Assembly (NCBI GenBank): GCA_902628835.1 | Contig: CACOPD010000001.1 | Coordinates: 185,715 to 249,714 of the forward strand | Length of the DNA stretch: 64,000 nucleotides | Reading direction: 5' to 3' | DNA from: an uncultured Alphaproteobacteria bacterium | GTDB lineage: Bacteria > Pseudomonadota > Alphaproteobacteria > HIMB59 > GCA-002718135 | Part shown: positions 1-64,000 of the stretch, one piece after another | How positions within the stretch are numbered: the stretch's first letter is position 1 | How the letters are laid out: every line of letters starts with the position of its first letter | Program-made: the position numbers and the translations under genes | The notes under the pieces: model-generated | What the model saw: only the letters and a program-made list of their open reading frames with translations | Told to the model about the DNA's origin: nothing | Databases searched by the model: none

Positions 1-71
1 TTAGCTTTGACATTTATACCTACAGTCATTGAAGGTTTTATTTTACTTAGTCTATCTGCAACAAAATTCAT
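1..71 (-). CDS. Class I PLP-dependent aminotransferase (aspartate aminotransferase-like), 5' end only; runs off the window
   Basis: Manual translation from ATG at 71: MNFVADRLSKIKPSMTVGINVKA, typical alphaproteobacterial AspAT N-terminus; abuts the stop codon of the upstream gene. Confidence 0.7.
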   Translation of the reverse strand, partial: MNFVADRLSKIKPSMTVGINVKA

Positions 72-881
72 TTAAATTATAAAATGTTCAATAATTAGAC
101 TAGCACAAGTTAACAACAAAAAAATAGCAAAAATCTTTCTTAATACTAACTTATCTATATTTGATGAAACTTTCGCACCAATTCCAGCAGTAAATATACT
201 AGTTATCGATATAAAAAAAACTATTATAATATTTACGTAACCAAGCGAATAAATGGGAAGTTCATTTATATTTGACCCAGTATACATAAATGTAAGTGTT
301 CCTGGAAAAGCAATTAAAAAACCAAAAACAGCAGAGGTTCCAACTGCTTCATGAATCTTTTTTGAAAACATTGTTAAAGTTGGAACACTAAAACTACCAC
401 CACCTATACCAATTGTTGCAGATAAAAAACCAATAGAAGAGCTTATTGCAAAGTTAATTATATTAGATGATGGTATATTGTTACTTACAATTATTGGGCT
501 TTGTTGAAACAGCATATTTAATGAAATCAAAAATGCTAGAATTACAAAAAGAATTACTAAACTCTGCCCTGAAATAGAACTCGCTGCAAAAGAACCTACA
601 ATTGATCCTATTATTATTCCTATTGCCCATTTTTTTACAATTATTAAATTTGTATTTTTAAGTTTAACATGAGATCTTATGGAAGAAATTGAAGTAAAAC
701 AAATTACACCAAGAGAAGATGCTACAGCAACATGCATCACAATTTCAGAGCTGTAACCAAGATTAAGTAAAATAAAGTAAGTTACAGGTACAATTATTAT
801 TCCACCTCCAACTCCTAATAATCCTGCAATAAAACCAGAGACTAGACCTGTTAATAAAAAAATAAATACTATTGAAGTCAA
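72..881 (-). CDS. TauE/SafE (TSUP) family membrane transporter
   Basis: Two GxGGG repeats (AGLLGVGGG, ATIGIGGG), AVGTS motif, about 8 TM segments. Confidence 0.9.
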   Translation of the reverse strand: MTSIVFIFLLTGLVSGFIAGLLGVGGGIIIVPVTYFILLNLGYSSEIVMHVAVASSLGVICFTSISSIRSHVKLKNTNLIIVKKWAIGIIIGSIVGSFAASSISGQSLVILFVILAFLISLNMLFQQSPIIVSNNIPSSNIINFAISSSIGFLSATIGIGGGSFSVPTLTMFSKKIHEAVGTSAVFGFLIAFPGTLTFMYTGSNINELPIYSLGYVNIIIVFFISITSIFTAGIGAKVSSNIDKLVLRKIFAIFLLLTCASLIIEHFII

Positions 882-946
882 ATAAATTTCCGTATTTTAA
901 GTTTCATTAATGTAGTAAACAATTTAATATAAAAGTAAATAAGACT

Positions 947-2074
947 ATGAAACATGTACATTGGATAGGAACTGGACTTTCTTCTATACCAGGAATTAGA
1001 AGATTAGCTAAAAATTTAGATAATTTTACAGTATGGAATAGAACATTAGATAAGGCTATAAAGAGTATTGACCATGTAGATAAAAACAATGTGAACGCAA
1101 AACAGTTTGATGTTGATTTATTATTTAAAGAAACAAATCCTGGTGATATTGTGATTTCTCAACTACCAGCAAACAAACATTTAGAAATAGCTAAACTTTG
1201 TTTAAAACATAAATGTCATTTTGCATCTACTAGTTACCTTAATCCAGAAATAAATATGCTAAATCCAGATGTAAAAAAAGAAAATTTAGTATTTATTAAT
1301 GAGGTCGGTTTAGATCCAGGTATCGATCATTTTTTTTCCCATTTACTTGTCAGTGATCTTAAAAAAATCTCTACTGAAAAAACAGAAGTGGTTTATGAAT
1401 CATATTGTGGCGGTTTTCCAGCAATTCCAAATGATTTCAAATATAAATTTAGTTGGTCTCCAGCTGGAGTAATCAAAGCCTTAAACAATGATGCAAAATA
1501 TATAACAAAAGGAAAAATAAATACTGTAACTCCTTACAAATCTATTAGTTCTTATTCAATATCTGATGAAAATTTTGAAGCTTATCCAAACAGAGATTCA
1601 ACACCATATGTAAGTGAATACTTGTTTGATGAGAAGTGGACAGTCAAAGAGTTCGTAAGAGGAACTTTGCGACTTGATGGTTGGAAAGAGGCATGGCAAG
1701 ATATTTTTTCAATGCTTGAAAAAAGATCAGATAATATAGAAGCTGAGATCAATGAAAAAAGTGAGGAATTATTAAAAAATAATAAATATTTACCTGAGGA
1801 AGAAGATCGCGTTGTACTTTCTGTAAAACTTAAAGCTTTTGAAAATGATAATAAAATTTTTGATAGTTCTTATTTTTTAGATGAAAAAGGAAGTGGTGAA
1901 AATACCGCAATGGGTAAACTTGTATCTATTACTTTATCAGCTGCGATTGATCTAATTATGGATAATAAAATTGAGTCTGGTGTTACAACTGCACCACATA
2001 AAACAGAAGATATAATGTATTTTTTTAAAATTTTAAAAGATTATAAAATTAATATCCAACAAGAGAATGGATAA
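947..2074 (+). CDS. Saccharopine dehydrogenase (glutamate-forming, Lys9-like)
   Basis: NEVGLDPGIDH, SYCGG, YKFSWSP, AYPNRDS and RGTLR motifs. Confidence 0.9.
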   Translation: MKHVHWIGTGLSSIPGIRRLAKNLDNFTVWNRTLDKAIKSIDHVDKNNVNAKQFDVDLLFKETNPGDIVISQLPANKHLEIAKLCLKHKCHFASTSYLNPEINMLNPDVKKENLVFINEVGLDPGIDHFFSHLLVSDLKKISTEKTEVVYESYCGGFPAIPNDFKYKFSWSPAGVIKALNNDAKYITKGKINTVTPYKSISSYSISDENFEAYPNRDSTPYVSEYLFDEKWTVKEFVRGTLRLDGWKEAWQDIFSMLEKRSDNIEAEINEKSEELLKNNKYLPEEEDRVVLSVKLKAFENDNKIFDSSYFLDEKGSGENTAMGKLVSITLSAAIDLIMDNKIESGVTTAPHKTEDIMYFFKILKDYKINIQQENG

Positions 2075-3296
2075 TCAATTAACCAATATTGGTATTGTTA
2101 GGGAGTCTAGAAATGATGAAAATAGAACTCCTCTAGTCCCAGAACATATTAAAAAATATAAAGAAAGTAATCCAAATATTAATTTCATTATTCAGCCATC
2201 AAATAATAGATGCTTTTCTGATGAAGAATATGAATTATCTGGCGCTAAAATTAATGATAATTTAAATGAATGCTCAATAATATTTGGAGTTAAAGAAATT
2301 GATTCAAATATTTTAATTAATAATAGGACATATCTTTTTTTTTCTCACACCTTTAAAATTAATAAACAACAAAAAAATATTGAAAAAAATAAGAAAGACT
2401 TACTCTTATCAATTTTAAATAAAAAAATTACATTGATTGATTATGAAAATATCAGAGGTAAAAATGGTAATAGGTATTTAGGTTTTGGAAGATTTGCAGG
2501 TATTGTTGGTTGTTATAATACCTTAAATTTATTACTTAAAGTTCTTGGAAAACAATCTCTTGCTAGTGCCTATAAAATTAATGATTACGAAAGATTAGTA
2601 TTAAATTTAAAAAACTTATATTTTCCTAAAACTAAAATTCTAGTTACTGGTGATGGTAGAGTTGCAAAAGGAGTAATTGAACTTTTGAATCAAACAAACA
2701 TTAAAGCAGTATCAAAAAAAGACTATTTGGAAAAAAAATTTGATCAACCTATTTTTTGTAATTTGGAAACTAAAGATTATGTTACAAATAATTCTTCCAC
2801 TAATTTTAACCTTGAGCATTTTATTAATAATCCTCAGGATTATTCGAGTTCTGCATTACAATATTTAAAAGAAACTAATATACTTATAAGCGCACATTAC
2901 TGGGACCCATCTTCTCCAAAAATATTTGAGATTGAAGACTTAAAAGTTTTACAAAATCTAAAAATTGTTGGTGATATTACTTGTGATATTAATGGTTCTG
3001 TCCCAACTACAATACGATCAACTACAATCGAGAAACCAAATTATTGGATTGAAAGATATAATTTAAAAGAAATAGACGAAAATAATGATGGAATTGCTGT
3101 TATGGCAGTTGATAATTTACCATCTGAATTGCCACGGGATTCAAGTACAGAATTTAGTGAAGGTATTATCAAAGAAGTTCTTCCTTTTTTATTAAAAGAA
3201 GATGATGGAAGAATATTAAATGGAACAATTACAACAGATGGTAGTTTTTTAGAAAAGTACAATTATTTAAATAATTATATTAAAATTAATGAATAA
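2067..3296 (+). CDS. Lysine-ketoglutarate reductase / AlaDH-PNT family saccharopine dehydrogenase
   Basis: RTPLVP, GVKE, FFSHT, LIDYE, GFGRFAG, GDITCDINGS and MAVDNLPSELP motifs; overlaps the upstream SDH gene. Confidence 0.85.
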   Translation: MDNQLTNIGIVRESRNDENRTPLVPEHIKKYKESNPNINFIIQPSNNRCFSDEEYELSGAKINDNLNECSIIFGVKEIDSNILINNRTYLFFSHTFKINKQQKNIEKNKKDLLLSILNKKITLIDYENIRGKNGNRYLGFGRFAGIVGCYNTLNLLLKVLGKQSLASAYKINDYERLVLNLKNLYFPKTKILVTGDGRVAKGVIELLNQTNIKAVSKKDYLEKKFDQPIFCNLETKDYVTNNSSTNFNLEHFINNPQDYSSSALQYLKETNILISAHYWDPSSPKIFEIEDLKVLQNLKIVGDITCDINGSVPTTIRSTTIEKPNYWIERYNLKEIDENNDGIAVMAVDNLPSELPRDSSTEFSEGIIKEVLPFLLKEDDGRILNGTITTDGSFLEKYNYLNNYIKINE

Positions 3297-5343
3297 AGCA
3301 GAAAAAAAACATCATCTCTCTCCCGAAATCACAACACCTTTTAAAATTGTCAGTGATTTTAATCCAAGTGGTGATCAACCTGAAGCAATTAAAAGTATTG
3401 TTAAAAGTCTAAATGAAGGAGAACAAGAACAAGTTCTTTTAGGTGTCACTGGATCAGGTAAGACCTTTACAATGGCTAAAGTAATTGAAAAAGTACAGAA
3501 ACCTACTTTAATAATGGCGCCAAATAAAACATTAGCAGCACAACTTTACGGCGAAATGAAAAATTTGTTTCCAAATAATGCTGTTGAATATTTTGTCAGT
3601 TATTATGATTATTATACACCAGAAGCATATGTACCAAGAACTGATACATATATTGAAAAAGAATCTTCAATAAACGAACAAATTGATCGTCTAAGGCATT
3701 CAGCTACTAGATCTTTAGTGGAAAGAAGAGATACAATCATAGTAGCATCAGTTTCTTGTATCTATGGTATTGGATCAGTTGATGCTTATTCTTCAATGTC
3801 TTTTACTTTAGATAAAAATCAATCAATAAGTAGAGAGATTATTATCAGAAAGTTGGTAGAACTTTTATACAAACGTCGTGACATGGACTTTAGAAGAGGT
3901 AGCTTTAGGGCTAAGGGAGATATTTTAGAAATTTTCCCTTCTCACTATGAAGATATTTCTTGGAAAATTTCTATGTTTGGAGATGATATAGAGAGTATAA
4001 CGCAAGTGGACCCACTTACTGGAGAGAAGCTTGGAGAACTTGAACAAATAAGAATCTTTGCAAACTCTCATTATGTAACCCCAAAGCCAACAATAAAAAA
4101 AGCGATTACTATGATTAAAAATGATCTAAAAAAACAATTAGAGATTTTTGAAAAAGAAAAAAAATACTTAGAAAGACAAAGGTTAGATGAGAGAACTACA
4201 TTTGACTTAGAAATGATGGAAACTACTGGAAGTTGCAGTGGTATTGAAAATTATTCTAGATATTTGTCAGGAAGACAGCCGGGGGAGCCTCCTCCTACAC
4301 TTTATGAATATATTCCAGAAGACTCTTTATTGTTTATAGATGAAAGCCATCAGACATGTGGTCAAATAGCAGGAATGTACAAAGGTGATTTTTCTAGAAA
4401 ATCAACTTTAGCTCAATATGGTTTTAGACTACCAAGTTGTGTTGATAACAGACCTTTAAAAAGAGAGGAATGGGATGCAATGCGTCCACAAACTATATTT
4501 GTAAGTGCAACACCAGGAGATTATGAACTTGAAAAGACAGGTGGTACCTTTGTTGAACAAGTAATTAGACCAACAGGTTTAATTGATCCACCTATTGAGA
4601 TAAGGCCAACTAAACATCAAATTGATAACTTAATTGATGAATGTAAAAAGACTATAGATAAAGGTCATCGTGTTCTAATCACAACACTTACAAAGAAAAT
4701 GGCCGAAGATCTTACTGAATATATTAATGAAGAAGGATTAAAAGTACGGTATCTTCACTCTGATATTGATACATTAGAAAGAATAGAAATTATTAGAGAT
4801 CTAAGATTAGGAGTTTTTAATGTTTTAGTTGGAATAAACCTTCTTAGAGAAGGTTTAGATATTCCTGAATGTGCTTTAATGGCTATATTAGATGCTGATA
4901 AGGAAGGTTACCTACGTTCAAGAACTAGTTTAATTCAGACAATTGGTAGAGCTGCAAGAAATGTTGAGAGTAAAGTCTTAATGTATGCTGATAACATTAC
5001 CACTAGTATGAAAGAAGCAATCGAAGAGACAGATAGAAGGCGAACTAAACAACTAGAATATAATAAAATAAATAAAATTACGCCGATCAGTATTAAAAAG
5101 AATATTCAAGAAATAATTGAGAACACAGCTGAACAAGATCATGTTACAGTTGAAATTGATAATGCTAAAGAATTAGTTGGTAAGGATCTTGATAAACATA
5201 TTAAAAATTTAGAGAAAAAAATGAATGAATTTGCTTCAAAACTTGAATTTGAAGATGCAGCTAGATTACGAGATGAAATCAATAGATTAAAAGCGAAAGA
5301 AGTGGGCCTTTCTAATAAAGTTTTGCAGTTTAAAAAGAATTAA
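3289..5343 (+). CDS. uvrB: Excinuclease ABC subunit B
   Basis: GVTGSGKT, YYDYYTPEAY, DESH, GINLLREGLD, C-terminal UVR motif FEDAARLRD. Confidence 0.98.
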   Translation: MNKAEKKHHLSPEITTPFKIVSDFNPSGDQPEAIKSIVKSLNEGEQEQVLLGVTGSGKTFTMAKVIEKVQKPTLIMAPNKTLAAQLYGEMKNLFPNNAVEYFVSYYDYYTPEAYVPRTDTYIEKESSINEQIDRLRHSATRSLVERRDTIIVASVSCIYGIGSVDAYSSMSFTLDKNQSISREIIIRKLVELLYKRRDMDFRRGSFRAKGDILEIFPSHYEDISWKISMFGDDIESITQVDPLTGEKLGELEQIRIFANSHYVTPKPTIKKAITMIKNDLKKQLEIFEKEKKYLERQRLDERTTFDLEMMETTGSCSGIENYSRYLSGRQPGEPPPTLYEYIPEDSLLFIDESHQTCGQIAGMYKGDFSRKSTLAQYGFRLPSCVDNRPLKREEWDAMRPQTIFVSATPGDYELEKTGGTFVEQVIRPTGLIDPPIEIRPTKHQIDNLIDECKKTIDKGHRVLITTLTKKMAEDLTEYINEEGLKVRYLHSDIDTLERIEIIRDLRLGVFNVLVGINLLREGLDIPECALMAILDADKEGYLRSRTSLIQTIGRAARNVESKVLMYADNITTSMKEAIEETDRRRTKQLEYNKINKITPISIKKNIQEIIENTAEQDHVTVEIDNAKELVGKDLDKHIKNLEKKMNEFASKLEFEDAARLRDEINRLKAKEVGLSNKVLQFKKN

Positions 5344-6347
5344 TGGATATTGTATTTTTAGAAACTAACCAAACTGGAATCATTAAACTAAATCGTCCTA
5401 AAGCTTTAAATGCTCTCAATTTAGAAATGGCAAAAAAATTCCATGATAAATTATTAGAATGGGAAGAAAAAGATAATATCTTAAGAGTATTGTTAGTTGG
5501 AGAAGGTAAGCATTTTTGTGCAGGAGGAGATGTAAAATCTCTTGTTCTTGCTGGAAAAGAAAACTCTTTAAAACATGATTTTTTTAAAGTTGAGTATAAG
5601 CTTAATTATTTAATAAGCCAATTTAGTAAAGAATTTCTCTCAGTTTGGAATGGTGTGGTAATGGGAGGTGGGGTTGGTTTATCAATCTATGGTGATCACA
5701 GATTGGCAACAGACAATTCAAAATTTGCAATGCCAGAATCTGCCATTGGTTTTTTTCCAGATGTTGGTGGAAGTTATTTTTTATCAAATCTTCCAGGTAA
5801 CATTGGTAAGTATATTGGTTTAACGGGTGAGGTTTTAGGATTAAATGAATTAATTTTTTTTGGATTAGCAACACACTACTTTAAAAGTGATAAAATAGAA
5901 GATGTTAAAGAAAAATTTATTACAAGAGGAGAAATTTTACACGATAATTTTGAAGTAGAGAATGATACATATCTAATTAAAAATATGAATTTAATAAATG
6001 AACTATTCAATGGAAATATTCAAACAATCATATCAAATTTAAAAAATCATAACTCAGAGTTTTCAAAAAAAATTTTAGATATTCTTTTAGTTAAATGTCC
6101 AATGAGTCTTGCGATAACCACTAAACTTATTGATGATGCAAAAGATAAATCGTTAAAAGAATGTTTAGAAACTGAATTTCAATTAAGTCAAAAAATAGTA
6201 TACCGTAGTGACTTTGATAATGGTGTAAATTCTGTGCTAATTTCAAAAGATCATAATCCTATTTGGGAACCATCAAAAATAAATGAAATAAATATAGAAG
6301 ATCTAGATTTTTATTTTGAAACTCATACTGAAAATCTTTATCTATAA
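5343..6347 (+). CDS. 3-hydroxyisobutyryl-CoA hydrolase-like enoyl-CoA hydratase/isomerase family protein
   Basis: LNRPKALNAL, FCAGGDV, VMGGGVG, AMPESAIGFFPDVG. Confidence 0.9.
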   Translation: MDIVFLETNQTGIIKLNRPKALNALNLEMAKKFHDKLLEWEEKDNILRVLLVGEGKHFCAGGDVKSLVLAGKENSLKHDFFKVEYKLNYLISQFSKEFLSVWNGVVMGGGVGLSIYGDHRLATDNSKFAMPESAIGFFPDVGGSYFLSNLPGNIGKYIGLTGEVLGLNELIFFGLATHYFKSDKIEDVKEKFITRGEILHDNFEVENDTYLIKNMNLINELFNGNIQTIISNLKNHNSEFSKKILDILLVKCPMSLAITTKLIDDAKDKSLKECLETEFQLSQKIVYRSDFDNGVNSVLISKDHNPIWEPSKINEINIEDLDFYFETHTENLYL

Positions 6348-6355
6348 TATTAAAA

Positions 6356-8803
6356 ATGAGTAATAAAATTCCCACTTCTGCTAAAGTAGTTGTAATAGGT
6401 GGTGGTATAGCTGGATGTTCTGTAGCTTATCATTTAGCAAAATTTGGATGGAAAGATGTGATCTTACTAGAAAGAGATCAATTAACTTCTGGAACTACTT
6501 GGCATGCAGCAGGACTGATTGGTCAGATCGGTGCATCAGCAACCATTACAAAACTTAGAAATTATTCGTTAAATTTATATAAAGACCTGGAAAAAGAAAC
6601 AGGATTGGCAACAGGTTTAAAGCAAAACGGCTCTTTAACTATTGCAACAACTAATGATCGATTAGAAGAATTAAAAAGGCAAGCTACTTTTGCTCAAAGA
6701 TTTAATATAGAAGTTAATGAATTAGAAAAAAATCAGATTAAGGATATTTATTCTCTTATAAATACTGATGATGTTGTTGGTGGAATATTTATTCCAAAAG
6801 ATGGTCAAGCAGATCCTGTTGGTATAACAAATGTTCTTGCTAAATCGGCAAAAATGTATGGTGCTCAAATATTTGAACATTGTTCTGTAAATAAAATCCT
6901 TACTAAAAATGGATCAATAGAAGGTGTAGATACAAAACATGGAAAAATTAAATGTGAGTATATTGTTCTAGCATCTGGAATGTGGTCAAGGCAGATAGCA
7001 AATGATATTAACGTTAGTATACCGCTATATCCAAATGAACACTTCTATATATTAAGTGAGCCATTAAAAGAAATTTCTAAATCACTTCCAGTTCTCAGAG
7101 ATTACAATAATTGCTTATATCTAAAAGAGGATGCTGGAAAAATTTTAGTAGGAATTTTTGAGCCTAAAGCTAAACCTGCATTTACTGATACATATAAAGT
7201 GCCCAATGATTTTTCTTTTGGAGAACTACCTGAAGATTTTGATCATTTTGAACCACATTTAAAAAATGCTATGAAAAGAATACCAGCCCTTGAAAATGTA
7301 GGTATAAGAAAATTCTTTAACGGTCCTGAAGCTTTTACTCCAGATACAAATTATCTTTTAGGAGAAACACCAGAAGTAAAAAACTTTTATGTTTGTTGTG
7401 GATTTAATAGTATTGGTATTCAGAGTGCTGGTGGTGCAGGTAAAGTAACTGCAGAATGGATGATGAACGGCGAGGTTAATGATGATCTTTACTCTTTAGA
7501 TATTTCAAGATTTGAAAAATTTCACTCTGAGACAAAATTTATAACTGAAAGAGTTACTGAATCATTAGGAGATTTATATGCAATGCACTGGCCTTATAAA
7601 CAACATAAATCCTCAAGAAATATTAAACTGCTTCCTTTTCATGATGATTTGAAAATAAAAGGAGCATGTTTTGGTCAAGTGGCGGGTTTCGAAAGACCAA
7701 TGTGGTATGCTCTAAATGGCAAGAAACCAGAATATGAGTATAGTTATGGCTATCAAAATTGGTATGATGCAGCAAAGTATGAAACAATAAATACAAGAAA
7801 AAATGTTGGTTTATTTGACTTAAGTGCCTTTGCTAAATTTGAAATTAAGGGAGTCTCTGCTTTCAGCGATCTCCAACGACTATGCTGTAATAATATTAAA
7901 AATAATCCCGGTCATACAACTTATACGCAAATGCTTAATTCAAATGGTGGCATTGTTGCTGATTTAACAGTTACTTGTATTGATAAAGATTCTTTTCGTA
8001 TTGTTACTGGTTCATCTGTGAGAGAACATGATAAAAAACATATTTCAGAAAATCTAAGTAAAAACACAACTTTAATTGATATCACTGAAAGTTTAGCTTG
8101 TTTTGGTGTTTTTGGTCCCAAAAGTAGAGAAATTCTAACGGAAATATTTGGAGAACATTTTTCAAACGACAAGTTTAAATTTGGAACTGCTAAAGAAATA
8201 TCATTGAAAAATAATAAATTGATCTTCCAAAGATTATCTTTTGTTGGTGAACTTGGTTGGGAAATTTATGTTCCTATAAATATATCTAGAGAAATTTATT
8301 TAAAGTTAGTTAAAGTTGGAGAAAACTATAACCTTTCGCATGCTGGAGCTCATGCACTTGATATTATGAGAATGGAAAAAGGATATTTACATTGGGGTCA
8401 TGATATTTCACCAGCTGAAAACCCATTTGAAGCTGGATTAGAATTTACTGTTAAATTAAATAAAAAAGCAGATTTTATAGGTAAAGAAGCGTTAAAAACA
8501 AAAAATAGAATTAAGAAGAAACAACTAACAAATTTTGTTTTAGAAAAATCTACTCCAGGAAATCCACTCTTATTACATGATGAGCCGATTTATTATAAAA
8601 ATAAGATTGTGGGAGAAACTACTTCTAGCAATTATTCATTTAATTATAATAAAAATATGGTCTTTGGATATATAGATTCAGAAATAGATTTAAAAAAATT
8701 AAATGGCAGCAATTTTGAAGTTGAAGTTGCTAAAAATAAATATGTTATGTCTGTTCAATTTAATCCATTGCATGATCCTGAAAATATTTTTACAAAAATA
8801 TAG
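6356..8803 (+). CDS. Dimethylglycine/sarcosine dehydrogenase-like FAD oxidoreductase with GcvT domain
   Basis: GGGIAG FAD motif, SGTTWHAAG, FTPD, C-terminal GcvT folate-binding fold (GELGWEI, RMEKG). Confidence 0.9.
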   Translation: MSNKIPTSAKVVVIGGGIAGCSVAYHLAKFGWKDVILLERDQLTSGTTWHAAGLIGQIGASATITKLRNYSLNLYKDLEKETGLATGLKQNGSLTIATTNDRLEELKRQATFAQRFNIEVNELEKNQIKDIYSLINTDDVVGGIFIPKDGQADPVGITNVLAKSAKMYGAQIFEHCSVNKILTKNGSIEGVDTKHGKIKCEYIVLASGMWSRQIANDINVSIPLYPNEHFYILSEPLKEISKSLPVLRDYNNCLYLKEDAGKILVGIFEPKAKPAFTDTYKVPNDFSFGELPEDFDHFEPHLKNAMKRIPALENVGIRKFFNGPEAFTPDTNYLLGETPEVKNFYVCCGFNSIGIQSAGGAGKVTAEWMMNGEVNDDLYSLDISRFEKFHSETKFITERVTESLGDLYAMHWPYKQHKSSRNIKLLPFHDDLKIKGACFGQVAGFERPMWYALNGKKPEYEYSYGYQNWYDAAKYETINTRKNVGLFDLSAFAKFEIKGVSAFSDLQRLCCNNIKNNPGHTTYTQMLNSNGGIVADLTVTCIDKDSFRIVTGSSVREHDKKHISENLSKNTTLIDITESLACFGVFGPKSREILTEIFGEHFSNDKFKFGTAKEISLKNNKLIFQRLSFVGELGWEIYVPINISREIYLKLVKVGENYNLSHAGAHALDIMRMEKGYLHWGHDISPAENPFEAGLEFTVKLNKKADFIGKEALKTKNRIKKKQLTNFVLEKSTPGNPLLLHDEPIYYKNKIVGETTSSNYSFNYNKNMVFGYIDSEIDLKKLNGSNFEVEVAKNKYVMSVQFNPLHDPENIFTKI

Positions 8804-8821
8804 TTTTTTACGATCTAATAT

Positions 8822-9700
8822 ATGAAAAAAATTAGATTATTTTTTTCTATAGTAGTAATTATTTTAATAATTTTATCTATCTTTATTTATATTTTTCTAA
8901 ATAATTTTGAAAAAGAAAAAATAATTAGTGACATAGAAAAGAAATTTGAAATTAAAATTAATGAAAAAAATAAATCTAAAATCAATATTTTTCCAATTGT
9001 AAAGCTTAACACAAACTTAGAAATTAAAGATTACAAAAATAATTTATACTTTGATAATATTAGAATTGATATTTCTCAGCCCGTATTTCAAGTTTCAGGA
9101 AATCTAAATATTCTAATTGATAATTTGAATATTAATAATATTAATTTTAGTGAAGTAAATATTAATGGAAAAGTAAATTTTATTGAAAATTATCTTAAAT
9201 ATAGTGATAATTTAGAAAATTTATTTGATTCAATTTATAATATAAATGGGAAAATAACTTTACAAACCACTAATGAAGAAAAATTTTTAATTTCTTTTTT
9301 AAAATTATTCTTTGAAAAATTAGAAAAAAAAGAAAATCAAGAATTCGCTTTTTCTAAATTGATAAATGCTTTTGGGAATGAAAGTTCTAATTTTAATGGT
9401 ACAATAAACAAAAACAAATATATTTTGGAAACAAGTAAGATAGAAATTAGTAATAAAAGCAACAGAATTTTTATAAAAGGAGAATTCAATTACAATGACA
9501 ATTTTATAGATATTATTTTAGATTTATCTCAAAATAATGAGATATATTTAACTGCTTTGATAAAAGGAGATTTGAACGATCCTAATATAAATTTTGATGA
9601 AAATTCAAAATTTTTTCAAAATTCTAACTCAAATGAAAATAATTTAATAGAAGAGAGCGTTATTCAATTTCTGAATAATTTTTTTGATCTCAATGATTGA
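8822..9700 (+). CDS. Hypothetical membrane-anchored protein, possibly a reduced AsmA-like protein
   Basis: N-terminal TM anchor, beta-rich Asn/Ile composition, C-terminal IKGDLNDP resembling AsmA-family ends. Confidence 0.5.
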   Translation: MKKIRLFFSIVVIILIILSIFIYIFLNNFEKEKIISDIEKKFEIKINEKNKSKINIFPIVKLNTNLEIKDYKNNLYFDNIRIDISQPVFQVSGNLNILIDNLNINNINFSEVNINGKVNFIENYLKYSDNLENLFDSIYNINGKITLQTTNEEKFLISFLKLFFEKLEKKENQEFAFSKLINAFGNESSNFNGTINKNKYILETSKIEISNKSNRIFIKGEFNYNDNFIDIILDLSQNNEIYLTALIKGDLNDPNINFDENSKFFQNSNSNENNLIEESVIQFLNNFFDLND

Positions 9701-10631
9701 CTTACTAAATATAGTTAGCAGTGTGTTTGGATATATTCTTTTTGGATTTTTTGTAAATAAATTACAGTTACTTCCAAAAAAATATATCAATTATTTTGAT
9801 TTTGTAGGTTTTAATATCATTTTACCTTTAGCTTTAATAATATATTTCTGGCAAGTTTCATTTCCTCAAATTAATTCTATTGCTCTGATCTTCTCATTTT
9901 TTGCTTCAGGTATTTTTATATTCATGACTGGTTTTTTTATAAGCAAAATATTATTAAATTATAAAACAGATGACTCAGCACTTTTTGGATTAGCTTCTTG
10001 CTTTGGTAATACTGTAGCAATGGGAATACCCCTAATGTACGCAGTTTTGGGTCCAATAAATACAATTCCTTATATGATATTGGTTTTTTTTCACGGTATT
10101 ATTCATTTTAGCTACACTGTTATTATTATTGAAGTTTATAGAAATAGACAGCGAAGCATTATTGAAATTATTTACCAAATATTATTAGGCGTAGTTAAAA
10201 ATATTGTACTTTTTGGAATGATATTTGGAATCATTCTTAATTACTCTAATCTTATTGTTCCATCTATTATGAAACAGCCTTTAGATATTTTTGTAAAACT
10301 TGCTCTTCCAATAGTTCTTATTTCTTTAGGTCTCGCATTAGGAAATTTTAAAATTATAGAAAATATTTACGGTGCTGTAGTATTAACAATTTTGAAAAAT
10401 TTTATTCACCCTATAATTGCATTTTGTTTAGCATATTTTTTATTAGATCTTGATAGTCTCTTGGTAATTATTGTTACTATGGCTGCAGCTTTACCAAGTG
10501 GTTCTCAATCATATTATTTTGCATATAGATACAACTCATTGAAAGCTGTCGTTTCTTCAAATGTAGTATTAAGCACATTTGTCAGTTTTTTTACGCTGTC
10601 TTTATTATTAGTATTTTTTGATATTACGTAG
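9693..10631 (+). CDS. AEC (auxin efflux carrier) family transporter
   Basis: FGNTVAMGIP, KNFIHP and AALPSG motifs; ATG at 9693 preferred to the TTG at 9684. Confidence 0.85.
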   Translation: MIDLLNIVSSVFGYILFGFFVNKLQLLPKKYINYFDFVGFNIILPLALIIYFWQVSFPQINSIALIFSFFASGIFIFMTGFFISKILLNYKTDDSALFGLASCFGNTVAMGIPLMYAVLGPINTIPYMILVFFHGIIHFSYTVIIIEVYRNRQRSIIEIIYQILLGVVKNIVLFGMIFGIILNYSNLIVPSIMKQPLDIFVKLALPIVLISLGLALGNFKIIENIYGAVVLTILKNFIHPIIAFCLAYFLLDLDSLLVIIVTMAAALPSGSQSYYFAYRYNSLKAVVSSNVVLSTFVSFFTLSLLLVFFDIT

Positions 10632-11169
10632 AATGAGTAATAAACGATTTTATTCTCTCTTTTTTATCCATAGTTTTTACACTAAAAGGAAAAATTTCTA
10701 GCATTTTGTCATATACATCAATTGCCTGTTGAAACTGTCCTTGATGAATAAAAATTAGACCCATTCCATCAAGAGCACCGAAGTGTCTTGGTTCTAATTC
10801 AAGTGTTTTAATTATGTCTTGCATTGATTCATCAAAATTACCCATCATAAAGTGAACAGTTGCTCTCTTATTCCAACCCTCTGCAAAATTAGGATCTTCT
10901 TCGATTAAATTATTAAAAAATCTTATTGCAAGTGGATAATTTCTTATATTCATAGCCTGAATACCTTTCTCAAAATATTCAATTACTTTTGGATCATCAA
11001 CTTCGTACCATATATTCCAAATATCAGATATCAAATCTCTTATCTCATCCTGATTTTCAGTCTCATTTAGTTTTTTAAATAAATTATTTAAACGTGGATC
11101 ATTTTGATCAGCTATAGCTATCTTGCTGGCAAATAAAATGCTTATACTGATAATAAATATCTTAAACAT
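10624..11169 (-). CDS. Exported TPR-repeat protein
   Basis: Signal peptide from ATG 11169 (MFKIFIISISILFAS...), TPR motifs AEGWNKRA and LELEPRHFGAL. Confidence 0.85.
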   Translation of the reverse strand: MFKIFIISISILFASKIAIADQNDPRLNNLFKKLNETENQDEIRDLISDIWNIWYEVDDPKVIEYFEKGIQAMNIRNYPLAIRFFNNLIEEDPNFAEGWNKRATVHFMMGNFDESMQDIIKTLELEPRHFGALDGMGLIFIHQGQFQQAIDVYDKMLEIFPFSVKTMDKKERIKSFITHST

Positions 11170-11395
11170 AACTTTCATATTTAAATGATTTTTCAGATAG
11201 ATTTCTTTTCTTTTCATGCTTTCTCGTTCTCCCATTTACTCTAGTTCTCCATAACTTAAATGATCTAGGTTTCAGATTTGTTCTCATTATTTTTATAACC
11301 TCTGATTCGGTTACACCGTGAATTCTTTTTATTTTTTCAAAAGAGGTTTTATCGCACCAGGCTAATTTAATAATATTATCTATATTTTCCTGCAT
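11162..11395 (-). CDS. TIGR03643/DUF2805 family small protein
   Basis: IIKLAWCDKTSFE...EVIKIMR..LKPRSFKLWR.RV pattern. Confidence 0.8.
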   Translation of the reverse strand: MQENIDNIIKLAWCDKTSFEKIKRIHGVTESEVIKIMRTNLKPRSFKLWRTRVNGRTRKHEKKRNLSEKSFKYESYV

Positions 11396-11434
11396 ATTAT
11401 AAATATAGTTCTCTATTAATTAAATTCTAAAAAA

Positions 11435-12058
11435 ATGATTGATTTGTATTCATCACCTTCCCCTAATGGTCGAAAAATTAGCATTATGCTTGAAGAATTA
11501 GGTGTGGATTTTAATCCTATTTTAATAAATTTAGATAAAAAAGAGCAGTTTAGTGAAGAGTTTTCAAAAATATCTCCTGCAAATAAAATTCCTGTAATTG
11601 TGGATAATGATAATAATCAAACAGTATTCGAATCCGGGGCTATTCTTCTTTATCTAGCAAAAAAATATGATAAATTTCTAAATAAAGATAAGTATTGGGA
11701 AATAATACAATGGGTTTTTTTTCAAATGGCATATGTTGGGCCAATGCTAGGCCAGGCTCATCAATATTTATTTTATCATCCTGGTAAAAGCAAATTTGCA
11801 GAAGATAAAACAAAAGGCTATGCACAACATATTTATTCAATTTTGGATAAAAGACTTTCTAAACAGGAGTATTTTTCGGATACCTATTCAATAGCTGATA
11901 TTTCGATTTGGCCTTGGACAGCTCGTTATGAAAGACATCAAATAAATTTGCATGATTATCCAAATGTGTTGAGGTGGTACAAACAAATATCAACCAGACC
12001 TGCAGTTATTAAAGGATATAATTCTGTAGGCGAATTTTATGAAATCCCTAAACCTTAA
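11435..12058 (+). CDS. Glutathione S-transferase (YfcG/Nu-class-like)
   Basis: SPNGRK, KIPVI, FESGAIL, YSIADI. Confidence 0.9.
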   Translation: MIDLYSSPSPNGRKISIMLEELGVDFNPILINLDKKEQFSEEFSKISPANKIPVIVDNDNNQTVFESGAILLYLAKKYDKFLNKDKYWEIIQWVFFQMAYVGPMLGQAHQYLFYHPGKSKFAEDKTKGYAQHIYSILDKRLSKQEYFSDTYSIADISIWPWTARYERHQINLHDYPNVLRWYKQISTRPAVIKGYNSVGEFYEIPKP

Positions 12059-12663
12059 GCGTTGTAAAATAATACTGAGCCTGCGGTTAAAATTAAAAGG
12101 ATTGCTAAAAACCATTCAACAATTTTTTTTAATTTTTCATTATTAAGATATTGCCTGATAACACTTCCTCCATATGCCCATATACTAATGGAAGGAATAT
12201 TAACTACTGTAGACATAATAACCATAAATAGTGTTCCAATTATTATATTTTCATCTTTTGGATAATATAATGTTACTGCAGTTGAACATATTACCCAAGC
12301 TTTTGGATTTACAAATTGAAATAAAATTGCTTCATGATATTTTAATGGTCTTGATCTATCTTCAGTCTTTGAAATATTTAAAGACCCAAACATTTTATAT
12401 GCTAAATAAAGAATGTACCCTGCTCCAACATATCTTAAAATATCATAGAGTATAGGGTAGGTAATAAACAAAGATCCAAGACCTAGACATACAAGTGCTA
12501 GTTGCAAACCATGACCAGAAGGAATACCAAAAATATTAGGTATAGATCTAATAAATCCAAATTTTATACCTGATGCAGTTAAAATACTATTGTTTGGACC
12601 TGGTGTTACGTACATAATAAAATTATACACTGCTAAAGCAGCTATTAATTCCAAGGTAATCAT
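12055..12663 (-). CDS. LysE/RhtB family exporter
   Basis: TPGPNN and FQFVNPKAW motifs. Confidence 0.9.
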   Translation of the reverse strand: MITLELIAALAVYNFIMYVTPGPNNSILTASGIKFGFIRSIPNIFGIPSGHGLQLALVCLGLGSLFITYPILYDILRYVGAGYILYLAYKMFGSLNISKTEDRSRPLKYHEAILFQFVNPKAWVICSTAVTLYYPKDENIIIGTLFMVIMSTVVNIPSISIWAYGGSVIRQYLNNEKLKKIVEWFLAILLILTAGSVLFYNA

Positions 12664-12666
12664 TAT

Positions 12667-13152
12667 TTAATCTCTAAAATTTACAAATTGGACTGGTATA
12701 CCTAACTTAGCATCCTCAACAAGCTTCATTACACTTTGTAAATCATCTTTTTTCTTTCCTTCAACACGAAGTTCATTACCATTGATCTTTACTTGAACTT
12801 TTAATTTAGAGTTTTTGATATCTGAAGTAATTTTTTTACACAAGGATTGCTCAATTCCTTCTACTAATTCATACGTCTGACGAATTTTATTTCCCCCAGC
12901 TCGTTCCATATCATTTTTTTTTAAACATAAAGGATCAACTTTTCTTCTAACAAAATGAGTAACTAGCATGTCATTTACTTGACCAGCTTTCATTTCATCA
13001 TCAGTTATTACAACTATAGTATTTTCTTTTTTTTCTATTGAGGTATCTGAACCTTTGAAGTCATACCTGGTAGTAATTTCTCTTGTCGCATTTCCTAGGG
13101 CGTTATCAATCTCTTGATGATCTAATCTGTTTACAATATCAAAGCTAGGCAT
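12667..13152 (-). CDS. yajQ: YajQ family nucleotide/c-di-GMP-binding protein
   Basis: MPSFDIV start, RYDFKG, GKKKDDLQ, QFVNFRD end. Confidence 0.95.
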   Translation of the reverse strand: MPSFDIVNRLDHQEIDNALGNATREITTRYDFKGSDTSIEKKENTIVVITDDEMKAGQVNDMLVTHFVRRKVDPLCLKKNDMERAGGNKIRQTYELVEGIEQSLCKKITSDIKNSKLKVQVKINGNELRVEGKKKDDLQSVMKLVEDAKLGIPVQFVNFRD

Positions 13153-13156
13153 TAAT

Positions 13157-14119
13157 TTAGTTTATTACATCGTCATTTATATCTGGCAACTCTTTTTTAG
13201 TACTTAATCTTCCTAATTTTTTCATCTTTTCTACTTTTTTAGTCAAACTTCCAGAACCATCTTGCAATCTTTGTTTAGCCTCATCCATTTTTGATTTAGC
13301 TAAATCTAATGACTGATTAGCTTTTACAAATGACTCATATACACTTACTGTTTTATCATAAATATCCGATGCAGCTGATGCTATATCTTTTATTGTTTTA
13401 GATTGTTTATCAACCCGCCACATATTTTCTACAGCTTTAAGTAAAAAGGGTAAAGTAGATGGTCCAACAATAATTATTTTATTGTTCCATGAATCTTCGA
13501 TAAGTTTATTTGCTTCATTATATAAAGTAAGTAATGCTGGTTCTATTGGAACAAACATTAAAACATTATCAATTGTATTAATTCCATATATTTTTGAATA
13601 ATTATCTTTGCTCAAACTTCTAATCGAAGTTTTTGTTGAATCCAAAAATTTTTTCAAAAAAATCTTCTTTTTTTGATTGTCATTTGTATTAGAATAATCA
13701 TGCCAAGAATCTAAGGACACTTTTGAATCTATAATTATGTGTCTATTTCCTGGCATATGAACAATTACATCAGGTTTTTGTAAATTACCATCTTCATCTC
13801 TAAAAGTTTTTTGAGTTGAGTACTCTTCTCCTTCTCTTAAGCCAACACTATCTAAAATATTTTTAAGTACAAATTCTCCCCATGGACCTTGTTGAAGCGC
13901 GCCACCTCTAATTAATGTATTTTCAATTCTATCTTGAGCTAAATTAAAATTTTGTAAAGATTGCTGAATTGATTGCATATGATTTTTTAAAGAAGTAAGA
14001 TCAGTATCATCTTTTATTTCAGAATTTTTTGTTTTGCGAAGAAACAATAAAATTGATAAAAAACCAACCCCAGATAAAAAACCAATAATGAAAACAAATA
14101 TAAGATTTTCAAACATCAC
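13157..14119 (-). CDS. rmuC: DNA recombination protein RmuC
   Basis: QGPWGE, KPDVIVHMP, IIDSKVSL, LMFVPIE, GPSTL. Confidence 0.9.
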   Translation of the reverse strand: MMFENLIFVFIIGFLSGVGFLSILLFLRKTKNSEIKDDTDLTSLKNHMQSIQQSLQNFNLAQDRIENTLIRGGALQQGPWGEFVLKNILDSVGLREGEEYSTQKTFRDEDGNLQKPDVIVHMPGNRHIIIDSKVSLDSWHDYSNTNDNQKKKIFLKKFLDSTKTSIRSLSKDNYSKIYGINTIDNVLMFVPIEPALLTLYNEANKLIEDSWNNKIIIVGPSTLPFLLKAVENMWRVDKQSKTIKDIASAASDIYDKTVSVYESFVKANQSLDLAKSKMDEAKQRLQDGSGSLTKKVEKMKKLGRLSTKKELPDINDDVIN

Positions 14120-14122
14120 AAA

Positions 14123-14539
14123 TTAAACAAGATATAAATATATTATCAAATATCTAGCAATTTTCCCAATAGATACAAATATTAAAAAAAAAGTAATATT
14201 GTATTTTACTGTACCAGCTGCAAATGCGATTGGATCTCCAATAATTGGCACCCATGAAAATAATAATGACCATTTTCCATACTTTTTGAAAATATCTGTA
14301 GCTTTCTCTAATAAATATTTATTTACTGGAAACCAAGGTTTATTAATAAGAAAATTTACAAAGTAACCACATATCCAACTTATTAGAGACCCTAAAATAT
14401 TACCTGCTGAAGCAAATAATAATAATAAAAATGGATTATACTTATTAGATAGTAATAGTGCTGATAAATATGTCTCTGAAGCAAAAGGAAAAAAAGTACC
14501 TAAGGACAAACAAAAAATAAATAATGATAAATAGATCAA
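14123..14539 (-). CDS. YqaA/DedA family membrane protein
   Basis: PFASE, GNILGS, SWVPIIGDP, GKIARY. Confidence 0.9.
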   Translation of the reverse strand: MIYLSLFIFCLSLGTFFPFASETYLSALLLSNKYNPFLLLLFASAGNILGSLISWICGYFVNFLINKPWFPVNKYLLEKATDIFKKYGKWSLLFSWVPIIGDPIAFAAGTVKYNITFFLIFVSIGKIARYLIIYLYLV

Positions 14540-14588
14540 AGTATTTCTTATTGTTAATTTATGTTAATGCTATGTTACTTATCAATTT

Positions 14589-15731
14589 ATGAACGATTTT
14601 CCAAAAGAAGAATTTATTTCCAGAATTGAAAAAATACAAATACATATTGAAAAAGAAAATATTGATGCAATTATTATAACTTCGCCGTCAAATTTTAGAT
14701 ATTTTACTGGACTTGACAGTAATTTTTGGGAAAGTCCTACAAGGCCTTGGTATTTAATTATTTCAAAAAAAAATCCAATAAAAGCTATAATACCATCAAT
14801 TGGTATTACAGCTATGCAAAAAACATTAGTTAATGATATCGAATCTTGGGAGTCTCCAAATCCAAAAGACGAAGGAATATCTTTATTGAAAAAAAACATT
14901 AAAAGTTTTCCCAAAAATTCAAATATTGGTTTTGAATTAGGAAATGAAACTTTTTTGCGAATGAGTATTAACGATTATCAGGATATTCAAAAAAATTTAT
15001 CAGAATATAATTTTGTTGATGTTAGTAAAATACTTTGGAATATAAGAAAAATAAAATCTGAAATAGAGATCAATAATATTAAAGAAATTTGTTCTATTAC
15101 AAGTAAGGTGTTTGATAATTTTTCTGAAAAAATTAATTTAGGAATGAATGAAAAACAAATTGCATCAACATTTAAGAGAGAATTAATTGATAATGGTGCT
15201 GATTATATTCAATACATGGCGTGTGCTTCGGGTCTTAATGGTTATAATCAGATTATATGTAACCCAACAGAAAGGGAAACTAGAGATGGTGATATTCTAA
15301 TTATTGATACTGGTGCAACTTTAAATGGTTATTTTTCAGATTTTGATAGAAATTTTGGTTTTGGAAGAATTCACAAGCAAGCTCTAAATGCATATAATAA
15401 ATTGTGGGAAGCAACTGAGAGAACTTTAGAAATTATAAAACCTGGAACTAGTTGTTCAGAAATATATTCTAAATTATCTCAAAGTTTAACAACTAACAGC
15501 GTATCAGTTGGAAGGATGGGTCATGGTTTAGGCTTACAACTAACTGAGCCGCCAAGTATTATGAAAAATGACAAAACATTACTAGAGAAAAATATGATTA
15601 TAACACTTGAGCCATCAATTGAAATGGACGATGATAAAATATTAGTACAAGAGGAAAATTTATTAGTTACTGAAAATGGTTATAAACTTTTAAGCACTAG
15701 AACTCCTGAAAATTTACCTATTATTAATTAG
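14589..15731 (+). CDS. M24 family (Xaa-Pro peptidase/creatinase-like) hydrolase
   Basis: Creatinase-type N-domain; metal ligands in IDTG...SD, GHGLG, LEP and EEN. Confidence 0.85.
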   Translation: MNDFPKEEFISRIEKIQIHIEKENIDAIIITSPSNFRYFTGLDSNFWESPTRPWYLIISKKNPIKAIIPSIGITAMQKTLVNDIESWESPNPKDEGISLLKKNIKSFPKNSNIGFELGNETFLRMSINDYQDIQKNLSEYNFVDVSKILWNIRKIKSEIEINNIKEICSITSKVFDNFSEKINLGMNEKQIASTFKRELIDNGADYIQYMACASGLNGYNQIICNPTERETRDGDILIIDTGATLNGYFSDFDRNFGFGRIHKQALNAYNKLWEATERTLEIIKPGTSCSEIYSKLSQSLTTNSVSVGRMGHGLGLQLTEPPSIMKNDKTLLEKNMIITLEPSIEMDDDKILVQEENLLVTENGYKLLSTRTPENLPIIN

Positions 15732-17450
15732 TTAAATTATTGATTCAATTTTAGGCATAAGTCTAATTAATTCCTTCGTATATTCATGCTCAGGATTATT
15801 AAATAATTCCTCTGTATCTTTTGTTTCGCAAACAGCACCATTTTTTAATACAATTATTCGGTTACACATTTGGCGAATTACAGGAAGATCATGGCTAATA
15901 AATAACATAGTGAGATGAAGTTCATCCTGTATATCTTTCAACAAGTTTAAAATTTGTGCCTGTATACTAACATCCAATGCAGATGTTGGTTCATCACATA
16001 TTAATAATCTTGGTCTTGTTGCCAAGGCACGAGCAATAGAAATTCTCTGCCTTTGCCCTCCTGAGAATTCATGTGGGTATCGATCTAAAGATTGTCTGGT
16101 CATTCCAACAATATCTATTAGGTCGTAAACATTTTGTAAAAGTTCATTATTGCTAATATTTTTTTGAAAAAATTTAATTGGTTCTGCAATAATATCCTTA
16201 ACTTTGAAACGAGGATTTAGAGATGAGTAAGGATCTTGAAAAATCATTTGAATTTGACCCCTACTATTATGAATTTGATATTTTTTCTTAGAATTATATA
16301 GAGGTTCGTTATTATAAATTAAATCACCTTTGTTGGGACTAATTAATCCAGTAATAATTTTTGCAATAGTTGATTTGCCTGAACCAGACTCTCCAACTAA
16401 TCCAAGTGTCTCACCTTCGAATAATTCAAAAGATACATTGTCGACAGCTTTGACTATTTTATCATTCGAACTTTTATTAGAAATAAATGAAAAACCACTA
16501 CCTAAAGAATTATCATCAAAAATTTTTGTCACTTCCTTAAGTTTTAATAATTTTTGATTTTTATTTTCCCTTATTCCCCAAGTTTTAATAATATTTTTAG
16601 TCAAATCCTTAGAACTAGATGTTATTTCCTTACCATCAGGGCTAATCAATTTAAATCTATCAATTTTCTTATTTGTTGGTGGCACTGAAATTACTAAGCT
16701 TCTTGCTTCTGTTGATTTTGGATTTGTTAATAATTCTTTAGTCTCACCTTGTTCAACAATATGCCCGTATCTCATGACAATAACTTTATCAGTAGTCTCT
16801 GCTATGACTCCCATATCATGGGTAATAATTATAACTCCAAGATTTCTTTTCTTTGTAAGATCTTTGAGAAGTTCTAATATTTGATATTGAATACTTACAT
16901 CTAACGCTGTTGTTGGTTCATCTGCTATTATTAAGTCAGGTTCACAACTTATCGCTAAAGCTATCACAACTCTTTGACGCATACCGCCACTAAATTGGTG
17001 TGGATAGTCCTCAATTCTTTTTTCAGCATTCTCTATCCCAACCTCTTTAAGTAGTTGAATAGATTTTTTAAGTGAATCTTGATAACTTAAATTTAAATGA
17101 GCTTGAATAGTTTCAATTAATTGATCTTTTATTTTAAAAAGAGGGTTTAATGAAGTTTGAGGGTCTTGAAAAACAAATCCTATTTTTTTTCCTCTAATGT
17201 TTTGAATTATTTCTTCGTTACTCCTTAATTCAATATTGTCTATTTTAATTGAGCCATCTGTGATTTCACCTGGAGGATCAATCAAGTTAATTATCGCATT
17301 TGCAATTGTAGATTTTCCAGATCCAGACTCACCAACAATTCCTAATATTTCACCTCTTTCTAAAGAAAATTCTACATTTTTGCTTGCAACAATATTTTCC
17401 TTTCGTGTTGGATAACTTATGTTTAAATCTTTAACTTCTAAAAAACTCAT
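15732..17450 (-). CDS. Peptide/nickel ABC transporter, fused double ATPase
   Basis: Two GESGSGKS Walker A motifs and two PHxFSGG signatures; ATG at 17450 overlaps the upstream TGA. Confidence 0.95.
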   Translation of the reverse strand: MSFLEVKDLNISYPTRKENIVASKNVEFSLERGEILGIVGESGSGKSTIANAIINLIDPPGEITDGSIKIDNIELRSNEEIIQNIRGKKIGFVFQDPQTSLNPLFKIKDQLIETIQAHLNLSYQDSLKKSIQLLKEVGIENAEKRIEDYPHQFSGGMRQRVVIALAISCEPDLIIADEPTTALDVSIQYQILELLKDLTKKRNLGVIIITHDMGVIAETTDKVIVMRYGHIVEQGETKELLTNPKSTEARSLVISVPPTNKKIDRFKLISPDGKEITSSSKDLTKNIIKTWGIRENKNQKLLKLKEVTKIFDDNSLGSGFSFISNKSSNDKIVKAVDNVSFELFEGETLGLVGESGSGKSTIAKIITGLISPNKGDLIYNNEPLYNSKKKYQIHNSRGQIQMIFQDPYSSLNPRFKVKDIIAEPIKFFQKNISNNELLQNVYDLIDIVGMTRQSLDRYPHEFSGGQRQRISIARALATRPRLLICDEPTSALDVSIQAQILNLLKDIQDELHLTMLFISHDLPVIRQMCNRIIVLKNGAVCETKDTEELFNNPEHEYTKELIRLMPKIESII

Positions 17451-18370
17451 CTCTTTTTTAATTTTGGATTTAAAGCATCTCTCATCCAATCCCCTAATAA
17501 ATTAATTGATAGTGCTAAAACAATTAAGAAAATTGCTGGAAAAAAAGTAATCCACCACTCACCTGAAAATAAAAAATTATTTCCAAATCTTATTAGAGTA
17601 CCTAGAGAAGGTGTTGTTGGTGGAACGCCCACACCTAAAAAACTTAAAGTGGACTCTGTAATAATTGCAAGTGCCAATCCAATTGTAGCAATTACTAAGA
17701 TGGGCCGAAGTATATTTGGCAAAATATGCTTAAACATAATTAATATATTTGATAGTCCAATAATTCTTGAAGCTGAGACATACTCTTTGTTTTTTTCTAC
17801 TAAGGTTGAGGCTCTTGATACTCTTGCAAATTGTGGCCATTCGGAAATACCAATGGCAAAAATCAAAACATAAATTGCCATTTCATCATGCATCGATTGT
17901 GAGATTATTGCCCTTGCAATTCCGTCAACAAGTAAAGCCATTAAAATACTTGGAATCGTTAACTGTACATCTGTAAGACGCATTACGATAATCTCATATC
18001 TACCGCCAATATATCCAGCTGTTATTCCAAGGAATACTCCAAGTATCATAGCAAAAATTATAGAAGCAAAACCAACGATAAGAGAAATTCTTGAACCATA
18101 AATCATTGTTGAAAACATGTCTCTACCTTGCTGATCAGTACCCAAAATAAAGCTAAAACTTCCTCCTTCTGACCATACTGGCGGGGTAAAGGCATCCATT
18201 AAAGAAACTGATGCTGGATCAAAAGGATTATAAGGAGCAACTATCCCAGCAAATACAGAACAAAAAAGTATAATAAAAAATATTGTTGAAGAAATTACTG
18301 CTAATTTAGAATTAAAGAAGCTGTATCCAATATCAGTATTATATATTTTATTATACGTTTTAAGTAGCAT
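17447..18370 (-). CDS. Peptide ABC transporter permease (DppC-like)
   Basis: LGTDQQGRD, EYVSAS...HILPN, PSLG. Confidence 0.95.
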   Translation of the reverse strand: MLLKTYNKIYNTDIGYSFFNSKLAVISSTIFFIILFCSVFAGIVAPYNPFDPASVSLMDAFTPPVWSEGGSFSFILGTDQQGRDMFSTMIYGSRISLIVGFASIIFAMILGVFLGITAGYIGGRYEIIVMRLTDVQLTIPSILMALLVDGIARAIISQSMHDEMAIYVLIFAIGISEWPQFARVSRASTLVEKNKEYVSASRIIGLSNILIMFKHILPNILRPILVIATIGLALAIITESTLSFLGVGVPPTTPSLGTLIRFGNNFLFSGEWWITFFPAIFLIVLALSINLLGDWMRDALNPKLKKR

Positions 18371-18372
18371 TT

Positions 18373-19350
18373 CTAACTACCCTCTTCCTTCAACCTAATT
18401 CTAGGATCAATAAAATAGTATGTGATGTCTACAATAAAATTTATCATAACAAATATAAAAGCTACCATGATCATATATGCTGACATAATTGGAATATCGA
18501 CAAAGTATACTGCTTTGATAAACAATGACCCCATGCCAGGCCATTGAAAAACTGTTTCTGTAATAATTGAAAAAGCAATTAACGTTCCGATGTTAATACC
18601 TGTAATAGTAATAACTGGAATTAATCCATTTTTTAGCGCATGCTTGTAATTAATAACACTTCTTTTTATACCTCTTGCTTTTGCAAATTTGATATAATCT
18701 GTTTGTAAAATTTCCATCATTTCAGCACGAACTAATCTAATAACATAAGTCATTTGAAATAAACTTAACGTAACAGATGGGAGTATCAGTGCTTTTAAAC
18801 CAGAAGTAGTTAAAAAACCTGTCGTCCAAAAACCTAATTGTGTGACTTCACCTCTTCCAAAGGATGGAAGAACTCCTAAAATTACTGAAAACAAATAAAT
18901 TAACATTATTCCTATAATGAATGTTGGTAAGGAAACACCAGCTAGAGAAATGACAAGAATAATATTAGAAATAAAACTGTCTCTATGAATACCAGTATAT
19001 ACACCCAAAATAACACCGCTGATGATTGCAATTAAAGCGGAAACAAAAACTAATTCTAAAGTAGCAGGCATTCTTTCTGCAATTAAGTCTGATACTTCTC
19101 TTTTTAATTGATATGATATTCCAAAATCACCTTGAATAACATTGCCTAAAAAACGGGAAAATTGGATATAAACAGGATCGTTTAAACCTAATACTTCTCT
19201 TACTTCAGCTCGTCTTTCATCTGAAGCATCTTCTCCAGTCATGCTATTTACTGGATCACCTACAAAATTAAATAAGGAAAATGAAACAAAAGCAACAACA
19301 ATCATTACAAGAATAGATTGAATGAGTCTTTTAAAGAAATAGCTAAACAT
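18373..19350 (-). CDS. Peptide ABC transporter permease (DppB-like)
   Basis: GDFGIS, DYIKFAKARG, ETVFQWPGMG, IDPRI. Confidence 0.95.
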   Translation of the reverse strand: MFSYFFKRLIQSILVMIVVAFVSFSLFNFVGDPVNSMTGEDASDERRAEVREVLGLNDPVYIQFSRFLGNVIQGDFGISYQLKREVSDLIAERMPATLELVFVSALIAIISGVILGVYTGIHRDSFISNIILVISLAGVSLPTFIIGIMLIYLFSVILGVLPSFGRGEVTQLGFWTTGFLTTSGLKALILPSVTLSLFQMTYVIRLVRAEMMEILQTDYIKFAKARGIKRSVINYKHALKNGLIPVITITGINIGTLIAFSIITETVFQWPGMGSLFIKAVYFVDIPIMSAYMIMVAFIFVMINFIVDITYYFIDPRIRLKEEGS

Positions 19351-19356
19351 GGATTG

Positions 19357-19384
19357 TTTTCTGGCCAGTAAACTGGCCAGAAAA
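19357..19384. terminator. Intergenic GC-rich hairpin between SBP and permease genes
   Basis: TTTTCTGGCCAGT-AA-ACTGGCCAGAAAA perfect inverted repeat; little U-tract on the coding (-) strand, so it may stabilise RNA rather than terminate. Confidence 0.6.
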
Positions 19385-19395
19385 AATAATATTTA

Positions 19396-20970
19396 TTAGT
19401 TTACGTTCGCAAATCTAAATAATGGTTCGTTGTTCATTCTAATTGGAACATCGACATTACTTTTTGATGCTTGGTTAACAACTTGGTGATGCAAAGGAAG
19501 ATATGTTACATCATCTTGAGTAATATCCCAAGCTTCAGCAATCATAGCATTTCTTTTATCTAAATCAGTTTCAACACCCATTGCTGCTACTAACTCATCA
19601 ACTCTAGCGTTACTGAAATTAACTTTATTCCAGCTACCAGCACTATCAAATAAGTATGAGTATACGTAATGACTGTCAAAAGTTGGGACACCCCAACCTA
19701 ACATATACATGTCACTTGTCATACCATTTGCGTCACCTTCTTTAACTTCTGAGAAGTGTTGACTTTTAGTTTTTGCATCGAGAGTTACATCAACTCCAAT
19801 TTTAGCAAACATACCAATTGCAGCAACACAGATTGCTTCATCGTTAATGTAACGATCATTTGGACAATCTAGTGTTACTTCAAATCCATCTGGATAACCA
19901 GCTTCTGCTAATAGTTTTTTTGATAGCTCTGGATCATAAGGCAATCTTTCATCACGTGCAGCTGTATGACCATTTACACCAGGAGCAGTGATAATTCCTG
20001 CAGGAACACTTTGTCCTCTCATTACTTTATCCTTAATAGCTTCCATATCTAAAGCATGGTACATAGCTAAACGAACTCTTTTATCTGCAAAAGGATTTTT
20101 ACCTTTGATATTAGATGAATTTAATTCAGCAGAACCTTGATCCATACCAAAAAATATTGTTCTATTTTGAGGAGTCATTTTTACACCATGTCCAGCAGAA
20201 GATTTGATTCTTTCAATATCTTGAACTGGAACAACGTTTGTGTAGTCAATTTCTCCAGATAGAAGTGCTGCAACTCTTGTTGCATCATTTGCAATAGGAA
20301 GAAGTTCAATAGTATCTACATTGAAAGTGCTATCATCACCCCACCAATCATTATTTTTTTCAAAAACAGTTCTTACGTCCTGTTCTCTAAAAGTAATTTT
20401 GAAAGGCCCAGTTCCATTTGCATTAGAAGCACAATAAGATGTTTCACCTGCATCCCAGTTGTATGAAACTTCACAACCATTTGCTTTTGCCCAATCTTCG
20501 GACATTACAAATATCTGAGTTAGTTGGTTTAAAAGAATTGGGTTTGGTCCATCAGTTACAACTTGAACTGTATGATCATTTAAAGCTGATGCTGATTTAA
20601 TACTTTTAATTAAATCTACCATATCAGATGGAGCAGTTTTTGCTCTATTGATACTAAAAGCAATGTCACTCGCAGTTAAATCTGATCCATCATGGAACTT
20701 TACACCCTTACGAATGTTAAATACCCAAGTATCAGCAGCAGTTGTTTCCCATGACTCAGCAAGCTGAGGAAGTATTTCCATATTTATGCCTGGAGTTACT
20801 AAACCTTCATATACTTGACGTGAAACCATGTGTGTAGGTCCTTCGTTTTGTGCATGTGGATCAAGAGTTAATGAATCACCTGGCATTGACCATTTAATAC
20901 TATTTGCAAATGCTGGTGAAAAAATACCCATGAAAAGCAAAGACAAAACGATGCTTAAAGTCTTTTTCAT
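19396..20970 (-). CDS. Family 5 (peptide/nickel) ABC substrate-binding protein
   Basis: Signal peptide, TLDPH, LAESW, RKGVKFHDG, GTGPF; GGAGG RBS upstream. Confidence 0.95.
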   Translation of the reverse strand: MKKTLSIVLSLLFMGIFSPAFANSIKWSMPGDSLTLDPHAQNEGPTHMVSRQVYEGLVTPGINMEILPQLAESWETTAADTWVFNIRKGVKFHDGSDLTASDIAFSINRAKTAPSDMVDLIKSIKSASALNDHTVQVVTDGPNPILLNQLTQIFVMSEDWAKANGCEVSYNWDAGETSYCASNANGTGPFKITFREQDVRTVFEKNNDWWGDDSTFNVDTIELLPIANDATRVAALLSGEIDYTNVVPVQDIERIKSSAGHGVKMTPQNRTIFFGMDQGSAELNSSNIKGKNPFADKRVRLAMYHALDMEAIKDKVMRGQSVPAGIITAPGVNGHTAARDERLPYDPELSKKLLAEAGYPDGFEVTLDCPNDRYINDEAICVAAIGMFAKIGVDVTLDAKTKSQHFSEVKEGDANGMTSDMYMLGWGVPTFDSHYVYSYLFDSAGSWNKVNFSNARVDELVAAMGVETDLDKRNAMIAEAWDITQDDVTYLPLHHQVVNQASKSNVDVPIRMNNEPLFRFANVN

Positions 20971-21111
20971 ATTATTTCCTCCATAGAAATTTGATGATAG
21001 ACCCTTACTACTTCAATGGAAATATTCAATATTATTAGTATTAATAAGTGCTATATTTTGTCATAATTATTAGTATTATTTAATACCTAACTCTTGAAGG
21101 GGCTTTAAACA

Positions 21112-21762
21112 GTGAAAAAAATAGAAAAGGCGCAAGAGGTCTCTAGAATACTCAATCGTATATATAGAAAGGTGCCTATTCCGCTAAAACACAAAAATAA
21201 ATTTGAATTAGTTGTGGCTGTTCTTCTTAGCGCACAATGTACAGATGAAAGAGTTAACCAAGTAACACCATCGCTTTTTAAAAAAGCAAACACAGCTATA
21301 AAGATGACAAAGGTACCAAAAAAAACAATTTATAATATTATTCGTCCATGTGGATTAGCACCTCAAAAATCTAAAGCAATATTTGAGCTATCAAGAATAC
21401 TTGTAAAAAAATTTAAAGGGAAAGTTCCAGAAAGTTTTGAGGAATTAGAAAAGTTACCAGGTGTTGGTCACAAAACTGCAAGTGTAGTGATGTCTCAAGG
21501 ATTTGGTCATCCAGCATTTCCAGTTGATACACACATTCATCGTTTATCTCAACGCTGGGGTTTAACAAATGGTAAAAATGTCGTTCAAACAGAAAAAGAT
21601 TTAAAAGATTTATTTCCAAAAAAATCTTGGAATAAACTTCATTTACAAATAATATTTTATGGAAGAGAATTTTGTCAGGCTAGAAGTTGTTTTGGTTTAG
21701 AATGTGAAATATGTAAAATTTGCAATCCAGGTAGAAAGACAAAAATAATAACAAAAAAGTAA
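21112..21762 (+). CDS. nth: Endonuclease III
   Basis: LSAQCTD, HhH LPGVGHKTA, PVDTH, C-terminal 4Fe-4S Cys cluster; GTG start. Confidence 0.95.
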   Translation: MKKIEKAQEVSRILNRIYRKVPIPLKHKNKFELVVAVLLSAQCTDERVNQVTPSLFKKANTAIKMTKVPKKTIYNIIRPCGLAPQKSKAIFELSRILVKKFKGKVPESFEELEKLPGVGHKTASVVMSQGFGHPAFPVDTHIHRLSQRWGLTNGKNVVQTEKDLKDLFPKKSWNKLHLQIIFYGREFCQARSCFGLECEICKICNPGRKTKIITKK

Positions 21763-22158
21763 CTATCTTAAACTTCTTGCAAATCTAAATGATTGAATAC
21801 AAAGAAATGTAAAAAAAGAACCTGTTAAAAGCATCATTAATTTTGATAAATCAGCCCAAAAAAGAACTAAAAAATTACCAGAAATAATACTTCTTAAAAC
21901 ATCAAGTCCGCCAATTGCAATTAATAGTCCAAAAAGAACTACTATGTGCATCAATAATTTTTTCTTTGATGGATATATTAAAGCAAGTATTGCAAAAAAT
22001 AAAACGGGCACACCAAGAAATGAAGGTATAAAGGATGTAATAGAGTTAGTTAAACTTAAAGAATTTGTAGTCAACCCCCAAATAATAAGAAATATTCCGT
22101 AGATTATAGAAATAGACTCCATATTTAGTCCAATAAATTTATATTCTTTTTGAGACAT
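21763..22158 (-). CDS. Hypothetical 4-TM membrane protein
   Basis: Hydrophobic segments, SITSFIPSFLG, MHIVV, CIQSFRFAR. Confidence 0.7.
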   Translation of the reverse strand: MSQKEYKFIGLNMESISIIYGIFLIIWGLTTNSLSLTNSITSFIPSFLGVPVLFFAILALIYPSKKKLLMHIVVLFGLLIAIGGLDVLRSIISGNFLVLFWADLSKLMMLLTGSFFTFLCIQSFRFARSLR

Positions 22159-22235
22159 AGTAATAAATTAGTTTTTAAATTTTATTTTTAAAGATTGTTT
22201 ACTATCTTTATATATAAATTTATTAAATTTTATAG

Positions 22236-22757
22236 ATGTCAAATACATTAATTATATACTCAACTACCGATGGGCAAACAGTTGCTATTTGTAATACTTT
22301 AGTAAAAAATTATAATACAGATCAAATTAAGATTTGTTCAATTGAAGATGCTTATAAAGAAAACCTCAATAAGTATGACAAGATTATTATTGGTGCAAGT
22401 ATTAGATATGGTAAGCATAATCCTAGGGTAATTGAGTTTGTTAAAAAAAATTTAGAAAGATTTAATAAGATTAAGACTGCATTTTTCTCAGTAAATGTGG
22501 TTGCAAGAAAAAAAAATAAAAACACTCCTGAAACCAACCCTTATGTTAAAAAATTTTTAAATAAGACTAAGTGGAAACCTACTAAATTAAATGTATTTGC
22601 TGGTAGAGTTGATTATCCGTCATATAGATTTTTAGATAAATATATTATTAGATTGATAATGTGGTTTACTAAGGGGCCAACTGATGTAACCAAAAGTTAT
22701 GAGTTTACTAATTGGGATGAAGTTGAAAAATTTGGCAGAATTATAAATGAAATGTAA
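22236..22757 (+). CDS. hemG: Flavodoxin-type protoporphyrinogen IX dehydrogenase
   Basis: YSTTDGQT, GASIRYG, FFSVNVVARK, NPY, FAG, EFTNW; inside the heme cluster. Confidence 0.92.
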   Translation: MSNTLIIYSTTDGQTVAICNTLVKNYNTDQIKICSIEDAYKENLNKYDKIIIGASIRYGKHNPRVIEFVKKNLERFNKIKTAFFSVNVVARKKNKNTPETNPYVKKFLNKTKWKPTKLNVFAGRVDYPSYRFLDKYIIRLIMWFTKGPTDVTKSYEFTNWDEVEKFGRIINEM

Positions 22758-22758
22758 A

Positions 22759-23568
22759 TTAATCCCAATTAGCTACTGGAGGCATAGACATAAGTATGGC
22801 ATCAATATTGCCTCCTGTCTCTAATCCAAATTTAGTACCTCTATCATATAATAGATTAAACTCAGCATAGCGACCACGCTTAATTAATTGTAACTTTTTT
22901 TCTTCTTCACTCCACTCGTCATCCTTAAGAGCAGTTAAAGTAGTTTTAATAAATTTATGAAAATAATTACCTACTTCTTGGACAAATTCGAAATCTTTTC
23001 CCCAATCACCAGTTTGAAGGTAGTCAAAAAATATTCCCCCAGCACCCCTTGGTTCATTTCTGTGTTTAAGAAAAAAATAGTCATCACACCATTTTTTAAA
23101 TTTGGGATAATAAGATTTATCATATTTATTACATAATACTTCTAAACCATGATGATATTTTTTCTCATTCTCAAATATTAAACAAGGTGTAATATCCATA
23201 CCTCCACCAAACCATTCCTGAGTGGTTTTAATAAATCTTGTATTAAAATGCATAGAAGGAATTTTTGGTGAAACAGGATGTAATACAATACTGATTCCAG
23301 TTGCATTATAACTTGGATCTTCTTTGGCACCTGGAATAGCTTCTCTCATTTTTTCATTAAATGTCCCTGCAACAGTAGATATGTTTACTCCACCTTTTTC
23401 AATGATATTACCTTTAATTTTACTCATTTTACCACCACCATCACTTTTGTGATCCCAGTTACTTATTTCAAATTTTTTTTCATCAATGTTTTGTATAGTT
23501 TCAACCAAATTATCTCGTAATTTTTCAAACCATTCTTTTGCAGTATTAAATTTTGGATCTGAAATCAT
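22759..23568 (-). CDS. hemF: Oxygen-dependent coproporphyrinogen III oxidase
   Basis: EKGGVNIS, HFNTRF, WFGGGMD, RGRYAEFNLLYDRGTKFGL. Confidence 0.97.
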   Translation of the reverse strand: MISDPKFNTAKEWFEKLRDNLVETIQNIDEKKFEISNWDHKSDGGGKMSKIKGNIIEKGGVNISTVAGTFNEKMREAIPGAKEDPSYNATGISIVLHPVSPKIPSMHFNTRFIKTTQEWFGGGMDITPCLIFENEKKYHHGLEVLCNKYDKSYYPKFKKWCDDYFFLKHRNEPRGAGGIFFDYLQTGDWGKDFEFVQEVGNYFHKFIKTTLTALKDDEWSEEEKKLQLIKRGRYAEFNLLYDRGTKFGLETGGNIDAILMSMPPVANWD

Positions 23569-24590
23569 AGTGGCCAACCTTGAATATGTTTTTTTATAAG
23601 GTTAACAAAAACGTTTATATGATCGTCATGATCATTCAAACAAGGTATATAATGGTAATTTTCTCCACCTGATTCCATAAAATATTCTTTATTTTCTTCC
23701 TCAAGCTCCTCTAGTGTTTCAAGACAATCACTACTGAAGCCTGGTGATATGATATGTATATTTTTAATTCCTTGCTTTGGTAATTCTTTTAAAGTCTCAC
23801 TAGTATATGGCTTTAGCCATTCTGCTTTACCAAATCTACTTTGGAAAGTTGTCATGATCTCATCATCTGATAATCCCAAATGCTCTTTAACTAATCTTGT
23901 AGTTTTAAGGCAAAAGCAATGATATGGATCACCATTAGTCAAATATCTTTTTGGTATACCATGGTAACTAAAAATAATTTTTTGTGGTTTTTTATTTTTT
24001 TTCCAAAATGATTTTATAGAATTTGATAATGCTTCTATATAATTTTTTTCTTCAAAATATTGATTGATAAAACGCATTTCAGGTATCCAACGCCATTTTT
24101 GCAAAACATTAGTTACCTCATCAAATGTACTACCTGTTGTTGCAGCACAATATTGTGGATACATAGGCAAGACTAATAATCTTCTTATTTGTTTTTTTTG
24201 AAGTTTAAATAAAGCATCTGGAATAGATGGATTGCCGTAACGCATGCCAACTTCAAAAACTATGTTTTCATTTTTAGATGAAAAAGATGATTGAATTTTA
24301 TTTAATTGTCTATTTGCTATATCTAAAAGTGGAGAACCTTTATCGGTCCAAATTTGTTTATATGCTTCTGCTGATTTAGAGGGTCTTATTTGCAAAATTA
24401 CTAGTTTCAATAAAATTTGCCATAGGATTTTAGGTAATTCAATTACTCTTGGATCTGATAAAAATTGATTAAGATAAACTTTTAATTCTTCTTTATTTGG
24501 AGCATCTGGGGTGCCAAGATTAGTAATTAAAACACCAATTTTTTCTTTACTACCGTGCTCATAATTTTTTTCACCTATATATTTAACCAT
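23565..24590 (-). CDS. hemH: Ferrochelatase
   Basis: NLGTP, MRYGNP, FSYHGIP, FQSRFG, DCLETLEE. Confidence 0.97.
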   Translation of the reverse strand: MVKYIGEKNYEHGSKEKIGVLITNLGTPDAPNKEELKVYLNQFLSDPRVIELPKILWQILLKLVILQIRPSKSAEAYKQIWTDKGSPLLDIANRQLNKIQSSFSSKNENIVFEVGMRYGNPSIPDALFKLQKKQIRRLLVLPMYPQYCAATTGSTFDEVTNVLQKWRWIPEMRFINQYFEEKNYIEALSNSIKSFWKKNKKPQKIIFSYHGIPKRYLTNGDPYHCFCLKTTRLVKEHLGLSDDEIMTTFQSRFGKAEWLKPYTSETLKELPKQGIKNIHIISPGFSSDCLETLEELEEENKEYFMESGGENYHYIPCLNDHDDHINVFVNLIKKHIQGWPL

Positions 24591-24595
24591 ATCTA

Positions 24596-25594
24596 TTAGC
24601 TAAATTCTTTTCTGATATTTTCTATAAATAAATGAACATTTTTTTCTGGAGTATTTTTATTAATTCCATGTCCAAGGCCACAAATCCAGCCATTAAGATT
24701 TTCAATGGATTTCATTTTTTCAATAAAATCTTTTAAATCATTTAAAAATATATCTGTTTCACTTAACATTAATTGTTCATTGAAATTTCCTTGAATAAAA
24801 CCATGTTTTTGATTTTCAAACATAGATGTTAGATCTATTGTGTGATCATAGCCAAAACCAGCAAAGGGGAAATTGTTAATAGAATTTAGATCTGAAAAAC
24901 TCTTACCTCTTGAATAATAGCCAACTTTATTTGGAAAAGAAATTGCAATTTCTTCTAAAAACTTTGAATAAATTTCATGAAAATTTATTTCATCTAAATC
25001 ATGCAAGGAACTATCAAAAACCATAACTAGTTCAACACCTGCATCCAATTGTAATTGAATATTTTTCTTTAAAAGAGGTAAAAGAATTTTTGAAATAAAT
25101 TCTAAATTCATTTTAGTGTCAATTAAATCAGAGTTATTATTTCCAAAGGCATATTTTGATAATGTCCAAGGTCCACCTACAAATCCAATTAAACTTTTAT
25201 TATTTGGCAATTTCTCTTTTGTTATTTTTATAGCTTCAAACTGAAATTGCATATGCTCAATTCCACGATCAATATTATTATAATCATTAATGTTTTCTGA
25301 ATTTATATAAGAATTAAATTTTGGTCCCGGGTCAAACTTTAATTCTAAACCAAGTCCCTCTAATACAAATAAAATATCGCTAAACAAAATTGCAATATCA
25401 TAGTCAAATTCTTGTATAGGACCAAAAGCAACTTCTGCAGCTAGATCCGGAGTTTTACATAATTCTTCAAAAGTATATTTTTCTTTGAGTTTACGATAAT
25501 GCAAATGGTACCTTCCAGCCTGTCTCATAAACCAAATAGGTGGCGTTTTTTGAACATTTCTTTTAAGCGCGTTTTGAAATAAAATATTTGTCAT
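24596..25594 (-). CDS. hemE: Uroporphyrinogen decarboxylase
   Basis: PIWFMRQAGRY, AILFSDIL, GFVGGPWT, GLGHG. Confidence 0.96.
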   Translation of the reverse strand: MTNILFQNALKRNVQKTPPIWFMRQAGRYHLHYRKLKEKYTFEELCKTPDLAAEVAFGPIQEFDYDIAILFSDILFVLEGLGLELKFDPGPKFNSYINSENINDYNNIDRGIEHMQFQFEAIKITKEKLPNNKSLIGFVGGPWTLSKYAFGNNNSDLIDTKMNLEFISKILLPLLKKNIQLQLDAGVELVMVFDSSLHDLDEINFHEIYSKFLEEIAISFPNKVGYYSRGKSFSDLNSINNFPFAGFGYDHTIDLTSMFENQKHGFIQGNFNEQLMLSETDIFLNDLKDFIEKMKSIENLNGWICGLGHGINKNTPEKNVHLFIENIRKEFS

Positions 25595-25596
25595 TT

Positions 25597-27105
25597 TTAG
25601 GCTTTTAGTAATTTTTTTTTCCAACTATCATAAGATAGCTCAACAAAAAGATTTTTATCATCACCTAATATTTTATAAATTTCATTGTATGTATTTCCTG
25701 GGCCACAAAAGTGATATTTTTCTTTAATTATAGGATATTTATCTATACTCGCTTTAAAAGCAGAGCTGCTCATCCAATAAAAATACTTTTTCTTTTCTAT
25801 ATCTATTTCAAAATCAATAGGTTTTAATTGATAGGTTTCAATTTTATTTTTTATAGAACTTTCAGGTGATTGCTTATGAGTTAATTTTACCCAAGGATTA
25901 TTTGTGAGTGAATTAATATTGTTTTCGAAATCTTCACCAAGACTATCTGAAGTACCATTAACCCAAATACCTCTTTCTGCTAAATTTTTCCATGTTCTCA
26001 AACCACTAGTCCAAATAATATTGTTCGAATTAATTTCAGACTCATCTGGGATTGAACTTATACGTGAGACATAAATACATTTATTTTGTAAATTATTTAT
26101 ATCAGAAATATTTTTATTTAATTCTCTTCTTGAAAATATTTTATAATTTTTTAAGTCTTCAGGATATAATTCATCTATTCCACTAGGTGAAATTATTTTA
26201 TGTTTTGGCTCAATTAAATCATAGCTTTCAAAATGATTTCCACTTTCATCTTCACCTCTTTTTGACACAACTAATCCTAATTTATGTGAGATGTAAGATA
26301 CACCTATTTTTTGATGACATCCTCCACCATAATTTTTTAAAATACTTCTTTCTTCAATAACATTAGAATAATCTTTAGAAACATTAATATCATTTAAAAT
26401 CTCATTAAGTTCATTATCTTTAATTCTTGTTTCAATTGCAAGAGCACCTTGGCCAGGAGAACAAGGGTTTATAGATAATGGTAAAATAGACCATAAGCAT
26501 TCATTAATATATTTTTTTAAAGTTGTTTTTAATTCATTGAATTCAGAATAATTATTTAAAAGCAATCTATCAATTGCTGCTTTAGCAACAATAAAACCAT
26601 CACTATCAGAATTTTCCAAAAATTTTTTAAATCTTGTCGGTATGTTACCCCTTATATTTTCAAAACTAATTTCATCAAACTTTTGTGGAAGATAATTTTC
26701 AATAAAATTTTCTAAATTATATTGTCTTCTAGGTGATGAGCAAAGAATAGTAATTCTCTTACTATCCATTTTTTTATTTTTTTTTAAGAATAATATATCT
26801 CGTTTATCAGCTCGTTTTAATGTTGCAGCTATTTTAGTTTTATCACCAACCTCAATTGGAAGATCTTTCCAAGAGTGCACAATTAAATCACATTTATTAT
26901 TTATTAATTCATCCCTTAAATCATTAGTAAAAACTCCTTCAGTTGGCATTTCAGAAAGAGGGGTTTTTAGATCTTTATCTCCAGAGGTACTTCTTGTTAA
27001 AAATTCTATTTCTACAAATGGATGTTTTGATACTAAGTAGTCAGAAAACTCACGTGCTTGAATAATTGCTAAGTCACTTTTTCTCGATAAAACTCTTATT
27101 TTCAT
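25597..27105 (-). CDS. hemC: Hydroxymethylbilane synthase with a C-terminal HemD-like extension
   Basis: RKSDLA..Q, VHSWKDLP, SSPRR, IRGNIPTR, PGQGALA, GGGC cofactor Cys; about 200 extra C-terminal residues. Confidence 0.88.
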   Translation of the reverse strand: MKIRVLSRKSDLAIIQAREFSDYLVSKHPFVEIEFLTRSTSGDKDLKTPLSEMPTEGVFTNDLRDELINNKCDLIVHSWKDLPIEVGDKTKIAATLKRADKRDILFLKKNKKMDSKRITILCSSPRRQYNLENFIENYLPQKFDEISFENIRGNIPTRFKKFLENSDSDGFIVAKAAIDRLLLNNYSEFNELKTTLKKYINECLWSILPLSINPCSPGQGALAIETRIKDNELNEILNDINVSKDYSNVIEERSILKNYGGGCHQKIGVSYISHKLGLVVSKRGEDESGNHFESYDLIEPKHKIISPSGIDELYPEDLKNYKIFSRRELNKNISDINNLQNKCIYVSRISSIPDESEINSNNIIWTSGLRTWKNLAERGIWVNGTSDSLGEDFENNINSLTNNPWVKLTHKQSPESSIKNKIETYQLKPIDFEIDIEKKKYFYWMSSSAFKASIDKYPIIKEKYHFCGPGNTYNEIYKILGDDKNLFVELSYDSWKKKLLKA

Positions 27106-27147
27106 GGATTATATTTATTTAGATAGCACTATATAATAAAATTAGTA

Positions 27148-27711
27148 ATGGTTGAATTTAAAGGTACAAAATCTTCTTGGGGCTTAGTTGCAAAGCTTTT
27201 TCATTGGTCATTAGCACTTCTTCTTTTTTGGCAAGTTGCAACAGGGATTAGCCTTCATAATATGGAATTTTCTCCTCTAAAAATGGGTTTTATTATTACA
27301 CATAAATTTTTTGGCACATTGGTCTTTAGTTTGGTTGTGCTTAGATTAATGTGGAAATACATATTTAATACTCATCCAAAATATGAAAATATTCCATTAT
27401 TTCATAAATTGGTTTCGAATTTAGTCCATTTTACACTTTATGGTTTAGTTATTTTTATTCCTATACAGGGTACTTATATGACGTGGTTAGAAGGAAGTGA
27501 TGTTTATCTCTTGGGATTAATAAAAATACCTCCTTTAATTGAGGAGAATTTTTTTCTATATCCTCAAGCTCTAACAATACATTACTATTCAGCAATTGTT
27601 CTAACAATTCTTTTTTCACTTCATATAGGGGCAGCATTATACCATCGATTTATGATTAAAGATAAATATGGTGTCTGGAAAAGAATGGCTTTTAGTAGAA
27701 GTAAGGTGTGA
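27148..27711 (+). CDS. Cytochrome b561 family protein
   Basis: FHW, HKFFG, VHFTLY, HIGAALYH heme-ligating His pattern. Confidence 0.9.
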   Translation: MVEFKGTKSSWGLVAKLFHWSLALLLFWQVATGISLHNMEFSPLKMGFIITHKFFGTLVFSLVVLRLMWKYIFNTHPKYENIPLFHKLVSNLVHFTLYGLVIFIPIQGTYMTWLEGSDVYLLGLIKIPPLIEENFFLYPQALTIHYYSAIVLTILFSLHIGAALYHRFMIKDKYGVWKRMAFSRSKV

Positions 27712-27766
27712 CAATTCATTCAATTAAACACTTACAATTAAACATAGGGTAAGATATCTAACAAAT

Positions 27767-29002
27767 ATGCAATATAAAAACTTCTTTAAAACTGAATTAA
27801 AAAATCTGAAAGAACAAGGACTTTATAGAGATTTTAGAAATATAGATAGACCTATAAAAAGCTTTCCAAATGCAGATGAAAGTTTCAGAAATAAAGAAAG
27901 AGAAGTTGAGGTTTGGTGCTCAAATGACTATTTAAATATGAGTCAACATCCAGAAGTTGTAAATGAAATAGTAAAAACACTGCTTGAGTATGGATCTGGT
28001 TCAGGTGGAACAAGAAATATTTCAGGTACATCAACTTATCACACTGAACTTGAAAAGAAGCTCGCAAATGTTCATAACAAAGAAGCGGCATTAGTTTTTG
28101 CTTCTGCATATACTGCAAACCAATCAACATTATGGACTCTTGGAAAAAAAATTAAAGATATTGAAATATTTTCTGATGAATTAAATCATGCATCTTTAAT
28201 ACAGGGTATTAAAAACAGTGGAGCTAAGTGTCATATATTTAAACACAATGACATTGATCATTTAGAGCAGTTAATAAAAGAAGCAAATCCGGATAATCCT
28301 AAATTAATAGTTTTTGAAAGTTTATACTCTATGGAAGGTATAAGATCACCAATAATTAAAATAGTAGAATTGGCCAAAAAATATAACTGTATGACATATT
28401 TAGACGAAGTTCATTCAGTTGGACTTTACGGCGAAGAAGGTAAAGGTATTGCAGTAGAAATGGGTGTTGAAGATAAAATAGATATTATCAATGGAACTTT
28501 AGCTAAAGCATATGGTCAAATGGGTGGCTATATTGCAGCTAGTTCAGAAATTATTGATTATATTAGAAGTTTTGCACCAGGTTTTATTTTTACAACATCT
28601 ATTTGTCCATCAATTGCTGCTGGAGCAGCAAAAGCAATAGATATTGTATCCCTAGCAGAGCAACTAAGGATAAGAATAAAAGAAAATGCATCTTTAATAA
28701 GAGAAAAATTAGACTCTCTCGCAATTCCTTATTTAGATACAAATTCTCATATTGTAGCAGTATTAATTAATGATCCTTTTCTATGTAAGAAAGTATCTAA
28801 AGATCTAATTGATGATCACGGTATTTATGCACAACCAATTTTTTATCCAACCGTACCTAAAGGTTTAGAAAGACTAAGAATAACTGTAACTCCAAAACAT
28901 AGAAAAGAACATATCGAAAAAATGATTAAGGCTCTTGATACGGTATGGTCTAAAAATAGTTTACCAAGAAAAAATATTAATAGGGTTACTGTTAATATTT
29001 AG
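27767..29002 (+). CDS. hemA: 5-aminolevulinate synthase (Shemin pathway)
   Basis: [37 protein letters not shown]. Confidence 0.97.
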
Positions 29003-29901
29003 GTTTTAATATTCATATCAATCTGTCTTGCAGCAAAACCATAATAAACGACTGCTAACGTTATTATAAAACCTCCAATAATTACTGTGGTACTTGGTAC
29101 CTCATTAATCCCAAAAATAGGAAGCCATACCCAAAGAACTCCTCCAACGACTTCCATTAAAGATAAAAGTGCGAGCTCAGCTGAAGGTAAATATTTTGCA
29201 CCAAGGCTATAAAGTATCAAACCAGTTGCAACTATTAATCCATGAAGTATGCTTAAATAACTATTTATTTCAGGCATTAATATAAAAGGCTCAAAAGAAA
29301 ACCCTAAGACAAAGAAAGCAAATATTGTACAAAATAATCCAGCTAAAACAACTGTTGTGAACTTGGGAGTTTCAGGTTTCCATCTGATTGTTACAGTATA
29401 TAGAGCAAAACCAGTTGCAGATATGAATCCTATAATTGCACCTAAGGCTGTTCCTGAAATACTATCATTTATAATCATTATGCAAACACCAATAAATGCA
29501 ACAACCATTGCAATTAATGTTGATTTTTTAAGTATTTCGCCAAGAACAAAATAGCCCACAATAGCTGCAATAAAAGGCATAGCTGCTAACATAAATAATG
29601 TAACAGCAGCACTTGTCATAGTAATAGAAAAGATAAATCCTGTAAATGCTGTAGCTAAGAATAATCCTCCAAGAATAGAAGATGTTCCTATTTTGAGAAA
29701 ATTTTTGTAAAATGCAAAACCTTCACGAAAAAATAAATATAGTAGAAGTATAATAGATATTGTTAAACCTCTATAAAACAAATATTGAAAAACATATTGA
29801 TGACCATCAACCATGTATCTAACTGTTAATGCTCCAAAACTCCAAAATATTCCAGCAAGAAAAACTAAACAAAAAGCATATAGATAAGAATTTTGACTCA
29901 T
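28999..29901 (-). CDS. DMT/EamA family transporter
   Basis: About 10 TM segments in two EamA repeats. Confidence 0.85.
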
Positions 29902-29947
29902 TGTTTAAAGGTCAAACCATTAAATTTAATAAAAGTAAATTAGTATT

Positions 29948-30109
29948 TTAATTATTTACCTTAATACCTACTTCATTACTTCCTGAAATCTTAAAATTAA
30001 CTTTGTTATCATCATTTTTTTGCATTTCAGATACAGATGACATTTTACAACTTATAACAAAAAAGAATAATAAAATTATTGGCAAATACCTATAGACCCA
30101 AGAGCACAT
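29948..30109 (-). CDS. Putative small lipoprotein (53 aa), below the ORF-track cutoff
   Basis: Manual translation MCSWVYRYLPIILLFFFVISCKMSSVSEMQKNDDNKVNFKISGSNEVGIKVNN*; hydrophobic core then lipobox-like VIS-C. Confidence 0.5.
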   Translation of the reverse strand: MCSWVYRYLPIILLFFFVISCKMSSVSEMQKNDDNKVNFKISGSNEVGIKVNN

Positions 30110-30579
30110 TTTTTTCCATCTACCCAAATAGCATTTGACAAATTTGCTTCATCAAAAATTGCACCGGAAATATTAGCACCAAGTAGATTGGCCTCATATA
30201 AGTTTGCACCTTTAAAAGTAGCTCCAAAAAGATTAGATCCTTCAAGATTTACTTTTGCAAGATTCGCATTGTCAAAATTAGCATTATTACAATTTGCACC
30301 CTGCAAATTAGAAGAGTATAAATTCGAATTACTAAAATTTGAGAAGATAAAATTACCAATAGATAGATTTGAGTTATTAAGCTGAGATTTTTCAAAATTA
30401 GATAAAGATAAATTAACTCCTGACATTTGAGCATTTACCAAGCCAGTCCCAGATAGATCTAAATTTTCTACAAAATTACAATTGGTCCAATCCACTTCAT
30501 TTGCTGGTTGATCACTACAAGCAGCAAGTACAGAATACGAACTAGAAATAATTAAAATAAATAAAAATAAAAATCTCAT
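30076..30579 (-). CDS. Exported pentapeptide-repeat protein
   Basis: Signal peptide followed by A(N/D)Lxx repeats and terminal Cys pairs. Confidence 0.92.
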   Translation of the reverse strand: MRFLFLFILIISSSYSVLAACSDQPANEVDWTNCNFVENLDLSGTGLVNAQMSGVNLSLSNFEKSQLNNSNLSIGNFIFSNFSNSNLYSSNLQGANCNNANFDNANLAKVNLEGSNLFGATFKGANLYEANLLGANISGAIFDEANLSNAIWVDGKKCALGSIGICQ

Positions 30580-30620
30580 ATATATTTTTTATGATGAGTT
30601 TATGTTTAATTTAAGGCAAA

Positions 30621-32387
30621 TTAGCGGGAGGTTAGTTTTAATTCAATCCTTCTATTTTGTTGAAGGTCACTTTCAGTTTCTCCATCACTTATGGGGTAAA
30701 ATTCTCCATATCCTGCTGATGCCAGTCTATTTGGAGGAAATCCAAGGTCAAGAAGAAGTTTTAATACTGTGTTGGCTCTAGCTGAAGATAATTCCCAATT
30801 GGATGGGTATCTAATTGTCTGTATAGGTCTTTTATCAGTATGACCTTCCACCATTATAATCCAGTCAATATCTGATGGAATATCATTAGTTGTTTCTTTT
30901 AAAGTGAGACCAATTTCACTTAACTTTTCTTTTCCAGATACTTGTAAATCTGCTGAAGCAGAATCAAAAAGAAGCTCTGACTCAAAAATAAATCTATCTC
31001 CAACAATTTTAATGTCTTTTCTATCACCTAAAATTGATTGTAATTTTCCAAAAAACTCTGATCTATATTTTTGAAGTTCAAATACTTTAGATGTAAGAGC
31101 CTTGTTTAATTTTTCACCAAGTACCTCTATTTCTAAATCTTTAATCAAAGCCTGACTTTCACTTGCCTCTAGAGCACTATTTAGTAATGCTATTTCTTTT
31201 TGTAAGGTATCAATTTGATTTGAAAGAATTTCTACTTGTTCTAAGGTTTTTGAAGCCTGTATTTCCATTTTTTCAATCTCTTCAAGAGAAGTTTCTTTTT
31301 GTATTTGCTTCTCTTCTTCTAATGAAACAATTTGATTTTGGAGAAGCTCAAGTTTTTCAAGTTGCTTTTTTTGTTTTTCTTCGGATAAAGAAAGTACATT
31401 ATTTAATTCAGATATTTTTCCACGAAGATTAAAAATGGTATTATCTTTCTCCAGCAGGTCTTTATTTAATCTAGCTAACTCTTCATTTTTGAACCTAATT
31501 GCATCGAGTTGTTCATTAAGTGATGCATCTTTTAAACCAAGACTATCGTTTATTTCTAAAAGATCATTCATCAGTTCTTGATATTGAGATATCTGACTTT
31601 GCAATTCTTCATCTCTTAAAGATAATTCAATATTTGTTTTCTCTAATTCCTTATTTAAACTTAGTAATTCCTCATTTTTGTTTTTGATTGCAAATAATTG
31701 CTCTTCAATTCCTACATCCTCTAGGCCCAAACTTTCATTAATTGCAATTAAATTGTTATTCTTTTCATTTAATTCTGCAATTGTAGCTTTAAGAGATTTC
31801 TCACTTTCTATTAGTTTAAAATTGGTATTATCTAATTCTTGATTAAGTATTTTAAGTTGATCAATTCTTGTTGCTAGTGCTTTATTAATTCTTTCTCCCA
31901 AACCTTCCGTTTCAAGTAAAGCAATTTCTTGTCCTTCATAAGTTTCTAAAGCATTTGCAACAATTCTTAACTCTTTTAGGAGACTGCTAATTTGGTCTGA
32001 TAAAGCAATAATATTTTGCTCTTGGACAAATAGTTCTGATCGTTTTTTTGCAACATCTGTTTGTAATTGTTCACTTAATAATTGTTCACTTTGTAAACTT
32101 AATTGAGTATCTTCAAGTTGTTTCTCGGTTTCTGAGAGAGTTGAGAGAGCTTTCTCTTTGTCCTTAGTTTCAATTACTAATATTTTTGAAAGTTCATTAA
32201 TTTGTGATCTTAAATCTTGTAGTGCTTTATCTCTTCCCGATATTGCATCACTTAAATATATTTGTGAAACTGTAAAAACCATTAAAACAAAGATAATAAC
32301 AATCAATAATGTTGCTAAAACATCTACAAAACCTGGCCAAATATTTGTTGTATCAGCAAGTCTATTTCTTAAAGACCTAATAGACAT
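30621..32387 (-). CDS. MotB/OmpA-family peptidoglycan-binding protein with a long coiled coil
   Basis: WPGFVD TM motif, about 400-aa coiled coil, C-terminal EGHTD..NWELSSARA..NRRIE OmpA domain. Confidence 0.9.
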   Translation of the reverse strand: MSIRSLRNRLADTTNIWPGFVDVLATLLIVIIFVLMVFTVSQIYLSDAISGRDKALQDLRSQINELSKILVIETKDKEKALSTLSETEKQLEDTQLSLQSEQLLSEQLQTDVAKKRSELFVQEQNIIALSDQISSLLKELRIVANALETYEGQEIALLETEGLGERINKALATRIDQLKILNQELDNTNFKLIESEKSLKATIAELNEKNNNLIAINESLGLEDVGIEEQLFAIKNKNEELLSLNKELEKTNIELSLRDEELQSQISQYQELMNDLLEINDSLGLKDASLNEQLDAIRFKNEELARLNKDLLEKDNTIFNLRGKISELNNVLSLSEEKQKKQLEKLELLQNQIVSLEEEKQIQKETSLEEIEKMEIQASKTLEQVEILSNQIDTLQKEIALLNSALEASESQALIKDLEIEVLGEKLNKALTSKVFELQKYRSEFFGKLQSILGDRKDIKIVGDRFIFESELLFDSASADLQVSGKEKLSEIGLTLKETTNDIPSDIDWIIMVEGHTDKRPIQTIRYPSNWELSSARANTVLKLLLDLGFPPNRLASAGYGEFYPISDGETESDLQQNRRIELKLTSR

Positions 32388-32389
32388 TA

Positions 32390-33415
32390 TTATTTTTTAA
32401 TTTTCTTTAATTCTTTTTCAATATTCTGAAAATATTCTTTTATTTTTTTTGCTTCTAACATTCCATTTTTACTTAAGGCTTCTGATAAATTCATAAGTGA
32501 AGACTGTGTGTTTAACTGGGAAGATAAAAAGTTTGATAGTTGTTTATCAAGATTGGATGAATTCGAATTTATTTTATTAAGTATTTCATTAAATTTATCT
32601 AAATTTTTTGAAATTTTAGTTTGATTTTCTGATGATTTTTTAAAAGCATTTAAAAGATTTTCTAAATTATCATAAATTTTTTGTATTGCTTCACCAGTTG
32701 GTTTATCTTCAACTTTAGAAAAATCTGGTGATGAATTAGAATTCAGTATTTTCTCAAAGTATTGACTAAATTTATTTTGAGCTTGACCAAGATTTAGATC
32801 AAGTAATCCTAATATTAGAGAACCAGCTAAACCCAACAATGAACTACTAAATGCAATACTCATTCCTTCTAGCGGGGCATTTAATCCATCTTTAAGAGAA
32901 TTAAAAAAACCTGCAACATTTGTATCATCTATACCTAGGCCACTAATAACATTTCCGACAGATCCAATAGTTTTAAGAAGACCCCAGAAAGTTCCAAGGA
33001 GTCCTAAAAAGACAAGCAATCCAACTAAGTAACGAGAAGTTTCTCTTATGCCTATCAAAGTCATATCTGAATTTTCTATCAATCTATTAATTGATGAACT
33101 TTTAAAAACAAATTTTCCATCAAGATTTTTTAATTCAAGAGAAATATTTTTGTCCTGCCCTCTTAAATTTGAAAATGCTTCTATAGAATTAGTAATATTG
33201 AAATTAGAGTAAGACATATATTTATCATTTAAATTAATTAGGTGAAAAAAATTAAATGCAATTCCAGTTAATAAAGCTAATAAAATTATAATATTAATAA
33301 AGATATTTGATAAAAAGGCATTTTGTAAAACTGGGTATAATAATACAACAATAACAAATGTAGCGACTAAAAATATTGATGCTCTAATAATATAATTGTT
33401 AAGTGATTGTGCCAT
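32390..33415 (-). CDS. MotA/TolQ/ExbB proton-channel family protein
   Basis: LVFLGLLGTFWGL and GMSIAFSSSL TM motifs; adjacent to a MotB-like gene. Confidence 0.85.
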   Translation of the reverse strand: MAQSLNNYIIRASIFLVATFVIVVLLYPVLQNAFLSNIFINIIILLALLTGIAFNFFHLINLNDKYMSYSNFNITNSIEAFSNLRGQDKNISLELKNLDGKFVFKSSSINRLIENSDMTLIGIRETSRYLVGLLVFLGLLGTFWGLLKTIGSVGNVISGLGIDDTNVAGFFNSLKDGLNAPLEGMSIAFSSSLLGLAGSLILGLLDLNLGQAQNKFSQYFEKILNSNSSPDFSKVEDKPTGEAIQKIYDNLENLLNAFKKSSENQTKISKNLDKFNEILNKINSNSSNLDKQLSNFLSSQLNTQSSLMNLSEALSKNGMLEAKKIKEYFQNIEKELKKIKK

Positions 33416-33465
33416 AAATAAAAGATTATATCACCTGAGTTTGAAATTCAATAAATATAAAGTGC

Positions 33466-34650
33466 TTAGTTGTAAATATAATTTCTCGTAAGAGGCAAAT
33501 TGTTAATATTCTTTGCTATTTGTATTTGAAAAACGACATTACCCATATTTACAAAAGAGTACTTACTTGCTAATAGATAAAATTCCCACATTCTAAAGAA
33601 ACGTTGATCGAACATATTTATAATTTTATCTTTATTTTCCATAACATTTTGATACCAACGTGTAAGAGTATGAGCATAATGTAGTCTTAATACTTCAACA
33701 TCAGTGACATTTATATTAAGTTTTTGTGTTTCTTTTATTACTTCAGATAGTGATGGAATATAACCTCCTGGAAAGATATACTTTCGTATCCAAGGACTCG
33801 TAGCAGTTGGTTTACCCCTTTGGCCAATTGTATGTAAAAGAAAAACTCCGTTCTGTTTCAAAATATTATTAACTTTACTGAGGTATGTTTTAAAATATTT
33901 AATTCCAACATGTTCAAACATACCAACAGATACTATACGATCATATTTTTCTGTTTCATTTCTATAATCTTGTAAAGCAAATGTAACTTTATCACTTAAG
34001 CCTTCTTTTTGTGCACGTTCAGAGGCTGTATTAAATTGATTTTCTGAAAGCGTAATTCCTTTAACTTTAGCTCCAGTAGATTTTGCTATTTCTATTGCCA
34101 TACCGCCCCAACCACATCCAATATCAAGAACATTCATATTTTTATCAATTTGCAGTTTTCTGATTATATGTTGTTTTTTATCTTTCTGTGCTTGTTCCAA
34201 GCTTATGTTAGGATTATGAAAATAGGCACATGAATACTGCATATCTTTGTCCAAAAACAGTTTGTATAAATCTTCATTTATATCATAGTGATGTGCAACA
34301 TTATTTTTTGAATTATCAAGCTGATTAATCTGCTGAAGGGGCATAAAAATAGAAGATAAATATTCGTAAAATTTATAAAATTTGTTGTTTGAAATAAAAT
34401 CATCGTAACATTTAGTAATTAGGTTAAGAAATTCTTCTATGGTTCCCTTTTCAATAATTAAGTCTTCATTCATATAAGCTTCACCAATATGTAAATTAGG
34501 ATTAAAAAAAAGTTTTCTTTCAGTAGATTTGTTTTTTAATCTAATACGAACGTATGGATTTGAGCTTCCAAATTTATAAATTTTATCACTAGAGTCAATT
34601 ATTTCTAATGTTCCGTCAAAATTTAGTTTTTTCAGTACACTAAATAACAT
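33466..34650 (-). CDS. cfa: Cyclopropane-fatty-acyl-phospholipid synthase family methyltransferase
   Basis: HHYD, QYSCAYF, LDIGCGWG, VSVGMFEHVG, YIFPGG. Confidence 0.92.
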   Translation of the reverse strand: MLFSVLKKLNFDGTLEIIDSSDKIYKFGSSNPYVRIRLKNKSTERKLFFNPNLHIGEAYMNEDLIIEKGTIEEFLNLITKCYDDFISNNKFYKFYEYLSSIFMPLQQINQLDNSKNNVAHHYDINEDLYKLFLDKDMQYSCAYFHNPNISLEQAQKDKKQHIIRKLQIDKNMNVLDIGCGWGGMAIEIAKSTGAKVKGITLSENQFNTASERAQKEGLSDKVTFALQDYRNETEKYDRIVSVGMFEHVGIKYFKTYLSKVNNILKQNGVFLLHTIGQRGKPTATSPWIRKYIFPGGYIPSLSEVIKETQKLNINVTDVEVLRLHYAHTLTRWYQNVMENKDKIINMFDQRFFRMWEFYLLASKYSFVNMGNVVFQIQIAKNINNLPLTRNYIYN

Positions 34651-34736
34651 GATTTTAATATTTTAAGAAAATCGTTACTTATGTCAATAACTCTAAATAA
34701 TTAACATTAGTTAAAAAATAATTTGAAGAGTTAGAC

Positions 34737-34961
34737 TTAAGCAGCAATGCGACGATTTTTTTGAGCTTCTTTTTCCTTTTTAAGCTCTTTCTCGTCAATA
34801 TAAGCAACATCACAGTGATTCTGACAGTAAGGCTTTCCGGCAATTGTATCAGCTTCACAAAAATGGAAGTCTTTTTCTTGTGGATCACCAATTGGCCATT
34901 GGCAACTTGAGAAGCTATGCATGACACTGTTTTGTTTAAAATAGTTTTTTAATATAGACAT
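34737..34961 (-). CDS. Stand-alone GcrA C-terminal domain protein (74 aa)
   Basis: CQWPIGDP..KDFHFC.....GKPYCQNH..VAY matches the GcrA C-terminal Cys/His motif; no N-terminal domain visible upstream. Confidence 0.8.
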   Translation of the reverse strand: MSILKNYFKQNSVMHSFSSCQWPIGDPQEKDFHFCEADTIAGKPYCQNHCDVAYIDEKELKKEKEAQKNRRIAA

Positions 34962-35120
34962 AATTTTTTATATTTATTAATTTCGAGGTAGTTTATATTT
35001 ATGAAAAAACCAGTATTCAATATCAAATATAAAAAAGTTGTTAATTATCAATATGTTAGTATCTTAATCTTTTTGACCTACTATATGTTGATGTCTAATT
35101 TTTAAAAAAAACGAATCGGT

Positions 35121-35303
35121 TTATCTAAAAAACAAAATTGCAAATAAAATTACCACAAAAAATGAATAGGATTTTATTACAAAACTTTTAGTTAATTTAG
35201 ATTTTGGAGGTTTTCTTAAATATATAAAGAAAACAATAGTGCTCCAAAATAATAATAGTATTACCCAACCGGTTAAAAATGCATAATAAAAATCTACGGA
35301 CAT
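35121..35303 (-). CDS. Small two-TM hypothetical protein
   Basis: 60 aa, two hydrophobic helices with a basic loop; co-directional with msrA. Confidence 0.6.
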   Translation of the reverse strand: MSVDFYYAFLTGWVILLLFWSTIVFFIYLRKPPKSKLTKSFVIKSYSFFVVILFAILFFR

Positions 35304-35321
35304 CTATTGTAAAAAATTAAT

Positions 35322-35783
35322 CTATACAGTGCAATGCAAACCAGTTTTTTGAATATATTTTTGATGATATTCCTCAGCTTTGTAAAACTGTTTAGCTTCT
35401 GATATTTCTGTAACAATATTTAGTCCTGAACTCTTGGTATATTCATTTTTAGAATTAATAGATTTAGTTTTTTGGTCATTGTTGAAGTAATATATTGCTG
35501 ATCTATATTGAGTCCCAACATCTGGACCTTGTCTATTTAATGTGGTGGGATCATGACATTTCCAAAAAACTGAAAGAAGTTCTTCAAAAGATATTTTGGT
35601 ATCATCAAATTCAACCAAAACTACTTCAGTGTGATTTGTATTTCCTTGGCAAACACTTTCATAAGAAGGGTTGATTGTATTTCCACCTGAATAGCCAACT
35701 AATGTTTTTATAACACCAGATGTTTTACGAAAAGTTTCTTCCACACCCCAAAAACAACCAGCGCCAAATAAAGCTTTTTCCAT
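35322..35783 (-). CDS. msrA: Peptide-methionine (S)-S-oxide reductase
   Basis: GCFWG, RQGPDVGTQYRS, AEEYHQ. Confidence 0.97.
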   Translation of the reverse strand: MEKALFGAGCFWGVEETFRKTSGVIKTLVGYSGGNTINPSYESVCQGNTNHTEVVLVEFDDTKISFEELLSVFWKCHDPTTLNRQGPDVGTQYRSAIYYFNNDQKTKSINSKNEYTKSSGLNIVTEISEAKQFYKAEEYHQKYIQKTGLHCTV

Positions 35784-35823
35784 AATGATAAATATATATG
35801 TAATATAAAATATATCAATTTTT

Positions 35824-36405
35824 ATGAGCTCAAAATTTAAAATTTTAACTAAAAAAATTATTCATAATGGTTTTTTCAAAATGAATGAGATTACTCTAAA
35901 ATATCAAAAATATGATGGAAAGTGGAGTAATGAAATAAAAAGAGAATTGTTTGGTGGTGCTCAAGTCTCTGCTGTTTTGCCTTACGACCCACATAATAAA
36001 AAAATAGTTTTAATTCAACAGTTTCGACCAGGAACTATCTCTAGAAATAGTGATAATTATCTTGATGAAATAGTTGCTGGAATAATAGATAAGGATGAAA
36101 CTCCTGAAGAAACGGCAATTAGGGAATGTTTCGAAGAAACGGGATGTAAGGCTAAAAAACTTAGAGCAATACAAGGTTATTTCCCAGCACCAGGTTCTTC
36201 AGAGTCTTTCTATCATCTTTTTTTGGGTGAAGTTGTTGCACCAAAAAAAGAGATTATAAAAGGTCTGGAAAATGAGAATGAAGATATTTTAGTAAAGAGT
36301 TATAGTTTTGAAGAAGTAAAAAAGAAGATGGAAAATAATGAAATCCTAAATGGCCTTACATTAATTGCACTACAATGGTTTTTTCTAAATATTTATAAAT
36401 CTTAA
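35824..36405 (+). CDS. NUDIX hydrolase, ADP-ribose pyrophosphatase-like
   Basis: Nudix box AGIIDKDETPEETAIRECFEETG, QFRP, ENEDI. Confidence 0.9.
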   Translation: MSSKFKILTKKIIHNGFFKMNEITLKYQKYDGKWSNEIKRELFGGAQVSAVLPYDPHNKKIVLIQQFRPGTISRNSDNYLDEIVAGIIDKDETPEETAIRECFEETGCKAKKLRAIQGYFPAPGSSESFYHLFLGEVVAPKKEIIKGLENENEDILVKSYSFEEVKKKMENNEILNGLTLIALQWFFLNIYKS

Positions 36406-36737
36406 GTGCCAACACCCCTTTGATATGGTTGAACTAATTCCTTACAAATTAAATTCATATCAAGAGTTTCGACATTTTCATCAATTGTTTGGTATTCTTG
36501 ACACTCGTATATTTCTTGATCTTTTTGAAGAACAGTAACAAATAAAATAATAGTTAGACCATTCACAACTTCTATATCGCTTATAGCATAACTCTTTACT
36601 TCAAATCCCTCGTTAATAAGATCCTTGTATGATTTTTCTGACTCCAACCATTGATCAATATTTGGATTGGCAAATAATTGATTAGAAAATAGTGTAAATA
36701 CAGAAAATAAAAAGATAGTTAGTTTTTTCTTAGCCAT
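36402..36737 (-). CDS. Hypothetical exported protein
   Basis: Signal peptide, acidic mature region with two Cys. Confidence 0.65.
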   Translation of the reverse strand: MAKKKLTIFLFSVFTLFSNQLFANPNIDQWLESEKSYKDLINEGFEVKSYAISDIEVVNGLTIILFVTVLQKDQEIYECQEYQTIDENVETLDMNLICKELVQPYQRGVGT

Positions 36738-37261
36738 TCTAAAACTTCACTTATATGTTTATTAGGAGGAAAAATAGGGTAGAATACTTTTTTAACAATA
36801 TTTTTTTCCACAATTAGAGTAATTCTTTTAAAATAAATTTTATTTTCATTTGTGAAATTAGGAATACTTAGAGCATTCATTAAAGAATAATCTGAGTCAC
36901 TTAAAACATCATATGGGATAAGTAATCTATTCGTCATTTCGTGAATATCTTCTACTGTTTGAGTAGATATACCAATAGGTATTGCATTTAATTTAATAAG
37001 CTCTTCATAATTATCCCTAAAGGTACACGTTTCTGATGTACAACCCGTAGCTCCTGGAATTTGTTCCCAATTTTGAGGTAAGCTTTTATTTGGATTTCCT
37101 GTCATTGGGTAAAAATACAATATTAATCTAAAAGTATCTGATCTTTTTAAGTTAAGCAGATTTCCTTGTTGATTCTTGATGGAAATTGAAGGCAAATGTT
37201 TACTCAATAGATGACTTGCCTTTCCATCATCTTTAGGTCTAGGAAATTTTGCGTAATCCAT
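36719..37261 (-). CDS. Peroxiredoxin (Bcp/PrxQ-like)
   Basis: YFYPMTG, PGATGCTSETCTFRD, YPIFPP. Confidence 0.88.
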   Translation of the reverse strand: MDYAKFPRPKDDGKASHLLSKHLPSISIKNQQGNLLNLKRSDTFRLILYFYPMTGNPNKSLPQNWEQIPGATGCTSETCTFRDNYEELIKLNAIPIGISTQTVEDIHEMTNRLLIPYDVLSDSDYSLMNALSIPNFTNENKIYFKRITLIVEKNIVKKVFYPIFPPNKHISEVLEWLRKN

Positions 37262-37309
37262 ACTAATTTGTCTTGTATAATCAAAATCTATATATCATAA
37301 GATACTTTT

Positions 37310-38248
37310 ATGACTCAAATTAAACCTTTATCTAGCATGCAAACTCCTCGCTTTGCTGATGTTGCAACGTTTTTTCGATTACCTATAGTTAAAGATTTAA
37401 ATAAATTAGATTATTGTATATCTGGAGTTCCATGGGATGGTGGAACAACTAATAGGCCGGGCGCAAGACATGGTCCGAGAGAAATTAGAAATGCATCATC
37501 ACTGGTAAGACTCTATCATCCAGTCTCACTGAAGAGTCCTTATGATAAATTTAATATTGCAGATATTGGCGATTGTCCTGTAAACCCAGCAGATCTTCAA
37601 GATAGTTTAGAAAAAATTGAAAAATTTTATGAAAATATTTATGCATCTAAAACAATTCCGTTGTCAATAGGAGGTGATCACTTAGTTTCCCTTCCTATTT
37701 TAAGAGCTATTGCGAAAAAAAAACCATTGGGTTTATTTCAGTTCGACTCTCATTCTGATACTTGGGATACATATTTTGGAGGATTCAAATATACTCATGG
37801 CACACCTTTTAGACGAGCTATCGAAGAAAATCTTATTGATCCAAAAAAATATGTAATATTAGGACTTAGAGGTGCATTATACGATCCAAATGATTTAACA
37901 TGGGCTAAAGAACAAGGTGTAACGATCATTACTATAGATGAATATTATGAAATGGGTTTTAATAAATGTATTGAAAAAATCTATTCCATTCTAGGTAACA
38001 CAGATGCTTATTTTACTTTTGATATAGATGGCATTGACCCTACTTTCGCTCCAGGAACCGGTACACCAGAAGTTGGTGGTTTTAATGTGAGGGAAGCTCA
38101 AACAATTATAAGAGCTCTAAATAAATTAAATTTTGTTGGTGGTGATGTCGTAGAAGTATCACCACCATTTGACTCTAATAATATGACTTCACTTGTTGGA
38201 GCAACAATTGCTTTTGAAATTCTTTGTACTATGACTAAAGTGAATTAA
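37310..38248 (+). CDS. Agmatinase/ureohydrolase family protein
   Basis: GARHGP, GGDH, DSHSD, DIDGIDP, APGTGTP Mn-binding motifs. Confidence 0.9.
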   Translation: MTQIKPLSSMQTPRFADVATFFRLPIVKDLNKLDYCISGVPWDGGTTNRPGARHGPREIRNASSLVRLYHPVSLKSPYDKFNIADIGDCPVNPADLQDSLEKIEKFYENIYASKTIPLSIGGDHLVSLPILRAIAKKKPLGLFQFDSHSDTWDTYFGGFKYTHGTPFRRAIEENLIDPKKYVILGLRGALYDPNDLTWAKEQGVTIITIDEYYEMGFNKCIEKIYSILGNTDAYFTFDIDGIDPTFAPGTGTPEVGGFNVREAQTIIRALNKLNFVGGDVVEVSPPFDSNNMTSLVGATIAFEILCTMTKVN

Positions 38249-38262
38249 ATTATAAATATTAA

Positions 38263-39447
38263 ATGCAAAATTCATTTAGATGGTATGGCCCTAATGATCC
38301 TGTTAAATTAACTGATATAAGGCAAGCTAATGCAGAATATGTTGTTACGTCACTTCATCAAATTCCTTGTGGTGAAAAGTGGAGTAAAAATGATGTAAAA
38401 AAAAGAATAGATTACATTAATAAAAATAATAATTCTTATAATGTCAACTTAAAATGGAATGTTGTTGAAAGCATTCCTGTACATAACAATATAAAATTAA
38501 GAACTAAAAACTTTAAAAAATTAATAAGTAATTACAAAGATACAATAGCAAATATTGCTTCAAACAATATTCATACTATTTGTTATAATTTTATGCCAAT
38601 AGTAGATTGGACAAGAACTCAACTAGATTTTAAATTACCTACAGATGGATTGGCCTTAAAATTTAATTATTTACAAATAATTATATTTGAAATGTATATT
38701 CTCAAATTAAAGAATTTAGAAAAAAGATATACGAATAAACAAATCAAAAATGCAGAAAAACTTTTTAAGTTAATGAAAACAAATGATATTAAAAATTTAA
38801 AGCTGGCAGTGATGGGTGGCTTACCTGCCTCAGAAACAAAATATTCGGTTAATGAATTTAAAAAAATGCTTGGTGCTTATAAAGATATGAATAATACAGA
38901 TATAAAGCAAAATTTAAGAGAATTTATTAAGGAAATCATGCCTATAGCAGAAGAAAATAATGTTAAAATGGGTATACATCCAGATGATCCCCCTATTCCA
39001 CTTTTTGGTGTACCAAGAATCGTATCTACTATGGATGATTACCAATATATATTTGACTCTTATAATTCTCCATGTAACGGAATGACTTTTTGTGCAGGAT
39101 CATTAGCATCAAATTTTTATAATAATGTTTATAAAATTTTTAATAAATTTAAAAAAAGAATTAATTTTATCCATCTTAGAAATGTAAAAAAAGAAAAAGA
39201 TAGAAAGAGCTTCTATGAATCAAACCACTTAAATGGAGACGTTGATTTTGTTAGATTAATAAAGTTGATTTTAGAAGAAGAAAAAAGAAGAAGTAAAAAT
39301 AAAAAAATTGATATACCAATGAGACCAGATCATGGTCACTCATTATTAGATGATCAAAATAAAAAAGATTTTAATGCGGGATATACTGCAATTGGAAGAT
39401 TAATGGGTCTTTCTGAATTACGTGGTATAATAAAAGCTGTTATTTAA
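38263..39447 (+). CDS. uxuA: Mannonate dehydratase
   Basis: RWYGPND, VESIPVH, CYNFMP..DWTRT, HPDDPP, MRPDHG. Confidence 0.95.
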   Translation: MQNSFRWYGPNDPVKLTDIRQANAEYVVTSLHQIPCGEKWSKNDVKKRIDYINKNNNSYNVNLKWNVVESIPVHNNIKLRTKNFKKLISNYKDTIANIASNNIHTICYNFMPIVDWTRTQLDFKLPTDGLALKFNYLQIIIFEMYILKLKNLEKRYTNKQIKNAEKLFKLMKTNDIKNLKLAVMGGLPASETKYSVNEFKKMLGAYKDMNNTDIKQNLREFIKEIMPIAEENNVKMGIHPDDPPIPLFGVPRIVSTMDDYQYIFDSYNSPCNGMTFCAGSLASNFYNNVYKIFNKFKKRINFIHLRNVKKEKDRKSFYESNHLNGDVDFVRLIKLILEEEKRRSKNKKIDIPMRPDHGHSLLDDQNKKDFNAGYTAIGRLMGLSELRGIIKAVI

Positions 39448-40873
39448 ATACTAAGTTGCTTAAAAAATGACTTAATGTATCTTTTTTTATTTGATTTATA
39501 TTATTAAGAATATTTCTTTTCAAATTTATTTTCTGATAGTCACTTAAATCAAAAATATTTTTCTGATTAAGCAAATTTAGAACGAAATTCTCATTATCAT
39601 TTTCATAAGTATTTATTATAAAATCTTTATTTGAATCAGATAATTTACTTTTATTATTTACAATCATATGTTGTAAAAAAAGAATCCATGATGTGATTAT
39701 TGCATCAATATATGGTGTTTTATTTTTATTTTTTTTATAAGTATCTAAAAGTCTTATGGGAATTTTTAATGACCCATCCATTGCAATACGTATTAATCTA
39801 TCCTCAATATATGGATTTTTAAAACGACTTAAGACGTCATTTTTATAATTTTTGATATCAAAATTATCTGTATTTTTAAGAATTGGGAGAACTTCTAGCT
39901 CTAAAAATTGAGATATAAAATTGAAACAGAGTTTATCAGCCATTGCTTCATGCACATAAGTATGTCCTAATAATATTCCAATATAAGCTAATGAAGAATG
40001 AGCTCCATTCAAGATTTTTAGTTTTATATTTTCATAGAAGTTAATATTATTAACGAAACTTATATTTTTATTATTTAGTACTTTTTTGAGTTCTATATTA
40101 TCAGATTGAATATACCAATCCCTATATGGTTCAGTAACAACAATCGAATTATCCTCATAAGGAATGTTAAAAAATTTTGAATTCTTATTATTATGAGGGA
40201 CAATTCCATCTATCATGGATAGGGGAAATTCTACGTTGGAGAGAAACCATTTTAAGCATTGAGGATATATTTTAATTAAAAATTCATATATTAATTTTTT
40301 AAGAATATTTCCATTTTCAATTAAATTATCACAGCTCAGAATAATTATTTTTTCTTTATTTAATTTAAATCTCTCAATTAACCCAAAAGAGATATGGCCA
40401 ATAACTGTATTCAAGTTTTTATCTTCAAAATCATTTATTATATCCTCTGAATAGTTTAATTTTTTATTTTTATCAAAATGGTATCCTTTTTCAGTTACAG
40501 TCAAAGTAATTAATTTTATATCTGAAGACGCAATTAAATTCCTAATTTCCATTTTATCTTTTTTTCCAAATAAAATTTTTTTTATTGGATTAAGAATTTT
40601 TATATCCTTAAAACCTTCTGATATTCTCACTAATGTATAAAAATAGTCTTGTTTAATTAACTTTAAGTTAGTATCATTTGATCTTAAATTAACACCAATA
40701 ATTGAAATATTTTGATTATTTTCTAAGAGCTCATGGATATATAACGCTTGATGGGCTCGATGAAAATTTCCAACTCCAAAATGTAATATGCAATTCTTTT
40801 TTTTTTCTATATCATAAGTTGGAAAAGATTGTTCTGTTAATAAATTTATATTTATATTTTTTCTTAATTGCAT
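39440..40873 (-). CDS. uxuB: Mannitol-dehydrogenase family, fructuronate reductase-like
   Basis: HFGVGNFHRAHQ, TVTEKGY, SCDN, KLKILNGAHS; lies between uxaC and uxuA. Confidence 0.8.
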   Translation of the reverse strand: MQLRKNININLLTEQSFPTYDIEKKKNCILHFGVGNFHRAHQALYIHELLENNQNISIIGVNLRSNDTNLKLIKQDYFYTLVRISEGFKDIKILNPIKKILFGKKDKMEIRNLIASSDIKLITLTVTEKGYHFDKNKKLNYSEDIINDFEDKNLNTVIGHISFGLIERFKLNKEKIIILSCDNLIENGNILKKLIYEFLIKIYPQCLKWFLSNVEFPLSMIDGIVPHNNKNSKFFNIPYEDNSIVVTEPYRDWYIQSDNIELKKVLNNKNISFVNNINFYENIKLKILNGAHSSLAYIGILLGHTYVHEAMADKLCFNFISQFLELEVLPILKNTDNFDIKNYKNDVLSRFKNPYIEDRLIRIAMDGSLKIPIRLLDTYKKNKNKTPYIDAIITSWILFLQHMIVNNKSKLSDSNKDFIINTYENDNENFVLNLLNQKNIFDLSDYQKINLKRNILNNINQIKKDTLSHFLSNLVFK

Positions 40874-40923
40874 ATTATTAAATAAAATATACTTTAAGTA
40901 AAGATGATCAATAAAATTTATAT

Positions 40924-42126
40924 TTAACTTAAATTTAGAAAATTTTGACTATTTTTAAAAAAGAGTTTTGATACATCATCACTAATTTGATTTTCAGAAA
41001 TTTTAAAACTTTTTAGCTGAATAGCATTATAATGTTTATATAAGACGCTACTTAATAATGCTTTAAAATGAATCCATTTATAAATTAATTGATCTGTAAC
41101 TCTTGCATCAGAGTGCTGTGGAATAAAATTTAATCCTAATAATTCAATTCTTAAATCTAAAATAAGTTTTATTAAACTAGGTTGATTCATAAACCACCAA
41201 AAACCAAAAATTTTTAAGTTCTGATGTTTTCTCGCTAATACAGTCAATTCATGTTGATCATTTAAAGATAAACATGAACAAAGTATTTTATTATTTGGAT
41301 ATTGATTACATATTTCACTAAGATAATATAGATCAACCTTGTCTATACCATCTCCAGCAAGTAGAAAATCTTTATTAACTTGTCTTCTAACGCCTAATAA
41401 TAGAGATAAAGGAATATTTTTTCTTTCAAGCCATTTTAAAATATCTGAAACAAATCTATTTTTAAGTAATGAGCTTAATTGTAAATTGTTTAAGGACAAT
41501 GCTGCATAAACAGGTTTAGATTCTTCATACACTTTTTCTAAATATTTAATTATTAAATCATTCTCATTATCAAATTGATCAATATTTTTTTTACAAATAT
41601 TTAAACATTTATCCAGATTGATAAGTATATCGTCTAATCTAAGTGATGCTAGGTATTTTTTGGTATCCCATTTTTTATTTTTAAATAATTGCCACTCTAA
41701 TTTATCAAATGGGTTGTTAGTCATTACAACTTGGGAGATTTTACTGATTTTAAATATTTGTAAATCAGTTAAATTTAGTTTGGTATATTCAATATTTATT
41801 TCATCAAATGACTTAGACGTATAATCAATTGATAATTTTGACAAAATTGTTAATACGCCCTTGCAGGCTTCAGAAATAGGCGTTCTTTTTTGAAATAATT
41901 CTTCCCAAATTATTTTTGATTTTTCTTCGTTTGTTAATTTATAAAATTTTTTTATATTTATATTTGTTGTTGTGAATAACTCTGCAATTAAATAATGATA
42001 GTTTAAAACTTCACTTATACCTGAAAGATGATATTTTTTAAATTCGGCGGGAAAAAGGTGGGTATGAATATCAAAAATCTCAGTTTCATTAATAACCTCA
42101 GATATAGTTTGCTTTAAATTTTTCAT
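40924..42126 (-). CDS. uxaC: Uronate isomerase (divergent BH0493-type amidohydrolase fold)
   Basis: DIHTHL, YHYL, MTNNPF, FGFWWF, PQHSDARV. Confidence 0.85.
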   Translation of the reverse strand: MKNLKQTISEVINETEIFDIHTHLFPAEFKKYHLSGISEVLNYHYLIAELFTTTNINIKKFYKLTNEEKSKIIWEELFQKRTPISEACKGVLTILSKLSIDYTSKSFDEINIEYTKLNLTDLQIFKISKISQVVMTNNPFDKLEWQLFKNKKWDTKKYLASLRLDDILINLDKCLNICKKNIDQFDNENDLIIKYLEKVYEESKPVYAALSLNNLQLSSLLKNRFVSDILKWLERKNIPLSLLLGVRRQVNKDFLLAGDGIDKVDLYYLSEICNQYPNNKILCSCLSLNDQHELTVLARKHQNLKIFGFWWFMNQPSLIKLILDLRIELLGLNFIPQHSDARVTDQLIYKWIHFKALLSSVLYKHYNAIQLKSFKISENQISDDVSKLFFKNSQNFLNLS

Positions 42127-42131
42127 ACAAA

Positions 42132-44519
42132 TTATTTTTTAATTTTATAGATATAAGATTTTTTTTTAAAGTAGTTCAAACAATTTTTTAAAGTTAAATC
42201 ACAATAACTTGGATACTTTAATATAATTTGTTCTTTTTGTATTTTTCCTTTTCCCTCTAAACTAAATAATAGCGATAGCTTATTTTTTTTGAATTTAATT
42301 ACAGGTGTTAAAATCAAATTTTTATTAATTTCATAATCTATTGTTTTTCCATCATCGAATATTAATGGTAAATTTTCTTGTTTGAAAGAGATATCAGTTA
42401 AAGAAGGAAAAATTACTATTTCTTCTATTGGAGCTAAATGAGGTTCGTAAAAATTTATTTTTAATTTGGGTATTACTGTACCACCTCTGATAATAATAGG
42501 TAGTTTATTAATGGGTGCATTTATATTCACCCATCCACCATTAGAAATTAATTTTAAATTAAAATAATCAAACCAACCTTCATTACAAAAAGGAAGGAAA
42601 ACTTTTACTCTTTTCCTATTTTTTACTAAAACAGGAGCTACAATTATTCTTTCATTTATAGAAAAAATTTCTTCTTGTTGAAAATGTTCTTTCTCTGGAA
42701 AATCTAAAAATAATGGTCTTATTACTGGTTCGCCTTCTTTATAAAAACGCCAAATTGCTGAATAAAGAATAGGTAAAAGTTGGTATCGTAATTGAATTAA
42801 CTTTGAAATTATTGAAGTAGTATCATTATAGAGCCAAGGCAAATTTGTATTATTTAAGCTAAGTATATTCTTATTCTTATTTTTATTTTGTTTTTTGATA
42901 TTCGGCTTCCATGAATTCATATGAAACCGAGGATAAAATAACATGAGCTGAAAAGAGCGTATCATTAATTCTCTTGAAGTTTTTTTTCCGGTAAATCCAC
43001 CTATATCGTGTCCAAAAAATCCAATTCCAGACAAGGATAGGCCTAACCCTATAGATGCACTCCACTTTAATGAATGCCAAGATGTATCATTATCGCCTGT
43101 CCAAGTTTCTACATAACGTTGAATTCCTAGTGAACCAGATCTAGTGACTCCGTGATTTCTTATTCGTGGATAGTAGTTTCTTGTGGCTTCAGAGCTAGCC
43201 TTAGACATTAAAATAGCTTGTAAAGGAAGCAATGAATTTGTTTTTACTTTTTTATTTAAATAATATGAATAAGCATCTTTACCCTCTAGATCATATTCAT
43301 TGTTGTCATTCCAAATTGTATCAAAACCATTTGATAATATGTATTTTGTAACATATTTTTTCCACCAAGCGGCTCCAGTTTTTTTTGTAAAATCAATTAT
43401 ACTTGCAGTTTCATCCCAAAATTGAATTACAAGAGGTTTATTATTATTGTCAGATATAAAAATTTTCTCTTTTACTGCTTTTTTGTAAATTGGGTGTGAA
43501 GTTAATATTGCTGGTTTTAAATTAGCAGTGAGATGTATACCGTATTGTTTAATTTTATCTAAAAATAATTTTGGTTCAGGAAATTTTTTTTTATTCCATT
43601 TAAACATATATCTTTTCTTACCATGGAGAGTATATCCAGAACCAAAATGCAAACTACTTAATGGAATTTTTAATTTTTTACATTTATTTATAAATTCTAA
43701 GTACAATTTTCGGGAATTTTCATCGTCAGCAATTTCCATTGAGGAAAATTGAAAGCCTAAACTCCATTTTGGAGGAAAATATCTTGGACCAATAAAATTA
43801 TTAAGAGAAGAAATAATAGATTGTTTATTATTTAAAAATATAAAAAGTTGAATTCCTTTATTTTGGAAATTTGCATATCTATAAGGATGATGATAATTTG
43901 AATGTTCACTTCCTAAATCAACAACACCATAACTTAAAGTATTATATAAAAGTCCATAATCACAATTTCTATTATTTTTATTAATTATGTATAACCAAGG
44001 AAACGATTTATAGAGTGGATCGCTCTTTTCTCCGTTATAACCCAGTGCATCTTTTTGAGAAAGTACATATCTTCTATATGATTTTTCTAAATTACCAGTT
44101 TTTTCACCAAGACCATAAATATTATTATAAGAATATCTATTTTGATAATGAGTTATCTGATTTTTCTCCTCATTCCAATACCAAGAACCAGTTTCTCTAT
44201 CAGAGCAGATTTCTTGCCATTTGTTTCTAATTTTTCTACAAACTATTATTCGAAAAGGATTATCATAAACCTTTATTTTTGTAATTTGCGATTTAATGAC
44301 ATAATAATTTTTATATTTTGAGACATTGGTAATTTTATAAATATGATTTTTTTTATCAATTATTTTTGGTAAAACTTTTTTGTTATTTTTATCAAATAAT
44401 TCAAAGTTAAGAATATTATCATTTGATATTGAAATATAAAATCCCCAATTATGCTCCAAATTAAATAAGACTTTTTTTTTGAAAACTTTACAGCTTAAAA
44501 TTTTATCAAATTTTTTCAA
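42132..44519 (-). CDS. Glycoside hydrolase family 31 (Aec37-like subgroup)
   Basis: YGLGEK, PKWSLG, nucleophile region IWNDNNEY, acid/base WTGDN, GHDIGGF; TTG start overlapping the upstream TGA. Confidence 0.88.
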   Translation of the reverse strand: MKKFDKILSCKVFKKKVLFNLEHNWGFYISISNDNILNFELFDKNNKKVLPKIIDKKNHIYKITNVSKYKNYYVIKSQITKIKVYDNPFRIIVCRKIRNKWQEICSDRETGSWYWNEEKNQITHYQNRYSYNNIYGLGEKTGNLEKSYRRYVLSQKDALGYNGEKSDPLYKSFPWLYIINKNNRNCDYGLLYNTLSYGVVDLGSEHSNYHHPYRYANFQNKGIQLFIFLNNKQSIISSLNNFIGPRYFPPKWSLGFQFSSMEIADDENSRKLYLEFINKCKKLKIPLSSLHFGSGYTLHGKKRYMFKWNKKKFPEPKLFLDKIKQYGIHLTANLKPAILTSHPIYKKAVKEKIFISDNNNKPLVIQFWDETASIIDFTKKTGAAWWKKYVTKYILSNGFDTIWNDNNEYDLEGKDAYSYYLNKKVKTNSLLPLQAILMSKASSEATRNYYPRIRNHGVTRSGSLGIQRYVETWTGDNDTSWHSLKWSASIGLGLSLSGIGFFGHDIGGFTGKKTSRELMIRSFQLMLFYPRFHMNSWKPNIKKQNKNKNKNILSLNNTNLPWLYNDTTSIISKLIQLRYQLLPILYSAIWRFYKEGEPVIRPLFLDFPEKEHFQQEEIFSINERIIVAPVLVKNRKRVKVFLPFCNEGWFDYFNLKLISNGGWVNINAPINKLPIIIRGGTVIPKLKINFYEPHLAPIEEIVIFPSLTDISFKQENLPLIFDDGKTIDYEINKNLILTPVIKFKKNKLSLLFSLEGKGKIQKEQIILKYPSYCDLTLKNCLNYFKKKSYIYKIKK

Positions 44520-45538
44520 GATGTTAGAGCAATACCATCTTTATCAAACCAATGAGCATCATCTAGTTTAAACCCAACCTTAATTGATTGATTGGCCTGA
44601 ATATCAGTTTGATAATTAAGTTTTATTGAAATTTTTTGTTCCCCTGAGGTTGTTCCATACAAAAAACTATCAGATCCTAATTGCTCAACTGTTTCAACAT
44701 TTAGTGATAACGAATTTTCATCTTTAATTGATAGATGCTCAGGTCTTATTCCAAGACTTATTGAGTTAGACGGTGCTATTTCTTTTAAAGAATTTGGAAG
44801 ATAGTCAAATTGTATAAAATTCATTTTTGGTGATCCAATAAAACCGGCTACAAACTTATTAGATGGTTTGTTATATAATTCTAAAGGTGCTCCAACTTGC
44901 TCAATAATACCATCATTCATTACTACAATTTTATCAGCCATTGTCATTGCTTCTACTTGATCATGAGTTACGTAAATCATAGTATTACCTAATCTTGCAT
45001 GTAATGCTTTTAACTCAACTCGCGTTGCAACTCTAAGTTCAGCATCTAAATTAGAAAGTGGTTCATCAAATAAGTATATTGATGGTTCTCTTACTATTGC
45101 TCTACCAATTGCAACTCGTTGTTTTTGTCCACCTGATAATTGACCTGGTTTTCTCTGTAAATATTCTTCCATTCTAAGTAGTCTTGCAGCTTCTAAAATA
45201 CGTTTATCAATTTCATCTACTTCCATTTTTAAGTTTTCCAGTCCAAAAGCTAAATTTTGTCTAACACTCATATGAGGGTACAAAGCATAGGATTGAAAAA
45301 CCATTGCCAAACCTCTTCTTGCTGCAGAAATATTATTTACGACTTGTTGATCGATTAAAATATCACCCTTTGTAATCTGTTCTAATCCAGCAATCATTCT
45401 CAATAATGTAGATTTGCCACATCCTGATGGGCCTACTAATACACAAAACTCTCCATTATTAATAAATAAATCAATGCCATGAATTACTTCCAAGTTTCCA
45501 TAATTTTTTCTTACTTGTTTTAATTCTAATGTTGCCAT
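44516..45538 (-). CDS. Carbohydrate ABC transporter ATPase (MalK-like)
   Basis: GPSGCGKS, VFQSYALYPH, LSGGQ, DEPLSNLD. Confidence 0.96.
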   Translation of the reverse strand: MATLELKQVRKNYGNLEVIHGIDLFINNGEFCVLVGPSGCGKSTLLRMIAGLEQITKGDILIDQQVVNNISAARRGLAMVFQSYALYPHMSVRQNLAFGLENLKMEVDEIDKRILEAARLLRMEEYLQRKPGQLSGGQKQRVAIGRAIVREPSIYLFDEPLSNLDAELRVATRVELKALHARLGNTMIYVTHDQVEAMTMADKIVVMNDGIIEQVGAPLELYNKPSNKFVAGFIGSPKMNFIQFDYLPNSLKEIAPSNSISLGIRPEHLSIKDENSLSLNVETVEQLGSDSFLYGTTSGEQKISIKLNYQTDIQANQSIKVGFKLDDAHWFDKDGIALTS

Positions 45539-45540
45539 AA

Positions 45541-46980
45541 TTATTTAATTCCTGTGTTAGCGATTCCAGTAGTAATATATCGTTGTAGAAAAACAAATAC
45601 TAAAGTAGTTGGTATTAGACTGACAACTGTCATTGCCAATCTGTAATGTTCTTGAGCTACATATTCACCTTGAAAATCTAGAAGACATAATTGAATAGTA
45701 TATGCAGTTTTTGTAGTTGATACTGCTATCATTGGTAGAATTAAATCGTTCCATCGCCAAATAATTGATAAGATTGCAAGAACCGCTATTGCTGGTAATG
45801 CGAGTGGAAAAACTATTCTCCAATAAATACTCCATTCACTAGCAGCATCCATTCTTGCGGCTTCAAGAAGTTCGTCTGGAATAGTTAACATATATTGCCG
45901 TAACATAAATACACCAGTAGGGGTTGCGGCTCCGGGTATAATAACTCCCCATAAAGTTCCATTTAAACCAGTGACAGAAACCATTTTAAATATACCAACA
46001 ATTAAAACCGAAGCTGGAACCATTAGAGTTGCGAGAATAATAATGAAAAATATTATTTGTCCATTGAACTTATATTTTGATAAAGCAAATGCAGCCATTG
46101 AATTTATTAAAACTGTGATTATTGTTGCAATAATTGTTACAAAAACTGAATTGTTCAAACACTTGATTGCATCAAAACTCATACCCCTTACATTATTTGT
46201 TAAAGGGTCAGAATAATTAATCCAAGAAGGTCGAAGTTTTTTATTAACGATTATATCTTCAGTAGGAATCTTAACAATACCACCCTGAGGATTTGAAATT
46301 AGCCTAGCATTAACAGTATCTTTATTTGTGTTTAATCTGCTAACTGAATATTCCTCAATTTCATTAGTTTCTTTATTTTCTGCTGAAATTAAAATTTGAG
46401 AGGTAAATCCATTAGGCTTATAAGGTTTTAAACCAAGAAATTCTGATAAAAGTCTAACTTCCTCTTCATTTAAATTTATTAAATATTCTTCGGGGTTATA
46501 TTCTTTTTTTGCATCAGGAAACATACTTGGATATTTTATTAACCACTCAGGAAATTTTTTTTCTTCGATAAGTTCCTTAGCATGATCAGAAACTAAACCT
46601 AAATGAGTTCTTAAAGCATAATATTCTTTGCCTTCAAATTTTGTAAGGAAAAGATTAGGATCATTAACTTCTTTTTTATCTTCATCTCTCAATTCATTCC
46701 AATATATTACCCAATCTGGAAGATCTTTAATTATAAAAATTTCCTTTCCATCTGGTCCAAAAACTGTTGCTCTTACAACTCTGTCATAATCTAAAGGCAA
46801 TAAGTTAGTATCTAATTTTTGAAGTAAAAACTGAGATTTTATAGAATTTAATAGTAACCACAATACAGGTAAGAAAATGATTAGAAATCCTAAAAAAAGA
46901 TAAAGATAAGCAATCCAATCAATAAAAGAAAGTTTGTTTTTTCCATGGGTTCTCGAAAAAAATTTGATTACAGCGTTCAA
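45541..46980 (-). CDS. Carbohydrate ABC permease (MalG-like) with a large periplasmic insertion
   Basis: EAA loop ELLEAARMDAA, WRWND; about 190-aa soluble insert after TM1; TTG start. Confidence 0.9.
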   Translation of the reverse strand: MNAVIKFFSRTHGKNKLSFIDWIAYLYLFLGFLIIFLPVLWLLLNSIKSQFLLQKLDTNLLPLDYDRVVRATVFGPDGKEIFIIKDLPDWVIYWNELRDEDKKEVNDPNLFLTKFEGKEYYALRTHLGLVSDHAKELIEEKKFPEWLIKYPSMFPDAKKEYNPEEYLINLNEEEVRLLSEFLGLKPYKPNGFTSQILISAENKETNEIEEYSVSRLNTNKDTVNARLISNPQGGIVKIPTEDIIVNKKLRPSWINYSDPLTNNVRGMSFDAIKCLNNSVFVTIIATIITVLINSMAAFALSKYKFNGQIIFFIIILATLMVPASVLIVGIFKMVSVTGLNGTLWGVIIPGAATPTGVFMLRQYMLTIPDELLEAARMDAASEWSIYWRIVFPLALPAIAVLAILSIIWRWNDLILPMIAVSTTKTAYTIQLCLLDFQGEYVAQEHYRLAMTVVSLIPTTLVFVFLQRYITTGIANTGIK

Positions 46981-48032
46981 AGTTTAACCTGCCTTCTAGT
47001 CAGATAAAATTGTAGTAATGATAAAAGAATTAACAATAAAGCAACTAGTAAAGATGCCATGGCAGCAATGCCTAATCCAAAAGTTGTTTTCTGACCTCTT
47101 AAACCAGCTGTTTCAAAAATGTATGAAACTAATGAAATCCAACCAACTTGTAATGCAAATAATTCTTCAAAAGCCTGAAAAGCTTTTATTAAAGATAAAA
47201 CTGTGACAACTAAAAGAATAGGCATTAAAAGAGGAAGAGTAATTCTCCAAAATGCCCTCTGATCTGATGTTCCATCCATTTCTGCAGCTTCATATAAATC
47301 TTTTGGAATTGATTGTAAGCCAGCTAATAAAATTAACATATAAAATCCTAAGTGAGCCCAAGTATAAATAAATACTGACCAAAACATTGTCCATGAAGGA
47401 TCTGTTAACCATTGAATAGGTTGGTCAATCCAATTCCATTCCATTAAAGTTTGAGACAATAATCCTTGTCTTTTTAGAATTAAAGTCCAAAGAAAAGCAA
47501 CTACGACTGGGCTAAGCATGACTGGGTAAAAGTATACGGCTCGCCAAAACGCCCTTCCTACTATTTCTCTATTAAGAACAACTGCTGTTATTAAAGCTAC
47601 CACGATCATTATAGGAACTTGGAATAAGACGAATATGAATGTATCTGCTATTGAAGCTTTAAACTTATCATCCTCCATATTTTCAATACCAGTATCAATT
47701 TGTGTCTCTAAAATTATTCTAGATAAATTATCTGATCCAGAGTAATCTCTTGAAGAAAAGTTAATACTTTCTCCATCAGTTACCGAAAATCCAAAATTCA
47801 TAAAAAGTGGTAAAAAAGTAAAAAGACCAAAAATTAATATATTAGGAAATAAAAACAAGTATGGTAAACTTTTTGTACCACTTAGTCTTTGTGCTAATTC
47901 TATTGGCCATCCAATAACTGACATGAGTCTAGAAATATTTCCAATGACTCCTTTGGATAGTAAAAACCCAATAAACAAATAAATAAATATTACAAAATAC
48001 CAGTAGTTAAAATTTAATAAATTTTCAGACAT
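46977..48032 (-). CDS. Carbohydrate ABC permease (MalF-like)
   Basis: LAGLQSIP..LYEAAEMDG EAA loop. Confidence 0.93.
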   Translation of the reverse strand: MSENLLNFNYWYFVIFIYLFIGFLLSKGVIGNISRLMSVIGWPIELAQRLSGTKSLPYLFLFPNILIFGLFTFLPLFMNFGFSVTDGESINFSSRDYSGSDNLSRIILETQIDTGIENMEDDKFKASIADTFIFVLFQVPIMIVVALITAVVLNREIVGRAFWRAVYFYPVMLSPVVVAFLWTLILKRQGLLSQTLMEWNWIDQPIQWLTDPSWTMFWSVFIYTWAHLGFYMLILLAGLQSIPKDLYEAAEMDGTSDQRAFWRITLPLLMPILLVVTVLSLIKAFQAFEELFALQVGWISLVSYIFETAGLRGQKTTFGLGIAAMASLLVALLLILLSLLQFYLTRRQVKL

Positions 48033-48040
48033 TAATTTAA

Positions 48041-48067
48041 CTAAGGCCGATTTTAAATCGGCCTTAG
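48041..48067. terminator. Intergenic GC-rich hairpin between SBP and permease genes
   Basis: CTAAGGCCGATTT-T-AAATCGGCCTTAG perfect 13-bp inverted repeat. Confidence 0.65.
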
Positions 48068-48076
48068 AATTAAAAT

Positions 48077-49327
48077 TTATTCAGCAATCTTCGCAGCTAC
48101 ATCTGCATCAATTGCTGCCAAAGCTTCGTCAAGAGTCATCTCTCCTGTAATTGCTTTAGTGATATAGTCAGGAACAATCCCATATATTGCAAAGTTTTTA
48201 TTATAACCTTGGAACCAATAAGCTTGAGGGGTTGTATCAGCCGCTTTTCCTGCATTTGCTGCGAAAATTGCAAGACCTTCCGCAACATTTGGACTTACAC
48301 CAGCATAATCAATACCAGATTTTTGTAAGCCTTGGTGAGCTGTAATATTACTTGTTGCTGCAGCAAATTTTTCTGCGTTGTCAGTTTGTGACATAAAATC
48401 AATAAATGAAGCAGCAGCTTCAGGATTATTAGTAGACTTAAAAGCCACTATTCCAGATCCACCTGGCATAGCACCACATCCACCAGGGCCACATGGAATC
48501 GGCACAACTTTCCACTCAAAATCTGTAATATTAGTATCATAGTTTCCAAGCATCCAAGAGCCAGACATATGCATAGCAACTGTTCCATCTAAGAATAAAG
48601 GAGCTGCATTTTTATATGCTGTTCCTGATCCAGCAGGCCATCCTTCTGCAGGCATTAAACCTTCTTTATGCCAACCAACAAATACCTCAGAAAATTTTCT
48701 AAATCCTTCATCAACTAAAATTGGTGTTCCATTTTCGTGAAACTTTGCTCCATAAGAAAAAGCTGGACCTGCCCATCTATGAGCAGTTCTATCTAAAGCC
48801 AAACCTGCAGTTAAACCAAGTTCTGATTTTACTTGTCTTAAAGCATCAGCCCAATCATCCCATGTAGCACCTTCTTCAGGCATATCTACACCTGCATCTT
48901 CAAACATTGTAACATTTACATAAGGTCCTGTAACAGTTAATTGAGTTTGCCAACCGTAAATACCATCGTCACCTGAAGGTTTTCTGTACCAAGGAAGTGT
49001 TGCGCCATAATTTGCTTCCCAATATGAAGAATCAACATAAGGCTTAAGATCTAAATAGAATTTATTTAATCCTCCTAAATTTGTTACTCTAGCCAAATCT
49101 GGTGCAGCACCTGATTCTAATTGATTTTCTAGTTGTTCTCTTATTACTTCATATCCAACTGTTTCAATATTTAATGTATGACCAGTTGATGCTTCCCATG
49201 ACTTAGCCATGTCTGCAATAGTATCACATTCATTAATATCCTGATAACATATGAACTTCAATTCTGCTGAATTTGCAGTAAATGAAGCTGAAGTAACAAA
49301 AAGAAAAATAGCTAATATTCTTTTCAT
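48077..49327 (-). CDS. Carbohydrate ABC substrate-binding protein (family 1; resembles AguE-type uronide binders)
   Basis: Signal peptide, APDLARV, ATWDDW, SGSW; GGAGG RBS; the AguE resemblance is from memory only. Confidence 0.88.
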   Translation of the reverse strand: MKRILAIFLFVTSASFTANSAELKFICYQDINECDTIADMAKSWEASTGHTLNIETVGYEVIREQLENQLESGAAPDLARVTNLGGLNKFYLDLKPYVDSSYWEANYGATLPWYRKPSGDDGIYGWQTQLTVTGPYVNVTMFEDAGVDMPEEGATWDDWADALRQVKSELGLTAGLALDRTAHRWAGPAFSYGAKFHENGTPILVDEGFRKFSEVFVGWHKEGLMPAEGWPAGSGTAYKNAAPLFLDGTVAMHMSGSWMLGNYDTNITDFEWKVVPIPCGPGGCGAMPGGSGIVAFKSTNNPEAAASFIDFMSQTDNAEKFAAATSNITAHQGLQKSGIDYAGVSPNVAEGLAIFAANAGKAADTTPQAYWFQGYNKNFAIYGIVPDYITKAITGEMTLDEALAAIDADVAAKIAE

Positions 49328-49495
49328 AATTCCTCCATTTAAATTTAATAAAATATTGATAACACGAACCCATACGAATTCAAAAAAAAATTAATATAAT
49401 TTATAAGAAAATTAGTGATTATTTATATAATTAGTCTTTGAATTTTTTTATTTTCATGGTTTGAGAGAAAATTATTAACTATAGTTGAAATAATA

Positions 49496-50863
49496 ATGAT
49501 TGGATACCTGGGATTAGCACGAGAGACTTTTGATGTACCTTTTGCAATGTCTAAGTTTTTAGAAGGTAAAAAAGTTCTACGAAATATATTTACTGAAATA
49601 AAAGGAATTGATTATTTAATTACTAATAATGAATTATCAGATAAAGCATTTAAATATTTTAAAGATAATAATTTTAAAAAAATTATAATTTTTCAAACTA
49701 CATTTACAGATGCAAAATTTTTACTACACTTTGCTAGAAAGATAAATAAATCTTTGTGTATCGTTGCCTTTCCAGAACCACGAACTGGAAAGAGATTAAG
49801 ACTTAATTCAGTATGTGGATTAAATTTAGGAATGCACTCATTAATTAAAAATAATATTAATGCTGAATTCATATTATATAATAATCATAAAGACGTAGAA
49901 AAAAAAATTAAAAAATTTATTAATAAAAAAATTTATAGCAATAAAATAATTGAATGGAAACAGATTAGAAAAAAAAGTAATAAAAAAATAGATATAAAGA
50001 AACAAAAAATTGGACTTGTTGGTGAAAGACCTGAAGGTTTTGATACATGTGATTATTCATTATTAGAAGTTAGGAAAAAATTAAATTTTGATATTAAAAA
50101 AATAAAATTAAATGAACTATTCTCAGAAGCTAAAAAAATTAAAAAGTCAGTTTTAAATTCAACACAAATAAAAATTGAGAAAAATTTGAAGAATTCAAAA
50201 AAATTAAATCAATATGAATTAAAAAAAAGTATTTCAATATACCATGGATTAAATACACTGCACACAAAACACGATGTTCAAGCATTTGCAGTTAGATGTT
50301 GGCCAGAAATGTTTACACAATTTGGTTGTGCTTCTTGTGGTCCTATGGCTATGATGAATGAAAAAAAAATTAGCAGTGCTTGCGAAGCAGACGTTTTAGG
50401 AGGAATAAGTTGCAACATATTAAACCAATTAAACAATCAACCTTCTTTACTAGTGGATATTGTCGATATAGATGAAAAAGATAATTCTGTTGTTTTTTGG
50501 CATTGTGGGCTAGCGCCTCTTAGCATGTCTAAAAAAGGTGATGCAAAAGCGGATATACATTCTAATAGAAAAAAACCGCTACTTCACAATTTTGCTTTTA
50601 AACCTGGAGATATAACAATATTCAGAGTTTCAAAATCAGCAAGCAAATTAAAATTTTTTGTACTTAAGGGGAAAGTGATCAATAGGAAAAATTCATTTGC
50701 AGGAACTTCAGGTGTGGTCAGTTTTGGCAAAAATACAAAAAATAAAATAGAAAAAATGTTTAAAGGTGGACTTGAACATCACGTTGCTTTTACTTATGGT
50801 GACTATTATAACGAAATTGTTAATCTAGGTAATCAAATGAAAATTCCAACATACACAGTATGA
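49496..50863 (+). CDS. L-fucose/L-arabinose isomerase-family protein; candidate sulfoquinovose isomerase (SqvD-like)
   Basis: AVRCWPE, ACEADVLG, FWHCG and LEHH motifs; ATGA-coupled to the GH188-like gene. Confidence 0.75.
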   Translation: MIGYLGLARETFDVPFAMSKFLEGKKVLRNIFTEIKGIDYLITNNELSDKAFKYFKDNNFKKIIIFQTTFTDAKFLLHFARKINKSLCIVAFPEPRTGKRLRLNSVCGLNLGMHSLIKNNINAEFILYNNHKDVEKKIKKFINKKIYSNKIIEWKQIRKKSNKKIDIKKQKIGLVGERPEGFDTCDYSLLEVRKKLNFDIKKIKLNELFSEAKKIKKSVLNSTQIKIEKNLKNSKKLNQYELKKSISIYHGLNTLHTKHDVQAFAVRCWPEMFTQFGCASCGPMAMMNEKKISSACEADVLGGISCNILNQLNNQPSLLVDIVDIDEKDNSVVFWHCGLAPLSMSKKGDAKADIHSNRKKPLLHNFAFKPGDITIFRVSKSASKLKFFVLKGKVINRKNSFAGTSGVVSFGKNTKNKIEKMFKGGLEHHVAFTYGDYYNEIVNLGNQMKIPTYTV

Positions 50864-51960
50864 GCAAAAGTTTTAAATATGGGATAATAGGCGCTGGATC
50901 AATGGGTCGCGAACATATCAGAAATGTCAATATAATTGATAGAGCAGAAATTGTTGCTTTAAGTGATCCAAATAATGAATCAATTAATCAATCTTTATCG
51001 TTACTTAATAAAAAAGTTCCATGTTTTACAAACTATAATGAAATGATACAAGCTGATCTTGTTGATGGGTACATAATCTCTACTCCCAATTTTACTCACA
51101 TAGATGTATTAAAAGATGTAGTTAAAACAAAGAAACATATCCTAGTAGAAAAGCCGTTATGTACAACAATTAAAGATTGTATCGAATTCAGAGATTTAAC
51201 TAAAAATTATCCAGGTTTAATTTGGACCGCAATGGAATATAGATATATGCCCCCTGTAAAAAGAATGATTGATGAAATTCATAATAAAACAATTGGTAAT
51301 TTAAAAATGTTATCAATTAGAGAACACCGATTTCCTTTTTTAGTTAAGGTGAATAACTGGAATCGATTTGCAGAAAATACAGGAGGCACATTAGTTGAAA
51401 AATGCTGTCATTTTTTTGATCTAATGAGGTTAATTGTGAATAGTGAAGCGAAACAAGTTTATGCAAGTGGCAATCAAGATGTTAATCATTTAAATGAAAA
51501 ATATAACAATAAAACTCCTGATATTCTTGATAATGCCTATGTAATTGTTGATTTTCAAAATGGAGTTAGAGCTTTGCTTGATCTCTGTATGTTTGCTGAA
51601 AACTCAACAAATCAAGAGGAGTTATGTGCAGTTGGAGATATCGGTAAAATTGAAACTGCTGTACCTTCAGCTAGTTCAGGTAAAAACTCATCTGAATTAA
51701 GGATTGGATATCGAGGAAGAAATTTTGAAAATGGAAAAACTCTTAATGAGCTTGTGGAAGTTGATGAAGAGATTTTAAAAGTAGGAAATCATCATGGCTC
51801 TACATATTATGAGCATATTTCATTTCTTGATTCTATTAAAAACTCTAAACCAGCTGCTGTAAGTCTAAATGATGGTTTACAAGCAGTTGCTATTGGTGAA
51901 GCTGCCGAAATTTCTATAAAAGAAAATAGAATTGTGAGAATGGATGAATTTAAAATTTAA
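50860..51960 (+). CDS. Gfo/Idh/MocA-fold protein; probable NAD+-dependent sulfoquinovosidase (GH188/SqgA-like)
   Basis: GAGSMG, EKP, MEYRY, REHRFPFLVKV, EKCCHFFD, GNHHGSTY; sulfonate gene context. Confidence 0.82.
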   Translation: MSKSFKYGIIGAGSMGREHIRNVNIIDRAEIVALSDPNNESINQSLSLLNKKVPCFTNYNEMIQADLVDGYIISTPNFTHIDVLKDVVKTKKHILVEKPLCTTIKDCIEFRDLTKNYPGLIWTAMEYRYMPPVKRMIDEIHNKTIGNLKMLSIREHRFPFLVKVNNWNRFAENTGGTLVEKCCHFFDLMRLIVNSEAKQVYASGNQDVNHLNEKYNNKTPDILDNAYVIVDFQNGVRALLDLCMFAENSTNQEELCAVGDIGKIETAVPSASSGKNSSELRIGYRGRNFENGKTLNELVEVDEEILKVGNHHGSTYYEHISFLDSIKNSKPAAVSLNDGLQAVAIGEAAEISIKENRIVRMDEFKI

Positions 51961-51962
51961 AA

Positions 51963-52886
51963 TTAAGAAAAAAATTCGTTTGTTTTATTCATAATAAACT
52001 CACTTACTCTTGTATTGGATTCTTCTGTAACTCCTGCATTATGAGGTGATAAAATACAATTCATATCATTTGTAATACTTTTTAAAAATATTTTGTTTAC
52101 TGGCTCATGTTCATAAACATCTAATGCAAATCCTGAAATATAATTATTATTATATGCTTCAAGAAGATCAATTTCTTTTATAATTCCTCCCCTAGAAGAA
52201 TTAATTATAATTGGCTTATTATTCATTTTTTGAAATATTTTTTTATCAAATAAATATTTCGTTTCGTTATTTAATGGTACATGTATAGAAATTATATCAG
52301 CTAAATAAAGAATATTTTCAAAAGTTACTTTTTTAACATTATTTTCTTCCATTTCTTGAGAGGTTATAAAAGGATCAAATGCAATAGTAGTAACTTCAAA
52401 AGCATTTATAAGCTTTAAAACTTTTTTTGCTATATGACCAAATCCTATTAGTCCTAAAATTTTTCCCTTTAACTCATTCGTAGTAATTGACGTTCTAGGC
52501 CATTGTCCACTTTGTGTTTTTGCATTTATTAACTTTGTTTTCTTTAATAGGCTAAGTGAAGAGCTTATTACATATTCTGCTACAGAGTCAGCATTCATCC
52601 CAGTAGCTGGTTGAACAAATATATTATTTTGTTTACAGTATTCAGTGTCAATATTATCTAGACCTACACCAAGTCTACCAATGTACTTTAAATTTTCTGC
52701 TTTCTCTAAGATAGATTTATTTAAATTTGTTTTATTTCTTACAATTATTCCATCAAATTTATTAATTTCTTTTTTTAAATAATTAGAATTTTCCCAAATA
52801 TCTTTTTTATAGATTACATTAAAATCTTTACTTAATATTTTTAATGCTTCTTGATCTATAAATTCTGTAATTAAAATATTTATCAT
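51963..52886 (-). CDS. D-2-hydroxyacid dehydrogenase family; probable (S)-sulfolactate dehydrogenase (SlcC-like)
   Basis: ILITEFID start, VRNKT, GRLGVGLDNID, GFGHIA, SPHNAGVTEESNTRVS; same operon as comDE. Confidence 0.75.
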   Translation of the reverse strand: MINILITEFIDQEALKILSKDFNVIYKKDIWENSNYLKKEINKFDGIIVRNKTNLNKSILEKAENLKYIGRLGVGLDNIDTEYCKQNNIFVQPATGMNADSVAEYVISSSLSLLKKTKLINAKTQSGQWPRTSITTNELKGKILGLIGFGHIAKKVLKLINAFEVTTIAFDPFITSQEMEENNVKKVTFENILYLADIISIHVPLNNETKYLFDKKIFQKMNNKPIIINSSRGGIIKEIDLLEAYNNNYISGFALDVYEHEPVNKIFLKSITNDMNCILSPHNAGVTEESNTRVSEFIMNKTNEFFS

Positions 52887-53791
52887 TTAATTTTACTAAT
52901 TTTTATTTTTTTTGAAAATTTATTAACTAAACTAATTGTAGGTATTGAATATATGCCCCCTCTTTGCATACATTTTAAAGTTGCAGCAGCAGATGCAAAA
53001 ATAATACTTTCTATATTTGATTTATTTAGAGATAAGGCTGATGCGAAAGCTCCATGAAATACATCTCCTGCACAATTTGTTTCAACTGTTTTAACATTTG
53101 GAATTTTACAGTGATACAATGAATTGTTATCTACCCAAAGAACACCTTGGGAACCTATTGTAACTGCTACAAATTTTTGTGTTTCATTAAATATTTCAAA
53201 AAGAGCAGTTTTCATATTTGAATTTCGCTTATATGTTTTTAAACCCTCTTCAGAAAATATGGGATGGGAAGCATTTTTAACAATTTGAGATATATGTGAT
53301 GTTTTTTTAAAATTATCTAAATCAGCAACACATTTAATATTATTTTTGTTAGTCTTTTTGGCAATTTGAGTAGCTATTCTAATCCACCTCATATCTACTG
53401 CATAAATATCTTTTTTTCTAAAATCTAAATTTGGTATTTTCTTATAATTAAGTAACTTTGGATCATTATAAGCAGCTAGCAATCTTTCACCATTTATATC
53501 TTCAATTACAAAACTTTGGGAAGATTTACATTTTTTTATTGAAATAGATTTATTGATATTAATTTTAAATTTTTTAAATTCATTTTTTAAGAAAACAGAA
53601 GTGTCATCATCTCCAAATTTTCCAATAAATTCAGTATCACATCCCAATTTTTTAGCAGTAAATGCTGATACTGCTGCCGAACCGCCTAACCTTTTATCAA
53701 TACCTTTAGATAAAACTTTAATTGGTTTTTTTGGAAACTGATCTATCCTACTTATATTATCTAAAAATATTGATCCTACACAAATGATCAT
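52883..53791 (-). CDS. PfkB kinase; probable sulfofructose kinase (YihV-like)
   Basis: CVG..LD, FIGKFGDDD, KSSQS, DMRW, FSEEGL, AGDVFHGA and LKC..GG match E. coli YihV as recalled. Confidence 0.78.
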   Translation of the reverse strand: MIICVGSIFLDNISRIDQFPKKPIKVLSKGIDKRLGGSAAVSAFTAKKLGCDTEFIGKFGDDDTSVFLKNEFKKFKININKSISIKKCKSSQSFVIEDINGERLLAAYNDPKLLNYKKIPNLDFRKKDIYAVDMRWIRIATQIAKKTNKNNIKCVADLDNFKKTSHISQIVKNASHPIFSEEGLKTYKRNSNMKTALFEIFNETQKFVAVTIGSQGVLWVDNNSLYHCKIPNVKTVETNCAGDVFHGAFASALSLNKSNIESIIFASAAATLKCMQRGGIYSIPTISLVNKFSKKIKISKIK

Positions 53792-53801
53792 AAATATTTA
53801 T

Positions 53802-54371
53802 TTAGAGGTATTTAACTATACCTATAAACTTTCTAAATCTATCTCTGATCGTTATAGGGTTTAGAGGAATTGGATCAATTTTGACATTCCCAGAATTAAT
53901 TTTAGAGATAATTACGTAAGAATTATTTTGATCTTCAATAGCTTTTGATAATTCATTTACTGTTTCATCTCCAGAACATTCAACTACATTTTTACAACCA
54001 GCGCCTATTGCAACATCTTTTAAAGAGGTATTTTCATCAGTAAAAGTCCTTTGATCTCCTGTTGATCCATATGATCCATTATCAATAATTAATAATGTAT
54101 AATTTGATGGTGCTCTATTACCAATTGTTGCTAATGTATTCATATTCATTAAAACAGATCCATCACCATCTATACTAATAACATGTTTGTTTTGAGATAA
54201 TGACAAGCCCAAACCGATAGAAGAAGACAAACCCATACTGCCTAACATATAAAAAAAGTTTGGTTGATCATTAATTTTATATAATTCTTGAGATGGAAGA
54301 CCTATATTACAAATAACTAAGTTATCTTTAAGAATATTTTGTATTTTATTTAATAAGTCAAAGCGGTTCAT
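53802..54371 (-). CDS. comE: Sulfopyruvate decarboxylase beta subunit
   Basis: NIGLPSQELY, YMLGSMG, TPP motif GDGS...N, DNGSYGSTG. Confidence 0.85.
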   Translation of the reverse strand: MNRFDLLNKIQNILKDNLVICNIGLPSQELYKINDQPNFFYMLGSMGLSSSIGLGLSLSQNKHVISIDGDGSVLMNMNTLATIGNRAPSNYTLLIIDNGSYGSTGDQRTFTDENTSLKDVAIGAGCKNVVECSGDETVNELSKAIEDQNNSYVIISKINSGNVKIDPIPLNPITIRDRFRKFIGIVKYL

Positions 54372-54868
54372 TTATCATCTTTCATTAAATTGAAATCACA
54401 TAATATAGCAACTGGTGACTCAACAACTTTAGCATGTTTGCTAAATGTTGAAATTTTCTCAAGATCATTTTCTGAAGAACAATGCAACATAGGTATTCTT
54501 AAAGTTTGTAAAATATCTTCAGTTATTTTAGCCATTCCACCTTGTGCTCCTACTGGCTCACCTGGTGTACCTCTGTAACTAATTAGAAATACAACAGGCA
54601 TTTGATATAATTGTAATAAAGAAACAATTGCATTCACTGAATTTCCTATTCCTGTATTCTGCATCATTATACAAGGGAATTTGTTTCCTAAATAAGCTCC
54701 AGCACAGATACCCATACCTTCTTCCTCACGTGGTACAGCAGAATAGTAAACATCCTTATCTTTTTCAAGAATATCAATCATGTTAGCTAATAACTTACAA
54801 GGAACACTTAAGTAAAAATCTACACCACCCTTTTTTAAATTATCGATAATTTTTTTACTGATTTTCAT
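54368..54868 (-). CDS. comD: Sulfopyruvate decarboxylase alpha subunit
   Basis: SVPC, REEEGMGICAG, MQNTGIGN, SYRG; ATGA-coupled to comE. Confidence 0.85.
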   Translation of the reverse strand: MKISKKIIDNLKKGGVDFYLSVPCKLLANMIDILEKDKDVYYSAVPREEEGMGICAGAYLGNKFPCIMMQNTGIGNSVNAIVSLLQLYQMPVVFLISYRGTPGEPVGAQGGMAKITEDILQTLRIPMLHCSSENDLEKISTFSKHAKVVESPVAILCDFNLMKDDK

Positions 54869-54914
54869 TTTTTTTGATGTCTATAGATATAAAATGATTA
54901 AACAATAAATTAAT

Positions 54915-55967
54915 TTATTTAAAATCATTTCTTAATTTTATTTTAGTGTTTGAAGTATATTTTTCACCTTTTTTTAATATAGTTGATGGAAAATTTGGTT
55001 GATTAATAGCATCGGGGAAAATTTGTGTCTCTAAACACATTCCATATTGTAAACCATAATTTCTATCATGTTTTCCGTTGTATGACTCCTTCATCATGTT
55101 ACCGGTATAAAATTGTATTCCAGGTTGATCAGTTGAGTATTCTACTCCCATGCCGGTACTTTTACTATAAATGGAAGCTATAGATTTATCAATTGAATGA
55201 TTTTTAAGAACATAATTATGATCGATCCCACCACTGTCTAAAAAAGTATTATTTATTTCAAACGAATTATTTAGATCATATTTTGTATTAACTACATCTA
55301 ATAGCTTGCCTGTAGGGATTGAGCCTTCATCAGTTTCACAAATTTGACTAGATGATATTTTAACAACATGTTCTGTAATATTTTTGTAATTATCTTTATG
55401 ACCATGAAAGTTCCAATAATTATGATTAGTTATATTAACAATAGTATCTTGATCTGTAGTAGCATGAAAAGAAATTAACATTTCGTTGTTATTATTTAAC
55501 TCGTAAATAGTTTTACAATCTAAGTTGCCAGGATAATTTTCTTCTAAATGATTAGAATAGTAAGTGAGCTCTACTTTTATGCTGTCACTTTTTTTATTTA
55601 TATTAGCTATTTGCCAAATCTTTTTATTGAAACCTTCTTTTCCACCATGAAGATGATCAGGAGCTGTGTTAGGATATAAATTATAATCCTCCCCATTAAG
55701 ACTAAATTTACTTTGCCCTATTCTATTACAAACTCTTCCAATAATTGAATTGAAATATCCATGAGCTTCCAGGCAATCATCTAAATTACCATAACCTAAT
55801 AATACGTCCTCTGTTTCAGAGTCATTAGAAGAAGTTGGAATACATACTTCACTTATATAGCCACCATATGTATAAAAGCTAAAACTGTAATTATTTGAGT
55901 TAATAATATTGACTATATCAATATCTAAACCTTTATCATTTTGAAGTTTGGTAATTTTATATTCCAT
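54915..55967 (-). CDS. Aldose 1-epimerase (GalM-type mutarotase), candidate SQ mutarotase
   Basis: IGRVCNRI, HLHGG, TNHNYWN, QFYTGN, CLETQ. Confidence 0.9.
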   Translation of the reverse strand: MEYKITKLQNDKGLDIDIVNIINSNNYSFSFYTYGGYISEVCIPTSSNDSETEDVLLGYGNLDDCLEAHGYFNSIIGRVCNRIGQSKFSLNGEDYNLYPNTAPDHLHGGKEGFNKKIWQIANINKKSDSIKVELTYYSNHLEENYPGNLDCKTIYELNNNNEMLISFHATTDQDTIVNITNHNYWNFHGHKDNYKNITEHVVKISSSQICETDEGSIPTGKLLDVVNTKYDLNNSFEINNTFLDSGGIDHNYVLKNHSIDKSIASIYSKSTGMGVEYSTDQPGIQFYTGNMMKESYNGKHDRNYGLQYGMCLETQIFPDAINQPNFPSTILKKGEKYTSNTKIKLRNDFK

Positions 55968-56866
55968 TATGTTTTTCTTAATCTTTGAAAATTATTTTTT
56001 CTTTGTTGAAGATAAATGATTAATCCACCTAAAACTATGAAAAAAGTACCTGGAAAGAGTTGGTCAACTGGCCATTCTGCAAAAAATATCCAACCTAAAA
56101 TAAGTGCAAAAAATATTTCAATGTAATCAAATGGCATAATTTTACTAAGTTCTGCTTTTCTAGCACCGTAGATTAATAATAAAGTTCCAGATCCTCCTGC
56201 AATTCCCATAACACAAACTAATAAGAAATCATTTATACTTTTAAAATTTTCCCACATACCAAAAAACATTACTAACATACATGCAACTATGATTGTCCCT
56301 GTTTGACCATATAAGTTAATAAGTGGTGAAGGAACATGATACTGAAAACTTAAAGAAGTTACCCTTGCTAACGAATATCCTAAAGCAGCAAGTATAGGAA
56401 GTAGTAGCATATAATTAAAATCTGATGACCAAGGTTGCATAATTAAAACGATACCTGCAAAACCAGAAATTACTGCACTCATTTTGTACCAACCAAATTT
56501 TTCACCTAGTATAGGAATAGCAAGAAGAGTAACCATCATAGGTCCTGTGTATTCCATGGTAGCCACTAAAGCAAATGGGAGGTAAGCATAAGAAGTGTAG
56601 AGACACAATTGTGCCAAGGCTACAAAAACTCCACGAAATAATCCTAGCTTCCATTGTGTTATTTTTATTTGTCTACCGTTTCGGTGCCAATCTTGTGAAA
56701 AATATAGAGCAATAACACATGGGATCATCCCAAATAAATTTCGAAAGACAGAAAGTTGAGCTGCTGGATAGTCATTTCGCAAAAACTTTATCGCAATGCC
56801 CATACAATCTAATAAAAATAGACCTGAGAGAGATAGAATTACTGCAATTAATAAATTGTTCTTCAA
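55967..56866 (-). CDS. DMT/EamA family transporter
   Basis: About 10 TM segments, LGEK, PFDY; TTG start overlapping the upstream TGA. Confidence 0.87.
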   Translation of the reverse strand: MKNNLLIAVILSLSGLFLLDCMGIAIKFLRNDYPAAQLSVFRNLFGMIPCVIALYFSQDWHRNGRQIKITQWKLGLFRGVFVALAQLCLYTSYAYLPFALVATMEYTGPMMVTLLAIPILGEKFGWYKMSAVISGFAGIVLIMQPWSSDFNYMLLLPILAALGYSLARVTSLSFQYHVPSPLINLYGQTGTIIVACMLVMFFGMWENFKSINDFLLVCVMGIAGGSGTLLLIYGARKAELSKIMPFDYIEIFFALILGWIFFAEWPVDQLFPGTFFIVLGGLIIYLQQRKNNFQRLRKT

Positions 56867-57855
56867 CTACAATTTGCACAACATTGATCAACCCAATGTT
56901 CTGGTTCAACCTCTATTAAACCCATTTCAGTTTTACCATTCCTGCAATTATCACATGGATTAGGACATCTTGTTCTAAATACACAACCTGAAGGAGGATT
57001 TAGTGCACTTGGTATCTCACCTTTTAGTTCTATCGCTCTTGATTTATTTTCTGGATCTATTGAAGGAATGGATGAGAGTAATGCTTTTGTGTATGAATGT
57101 TTAGGATTTTTAAATAATTTTCTTGATGGAGCCATCTCAACTATATGCCCTAAATACATTACAGCAACAATATCACAGACGTGAGCAACTACACTTAAAT
57201 CGTGACTGATAAATAAGTAAGTAAGATTAAGTTCATTTTGAAGTTGTTTTAAAAGATTTAATATATCTGCTTGTATTGATACATCTAATGCAGCAACACT
57301 TTCATCTGCAACAATAAATTTAGGATTGCTTACTAAGGCTCTTGCTATTGAAATACGCTGCCTCTGACCTCCAGAAAAGGCATGGGGAAATCTTCTTAAA
57401 TGTTCAAGATTTAATCTACATTTAGATGCTATATCTCTAACTCTATCATCAGTCTCTTGCCTTGAATTAGTTATTCTCATAACTTCTAAAGGTTCAGCAA
57501 TAATATCTCTGACCGTCATTCTTGGACTTAAAGCTGCATAAGGATCTTGAAAAATTAATTGTGCTTTTTTTCTATATTCTTTTAAATCTTGTTTATTGAT
57601 ATTTGTTAAATCATAATCTCTTTCATCATCATGAAAAATAACGTTTCCTGAACTAATTTTATTAGCTCCAAGTATTGCTCTTCCTAATGTTGTTTTTCCA
57701 GATCCTGATTCGCCGACTAATCCAAAAAATGATCCTTTTTTAATTTTTATATTAATATTGTTTACAGCATGTATTTTTTGTTTTTTTGAAATAAAGTTCT
57801 CTTGATAATCAAAATTAACTGAAACATTATTTACTGATATTAAATTCTCACTCAT
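56863..57855 (-). CDS. Peptide-type ABC ATPase (OppF-like)
   Basis: GESGSGKT, PHAFSGGQ, HSYT, Cys-rich C-terminus. Confidence 0.95.
   Translation of the reverse strand: MSENLISVNNVSVNFDYQENFISKKQKIHAVNNINIKIKKGSFFGLVGESGSGKTTLGRAILGANKISSGNVIFHDDERDYDLTNINKQDLKEYRKKAQLIFQDPYAALSPRMTVRDIIAEPLEVMRITNSRQETDDRVRDIASKCRLNLEHLRRFPHAFSGGQRQRISIARALVSNPKFIVADESVAALDVSIQADILNLLKQLQNELNLTYLFISHDLSVVAHVCDIVAVMYLGHIVEMAPSRKLFKNPKHSYTKALLSSIPSIDPENKSRAIELKGEIPSALNPPSGCVFRTRCPNPCDNCRNGKTEMGLIEVEPEHWVDQCCANCS
56901..56985. repeat. 85-bp exact direct repeat, copy 1 (3' end of the OppF-like gene)
   Basis: CTGGTTCAAC...TAAATACACA identical to 57896-57980. Confidence 0.95.
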
Positions 57856-57857
57856 AG

Positions 57858-58838
57858 CTAACCACAATTAATACAACATTGATCGACCCAGTGTCCTGGT
57901 TCAACCTCTATTAAACCCATTTCAGTTTTACCATTCCTGCAATTATCACATGGATTAGGACATCTTGTTCTAAATACACATCCAGAAGGTCTATCTAATG
58001 GACTTGGAATATTTCCAGGAATTGGTCTTAAAGGTGCATCTAGATTATTTACATCAGGAAGCGCTTCCAATAAGCCCTTTGTATAAGGGTGCTTTGGGTT
58101 TTTCAAAATTTTATTCACCGGTCCTTTTTCTACTACACTCCCAAGGTACATAACTGCAACATCATCTGCAATTTGAGCTATTACACCTAAGTCATGTGTA
58201 ATAAAAATAACACCCATTTGATATTCTTGAATAATATCTTTTATTAAATTGATAACTTGTGCCTGAATTGTAACATCTAAAGCAGTAGTAGGTTCATCAG
58301 CTAATAATAGTTTTGGCATTGTAGATAATGCCATAGCAATCATCGCTCTTTGACGCATACCTCCAGATAATTCGAATGCATATTGATTAAATCTTTTTTC
58401 AGCATCGGCAATTCCAACTCTTTGAAGCATATTTATAGAAATTTCTTTAGCTTCATTTTTATTAATATCTTTATGTATTAATAACTGCTCAACCATCTGA
58501 GAACCAATTTTTATTGCTGGAGCAAAACTCGCCATAGGTTCTTGAAATATCATTGATACTTTTCCACCTCTTATTTTTTTTAAATCATCCTTTGAAGTAA
58601 ACCTTAAGACATTTTCATCATCTAAAATTATTTCAGCATCATTGTTATAATTTGTATTACCTGGATTTAATTGCATAATTGCTTTTGCTGTAACTGATTT
58701 ACCAGATCCAGACTCACCAACTATACCGAGTACCTTGCCTTGATCTAATGATAATGAAATATTTTCAACTGCTGTAATTCTACCTTCATCAGTATCAAAT
58801 TTAACATCTAAGTTTTTTACCTCTAATAAGTGACTCAT
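57858..58838 (-). CDS. Peptide-type ABC ATPase (OppD-like)
   Basis: GESGSGKS, ELSGGMRQR, HPYT, Cys-rich C-terminus. Confidence 0.95.
   Translation of the reverse strand: MSHLLEVKNLDVKFDTDEGRITAVENISLSLDQGKVLGIVGESGSGKSVTAKAIMQLNPGNTNYNNDAEIILDDENVLRFTSKDDLKKIRGGKVSMIFQEPMASFAPAIKIGSQMVEQLLIHKDINKNEAKEISINMLQRVGIADAEKRFNQYAFELSGGMRQRAMIAMALSTMPKLLLADEPTTALDVTIQAQVINLIKDIIQEYQMGVIFITHDLGVIAQIADDVAVMYLGSVVEKGPVNKILKNPKHPYTKGLLEALPDVNNLDAPLRPIPGNIPSPLDRPSGCVFRTRCPNPCDNCRNGKTEMGLIEVEPGHWVDQCCINCG
57896..57980. repeat. 85-bp exact direct repeat, copy 2 (3' end of the OppD-like gene)
   Basis: Identical to 56901-56985. Confidence 0.95.
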
Positions 58839-58839
58839 A

Positions 58840-60000
58840 CTACTTTACCTTATGAGGATCAGCAGCATCACGTAATCCATCACCTACGTAAACAAATGTT
58901 AAAATTAATACGACTAAGAAAAATACAGGAATAAAATACCATTGATAATTTAAAAGTACATCTGCCTTGGTTGCATTCTGCAAAAGTACACCTAGAGAAT
59001 TTACGGGTTCTCTCAAACCTAATCCTATAAAACTTAAAGCAGTTTCAGATAATAACATGTATGGAAAACTAATTACTAAATCGACAATAATATAGCTTGT
59101 GAAACTTGGTAATAAGTGCCTTATAATAATATGAGTAGATGATGCTCCACATAGTTTTGCAGCAAGAATATATTCTTGGCTTCTTTCACTAAGTAGATGA
59201 GTTCTTACTCTTCTTGCAAGTGTCGGCCACGAAATTAATCCAAGTAAACATGATATAAAAAAGAAACGCAATTCAGAACTCCATTCTAATGGCGCAAAGG
59301 CAGCAAGACACATAAATAAAGGTATTGGTGGTACCGTTCGAATTGCATCAGTAAACATCTGCAATACACTATCAATCCATCCACCATAATAACCTGATAT
59401 CCCACCTATAATTAGCGATAGTACAAATGATATAAAAACTCCAAGTGTGCCTACAGCTAGCGAAATGTAAATTGCACTTAAGGTTCTACTAAATAAATCT
59501 TTTCCTGCCTTATCTGTTCCAAATATATGGATTCCACCCTCTTCAACACCGAATAAATGAGTATTAAATGTAAAACCTGGAATTTTAAAATCTAAAATCT
59601 TTCCTGGAAGATTTATATTAAAATCAAAAACTTTATACTCCCATCCTTCAACAAAGAAATAAACATATCTTCTTTTTTCAGTATCAACTTTATAAACCCA
59701 TCTGAAATTTGTATCTGCTCCTCTATACTTTTCTAATGTGTGTAGAAATGGTCTAGCTGAAAATCCGTTATCATCCCAAAACATTGGAATTTGAGGTGCT
59801 CCATTTTCATAATCTTTATCTCTTCCTTTAATTGTTGGATCGTAAGGAGATAGAAAATCTGCAAAAAGACTACAAATAATCATAAATAGTAAAATAGATC
59901 CAGCAATCATAGCAGATCTATTTCCAAAAAAGCGTGTTCTTACTAACTGCATCTGCGTTGCAGTATAATAAGCCTCTTTTTTTTGATTACTAACCTCCAC
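58840..60000 (-). CDS. Peptide-type ABC permease (OppC-like)
   Basis: FGTDKAGKD, EYILAAK..G, RHLLP, GDGLRDA. Confidence 0.93.
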   Translation of the reverse strand: MEVSNQKKEAYYTATQMQLVRTRFFGNRSAMIAGSILLFMIICSLFADFLSPYDPTIKGRDKDYENGAPQIPMFWDDNGFSARPFLHTLEKYRGADTNFRWVYKVDTEKRRYVYFFVEGWEYKVFDFNINLPGKILDFKIPGFTFNTHLFGVEEGGIHIFGTDKAGKDLFSRTLSAIYISLAVGTLGVFISFVLSLIIGGISGYYGGWIDSVLQMFTDAIRTVPPIPLFMCLAAFAPLEWSSELRFFFISCLLGLISWPTLARRVRTHLLSERSQEYILAAKLCGASSTHIIIRHLLPSFTSYIIVDLVISFPYMLLSETALSFIGLGLREPVNSLGVLLQNATKADVLLNYQWYFIPVFFLVVLILTFVYVGDGLRDAADPHKVK

Positions 60001-61003
60001 CCATAACTCCTTTTCTTATTCTTGGATCAATTATAGCTAAAATAATATCCGTTATAAAATTAACAAAAACAATTGTTGCTGTTAAAAGAAAAATAATTGC
60101 GCCTGCTAATTGCTGATCATTTGATCTGGCTAAAGCTTCAATCAATAGTGCGCCAGCTTCCGTAAGAATTAAAATTAATGCTACAATTGGTAATGCACTA
60201 AATATTCGATTAAGGTCAAAACCTATAGAATTAATAACTGGACCTAAAGAATGTTTTGCAGGATATCTCCACAACAAACTCATCCCTGATATTCCTCTAG
60301 CTCTTGCTGCCATTACATATAATTTATCATTTTCATCTAGCATCAGTGCTCTAACTGTCTGAAGAGCAAAAGCTGTTGCGTTCCATCCTAAAACAAAAAT
60401 TGGAAGCCAAGCTCTACTTAAAAAATCAAATAATTTTGCTGATGACCAAGGTTCATTTTCATATTCTTGAGAGAACAAACCTGTCATTGTATCTCCATAA
60501 TAAACAGTCATAAAAAGCATAATACAAAGAGCTACTAAAAAATTGGGAAGGGCAATTCCAAGATAACTAATAAATTTAAGTGTATTATCTAATGACGCAT
60601 ATCTTGTCGTGGCTGATATGATCCCAACTGGTATTGCAATTAAATATGAAAATATTAGTGCAACCAAACATATCGTTAGAGATAAAGTAAATCTTCCACT
60701 TAATAACTCATTAATATTCATTCTTAAAATACAACTGTCACCAAAATCTCCATTAAAAACTATATTGGAAACCCATTTGCCATATCTATACAAAAAAGGT
60801 TTATCTAGACCTAAACGAATTTTTTCTTTTTCTATATCTTCATAAGTTATTTGTGATCCTTGTGTATTTTTAAATGCTAAATATCTTTCAGCACAAGTTC
60901 CAGGAACTAATTCCATTAACGAAAAAACAATAAAGCAAACAAGTAACAAAGTTATAATTGCAAGTCCTGCCCTTGTGAGAGTAAATTGTATAAAATTAAT
61001 CAT
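59990..61003 (-). CDS. Peptide-type ABC permease (OppB-like)
   Basis: LGLDKP, GDFGDS, YVMAARARG, IDPRI. Confidence 0.93.
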   Translation of the reverse strand: MINFIQFTLTRAGLAIITLLLVCFIVFSLMELVPGTCAERYLAFKNTQGSQITYEDIEKEKIRLGLDKPFLYRYGKWVSNIVFNGDFGDSCILRMNINELLSGRFTLSLTICLVALIFSYLIAIPVGIISATTRYASLDNTLKFISYLGIALPNFLVALCIMLFMTVYYGDTMTGLFSQEYENEPWSSAKLFDFLSRAWLPIFVLGWNATAFALQTVRALMLDENDKLYVMAARARGISGMSLLWRYPAKHSLGPVINSIGFDLNRIFSALPIVALILILTEAGALLIEALARSNDQQLAGAIIFLLTATIVFVNFITDIILAIIDPRIRKGVMGGG

Positions 61004-61039
61004 ATTTAATAATTAGGAGACAAGAATAATTAAAAAAAG

Positions 61040-61068
61040 AAAAGCGGCAATATATAATTGCCGCTTTT
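61040..61068 (-). terminator. Rho-independent terminator-like hairpin after the SBP gene
   Basis: AAAAGCGGCAAT-ATATA-ATTGCCGCTTTT, followed on the - strand by a long U tract (61032-61043). Confidence 0.75.
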
Positions 61069-61089
61069 TCTATTATTTATTGAGTTAAA

Positions 61090-63144
61090 TTACTCGTCTA
61101 ACCACCATTGAGTAGCTAGGTATGGGTATGTTCTATAATACTCATACGAAGTAGTTTTAAACTGCGTAAAGTTTTTCAAAGCATTTCTGTGATAAGTCGG
61201 GAAAGGTGCTTTCACCGTACCAATCAATAGACTTTGCTCTGTTAACATTGTTGCAATTTTTTCTCCCCACTCATTAGACTCAGCAGTACCAAGTGCATAA
61301 GATTGGAATTTATCAATTCCATCACTTAAGTCATATACCCACTGAGGTGGTTTAGTACCTTCGTCACCATTACTATCAATGTATGCTGCCCAATCTAAAC
61401 CTTGTGTGTGGTTAAAGTAGTTACCAAAAGGAGGTTTAAATGTTTCTGGGTTACCAGCAACAATTGCTAATGGTTGACCTTTGTCCCAAACGTGAACATC
61501 AAGTTGGTTTGCAGCTTGCGAACCACGATATTCATCTGGAGTTACCTCTTTAAAAGTAGTTTTCACTCCTACTTCATTAAAGTATCTTGCAACAAGTTCA
61601 ACTTCAACACCACCAATACCTTGAGTAGCGTAGTCTATGTTAATAGCTAGAGCATCACCATTTGGTAATTCTCTAAATCCATCACCATCAACGTCTTTTA
61701 ATCCTACTTCATCAAGAAGAGCATTTGCTCCATCTGGATCGTATTGAGTCATATGCATTTTTATACTTTCAGGAACGAAGTCAGGTGCAGGAGAAAATCC
61801 TACAAACTGCTCAACTTTACCTAAGCCGTAATATGCAACTTCGTTGATCTCATCTCTATTCATCGCAATTGACATTGCTTGACGGAAACGAATATCTCCA
61901 TAGACTTTACGTTTTTCAGGATCAGGATGTGTTACATTAAAACTAAATAATGCAGCACCACAACCTGGATTGATTTGAACTTGATATCCACCAGACTCAG
62001 CACCATCAAGTAATTGAGGAGCAGACTCTAATTGAACAGACTGTGATTTATAATCAACTTCACCATTAACAAGTTTTAACAATCTTATTTCATTTTCATT
62101 GATGTATCTTTCATTTTGATAATCAATGTATGGTAATTGATTTCCAGCTGTATCAACTTGGAAAAAGTATGGGTTAGCTGCATAGACTCTACCTTCAGTA
62201 GTATCCTCAATAGTCATATAAGCTTCTAATGAAGGATAAGCTGCATAAGGTAATCCAGCAACTAGATCTGGTTTAGCTAGTAAAGGAGTTGGAGTATCAG
62301 TCCAACCAGAGTTACCATAATATGCTGCTAGAGCATCATAACCATTTTCAAATCCTAAAGCTTGTGCATTTGCATCAGCATTTGAATCAATTTCCGGATG
62401 GAATTGTTCTAGGAAATGTGAAGGCATGAAAAACTGGTTATATGACCATGCAATAGTTGCAGTTAAACCAGGAAATGGAGATGGCAAATTAAATCTTACT
62501 GTTTGATCATCAATTACATCAACAGTCATTGGCTCACCACCAACTAATAGATATGGATATGGTTTTTCACGAATATTTGTATTCATCATCAAATCTTCGT
62601 ACCAAAACTCAACATCTCTTGCCACAAAAGGTTCCCCGTTTGACCACTTGTGACCTTTACGTAACATGAATGTTAAAGTAGTGAAATCATCATTCCACTC
62701 ATAATCTTTAGCAACGTTTGGAACGATTGTAGTTAAGTCATCTGCGAAACGTAATAAGTTAACGTGTCTTGTAGATAACATGTCTGAAGTTCCAGCTTCA
62801 GTTGCGTTAGATAAGAAGTTTATTGTATTTCCATATTTACCAATAGACTCATACGGCACTACAACAAGAGGTTCATCAGGTAATCTATCCTCAACTGAAG
62901 GAAGGCTTCCTGGGTTACCTTGTATTGTAGCGTTAATGCTTGCAATATTAGGGTTATCTGAAAACTTCATTGTACAATCAGCTGCACTTTCATATTCTGA
63001 TAACTCATATTGCTGAGGGTATTTTCCGCCTGTTTGTCCGTCGTTCATTGTTGAACCTTGACAATGACCATCTGCAAAAGAGCTTCCACTCCATACAAAA
63101 GTTGCGGAAGAAAATACTAACGCTATGAATAGTTTTTTAAACAT
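61090..63144 (-). CDS. Large family 5 ABC substrate-binding protein (sugar-binding-type subgroup)
   Basis: Signal peptide, LPSVEDRLP, LRKGHKWSNG, NPYFFQVDTAGNQLPYID; AAGGAG RBS. Confidence 0.9.
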   Translation of the reverse strand: MFKKLFIALVFSSATFVWSGSSFADGHCQGSTMNDGQTGGKYPQQYELSEYESAADCTMKFSDNPNIASINATIQGNPGSLPSVEDRLPDEPLVVVPYESIGKYGNTINFLSNATEAGTSDMLSTRHVNLLRFADDLTTIVPNVAKDYEWNDDFTTLTFMLRKGHKWSNGEPFVARDVEFWYEDLMMNTNIREKPYPYLLVGGEPMTVDVIDDQTVRFNLPSPFPGLTATIAWSYNQFFMPSHFLEQFHPEIDSNADANAQALGFENGYDALAAYYGNSGWTDTPTPLLAKPDLVAGLPYAAYPSLEAYMTIEDTTEGRVYAANPYFFQVDTAGNQLPYIDYQNERYINENEIRLLKLVNGEVDYKSQSVQLESAPQLLDGAESGGYQVQINPGCGAALFSFNVTHPDPEKRKVYGDIRFRQAMSIAMNRDEINEVAYYGLGKVEQFVGFSPAPDFVPESIKMHMTQYDPDGANALLDEVGLKDVDGDGFRELPNGDALAINIDYATQGIGGVEVELVARYFNEVGVKTTFKEVTPDEYRGSQAANQLDVHVWDKGQPLAIVAGNPETFKPPFGNYFNHTQGLDWAAYIDSNGDEGTKPPQWVYDLSDGIDKFQSYALGTAESNEWGEKIATMLTEQSLLIGTVKAPFPTYHRNALKNFTQFKTTSYEYYRTYPYLATQWWLDE

Positions 63145-63170
63145 ATATTTTCTCCTTATAAGATAAATTT

Positions 63171-63194
63171 ATCGTATGATTAATCGTATACAAT
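63171..63194. promoter_or_regulatory. Possible GntR/FadR-like operator pair in the divergent intergenic region
   Basis: ATCGTATGAT and ATCGTATACAAT near-palindromes (GT-AT-AC core) about 27-50 bp upstream of the SBP start. Confidence 0.35.
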
Positions 63195-63262
63195 TTGATA
63201 TTTTTATCAAAAAAATTTAACTGTTTTGATAGGTTTTTTTTTAAAAAATTGTGTATTTCTTA

Positions 63263-63293
63263 TTGACGAAATACTTTAGGTTATGGCTAAATT
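63263..63293 (+). promoter_or_regulatory. Possible sigma70 promoter for the hydrolase gene
   Basis: TTGACG at 63263, 17-bp spacer, GCTAAATT resembling the alphaproteobacterial -10 GCTANA; would give a nearly leaderless mRNA at ATG 63295. Confidence 0.4.
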
Positions 63294-63294
63294 T

Positions 63295-64000
63295 ATGAAA
63301 AAACATAAAAAATCTGTACTTTTTATATGTGCTGACCAATGGCGTTTTGACTGCTTTAGTTTTCTAAATCATCCTTATGCTATTACACCAAACTTAGATA
63401 AGCTTGCTAATCAAAGTGTTGTTTTTAAATCGCATTTTGCCGGAATTGTACCTTGCGGTCCATCTAGAACTACTATGCTTACGGGTTTATACCCATTTAT
63501 ACATCGCTCAGTATATAATGGCGCCCCTCTAGATAAAAGATTTACAAATATTGCTAAAGAGGTTCGTAAACTAAATTATAATCCAAGTCTTTATGGGTAT
63601 ACAGATACATCTTGGGATCCAAGATACTTAGACCCAAAAGATAAAAAAAATTTTACTTATGAATCTCCAATGGAAGGTTTTGATGATGGTTGTGTTTTAC
63701 CTGGAGGAAAACCAGAACCCTGGGCTAAACATCTTAATCAAAATGGTTTTGAAATTAATAAAGCAGAAGATTTGTACAAAGGAAGAAATCCTAAAGACGA
63801 TCAAGCATATATTTATGAACCATATTATATTCCAACTGAATTTTCAGATACCGCATTTTTAGCAGACAAAGTTGTTAATGATTTAAAAAAAGTCAAAGAT
63901 CCATTTTTTATGCATGTATCTTTTTTAAAACCACACCCACCATTCCATGTTTCTGAACCATGGTTTAGCAAATTTAATCCAGATAATATTAATTTATTTA
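63295..64000 (+). CDS. Sulfatase/alkaline-phosphatase superfamily enzyme, phosphonate monoester hydrolase-like; truncated by the window end
   Basis: Manual translation MKKHKKSVLFICADQWRFD...TPNLD...VPCGPSRTTMLTGLY...YGYTDTSWDPR...KPHPP; CxPxR formylglycine motif; absent from the ORF track because there is no stop in the window. Confidence 0.85.
   Translation, partial: MKKHKKSVLFICADQWRFDCFSFLNHPYAITPNLDKLANQSVVFKSHFAGIVPCGPSRTTMLTGLYPFIHRSVYNGAPLDKRFTNIAKEVRKLNYNPSLYGYTDTSWDPRYLDPKDKKNFTYESPMEGFDDGCVLPGGKPEPWAKHLNQNGFEINKAEDLYKGRNPKDDQAYIYEPYYIPTEFSDTAFLADKVVNDLKKVKDPFFMHVSFLKPHPPFHVSEPWFSKFNPDNINLF

What the first reader, a model, noticed from the sequence alone, without database searches (positions are those of the whole stretch)
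49496..63144. Candidate new sulfoquinovose pathway: hybrid sulfoglycolysis wired to sulfopyruvate decarboxylation
Seen: two convergent units, (+) isomerase and GH188-like glycosidase, and (-) family-5 ABC, DMT, mutarotase, comD, comE, YihV-like kinase and SlcC-like dehydrogenase. Known: sulfo-EMP organisms usually excrete DHPS or sulfolactate, and different bacteria degrade these via SlcC-ComDE-Xsc. Inference: SQ-glycoside -> SQ -> sulfofructose -> sulfofructose-1-P -> [aldolase, SLA dehydrogenase] -> (S)-sulfolactate -> sulfopyruvate -> sulfoacetaldehyde, i.e. both tiers of SQ breakdown in one streamlined marine cell. I do not recall this gene combination being described. The bracketed steps are not in the window.
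Basis: partly seen in the sequence, partly recalled or inferred. Interest (0 to 1): 0.92.

Follow-up and report, generated by a model that had tools for sequence, protein, structure and literature searches.

The report
Sulfoquinovose breakdown cluster joined to desulfonation
A small-genome marine alphaproteobacterium carries, in one tightly packed gene cluster, the enzymes to free and split the abundant plant and algal sulfosugar sulfoquinovose together with the enzymes that carry the leftover sulfonate on towards sulfite release, two jobs that are usually thought to be shared between different bacteria.

Summary
Window 49496-63144 holds an SftI-type isomerase and a GH188 SqgA on the + strand. 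Converging on them is an 11-gene unit: family-5 ABC importer, DMT, mutarotase, ComD, ComE, YihV-like kinase and SlcC-like 2-hydroxyacid dehydrogenase.

- **SqgA:** matches the solved sulfoquinovosidases at E 2.7e-109, and 8 of 8 checked sugar- and sulfonate-binding residues are kept.
- **ComDE:** both subunits pass the curated sulfopyruvate decarboxylase cut-offs.
- **Rest of the genome:** Xsc, Pta, TauE and a GabD-type aldehyde dehydrogenase are present. No dedicated sulfofructose-phosphate aldolase was found.
- **Linkage in the family:** SqgA and ComE lie within 6 kb in 63 of the 67 genomes that have both.
- **Independent support:** three sampled genera of an unrelated alphaproteobacterial family with larger genomes carry a colinear nine-gene operon. 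It adds the two missing steps, an aldolase and a GabD-like dehydrogenase.

Two caveats remain. Twenty family genomes keep the importer-mutarotase-ComDE operon without any sulfoquinovose genes, so these genes sit in a replaceable island. The aldolase step in this genome is unassigned.

No held paper describes the combination. I rate it a new variant of a known kind, with interest about 0.7.

The parts
49496..50863 (+). SftI/SqvD-type sulfoquinovose-sulfofructose isomerase candidate
   Evidence: NF048012 scores 285.3 bits over residues 2-453 of 455, below the cut-off of 700. Pfam gives a weak Fucose_iso_C match. No solved relative was found. The gene sits next to SqgA in 11 of 12 fetched relatives and in the family f90 operons.
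50860..51960 (+). GH188 NAD+-dependent sulfoquinovosidase (SqgA) homologue
   Evidence: E 2.7e-109 to 8qc3 (ArSqgA) and 1e-107 to 8qc2 (FlSqgA). The residues equivalent to K107, Y136, R166, L170, K172, E189, H193 and H321, as defined in PMC10755693, are all kept in the alignment.
51963..52886 (-). SlcC-like (PGDH-clade) D-2-hydroxyacid dehydrogenase, a candidate (S)-sulfolactate dehydrogenase
   Evidence: PF02826 and PF00389 match. TIGR01327 PGDH scores 247 bits, below the cut-off of 454. SlcC falls in or beside the SERA clade (PMC6303947). A 94%-identical metagenome protein carries the JGI name '(S)-sulfolactate dehydrogenase'. The gene overlaps the kinase gene by 4 nt.
52883..53791 (-). YihV-like PfkB kinase, a candidate sulfofructose kinase
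   Evidence: The best solved relative is 7ag6, sulfofructose kinase, at E 1.9e-42; the next best is at 9.8e-27. D13, K27, S95, R138 and the GXGD Asp244 are kept, and N109 aligns with Ala.
53802..54371 (-). ComE, sulfopyruvate decarboxylase beta subunit
   Evidence: TIGR03846 scores 223.6 bits against a cut-off of 221.5. The phosphonopyruvate decarboxylase model scores only 133 bits.
54368..54868 (-). ComD, sulfopyruvate decarboxylase alpha subunit
   Evidence: TIGR03845 scores 161.7 bits against a cut-off of 147.95. No PEP mutase was found in the genome.
54915..55967 (-). aldose 1-epimerase, a candidate sulfoquinovose mutarotase
   Evidence: PF01263 at E 1.9e-71. The galM models score below their cut-offs.
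55967..56866 (-). EamA/DMT transporter, substrate unknown
   Evidence: PF00892. The gene is conserved at this position in relatives.
56863..61003 (-). Opp/Dpp-type ABC ATPases (OppF- and OppD-like) and permeases (OppC- and OppB-like)
   Evidence: Pfam matches to ABC_tran with oligo_HPY, and to BPD_transp_1 with OppC_N. A family-5 ABC system also follows ComE in G474.
61090..63144 (-). long (684 aa) family-5 solute-binding protein, a candidate importer for the sulfoquinovose glycoside
   Evidence: PF00496 at E 5.2e-52. This gene has the highest depth of the whole region in RNA-library contigs of 4 runs.
44516..49327 (-). CUT1-type sugar ABC transporter (ATPase, two permeases, SBP_bac_1 binding protein) that travels with the sulfoquinovose genes
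   Evidence: Pfam. The binding protein is 80% identical to the one next to aldolase-isomerase-SqgA-kinase-2HADH in a Piscirickettsiaceae MAG, and 89-92% identical in G107 and G034.
42132..44519 (-). GH31 glycosidase of unknown specificity; membership in the pathway is uncertain
   Evidence: PF01055. The best models and structures are alpha-glucosidases, and YihQ scores only 84.6 bits. The SqgH clade could not be tested.
63283..63999 (+). sulfatase (PehA-like) that runs off the window end; kept beside the binding-protein gene in relatives, role unknown
   Evidence: PF00884. The full-length gene scores 415 bits on NF045661, below the cut-off of 900. [quoted passage not shown]

Best explanation
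The cluster encodes uptake and catabolism of a sulfoquinovose glycoside, most likely sulfoquinovosyl glycerol. It uses a hybrid sulfo-EMP-type upper pathway that is wired directly into sulfopyruvate decarboxylation.

Proposed order of steps:
1. An ABC system imports the glycoside (the family-5 system, the CUT1 system, or both).
2. The GH188 SqgA releases sulfoquinovose.
3. The mutarotase and the SftI-type isomerase produce sulfofructose.
4. The YihV-like kinase makes sulfofructose-1-phosphate.
5. An aldolase that is not encoded in the cluster gives DHAP and (S)-sulfolactaldehyde. Candidates are the housekeeping class II FBA or another aldolase.
6. A GabD-type aldehyde dehydrogenase encoded elsewhere gives (S)-sulfolactate.
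7. The SlcC-like 2-hydroxyacid dehydrogenase gives sulfopyruvate.
8. ComDE gives sulfoacetaldehyde.
9. Xsc and Pta, both encoded on the same contig, give acetyl-CoA and sulfite, and TauE can export the sulfite.

What is shown: the family memberships, the conserved residues, the gene order, the conservation across genomes, and the presence of the downstream genes.

What is inferred: every substrate, the identity of the aldolase and of the sulfolactaldehyde dehydrogenase in this genome, the importer's ligand, and the fate of the sulfoacetaldehyde.
For: - **Gene identities:**. SqgA keeps 8 of 8 checked sulfoquinovose- and sulfonate-binding residues. The kinase keeps K27, R138 and D244. ComD and ComE score above their curated cut-offs.
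- **Operon structure:** kinase and 2HADH sit at the 3' end of the ComDE unit, with a 10-nt gap and 4-nt overlaps.
- **Linkage in the family:** SqgA and ComE lie within 6 kb in 63 of the 67 family genomes that have both. Isomerase, SqgA, 2HADH, kinase, ComE and ComD are all present in 11 of 12 fetched relatives, at 46-98% identity.
- **Independent family f90:** G474, G599 and G696 have the colinear operon Kin-Aldolase-Isomerase-SqgA-Mutarotase-GabD-like ALDH-2HADH-ComD-ComE. G706 has Kin-Aldolase-Isomerase-2HADH-ComD-ComE.
- **Downstream genes:** Xsc scores above its cut-off in G000 and in 5 of 5 other cluster-bearing genomes tested. Pta, Ald, an aminotransferase and TauE are present.
- **Candidate sulfolactaldehyde dehydrogenase:** the GabD-type SSADH at C2:107915-109294 is 50% identical to the in-operon ALDH of G474.
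- **Chemistry:** SlcC is a 2HADH of the SERA clade, and sulfolactate resembles 3-phosphoglycerate (PMC6303947).
- **Possible expression:** RNA-library contigs from 4 seawater studies cover 25-30 of 30 bins, with very uneven depth. This fits transcription but does not prove it.
Against: - **Aldolase gap:** no dedicated SFP aldolase was found in G000. The LacD/DUF2090-like aldolase that sits in the cluster elsewhere occurs in only 9 of 116 family genomes, and in 0 of the 11 high-quality ones. G000's LacD paralogue is 29% identical to it and lies in a Dak-kinase cluster. That paralogue occurs in only 15 of 116 genomes.
- **ComDE operon without sulfoquinovose genes:** the operon of family-5 ABC, DMT, mutarotase and ComDE is kept without SqgA in 20 of 116 genomes. 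All 6 of 6 fetched cases lack the whole segment equivalent to window 39440-53791. In 0 of 5 such genomes is an isomerase homologue found anywhere. ComDE therefore has a role that does not need the sulfoquinovose genes, and the adjacency could partly reflect a hot spot for island insertion.
- **Weak membership scores:** the isomerase is far below the equivalog cut-off (285 against 700). ComE passes its cut-off by only 2 bits. YihV's N109 is Ala here.
- **Genome quality:** the genome is 84% complete.
- **No biochemistry** has been done on any of these proteins.
Confidence: 0.62

Rival explanations
1. There are two independent modules that are merely neighbours. The family-5 ABC-DMT-mutarotase-ComDE operon serves some other substrate, such as imported C3 sulfonates or an unknown glycoside. 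A replaceable sulfoquinovose island has landed beside it, and the island's own pathway ends in excreted sulfolactate or DHPS.
For: - 20 of 116 family genomes have ComE but no SqgA.
- In 6 of 6 fetched cases the operon abuts the same flanking genes, with the island absent.
- 0 of 5 such genomes have an isomerase homologue.
- The island comes in several versions, with SqgA at 61-70% identity and different CUT1 systems, while the ComDE and Opp genes stay at 78-99%.
- Replaceable islands at fixed positions are described in streamlined HIMB59-type genomes (PMC10734472, passages).
Against: - Kinase and 2HADH are joined to ComE by a 10-nt gap and 4-nt overlaps, on the same strand.
- In no genome are SqgA and ComE on one contig but far apart (0 of 63).
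- Unrelated f90 genomes place 2HADH-ComD-ComE inside a single co-directional sulfoquinovose operon in a different gene order. G107 has ComD-ComE-2HADH next to SqgA even without the kinase and isomerase.
- An island pathway that ended at sulfolactate would not need an SlcC-like dehydrogenase.
Confidence: 0.15
2. The substrate is not sulfoquinovose. It is another anionic or sulfonated sugar glycoside, such as sulfofucose taken through a tagatose-type route, or a glucuronoside.
For: - Where an aldolase is present in the cluster, it belongs to the LacD (tagatose-bisphosphate) / DUF2090 group and not to YihT. Its best solved relative is 8tnf at E 1.2e-75, while YihT scores 63 bits.
- The isomerase scores far below the SftI cut-off.
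- The kinase lacks N109.
- UxuA, UxuB-like and UxaC-like genes and a non-YihQ GH31 sit in the same island.
- Sulfofucose catabolism exists (PMC12421959).
Against: - SqgA keeps every residue that contacts sulfoquinovose in the ArSqgA complex, including the C4-OH ligand E189 and the sulfonate ligands R166 and K172.
- FlSqgA was inactive on glucosides and on a glucuronide (PMC10755693).
- ComDE, the 2HADH and Xsc only make sense for a sulfonated C3 product, which rules out a plain glucuronoside for the core genes.
- YihT is itself a member of the DeoC/LacD family.
Confidence: 0.1
3. The upper pathway is as proposed, but the cell does not desulfonate the product. Sulfoacetaldehyde is reduced or oxidised and leaves as isethionate or sulfoacetate, for instance through the DMT protein. 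The organism would then convert a C6 sulfonate into an excreted C2 sulfonate.
For: - Xsc lies 26 kb beyond the window, outside the cluster, beside genes unrelated to sulfonates.
- A DMT transporter of unknown direction sits inside the operon.
- The sulfo-TK pathway is known to end in isethionate or sulfoacetate (PMC12890257).
Against: - Xsc scores above its cut-off in G000 and in 5 of 5 other carriers tested.
- Pta, Ald and an aminotransferase lie 2-6 kb beyond the window end.
- No sulfoacetaldehyde reductase or dehydrogenase gene was seen in the cluster.
Confidence: 0.1
4. The ComDE-like pair is a different thiamine-dependent 2-oxoacid decarboxylase, for example phosphonopyruvate decarboxylase, and has nothing to do with sulfonates.
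For: ComE passes its cut-off by only 2 bits, and both subunits also match TIGR03297 phosphonopyruvate decarboxylase, at 133 and 99 bits.
Against: - Both subunits score higher on the sulfopyruvate models, and above their cut-offs. So does G474's ComD.
- No PEP mutase was found in G000.
- The pair sits next to an SlcC-like dehydrogenase in several lineages.
Confidence: 0.03

Closest known systems
Sulfo-EMP and sulfo-EMP2 sulfoglycolysis (E. coli YihS/V/T/U; Arthrobacter with SqgA and GabD; Bacillus SqvD/SqiK/SqiA)
   Same: The upper steps follow the same logic: sulfoquinovosidase, mutarotase, isomerase to sulfofructose, kinase, aldol cleavage to DHAP and sulfolactaldehyde. The kinase is of the YihV type, the isomerase of the SqvD/SftI type and the glycosidase is GH188. 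Hybrid combinations of sulfo-EMP and sulfo-EMP2 parts are already noted in PMC12890257.
   Different: The known pathways stop at excreted DHPS or sulfolactate. Here an SlcC-like dehydrogenase and ComDE follow in the same transcription unit. Where an aldolase is present in the cluster, it is of the LacD/DUF2090 type, neither YihT (63 bits) nor a class II SqiA. In this genome, and in most of its genus, no dedicated aldolase is found at all. The importer is a family-5 (Opp/Dpp-type) ABC system, not YihO/P, SmoEFGH or a TRAP system.
Tandem sulfofucolytic ED plus SlcC/ComC-SuyAB pathway of Paracoccus wurundjeri (PMC12421959)
   Same: One cell couples cleavage of a sulfosugar to mineralisation of the C3 sulfonate, through sulfolactaldehyde, (S)-sulfolactate and sulfopyruvate, with an SlcC-type dehydrogenase. 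That paper calls such coexistence 'unusual'.
   Different: The sugar there is sulfofucose and the upper route is of the ED type. Sulfopyruvate is reduced to (R)-sulfolactate and cleaved by SuyAB. Here the upper route is of the EMP type and the exit is decarboxylation by ComDE towards Xsc.
Second-tier sulfolactate/DHPS degradation through ComDE and Xsc (Roseovarius nubinhibens, Ruegeria pomeroyi; proposed for SAR11)
   Same: The sequence sulfolactate to sulfopyruvate (dehydrogenase), to sulfoacetaldehyde (ComDE), to acetyl phosphate and sulfite (Xsc) is the same. It is described as a route for imported C3 sulfonates (PMC13335735 and PMC12330013, passages; the Denger 2009 title is listed).
   Different: In those organisms the substrate is imported DHPS or sulfolactate made by other organisms. 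Here the genes are fused into a sulfoquinovose-glycoside cluster.
[quoted passage not shown]
   Same: These are marine bacteria with SqgA, or with the GH31 SqgH, that mineralise sulfoquinovose completely in one cell.
   Different: They cleave the C-S bond of the intact sugar with oxygenases. No SmoC- or SqoD-type gene was seen in this cluster, and sulfur would leave only after C-C cleavage and decarboxylation.

Membership tests
GH188 NAD+-dependent sulfoquinovosidase (SqgA) | Two-domain Gfo/Idh/MocA fold with an N-terminal NAD-binding Rossmann domain | tested here: met
   PF01408 at 8.4e-23 and PF02894 at 1.8e-29.
GH188 NAD+-dependent sulfoquinovosidase (SqgA) | Close sequence relationship to characterised SqgA enzymes | tested here: met
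   E 2.7e-109 (368.7 bits) to ArSqgA 8qc3 and 1e-107 to FlSqgA 8qc2. The next unrelated oxidoreductase is at 2.8e-27.
GH188 NAD+-dependent sulfoquinovosidase (SqgA) | Catalytic and sugar ligands K107, Y136, E189, H193 and H321, and sulfonate ligands R166, L170 (backbone) and K172 (ArSqgA numbering, PMC10755693) | tested here: met
   All 8 are identical in the HMMER alignment. The numbering was mapped by me, taking an offset of 13 between chain index and residue number. E163, which the paper also names, could not be mapped unambiguously.
GH188 NAD+-dependent sulfoquinovosidase (SqgA) | NAD+-dependent hydrolysis of sulfoquinovosyl glycerol or PNP-sulfoquinovoside | not testable with these tools
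   This needs an enzyme assay.
SftI/SqvD sulfoquinovose isomerase (NCBIfam NF048012) | Score above the curated equivalog cut-off | tested here: not met
   285.3 bits against 700, although the alignment runs end to end (2-453 of 455). G474's in-operon isomerase likewise scores 252 bits. I treat it as a homologue, not a proven member.
YihV-type sulfofructose kinase | PfkB fold with the GXGD catalytic Asp (D244) and the sugar ligands D13 and S95 | tested here: met
   PF00294 at 2.5e-35. D13, S95 and the AGD motif are kept in the alignment to 7ag6.
YihV-type sulfofructose kinase | KRN sulfonate triad K27-R138-N109 (PMC8006165) | tested here: inconclusive
   K27 and R138 are kept, and N109 aligns with Ala. 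The uncharacterised Agrobacterium kinase 2rbc also has the K and the R.
Sulfopyruvate decarboxylase ComDE | Alpha and beta subunits above the TIGR03845 and TIGR03846 cut-offs | tested here: met
   161.7 against 147.95, and 223.6 against 221.5. The beta margin is only 2 bits.
Sulfopyruvate decarboxylase ComDE | Not part of a phosphonate biosynthesis context (PEP mutase) | tested here: met
   TIGR02320 gave no match in G000, which is 84% complete.
(S)-sulfolactate dehydrogenase SlcC | D-2-hydroxyacid dehydrogenase of or beside the SERA/PGDH clade, without an ACT domain | tested here: met
   PF02826 and PF00389 match, the protein is 307 aa, and the best model is PGDH at 247 bits, below the cut-off of 454. 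SlcC's placement comes from PMC6303947.
(S)-sulfolactate dehydrogenase SlcC | Direct similarity to Chromohalobacter SlcC, and activity on (S)-sulfolactate but not on 3-phosphoglycerate | not tested
The only hint is an automatic JGI name on a 94%-identical protein.
Complete sulfo-EMP-type pathway | A sulfofructose-1-phosphate aldolase (class I YihT or class II SqiA) | tested here: not met
   The aldolases found in G000 are:
- a DeoC in a deoxyribose cluster;
- an IolJ-like class II aldolase in an inositol cluster;
- a LacD paralogue in a Dak-kinase cluster, which has no YihT match at E 0.001;
- a housekeeping-type class II FBA.

An in-cluster LacD/DUF2090-like aldolase exists in 9 of 116 relatives, in L059 and in the f90 operons.
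Sulfoacetaldehyde acetyltransferase Xsc | Score above the TIGR03457 cut-off somewhere in the genome | tested here: met
   953.1 bits against 676.4 at C1:275450-277177. Also above the cut-off in G474, G080, G061, G107 and G002.

The most novel reading that the evidence does not exclude
A whole genus of streamlined, low-GC pelagic alphaproteobacteria mineralises sulfoquinovosyl glycerol inside single cells. The route would be a so far undescribed sulfo-EMP-SlcC-ComDE-Xsc pathway with three new features:
- a family-5 ABC importer for the sulfosugar glycoside;
- either a third, LacD/DUF2090-type class of sulfofructose-phosphate aldolase, or, in most species, cleavage by a housekeeping aldolase;
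- carriage on a replaceable genomic island docked onto a ComDE operon.

If so, a large share of open-ocean sulfoquinovose turnover bypasses the accepted relay between primary and secondary degraders.
Probability: 0.45. Interest if true: 0.82.

Novelty: new variant of a known kind. Interest (0 to 1): 0.72.

Why it matters
Sulfoquinovose compounds are estimated at about 1.5 Pg C per year in the sea (PMC12780224, abstract).

The current picture has three parts:
- Alteromonadaceae and Roseobacteraceae are named as the main marine consumers (PMC12780224, section 9).
[quoted passage not shown] Here the two tiers are co-inherited in one transcription unit. This holds across at least 63 species-level genomes of a small-genome marine lineage, and in several genera of a second family.

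If the cluster works as proposed, it would:
- add a new consumer guild and a new pathway topology to marine sulfur and carbon budgets;
- give a marker gene set (SqgA, SlcC-like 2HADH and ComDE together) for meta-omics;
- point to a candidate third type of sulfofructose-phosphate aldolase and a new type of sulfosugar importer.

The f90 genomes with few contigs may be cultured strains. If so, the pathway is directly testable.

Tried and rejected
- **GH31 (42132-44519) as a YihQ-type sulfoquinovosidase: rejected.** The alpha-glucosidase models and structures score highest, and YihQ scores 84.6 bits. Membership of the newer SqgH clade could not be tested, because neither a sequence nor a structure was available.
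- **DeoC-family aldolase next to an aldehyde dehydrogenase (C1:51.8-54.2k) as SFP aldolase plus sulfolactaldehyde dehydrogenase: rejected.** It is a deoxyribose cluster with deoC, ribokinase and a pyranase.
- **C6 class II aldolase: not taken up.** It lies in an iolB/iolC cluster.
- **C6 LacD paralogue: unlikely.** It lies with Dak1/Dak2, a HIBADH, an enolase-family gene and a TIM-barrel isomerase. It is 29% identical to the in-cluster aldolase and is present in only 15 of 116 genomes.
- **Class I FBA (PF00274): none found in G000.** The family search found nothing, but its controls did not ring either, so I repeated the question with tblastn, which also found nothing.
- **Transaldolase:** the genome has a single short-type TAL. 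A sulfo-TAL route is not excluded, but it would leave the conserved kinase unexplained.
- **ComDE as a split sulfo-TK transketolase: rejected.** The Pfam and TIGR assignments do not fit.
- **Aldehyde dehydrogenase scan:** my E-value threshold was too strict, so 5 of the 8 aldehyde dehydrogenases returned no family. Only the GabD, PhnY and MmsA types were named.
- **Sulfite dehydrogenase:** one Oxidored_molyb ORF of 306 aa was found. Whether it is a sulfite dehydrogenase was not tested.
- **Organism name:** public relatives are titled only 'uncultured Alphaproteobacteria bacterium'. Assignment to AEGEAN-169/HIMB59 rests only on genome size and GC and is not established.
- **RNA evidence:** all four runs laid were contigs of RNA libraries. 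DNA carry-over is not excluded, depth cannot rank genes, and bins without cover mean nothing.
- **Papers and supplements:** Liu et al. 2023 (ISME J) was not held. Supplements, including Table S3 and Fig. 5c of Kaur et al. 2023, which shows a Jannaschia faecimaris 'sulfo-EMP' cluster, could not be seen. They may already depict ComDE neighbours without comment.

Full report
**What is there.**

The window is G000:C1:185715-249714, from a 1.48-Mb assembly of 28 contigs that is 84% complete. Its GC content is about 29%.

Between 49496 and 63144 the ORFs are packed without free space.

On the + strand there are two genes:
- An isomerase at 49496-50863. It matches NCBIfam NF048012, 'sulfoquinovose isomerase SftI', end to end. 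The score is 285 bits, well below the equivalog cut-off of 700.
- A Gfo/Idh/MocA protein at 50860-51960. It overlaps the isomerase gene by 4 nt.

Converging on these, with 2 nt between the two stop codons, is a run of eleven genes on the - strand. They are separated by at most 86 nt or overlap. In order they are:
- a family-5 solute-binding protein;
- OppB-, OppC-, OppD- and OppF-like genes;
- an EamA/DMT transporter;
- an aldose 1-epimerase;
- ComD and ComE;
- a PfkB kinase;
- a D-2-hydroxyacid dehydrogenase.

**Gene identities.**

*SqgA.* The Gfo/Idh/MocA protein matches PDB 8qc3 and 8qc2 at E 2.7e-109 and 1e-107. The next unrelated structure is at 2.8e-27. These entries are ArSqgA and FlSqgA, the founding GH188 NAD+-dependent sulfoquinovosidases (PMC10755693, main text read). 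In the printed alignment, the residues that contact sulfoquinovose in ArSqgA are all identical in the window protein: K107, Y136, E189, H193 and H321, and the sulfonate ligands R166, L170 and K172. I mapped the numbering myself, taking an offset of 13 between chain index and residue number.

*Kinase.* Its best solved relative is E. coli sulfofructose kinase YihV (7ag6, E 1.9e-42). D13, K27, S95, R138 and the catalytic GXGD aspartate are kept. N109, the third member of the K27-R138-N109 sulfonate triad (PMC8006165, passages), aligns with alanine.

*ComDE.* ComD scores 161.7 bits against a cut-off of 147.95, and ComE scores 223.6 against 221.5, on the sulfopyruvate decarboxylase models. Both score lower on the phosphonopyruvate decarboxylase model. 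No PEP mutase was found in the genome.

*2-hydroxyacid dehydrogenase.* It is a short protein of 307 aa of the PGDH type. Chromohalobacter SlcC, the (S)-sulfolactate dehydrogenase, falls in or next to that clade (PMC6303947, passages). A metagenome protein that is 94% identical carries the automatic JGI name '(S)-sulfolactate dehydrogenase'.

**Rest of the genome.**

- **Xsc** is present at C1:275450-277177, 26 kb beyond the window end (953 bits, cut-off 676).
- **Taurine-type module.** Two to six kb beyond the window end lie alanine dehydrogenase, an omega-aminotransferase, a Pta-type phosphotransacylase and a second DMT gene.
- **TauE.** There are three genes, one of them at window 72-881.
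- **Aldehyde dehydrogenases.** Among nine full-length genes (12 matches, three of them partial), one is a GabD-type SSADH at C2:107915-109294 (TIGR01780, 729 bits, cut-off 646). Characterised sulfolactaldehyde dehydrogenases are of the GabD type (PMC11131964 and PMC8873060, passages).
- **Aldolase.** No dedicated sulfofructose-phosphate aldolase was found. The DeoC/LacD and class II matches belong to a deoxyribose cluster, an inositol cluster, a Dak-kinase cluster and a housekeeping-type class II FBA.

**Conservation in the family.**

In the 116 genomes of the same family, SqgA is found in 70 and ComE in 87. Each is found in 7 of the 11 high-quality genomes.

- 67 genomes have both genes.
- In 63 of these the two genes are within 6 kb of each other.
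- In the other 4 they are on different contigs, mostly with SqgA near a contig edge.
- In none are they on one contig but far apart.

I fetched 12 loci that span SqgA identities of 61-71%. Eleven have isomerase, SqgA, 2HADH, kinase, ComE and ComD in the same arrangement, at 46-98% identity. One of these, G061, has in addition a LacD-type aldolase directly upstream of the isomerase. The twelfth, G107, is from another genus. It has GH31-ComD-ComE-2HADH next to SqgA, without a kinase or isomerase.

The 13 closest public records are titled 'uncultured Alphaproteobacteria bacterium'. Where their contigs reach far enough, they show the same gene order.

A Piscirickettsiaceae MAG has DeoR, LacD-type aldolase, isomerase, SqgA, kinase and 2HADH, then glycerol kinase. 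It also has a CUT1 binding protein that is 80% identical to the window's, but no ComDE.

**Independent support.**

I searched an even sample of 401 genomes of the class. ComE was found in 12 and SqgA in 30. Seven genomes had both, and the two genes were adjacent in three: G000, its congener G080, and G474.

G474 is a 4.2-Mb genome from another family (f90); the fetched locus has 55% GC. It carries a co-directional operon in this order:
- kinase;
- LacD-type aldolase (PRK12858, 337 bits);
- SftI-like isomerase (252 bits);
- SqgA;
- mutarotase;
- GabD-type aldehyde dehydrogenase (TIGR01780, 645 bits; 50% identical to G000's GabD);
- PGDH-like 2HADH;
- ComD (160.6 bits, cut-off 147.95) and ComE;
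- two family-5 binding proteins and Opp-like genes.

I then sampled 251 genera of that family. The aldolase occurs in 20, ComE in 64 and both in 6. They are adjacent in 4: G474, G599, G696 and G706.

- G599 and G696 repeat the nine-gene order.
- G706 has kinase-aldolase-isomerase-2HADH-ComD-ComE.
- G689 has the first seven genes, with ComE 38 kb away.

Xsc scores above its cut-off in 5 of 5 carriers tested.

They also show the link between sulfoquinovose genes and ComDE arising in a different gene order in an unrelated lineage.

**Complications.**

First, 20 of the 116 family genomes have ComE but no SqgA.
- In 6 of 6 fetched cases, the operon of family-5 ABC, DMT, mutarotase, ComD and ComE is intact.
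- In those cases ComE abuts the UxuA / arginase-family / AhpC genes that lie at 33-39 kb in the window.
- In 0 of 5 such genomes is an isomerase homologue found anywhere.

So window 39440-53791 behaves as a replaceable island. It holds the UxuB-like and UxaC-like genes, the GH31, the CUT1 ABC system, the isomerase, SqgA, the 2HADH and the kinase. It is docked onto an older ComDE operon, and it comes in several versions. What a mutarotase-ComDE-importer operon does on its own is unexplained.

Second, the aldolase is missing in most carriers.
- The in-cluster aldolase occurs in only 9 of 116 family genomes, and in none of the 11 high-quality ones.
- G000's LacD paralogue occurs in only 15 of 116.

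Most carriers must therefore cleave sulfofructose-phosphate with a housekeeping or unknown enzyme, or use a route I have not seen.

The in-cluster aldolase is itself unusual. Its best solved relative is a DUF2090 protein (8tnf, E 1.2e-75), and YihT scores only 63 bits. DUF2090 has been proposed as an inositol-pathway aldolase (PMC9007349, passages).

**Expression.**

Four seawater RNA-library runs from four studies gave contigs at 90-100% identity. They cover 25-30 of the 30 bins of window 44500-63999. Depth is sharply uneven: up to 1225 over the family-5 binding-protein gene and 17-62 over comD, against low single figures in many other bins. That unevenness is what transcripts would give. However, the tool warns that contigs cannot prove transcription or rank genes.

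**Literature.**

- Full-text searches for sulfoquinovose with 'sulfopyruvate decarboxylase' gave 2 papers.
- Sulfoquinovose with sulfopyruvate and sulfoacetaldehyde gave 8.
- Sulfoquinovose with 'sulfoacetaldehyde acetyltransferase' gave 13.
- Sulfoquinovose with SAR11 gave 15.
- SqgA alone gave 29.

None of these describes this combination. Where ComDE appears, it is listed as a step of second-tier DHPS or sulfolactate degradation.

Two 2026 reviews list the pathways without it (PMC12890257 and PMC13436972, passages). One of them states that sulfoglycolysis and desulfonation are rarely in one organism and rarely co-inherited.

The nearest precedent is the sulfofucose ED plus SlcC/ComC-SuyAB tandem in Paracoccus. 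Its authors call such coexistence unusual (PMC12421959, Discussion part 1).

The two papers on AEGEAN-169/HIMB59 that I searched contain no word beginning 'sulfo'.

Caveats on the literature:
- Liu et al. 2023 (ISME J) was not held.
- Supplements were closed.
- Fig. 5c of Kaur et al. 2023 shows a 'sulfo-EMP' cluster from the rhodobacter Jannaschia faecimaris (legend). It may be an operon of the G474 type, drawn without comment on ComDE.

**Verdict.**

It is a hybrid sulfo-EMP-type route, built from GH188, an SftI-type isomerase and a YihV-type kinase. It is extended in the same transcription unit by an SlcC-like dehydrogenase and ComDE, and it feeds Xsc.

It is assembled from known enzyme families, so I rate it a new variant of a known kind, not categorically new.

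Its interest lies in four things: the topology, the lineage, the island structure, and the candidate new aldolase and importer types.

Noticed in passing
window 38263-42126 (with GH31 at 42132-44519): A hexuronate-type trio sits beside the GH31 and the CUT1 ABC system: UxuA (PF03786), a mannitol-dehydrogenase-family (UxuB-like) gene at 39440-40873, and a 400-aa ORF at 40924-42126. The ORF has no Pfam or NCBIfam hit, but its nearest ESM-atlas clusters (0.99) are named 'glucuronate isomerase family'. The GH31 may therefore act on an anionic glycoside other than sulfoquinovose.
   Followed up: partly
G000:C1:251598-255956 and 275414-277183 (2-27 kb beyond the window end): A taurine-type module lies here: alanine dehydrogenase, an omega-aminotransferase (AptA model, 588 bits, cut-off 500), a Pta-type phosphotransacylase and a DMT transporter. 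Xsc lies further on, next to a choline-dehydrogenase-like gene and uvrC.
   Followed up: partly
window 72-881 (-): This is a TauE/SafE-family sulfite exporter gene, one of three in the genome.
   Followed up: no
L052:4847-6911, and the same place in L049, L053, L057, L058, L063, L067, L069 and L070: Some relatives carry two extra Gfo/Idh/MocA oxidoreductase genes inserted between the OppF-like gene and the DMT gene of the operon. The window lacks them.
   Followed up: no
G000:C1:109569-116662 and L064:11413-17579: A sugar operon of CUT1 ABC, FBA, Gfo-family oxidoreductase and aldo/keto reductase is syntenic between G000 and G107. It uses a class II FBA in G000 and a class I FBA (PF00274) in G107, where it directly abuts SqgA. 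This is a non-orthologous aldolase displacement and a possible link to the missing aldolase step.
   Followed up: partly
G000:C6:12873-19501 (L024): A cluster of an SBF transporter, an enolase-superfamily protein, a HIBADH-type dehydrogenase, a LacD-like aldolase, Dak1/Dak2 and a xylose-isomerase-like TIM barrel. It looks like a tetrose/tetritol-type or similar route. The LacD-like aldolase gene is found in only 15 of 116 family genomes.
   Followed up: partly
window 61090-63144 and 48077-49327: In RNA-library contigs of four seawater runs, the two solute-binding-protein genes have by far the highest depth of the 19.5-kb stretch: up to 1225 and 79, against single figures nearby.
   Followed up: partly
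L059:9096-10595 and 12672-14657: The Piscirickettsiaceae MAG's sulfoquinovose-type cluster includes glycerol kinase, which fits a glycerol-bearing glycoside such as sulfoquinovosyl glycerol. It also has a GH42 beta-galactosidase nearby.
   Followed up: no
G000:C1:50944-53304 (L021:6944-9304): In the deoxyribose cluster the aldehyde dehydrogenase ORF is 786 aa long and gives two separate Aldedh matches. It may be a fusion or a duplication.
   Followed up: no
window 1-33000: I did not annotate this part. Only its ORF list was seen.
   Followed up: no

What the first reader, a model, noticed from the sequence alone, without database searches (positions are those of the whole stretch)
50860..51960. 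'Oxidoreductase' with the GH188 NAD+-dependent sulfoquinovosidase signature
Seen: Tyr127 (MEYRY), Arg157/Leu161/Lys163 (HRFPFLVK) and His311-312 (GNHHG). Known (recalled, needs confirming): SqgA-type GH188 enzymes bind the sulfonate with an R-xxx-L-x-K triad and use a Tyr/His pair with about this spacing. Standard pipelines would probably call it inositol dehydrogenase. This gene anchors the SQ interpretation.
Basis: partly seen in the sequence, partly recalled or inferred. Interest (0 to 1): 0.75.

Follow-up and report, generated by a model that had tools for sequence, protein, structure and literature searches.

The report
Known-type NAD-dependent sulfoquinovosidase gene (SqgA)
This gene, which databases label only as a generic oxidoreductase, is a clear member of the published enzyme family that cuts the abundant algal sulfur-sugar sulfoquinovose free from its lipid remnant, here in a small-genome open-ocean bacterium that reviews do not yet count among its consumers.

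Summary
ORF 50860..51960 (+, 366 aa) carries every residue it named at exactly those positions. It also has the other residues that contact sulfoquinovose (SQ) in the ArSqgA crystal complex, so all 8 are identical. Its best solved relatives are the three characterised GH188 enzymes (E 1e-109 to 4e-91; next hit 3e-27). A confident model (pLDDT 95.6) superposes on them at TM 0.92-0.95, with 41-47% identity. None of 6 Gfo/Idh/MocA paralogs in the same genome has the sulfonate Arg/Lys pair.

The gene is translationally coupled to an SftI/SqvD-type SQ isomerase. It lies beside a YihV-like sulfofructose kinase, a phosphoglycerate-dehydrogenase-like enzyme and an ABC sugar importer. This block is a present-or-absent cassette, inserted next to conserved sulfopyruvate decarboxylase genes; Xsc lies 26 kb away. 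No dedicated aldolase was found.

The family is published, and its member list already holds marine MAGs, including one Pelagibacterales entry. So this is a new member of a known kind. This scan has reported the same cluster type before on other genomes. The modest new points are the cassette behaviour and the 41-42% identity to RdSqgA, which is below the 54% cut-off used in a recent ocean survey.

The parts
50860..51960 (+). sqgA: GH188 NAD+-dependent sulfoquinovosidase (366 aa). It has the Rossmann motif GAGSMG at 11-16, and the residues Lys98, Tyr127, Arg157, Leu161, Lys163, Glu180, His184 and His311.
   Evidence: ORF; residues. Pfam PF01408 plus PF02894. PDB phmmer: 8qc3 2.7e-109, 8qc2 1e-107, 8zn9 3.9e-91, next hit 3ezy 2.8e-27. 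Model pLDDT 95.6. Foldseek top 12 hits are all SqgA structures, TM 0.92-0.95.
49496..50863 (+). SftI/SqvD-type (L-fucose-isomerase-like, PF02952) putative sulfoquinovose isomerase. Its stop codon overlaps the sqgA start (ATGA).
   Evidence: NCBIfam NF048012 sulfoquinovose isomerase SftI: E 7.7e-85, 285 bits over the full length, but below the 700-bit equivalog cut-off, and it is the only family hit. Pfam PF02952. Overlap. It sits next to sqgA in 9 of 11 relatives' loci; the other 2 are cut by contig or locus ends. No solved relative.
52883..53791 (-). YihV-like PfkB-family kinase, putative 6-deoxy-6-sulfofructose kinase.
   Evidence: Best PDB hit is 7ag6 sulfofructose kinase at 2.7e-42, next 1.3e-26. 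It is 34% identical to annotated E. coli YihV over 292 aa, E 5e-50. Over the 36 genus genomes it co-occurs with sqgA: both 20, sqgA only 3, kinase only 1, neither 12.
51963..52886 (-). Short D-3-phosphoglycerate-dehydrogenase-type 2-hydroxyacid dehydrogenase. I infer it is a sulfolactate/sulfopyruvate dehydrogenase.
   Evidence: Pfam PF02826 and PF00389. Best PDB hit is 1wwk phosphoglycerate dehydrogenase, 3e-47. It is present beside sqgA in 11 of 11 loci and missing together with sqgA in 4 of 4 loci without sqgA. A gene of the same type is reported in uncharacterised GH188 clusters (PMC11465081). The substrate is an inference.
44516..49327 (-). CUT1-type ABC sugar importer, divergent from sftI-sqgA: solute-binding protein 48077-49327, permeases 46977-48032 and 45541-46980, UgpC/MalK-like ATPase 44516-45538. 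I infer it takes up sulfoquinovosyl-glycerol or SQ.
   Evidence: Pfam and NCBIfam. It is part of the present/absent cassette. The binding protein has only generic sugar-binding relatives in the PDB, with no SmoF-type hit at E<=1e-3, so the substrate is not shown.
53802..54868 (-). comE (53802-54371) and comD (54368-54868): sulfopyruvate decarboxylase beta and alpha subunits. They belong to the conserved backbone, not to the cassette.
   Evidence: TIGR03846 at 223.6 bits (cut-off 221.5) and TIGR03845 at 161.7 bits (cut-off 147.95), both above cut-off. They are also present in the 4 genus genomes whose locus lacks sqgA.
54915..56866 (-). Aldose 1-epimerase (54915-55967), a possible SQ mutarotase, and an EamA/DMT transporter (55967-56866). 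Both are backbone genes.
   Evidence: Pfam PF01263 and PF00892. The epimerase has generic galactose mutarotase relatives and no BLASTP hit to E. coli YihR at 1e-3. Both genes are present without the cassette in 3 of 4 loci; the fourth is cut by the contig end.
39440..44519 (-). Outer part of the cassette in this genome and its closest relatives only: GH31 glycosidase (42132-44519), a 400-aa protein with a faint uronate-isomerase likeness (40924-42126), and a mannitol-dehydrogenase-family reductase (39440-40873). I do not assign these to SQ.
   Evidence: Pfam and NCBIfam. The GH31's best solved relatives are alpha-glucosidases (6e-51), with YihQ only 4.4e-23. Aligned to E. coli YihQ, the two catalytic Asp are kept but 0 of 4 Q/E-RWY positions are (motif from PMC12780224). 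It is found in the close loci L001 and L010 and not in the 8 divergent sqgA loci.

Best explanation
The gene encodes an SqgA-type (CAZy GH188) NAD+-dependent sulfoquinovosidase. By analogy with the solved enzymes, tightly bound NAD+ transiently oxidises C3 of a sulfoquinovoside. Tyr127 then removes the C2 proton, the aglycone (glycerol, for sulfoquinovosyl-glycerol) is eliminated with help from His311/His184, water adds back, and NADH re-reduces C3. Free SQ is released with no net redox change. Arg157, Lys163 and the backbone NH of Leu161 hold the 6-sulfonate and give the specificity. In the cell it is the gateway step of a hybrid sulfo-EMP-type route. An ABC importer takes up the glycoside and SqgA frees SQ. 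The co-translated SftI/SqvD-type isomerase makes sulfofructose, and the YihV-like kinase phosphorylates it. An aldolase that I could not identify would then give DHAP plus sulfolactaldehyde. After oxidation to sulfolactate, the phosphoglycerate-dehydrogenase-like enzyme would make sulfopyruvate, ComDE would make sulfoacetaldehyde, and Xsc would make acetyl phosphate plus sulfite. What is shown: family membership, residue identity, fold, gene linkage and co-occurrence. What is inferred: catalytic activity, the substrate of the importer and of the dehydrogenase, and the aldolase and aldehyde-oxidation steps.
For: Sequence: E 2.7e-109, 1e-107 and 3.9e-91 to ArSqgA, FlSqgA and RdSqgA, against 2.8e-27 for the next solved protein. 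The PDB codes are tied to these enzymes by the papers' data statements and text. Residues: 8 of 8 SQ-contacting residues of the ArSqgA.NAD.SQ complex are identical. The 7 residues listed for RdSqgA (K98, Y127, R156, L160, K162, E179, H183) sit in columns of the 8zn9 alignment whose window residues are identical; this mapping is read off the alignment by a one-residue offset and was not checked against the entry's own numbering. Fold: AlphaFold2 model with pLDDT 95.6 and pTM 0.93. The Foldseek top 12 hits are all SqgA chains (TM 0.92-0.95 on the query, rmsd 1.4-1.8 A for most, 41-47% identity); the next entry is 3ezy at TM 0.78 and 24% identity. Specificity control: 0 of 6 own-genome paralogs have the Arg/Lys pair. 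Across the family, Arg157 plus Lys163 occur in 73 of 78 full-length representatives, in line with the published 98.3% and 96.7% (PMC11465081, whole text read). Asp36, at the position that usually marks NAD over NADP preference (established Rossmann-fold knowledge), is present in 90% or more of the 44 aligned sequences. Context: ATGA coupling to an SftI-like isomerase; YihV-like kinase; the same neighbours in 11 of 11 relatives' loci; sqgA and kinase co-occurrence of 20 both, 3 and 1 singly, 12 neither; ComDE above their equivalog cut-offs; Xsc at 953 bits (cut-off 676) on the same contig about 26 kb past the window end, plus a Pta-like gene. Contigs from 4 of 4 seawater RNA libraries (4 studies) match parts of the gene at 93-99%, which is consistent with transcription but does not prove it.
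Against: No enzyme assay exists for this protein or for any relative above 47% identity. The dbCAN/CAZy GH188 model could not be run. No NCBIfam model names the protein, and all 8 NCBIfam hits are below their cut-offs. The pathway is incomplete. No YihT-type or SqiA-type aldolase is in the cassette. The LacD-like aldolase on contig C6 is only 20% identical to YihT and occurs in only 4 of 36 genus genomes, against 23 with sqgA. The second class II aldolase sits in an inositol (iol) cluster. No sulfolactaldehyde dehydrogenase was identified. ComDE, the epimerase and the EamA gene persist in genomes whose locus lacks sqgA, so they are not specific partners. The binding protein shows no likeness to the solved SQGro-binding protein type. 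The RNA evidence comes from assembled contigs, which may include DNA carry-over.
Confidence: 0.88

Rival explanations
1. It is a GH188-fold enzyme that acts on a related but different sulfonated glycoside (for example another 6-sulfo-hexoside, or beta-linked SQ in glycans) rather than on sulfoquinovosyl-glycerol.
For: Identity to the characterised enzymes is only 41-47%. The cassette's importer has no likeness to known SQGro-binding proteins. The paper notes that these enzymes are not anomer-specific (Discussion passage). Other sulfosugar routes exist (sulfofucose; PMC12421959, search listing only).
Against: All residues that contact O1-O4 and the sulfonate of SQ are identical. The next enzyme is an SftI-type SQ isomerase homolog and the kinase is YihV-like. 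Eukaryotic SqgA homologs at 31-47% identity to RdSqgA still have SQase activity according to PMC12780224 (Discussion passage).
Confidence: 0.07
2. It is an ordinary NAD-dependent sugar or inositol dehydrogenase (net oxidation, no glycoside cleavage), as a generic annotation would suggest.
For: Pfam sees only the generic Gfo/Idh/MocA domains. The best NCBIfam match is inositol 2-dehydrogenase. An oxidation-only outcome cannot be excluded from sequence alone.
Against: The iolG score of 121 bits is far below the 355-bit cut-off. Solved inositol dehydrogenases score E 1e-15 or worse, against 1e-109 for SqgA, and TM is 0.83 or less against 0.95. The genome's real iol genes are elsewhere, on contig C6. 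The sulfonate triad is absent from all 6 paralogs.
Confidence: 0.03
3. The gene is a decaying or non-functional passenger of a variable genomic island.
For: It lies in a block that is absent from 4 of 4 examined loci of genus relatives without sqgA. Its sequence differs much more between relatives than the flanks do.
Against: The frame is intact here and in all 25 matches listed in relatives (no internal stops). All functional residues are kept. Both divergent cassette types keep the same gene order. RNA-library contigs match the gene.
Confidence: 0.02

Closest known systems
ArSqgA (Arthrobacter sp., PDB 8QC3/8QC5/8QC6) and FlSqgA (Flavobacterium sp. K172, PDB 8QC2/8QC8); Kaur et al. 2023, PMC10755693 (passages and supplement file 2 read)
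   Same: Same two-domain Gfo/Idh/MocA fold (TM 0.94-0.95, rmsd 1.4-1.7 A). 46-47% identity over the full length. All eight SQ-contacting residues are identical. It sits in a sulfo-EMP-type neighbourhood with an SF kinase and an ABC transporter.
   Different: The host is a streamlined, roughly 29% GC marine alphaproteobacterium rather than a soil bacterium. The isomerase partner is the fucose-isomerase type (PF02952). No aldolase is linked. The C3 sulfonate appears to go on to ComDE/Xsc rather than being excreted.
RdSqgA of Roseobacter denitrificans OCh 114 (PDB 8ZN9); Ma et al. 2025, PMC12780224 (passages read; supplements searched by term)
   Same: A marine GH188 enzyme. The listed residues K98, Y127, R156, L160, K162, E179 and H183 all have identical counterparts here. 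TM 0.92.
   Different: Only 41-42% identity. RdSqgA sits by a sulfo-SMO (monooxygenase) cluster with a TRAP transporter, whereas here the context is sulfo-EMP-like with an ABC importer. That paper counted prokaryotic sqgA in Tara data with a 54% identity cut-off, which this protein would not pass (my inference).
Uncharacterised GH188 'Tyr-variant' gene clusters of Actinobacteria bacterium IMCC26103 and Clavibacter sp.; Backlund & Higgins 2024, PMC11465081 (whole text read)
   Same: The same gene set surrounds the GH188 gene: fucose-isomerase-type gene, SF kinase, D-3-phosphoglycerate-dehydrogenase-type gene and ABC transporter (one search compared).
   Different: The window protein has the canonical Leu161, not Tyr. 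Those clusters carry sulfolactate sulfo-lyase (SuyAB), and one has an SFP aldolase and an SLA dehydrogenase. Here the desulfonation end is ComDE plus an unlinked Xsc, and no aldolase is linked.
Hybrid sulfo-EMP1/2 sulfoglycolysis clusters; Sharma et al. 2023, PMC10665668 (passages read)
   Same: A mosaic of Pfam types: PF02952 isomerase (EMP2-type) with PF00294 kinase and PF01263 mutarotase (EMP1-type), as that paper describes for hybrid clusters.
   Different: That survey was anchored on SFP aldolases (PF01791 or PF01116) in the cluster. This cassette has none, so it would not have been retrieved by that approach (inference).
GH109 and GH4 NAD+-dependent glycosidases
   Same: The same kind of chemistry: transient C3 oxidation by bound NAD+ followed by elimination and re-addition (PMC10755693 passages).
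   Different: About 15% identity for GH109 according to that paper. The sulfonate loop and Tyr placement differ. GH4 needs Mn2+. The window protein is not a member of either family.

Membership tests
CAZy GH188 (SqgA, NAD+-dependent sulfoquinovosidase) | Gfo/Idh/MocA two-domain architecture with an N-terminal Rossmann NAD-binding domain | tested here: met
   PF01408 (residues 5-116) plus PF02894 (139-359). GAGSMG at 11-16. The model's secondary structure and pLDDT 95.6.
CAZy GH188 (SqgA, NAD+-dependent sulfoquinovosidase) | Sulfonate-binding triad Arg166 / Leu170 (backbone NH) / Lys172 (ArSqgA numbering) | tested here: met
   Arg157, Leu161 and Lys163 sit in the aligned columns. The triad is defined in PMC10755693 and is 96-98% conserved in the family (PMC11465081). 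It is absent from 6 of 6 paralogs in the same genome.
CAZy GH188 (SqgA, NAD+-dependent sulfoquinovosidase) | Catalytic and sugar-binding residues Lys107, Tyr136, Glu189, His193, His321 | tested here: met
   Lys98, Tyr127, Glu180, His184 and His311 are identical in the alignment to 8qc3_A.
CAZy GH188 (SqgA, NAD+-dependent sulfoquinovosidase) | Closer in sequence and fold to characterised SqgA enzymes than to any other Gfo/Idh/MocA enzyme | tested here: met
   phmmer gives 1e-109 to 4e-91 for SqgA against 3e-27 for the next protein. Foldseek ranks 1-12 are all SqgA, TM 0.92-0.95, against 0.83 or less for the others.
CAZy GH188 (SqgA, NAD+-dependent sulfoquinovosidase) | Score above threshold with the curated CAZy/dbCAN GH188 HMM | not testable with these tools
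   No CAZy or dbCAN library is offered. Pfam and NCBIfam hold no SqgA-specific model that matched.
CAZy GH188 (SqgA, NAD+-dependent sulfoquinovosidase) | NAD+-dependent, redox-neutral hydrolysis of SQ glycosides | not testable with these tools
   This needs a biochemical assay with pNP-SQ or SQGro and the recombinant protein.
CAZy GH188 (SqgA, NAD+-dependent sulfoquinovosidase) | Location in an SQ catabolic gene cluster that lacks a classical GH31 sulfoquinovosidase (the 'complementary distribution' of Kaur et al.) | tested here: met
   The neighbours are an SftI-like isomerase and a YihV-like kinase. The cassette does hold a GH31, but that GH31 has 0 of 4 Q/E-RWY positions of EcYihQ and is closer to alpha-glucosidases. 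Whether it belongs to the SqgH clade could not be tested, because no SqgH sequence was available.
Sulfo-EMP pathway (EMP1, EMP2 or hybrid; Sharma et al. 2023) | SQ isomerase (PF07221 or PF02952) and SF kinase (PF00294 or PF00365) in one cluster | tested here: met
   PF02952 with the SftI model at 285 bits. PF00294 with YihV as best solved relative, at 34% identity.
Sulfo-EMP pathway (EMP1, EMP2 or hybrid; Sharma et al. 2023) | SFP aldolase (class I PF01791 YihT-type or class II PF01116 SqiA-type) in the cluster | tested here: not met
   There is none in the window. The genome has two PF01791 and two PF01116 genes elsewhere: a DeoC equivalog, a LacD-like aldolase (20% identical to YihT, present in 4 of 36 genus genomes), a 357-aa class II aldolase, and one inside an iol cluster. 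None is linked to sqgA. I therefore describe the cassette as working like a sulfo-EMP route and do not file it as a complete one.
Sulfo-EMP pathway (EMP1, EMP2 or hybrid; Sharma et al. 2023) | Sulfolactaldehyde reductase (YihU) or dehydrogenase (SlaB/GabD) | tested here: inconclusive
   A YihU-like reductase lies on contig C6 (38% identity, E 8e-75; best PDB hit 6sm7), but it is unlinked and its distribution was not tested. Aldehyde dehydrogenases exist in the genome, but none could be assigned.

The most novel reading that the evidence does not exclude
A streamlined, abundant open-ocean alphaproteobacterial lineage is a primary consumer of sulfoquinovosyl-glycerol. Earlier notes of this scan label the lineage HIMB59/AEGEAN-169; I did not verify that label. 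The capacity sits on a swappable cassette (importer, SqgA, SftI-type isomerase, YihV-like kinase, PGDH-like sulfolactate dehydrogenase). This cassette plugs into a resident ComDE/Xsc sulfonate module, so that one small cell takes SQ all the way to sulfite. Current ocean budgets would miss this group, because its SqgA is only 41-42% identical to the Roseobacter query used with a 54% cut-off.
Probability: 0.45. Interest if true: 0.6.

Novelty: new member of a known kind. Interest (0 to 1): 0.33.

Why it matters
[quoted passage not shown] Recent marine work credits its first breakdown step mainly to Roseobacteraceae and Alteromonadaceae, and treats Pelagibacter-type oligotrophs as users of the small sulfonates left over (PMC12780224, PMC13436972; passages read). 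A correctly annotated SqgA with isomerase and kinase partners was found in 23 of 36 sampled genomes of one streamlined genus. Close matches also turn up in seawater RNA libraries. This suggests that part of the oligotrophic open-ocean community can open SQ glycosides itself. Practically, it argues for counting sqgA in metagenomes with a profile plus the Arg/Leu/Lys residue filter rather than a high identity cut-off. As an enzyme it is an ordinary family member and adds no new chemistry.

Tried and rejected
1. GH31 as a second, classical SQase: rejected for the YihQ type. Alpha-glucosidases are much closer, 0 of 4 Q/E-RWY positions are kept, and the gene is missing from the 8 divergent sqgA loci. 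The SqgH type was not testable.

2. The LacD-like aldolase plus YihU-like reductase on contig C6 as the missing sulfo-EMP steps. The reductase looks right. However, solved YihT is not among the aldolase's PDB hits at E<=1e-5, the aldolase is 20% identical to E. coli YihT, and it occurs in only 4 of 36 genus genomes. I reject it as the general aldolase.

3. The class II aldolase at G000:C6:71475-72287 lies between IolB-like and IolC-like genes, so I read it as an inositol-pathway aldolase.

4. The short FSA/TalC-type transaldolase on C8 as an SftT-like sulfofructose transaldolase. This is possible, but the enzyme is unlinked and of the housekeeping type, and the cassette's kinase argues for the phosphorylating route. 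Left open.

5. The binding protein against solved SQGro-binding proteins: no such hit.

6. The epimerase against YihR: no BLASTP hit at 1e-3, only generic mutarotase relatives.

7. Promoter and terminator scan of 49250-52100: fewer promoter-like sites than in shuffles (11 against 19.5) and no terminator. Uninformative.

8. Depth differences between genes in the RNA-library contigs were not used, because contigs cannot rank expression.

9. A first MAFFT run timed out and was repeated with faster settings.

10. Literature searches. 'HIMB59' with 'sulfoquinovos' gave 0 papers. 'AEGEAN-169' with 'sulfoquinovos' gave 3 papers; I read the passages of one of them and they do not link the two. 'SAR11' or 'Pelagibacter' with 'sulfoquinovose' gave no paper, among the listings and passages I read, that reports an SQase in these groups. 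The supplements of PMC12780224 hold none of the terms Pelagibacter, SAR11, HIMB, Thioglobus or SftI; one PDF of pictures could not be read.

11. Lineage name: my own calls give only 'uncultured Alphaproteobacteria bacterium' record titles and coded families. The HIMB59 label comes from earlier scan notes and I did not test it.


Full report
**Observation.** The window holds an intact ORF at 50860..51960 on the + strand (366 aa). Translating it shows MEYRY at 125-129, HRFPFLVK at 156-163 and GNHHG at 309-313. The protein also has a GAGSMG Rossmann motif at 11-16, Lys98 in an EKP motif, Glu180 and His184. The window has about 29% G+C throughout.

**What the protein is.** Pfam sees only the generic Gfo/Idh/MocA N- and C-terminal domains. 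NCBIfam has no model that names it. The best hit, inositol 2-dehydrogenase, scores 121 bits against a 355-bit cut-off, and all 8 hits are below their cut-offs. Against all PDB chains, the three best matches are 8qc3 (E 2.7e-109), 8qc2 (1e-107) and 8zn9 (3.9e-91), each over essentially the full length. The next protein, 3ezy, is at 2.8e-27, and inositol dehydrogenases are at 1e-15 or worse.

The data-availability statement of Kaur et al. 2023 (PMC10755693, passages read) identifies 8QC3/8QC5/8QC6 as ArSqgA and 8QC2/8QC8 as FlSqgA, the founding NAD+-dependent sulfoquinovosidases of CAZy family GH188. Ma et al. 2025 (PMC12780224, passages read) deposited 8ZN9 and describe a 1.8 A crystal structure of RdSqgA from Roseobacter denitrificans.

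[quoted passage not shown] His321 contacts O1, Tyr136 contacts O2, His193 and Lys107 contact O3, and Glu189 contacts O4. In the HMMER alignment, a single offset (chain number minus 13) reproduces all eight author numbers. They fall on Lys98, Tyr127, Arg157, Leu161, Lys163, Glu180, His184 and His311 of the window protein, and all are identical. The residues listed for RdSqgA (K98, Y127, R156, L160, K162, E179, H183) match as well.

As a negative control I aligned the six other Gfo/Idh/MocA paralogs of the same genome. All 6 keep the generic Lys98, and none has Arg157 together with Lys163.

I then scored the protein against 1.84 billion cluster representatives. This gave 288 proteins at E<=1e-30 and 2621 at E<=1e-10. 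Of the best 150 listed, I aligned the 78 that are at least 330 aa long and left out the 72 shorter fragments. Of those 78, 73 have Arg157 plus Lys163 and 46 have the whole eight-residue set. Most of the rest differ at Tyr127, Leu161 or His311, mainly among the lower-scoring rows. This agrees with Backlund & Higgins 2024 (PMC11465081, whole text read), who report R166, L170 and K172 in 98.3%, 96.0% and 96.7% of GH188 sequences.

**Fold test.** An AlphaFold2 model built on a 44-sequence alignment has mean pLDDT 95.6 and pTM 0.93. In Foldseek against the PDB, ranks 1-12 are all SqgA chains. Query-normalised TM is 0.92-0.95 (0.87 for one shorter chain), and rmsd is 1.4-2.0 A. Identity is 46-47% to FlSqgA and ArSqgA and 41-42% to RdSqgA. 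The next entry, 3ezy, has TM 0.78 and 24% identity. Sequence, residues and fold therefore agree. The curated GH188 HMM and an enzyme assay are the two defining tests I could not run.

**Neighbourhood.**
- The upstream gene (49496..50863) ends in the sqgA start codon (ATGA).
- That gene is a full-length match to the NCBIfam SftI sulfoquinovose-isomerase model. It scores E 7.7e-85 and 285 bits, which is below the 700-bit equivalog cut-off, and SftI is the only family hit. It also carries the Pfam fucose-isomerase C-terminal domain PF02952.
- Convergent with sqgA are a short D-3-phosphoglycerate-dehydrogenase-type enzyme (best PDB 1wwk, 3e-47) and a PfkB kinase.
- The kinase's best solved relative is E. 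coli sulfofructose kinase YihV (7ag6, 2.7e-42, next 1.3e-26). It is 34% identical to annotated YihV.
- Further on are ComE and ComD, both above their sulfopyruvate-decarboxylase equivalog cut-offs, then an aldose 1-epimerase and an EamA transporter.
- Divergent from the isomerase is a CUT1-type ABC sugar importer.
- Beyond the importer are a GH31 glycosidase, a protein with faint uronate-isomerase likeness, a mannitol-dehydrogenase-family enzyme and UxuA.
- In the terms of Sharma et al. 2023 (PMC10665668, passages read), the set is a mosaic. It has an EMP2-type isomerase (PF02952) with an EMP1-type kinase (PF00294) and mutarotase (PF01263).
- Backlund & Higgins describe the same combination (fucose isomerase, SF kinase, D-3-phosphoglycerate dehydrogenase, ABC transporter) around uncharacterised Tyr-variant GH188 genes.

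**Relatives and the cassette.** Thirteen loci in the species-representative genome collection encode a 95-99% identical protein. All are titled 'uncultured Alphaproteobacteria bacterium isolate AG-...'. The window's own assembly is 1.48 Mb in 28 contigs and 84% complete.

Among 36 other sampled genomes of the same genus, 23 have a match at E<=1e-40. These fall in two tiers, at 97-99% and 58-67% identity. None of 24 genomes of a second family in the same order has a match. These assemblies are 55-89% complete, so a miss is not absence.

I examined 11 loci, 8 divergent and 3 close. The isomerase sits directly upstream of sqgA in 9; the other 2 are cut by a contig or locus end. The dehydrogenase-kinase-ComE-ComD-epimerase-EamA row follows in 11 of 11.

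Amino-acid identity to the window falls steadily from the flank into the cassette. It is 80-97% for EamA, 86-98% for ComD, 79-97% for ComE, 53-78% for the kinase and 56-73% for the dehydrogenase. It drops to 60-64% for SqgA, 55-57% for the isomerase and 36-47% for the binding protein.

In four genus genomes without an sqgA match, the ComE locus shows agmatinase (or agmatinase-UxuA) lying 17-126 bp from ComE. Everything from 39440 to 53791 of the window is missing there. So sqgA belongs to a present-or-absent, fast-diverging cassette. ComDE, the epimerase and EamA are resident backbone genes.

Over the 36 genomes, sqgA and the YihV-like kinase occur together in 20. SqgA occurs alone in 3, the kinase alone in 1, and neither in 12. 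The four singletons lie near contig ends. Kin are not independent, so this is descriptive only.

**Rest of the pathway.** Xsc (953 bits, cut-off 676) lies on the same contig about 26 kb beyond the window end. A phosphate-acyltransferase-like gene lies in between, and a TauE-family sulfite exporter is at window 72-881.

What I could not find is the aldolase. The genome has two PF01791 and two PF01116 genes:
- a DeoC equivalog;
- a LacD-like aldolase next to a YihU-like reductase;
- a 357-aa class II aldolase;
- a class II aldolase inside an iol cluster.

The YihU-like reductase is convincing (6sm7 at 2.8e-61; 38% identical to YihU). Its aldolase neighbour is not YihT-like, and it occurs in only 4 of 36 genus genomes. 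No sulfolactaldehyde dehydrogenase could be assigned. I therefore describe the cassette as working like a hybrid sulfo-EMP route that feeds a ComDE/Xsc desulfonation end. The steps between sulfofructose phosphate and sulfolactate are inferred.

**The GH31.** Kaur et al. stress that GH188 genes occur in clusters lacking a GH31 sulfoquinovosidase. Here a GH31 sits in the same cassette. Its nearest solved relatives are alpha-glucosidases and glucosyltransferases (6e-51 to 1e-48), with YihQ at 4.4e-23. Aligned to annotated E. coli YihQ, it keeps both catalytic Asp residues but none of the four Q/E-RWY positions (Q288, R301, W304, Y508; motif from PMC12780224; alignment, at 24% identity, so the columns are approximate). 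It is also absent from the 8 divergent sqgA loci. So I see no conflict with the published pattern. Membership of the SqgH clade could not be tested.

**Expression.** Eighteen listed public runs hold part of the sftI-sqgA stretch, 14 of them RNA libraries. I laid four seawater or aquatic metatranscriptome runs from four studies. All four have contigs at 93-99% likeness on parts of sqgA, the isomerase and the binding-protein gene. These are assembled contigs, so they show presence in RNA libraries. They do not show transcript ends, strand or level.

**Novelty.** The enzyme family, its mechanism and its signature are published. The GH188 member list of Kaur et al. (supplement file 2) already contains SAR116, Candidatus Thioglobus, unclassified Alphaproteobacteria and one 'Pelagibacterales bacterium' entry. 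The gene is therefore a new member of a known kind.

This scan has also reported the same cluster type before on other genomes. Those are AI notes, and I used them as leads only. One gave me the Sharma 2023 reference, which I then read. The HIMB59/AEGEAN-169 label in those notes and in a note on this genome was not tested here.

Three points seem not to be in print. I base this on searches, on the passages read, and on the term search, in which one picture-only supplement could not be read.
- Reviews place Pelagibacter-type oligotrophs downstream of Roseobacter and Alteromonas in SQ cycling.
- The Tara survey of Ma et al. used a 54% identity cut-off to RdSqgA, which this 41-42% identical clade would fail. 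That it would fail is my inference.
- The cassette behaviour beside a resident ComDE module is not described.

**Verdict.** My confidence that this is a functional SqgA-type sulfoquinovosidase is about 0.88. Interest is modest. This is a sound re-annotation with some ecological relevance, not a new kind of system.

Noticed in passing
window 39440-53791: This 14.3-kb block is an insertion/deletion polymorphism within the genus. It runs from the mannitol-DH-family gene through the GH31, the ABC importer, sftI, sqgA and the dehydrogenase to the kinase. In 4 genomes without sqgA, agmatinase(/UxuA) abuts ComE within 17-126 bp. Identity to relatives falls stepwise from the flank (ComD 86-98%) into the block (binding protein 36-47%), which looks like a recombination-prone variable island.
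   Followed up: partly
window 38263-44519: GH31, a 400-aa protein with faint uronate-isomerase likeness (NF002794, E 7e-4), a fructuronate/tagaturonate-reductase-like gene and UxuA lie together. This could be a route for an alpha-linked uronate glycoside (for instance the headgroup of glucuronosyl lipids). That is pure speculation. The GH31 substrate is unknown.
   Followed up: no
L020:15287-16060, L021:3018-3791, L022:3018-3791, L026:3021-3794, L010:16295-17068, L011:6814-7587: Several relatives carry an extra Gfo/Idh/MocA paralog (about 26% identical to SqgA) between the EamA gene and the Opp ATPase genes. The window has no gene there (EamA 55967-56866 abuts the ATPase gene at 56863).
   Followed up: no
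G000:C6:15256-18067 (L031:4257-7068): A YihU-like sulfolactaldehyde-reductase homolog (38% identical to E. coli YihU), a LacD-like class I aldolase and a DhaK-like kinase subunit sit in a row next to an enolase-superfamily dehydratase. The aldolase is found in only 4 of 36 genus genomes. The function is unclear. It could be a second, DHPS-forming branch or an unrelated sugar route.
   Followed up: partly
L029:148-1467 (G000:C1:269862-271181): A HisD-family dehydrogenase (430 bits to the hisD domain model) lies about 4 kb from Xsc. HpsN (DHPS dehydrogenase) is a HisD paralog by my recollection, so this could be either true HisD or a DHPS-oxidising enzyme.
   Followed up: no
window 63283-63999, continuing in L028:72-830: A sulfatase-family gene (PehA-like phosphoric/sulfuric ester hydrolase, below its cut-off) runs off the window end, just past the large SBP_bac_5/Opp-type transporter operon (56863-63144).
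   Followed up: no
window 48394-49378: In 3 of the 4 RNA-library runs, the contigs on the cassette's solute-binding-protein gene have far higher word depth (about 26-125) than those on sqgA (about 1-20). Contigs cannot rank expression, so I only note it.
   Followed up: no
window 72-881: A TauE/SafE-family sulfite exporter gene lies 50 kb upstream of the cassette. This fits a cell that releases sulfite from sulfonates, but it is not linked to the cassette.
   Followed up: no
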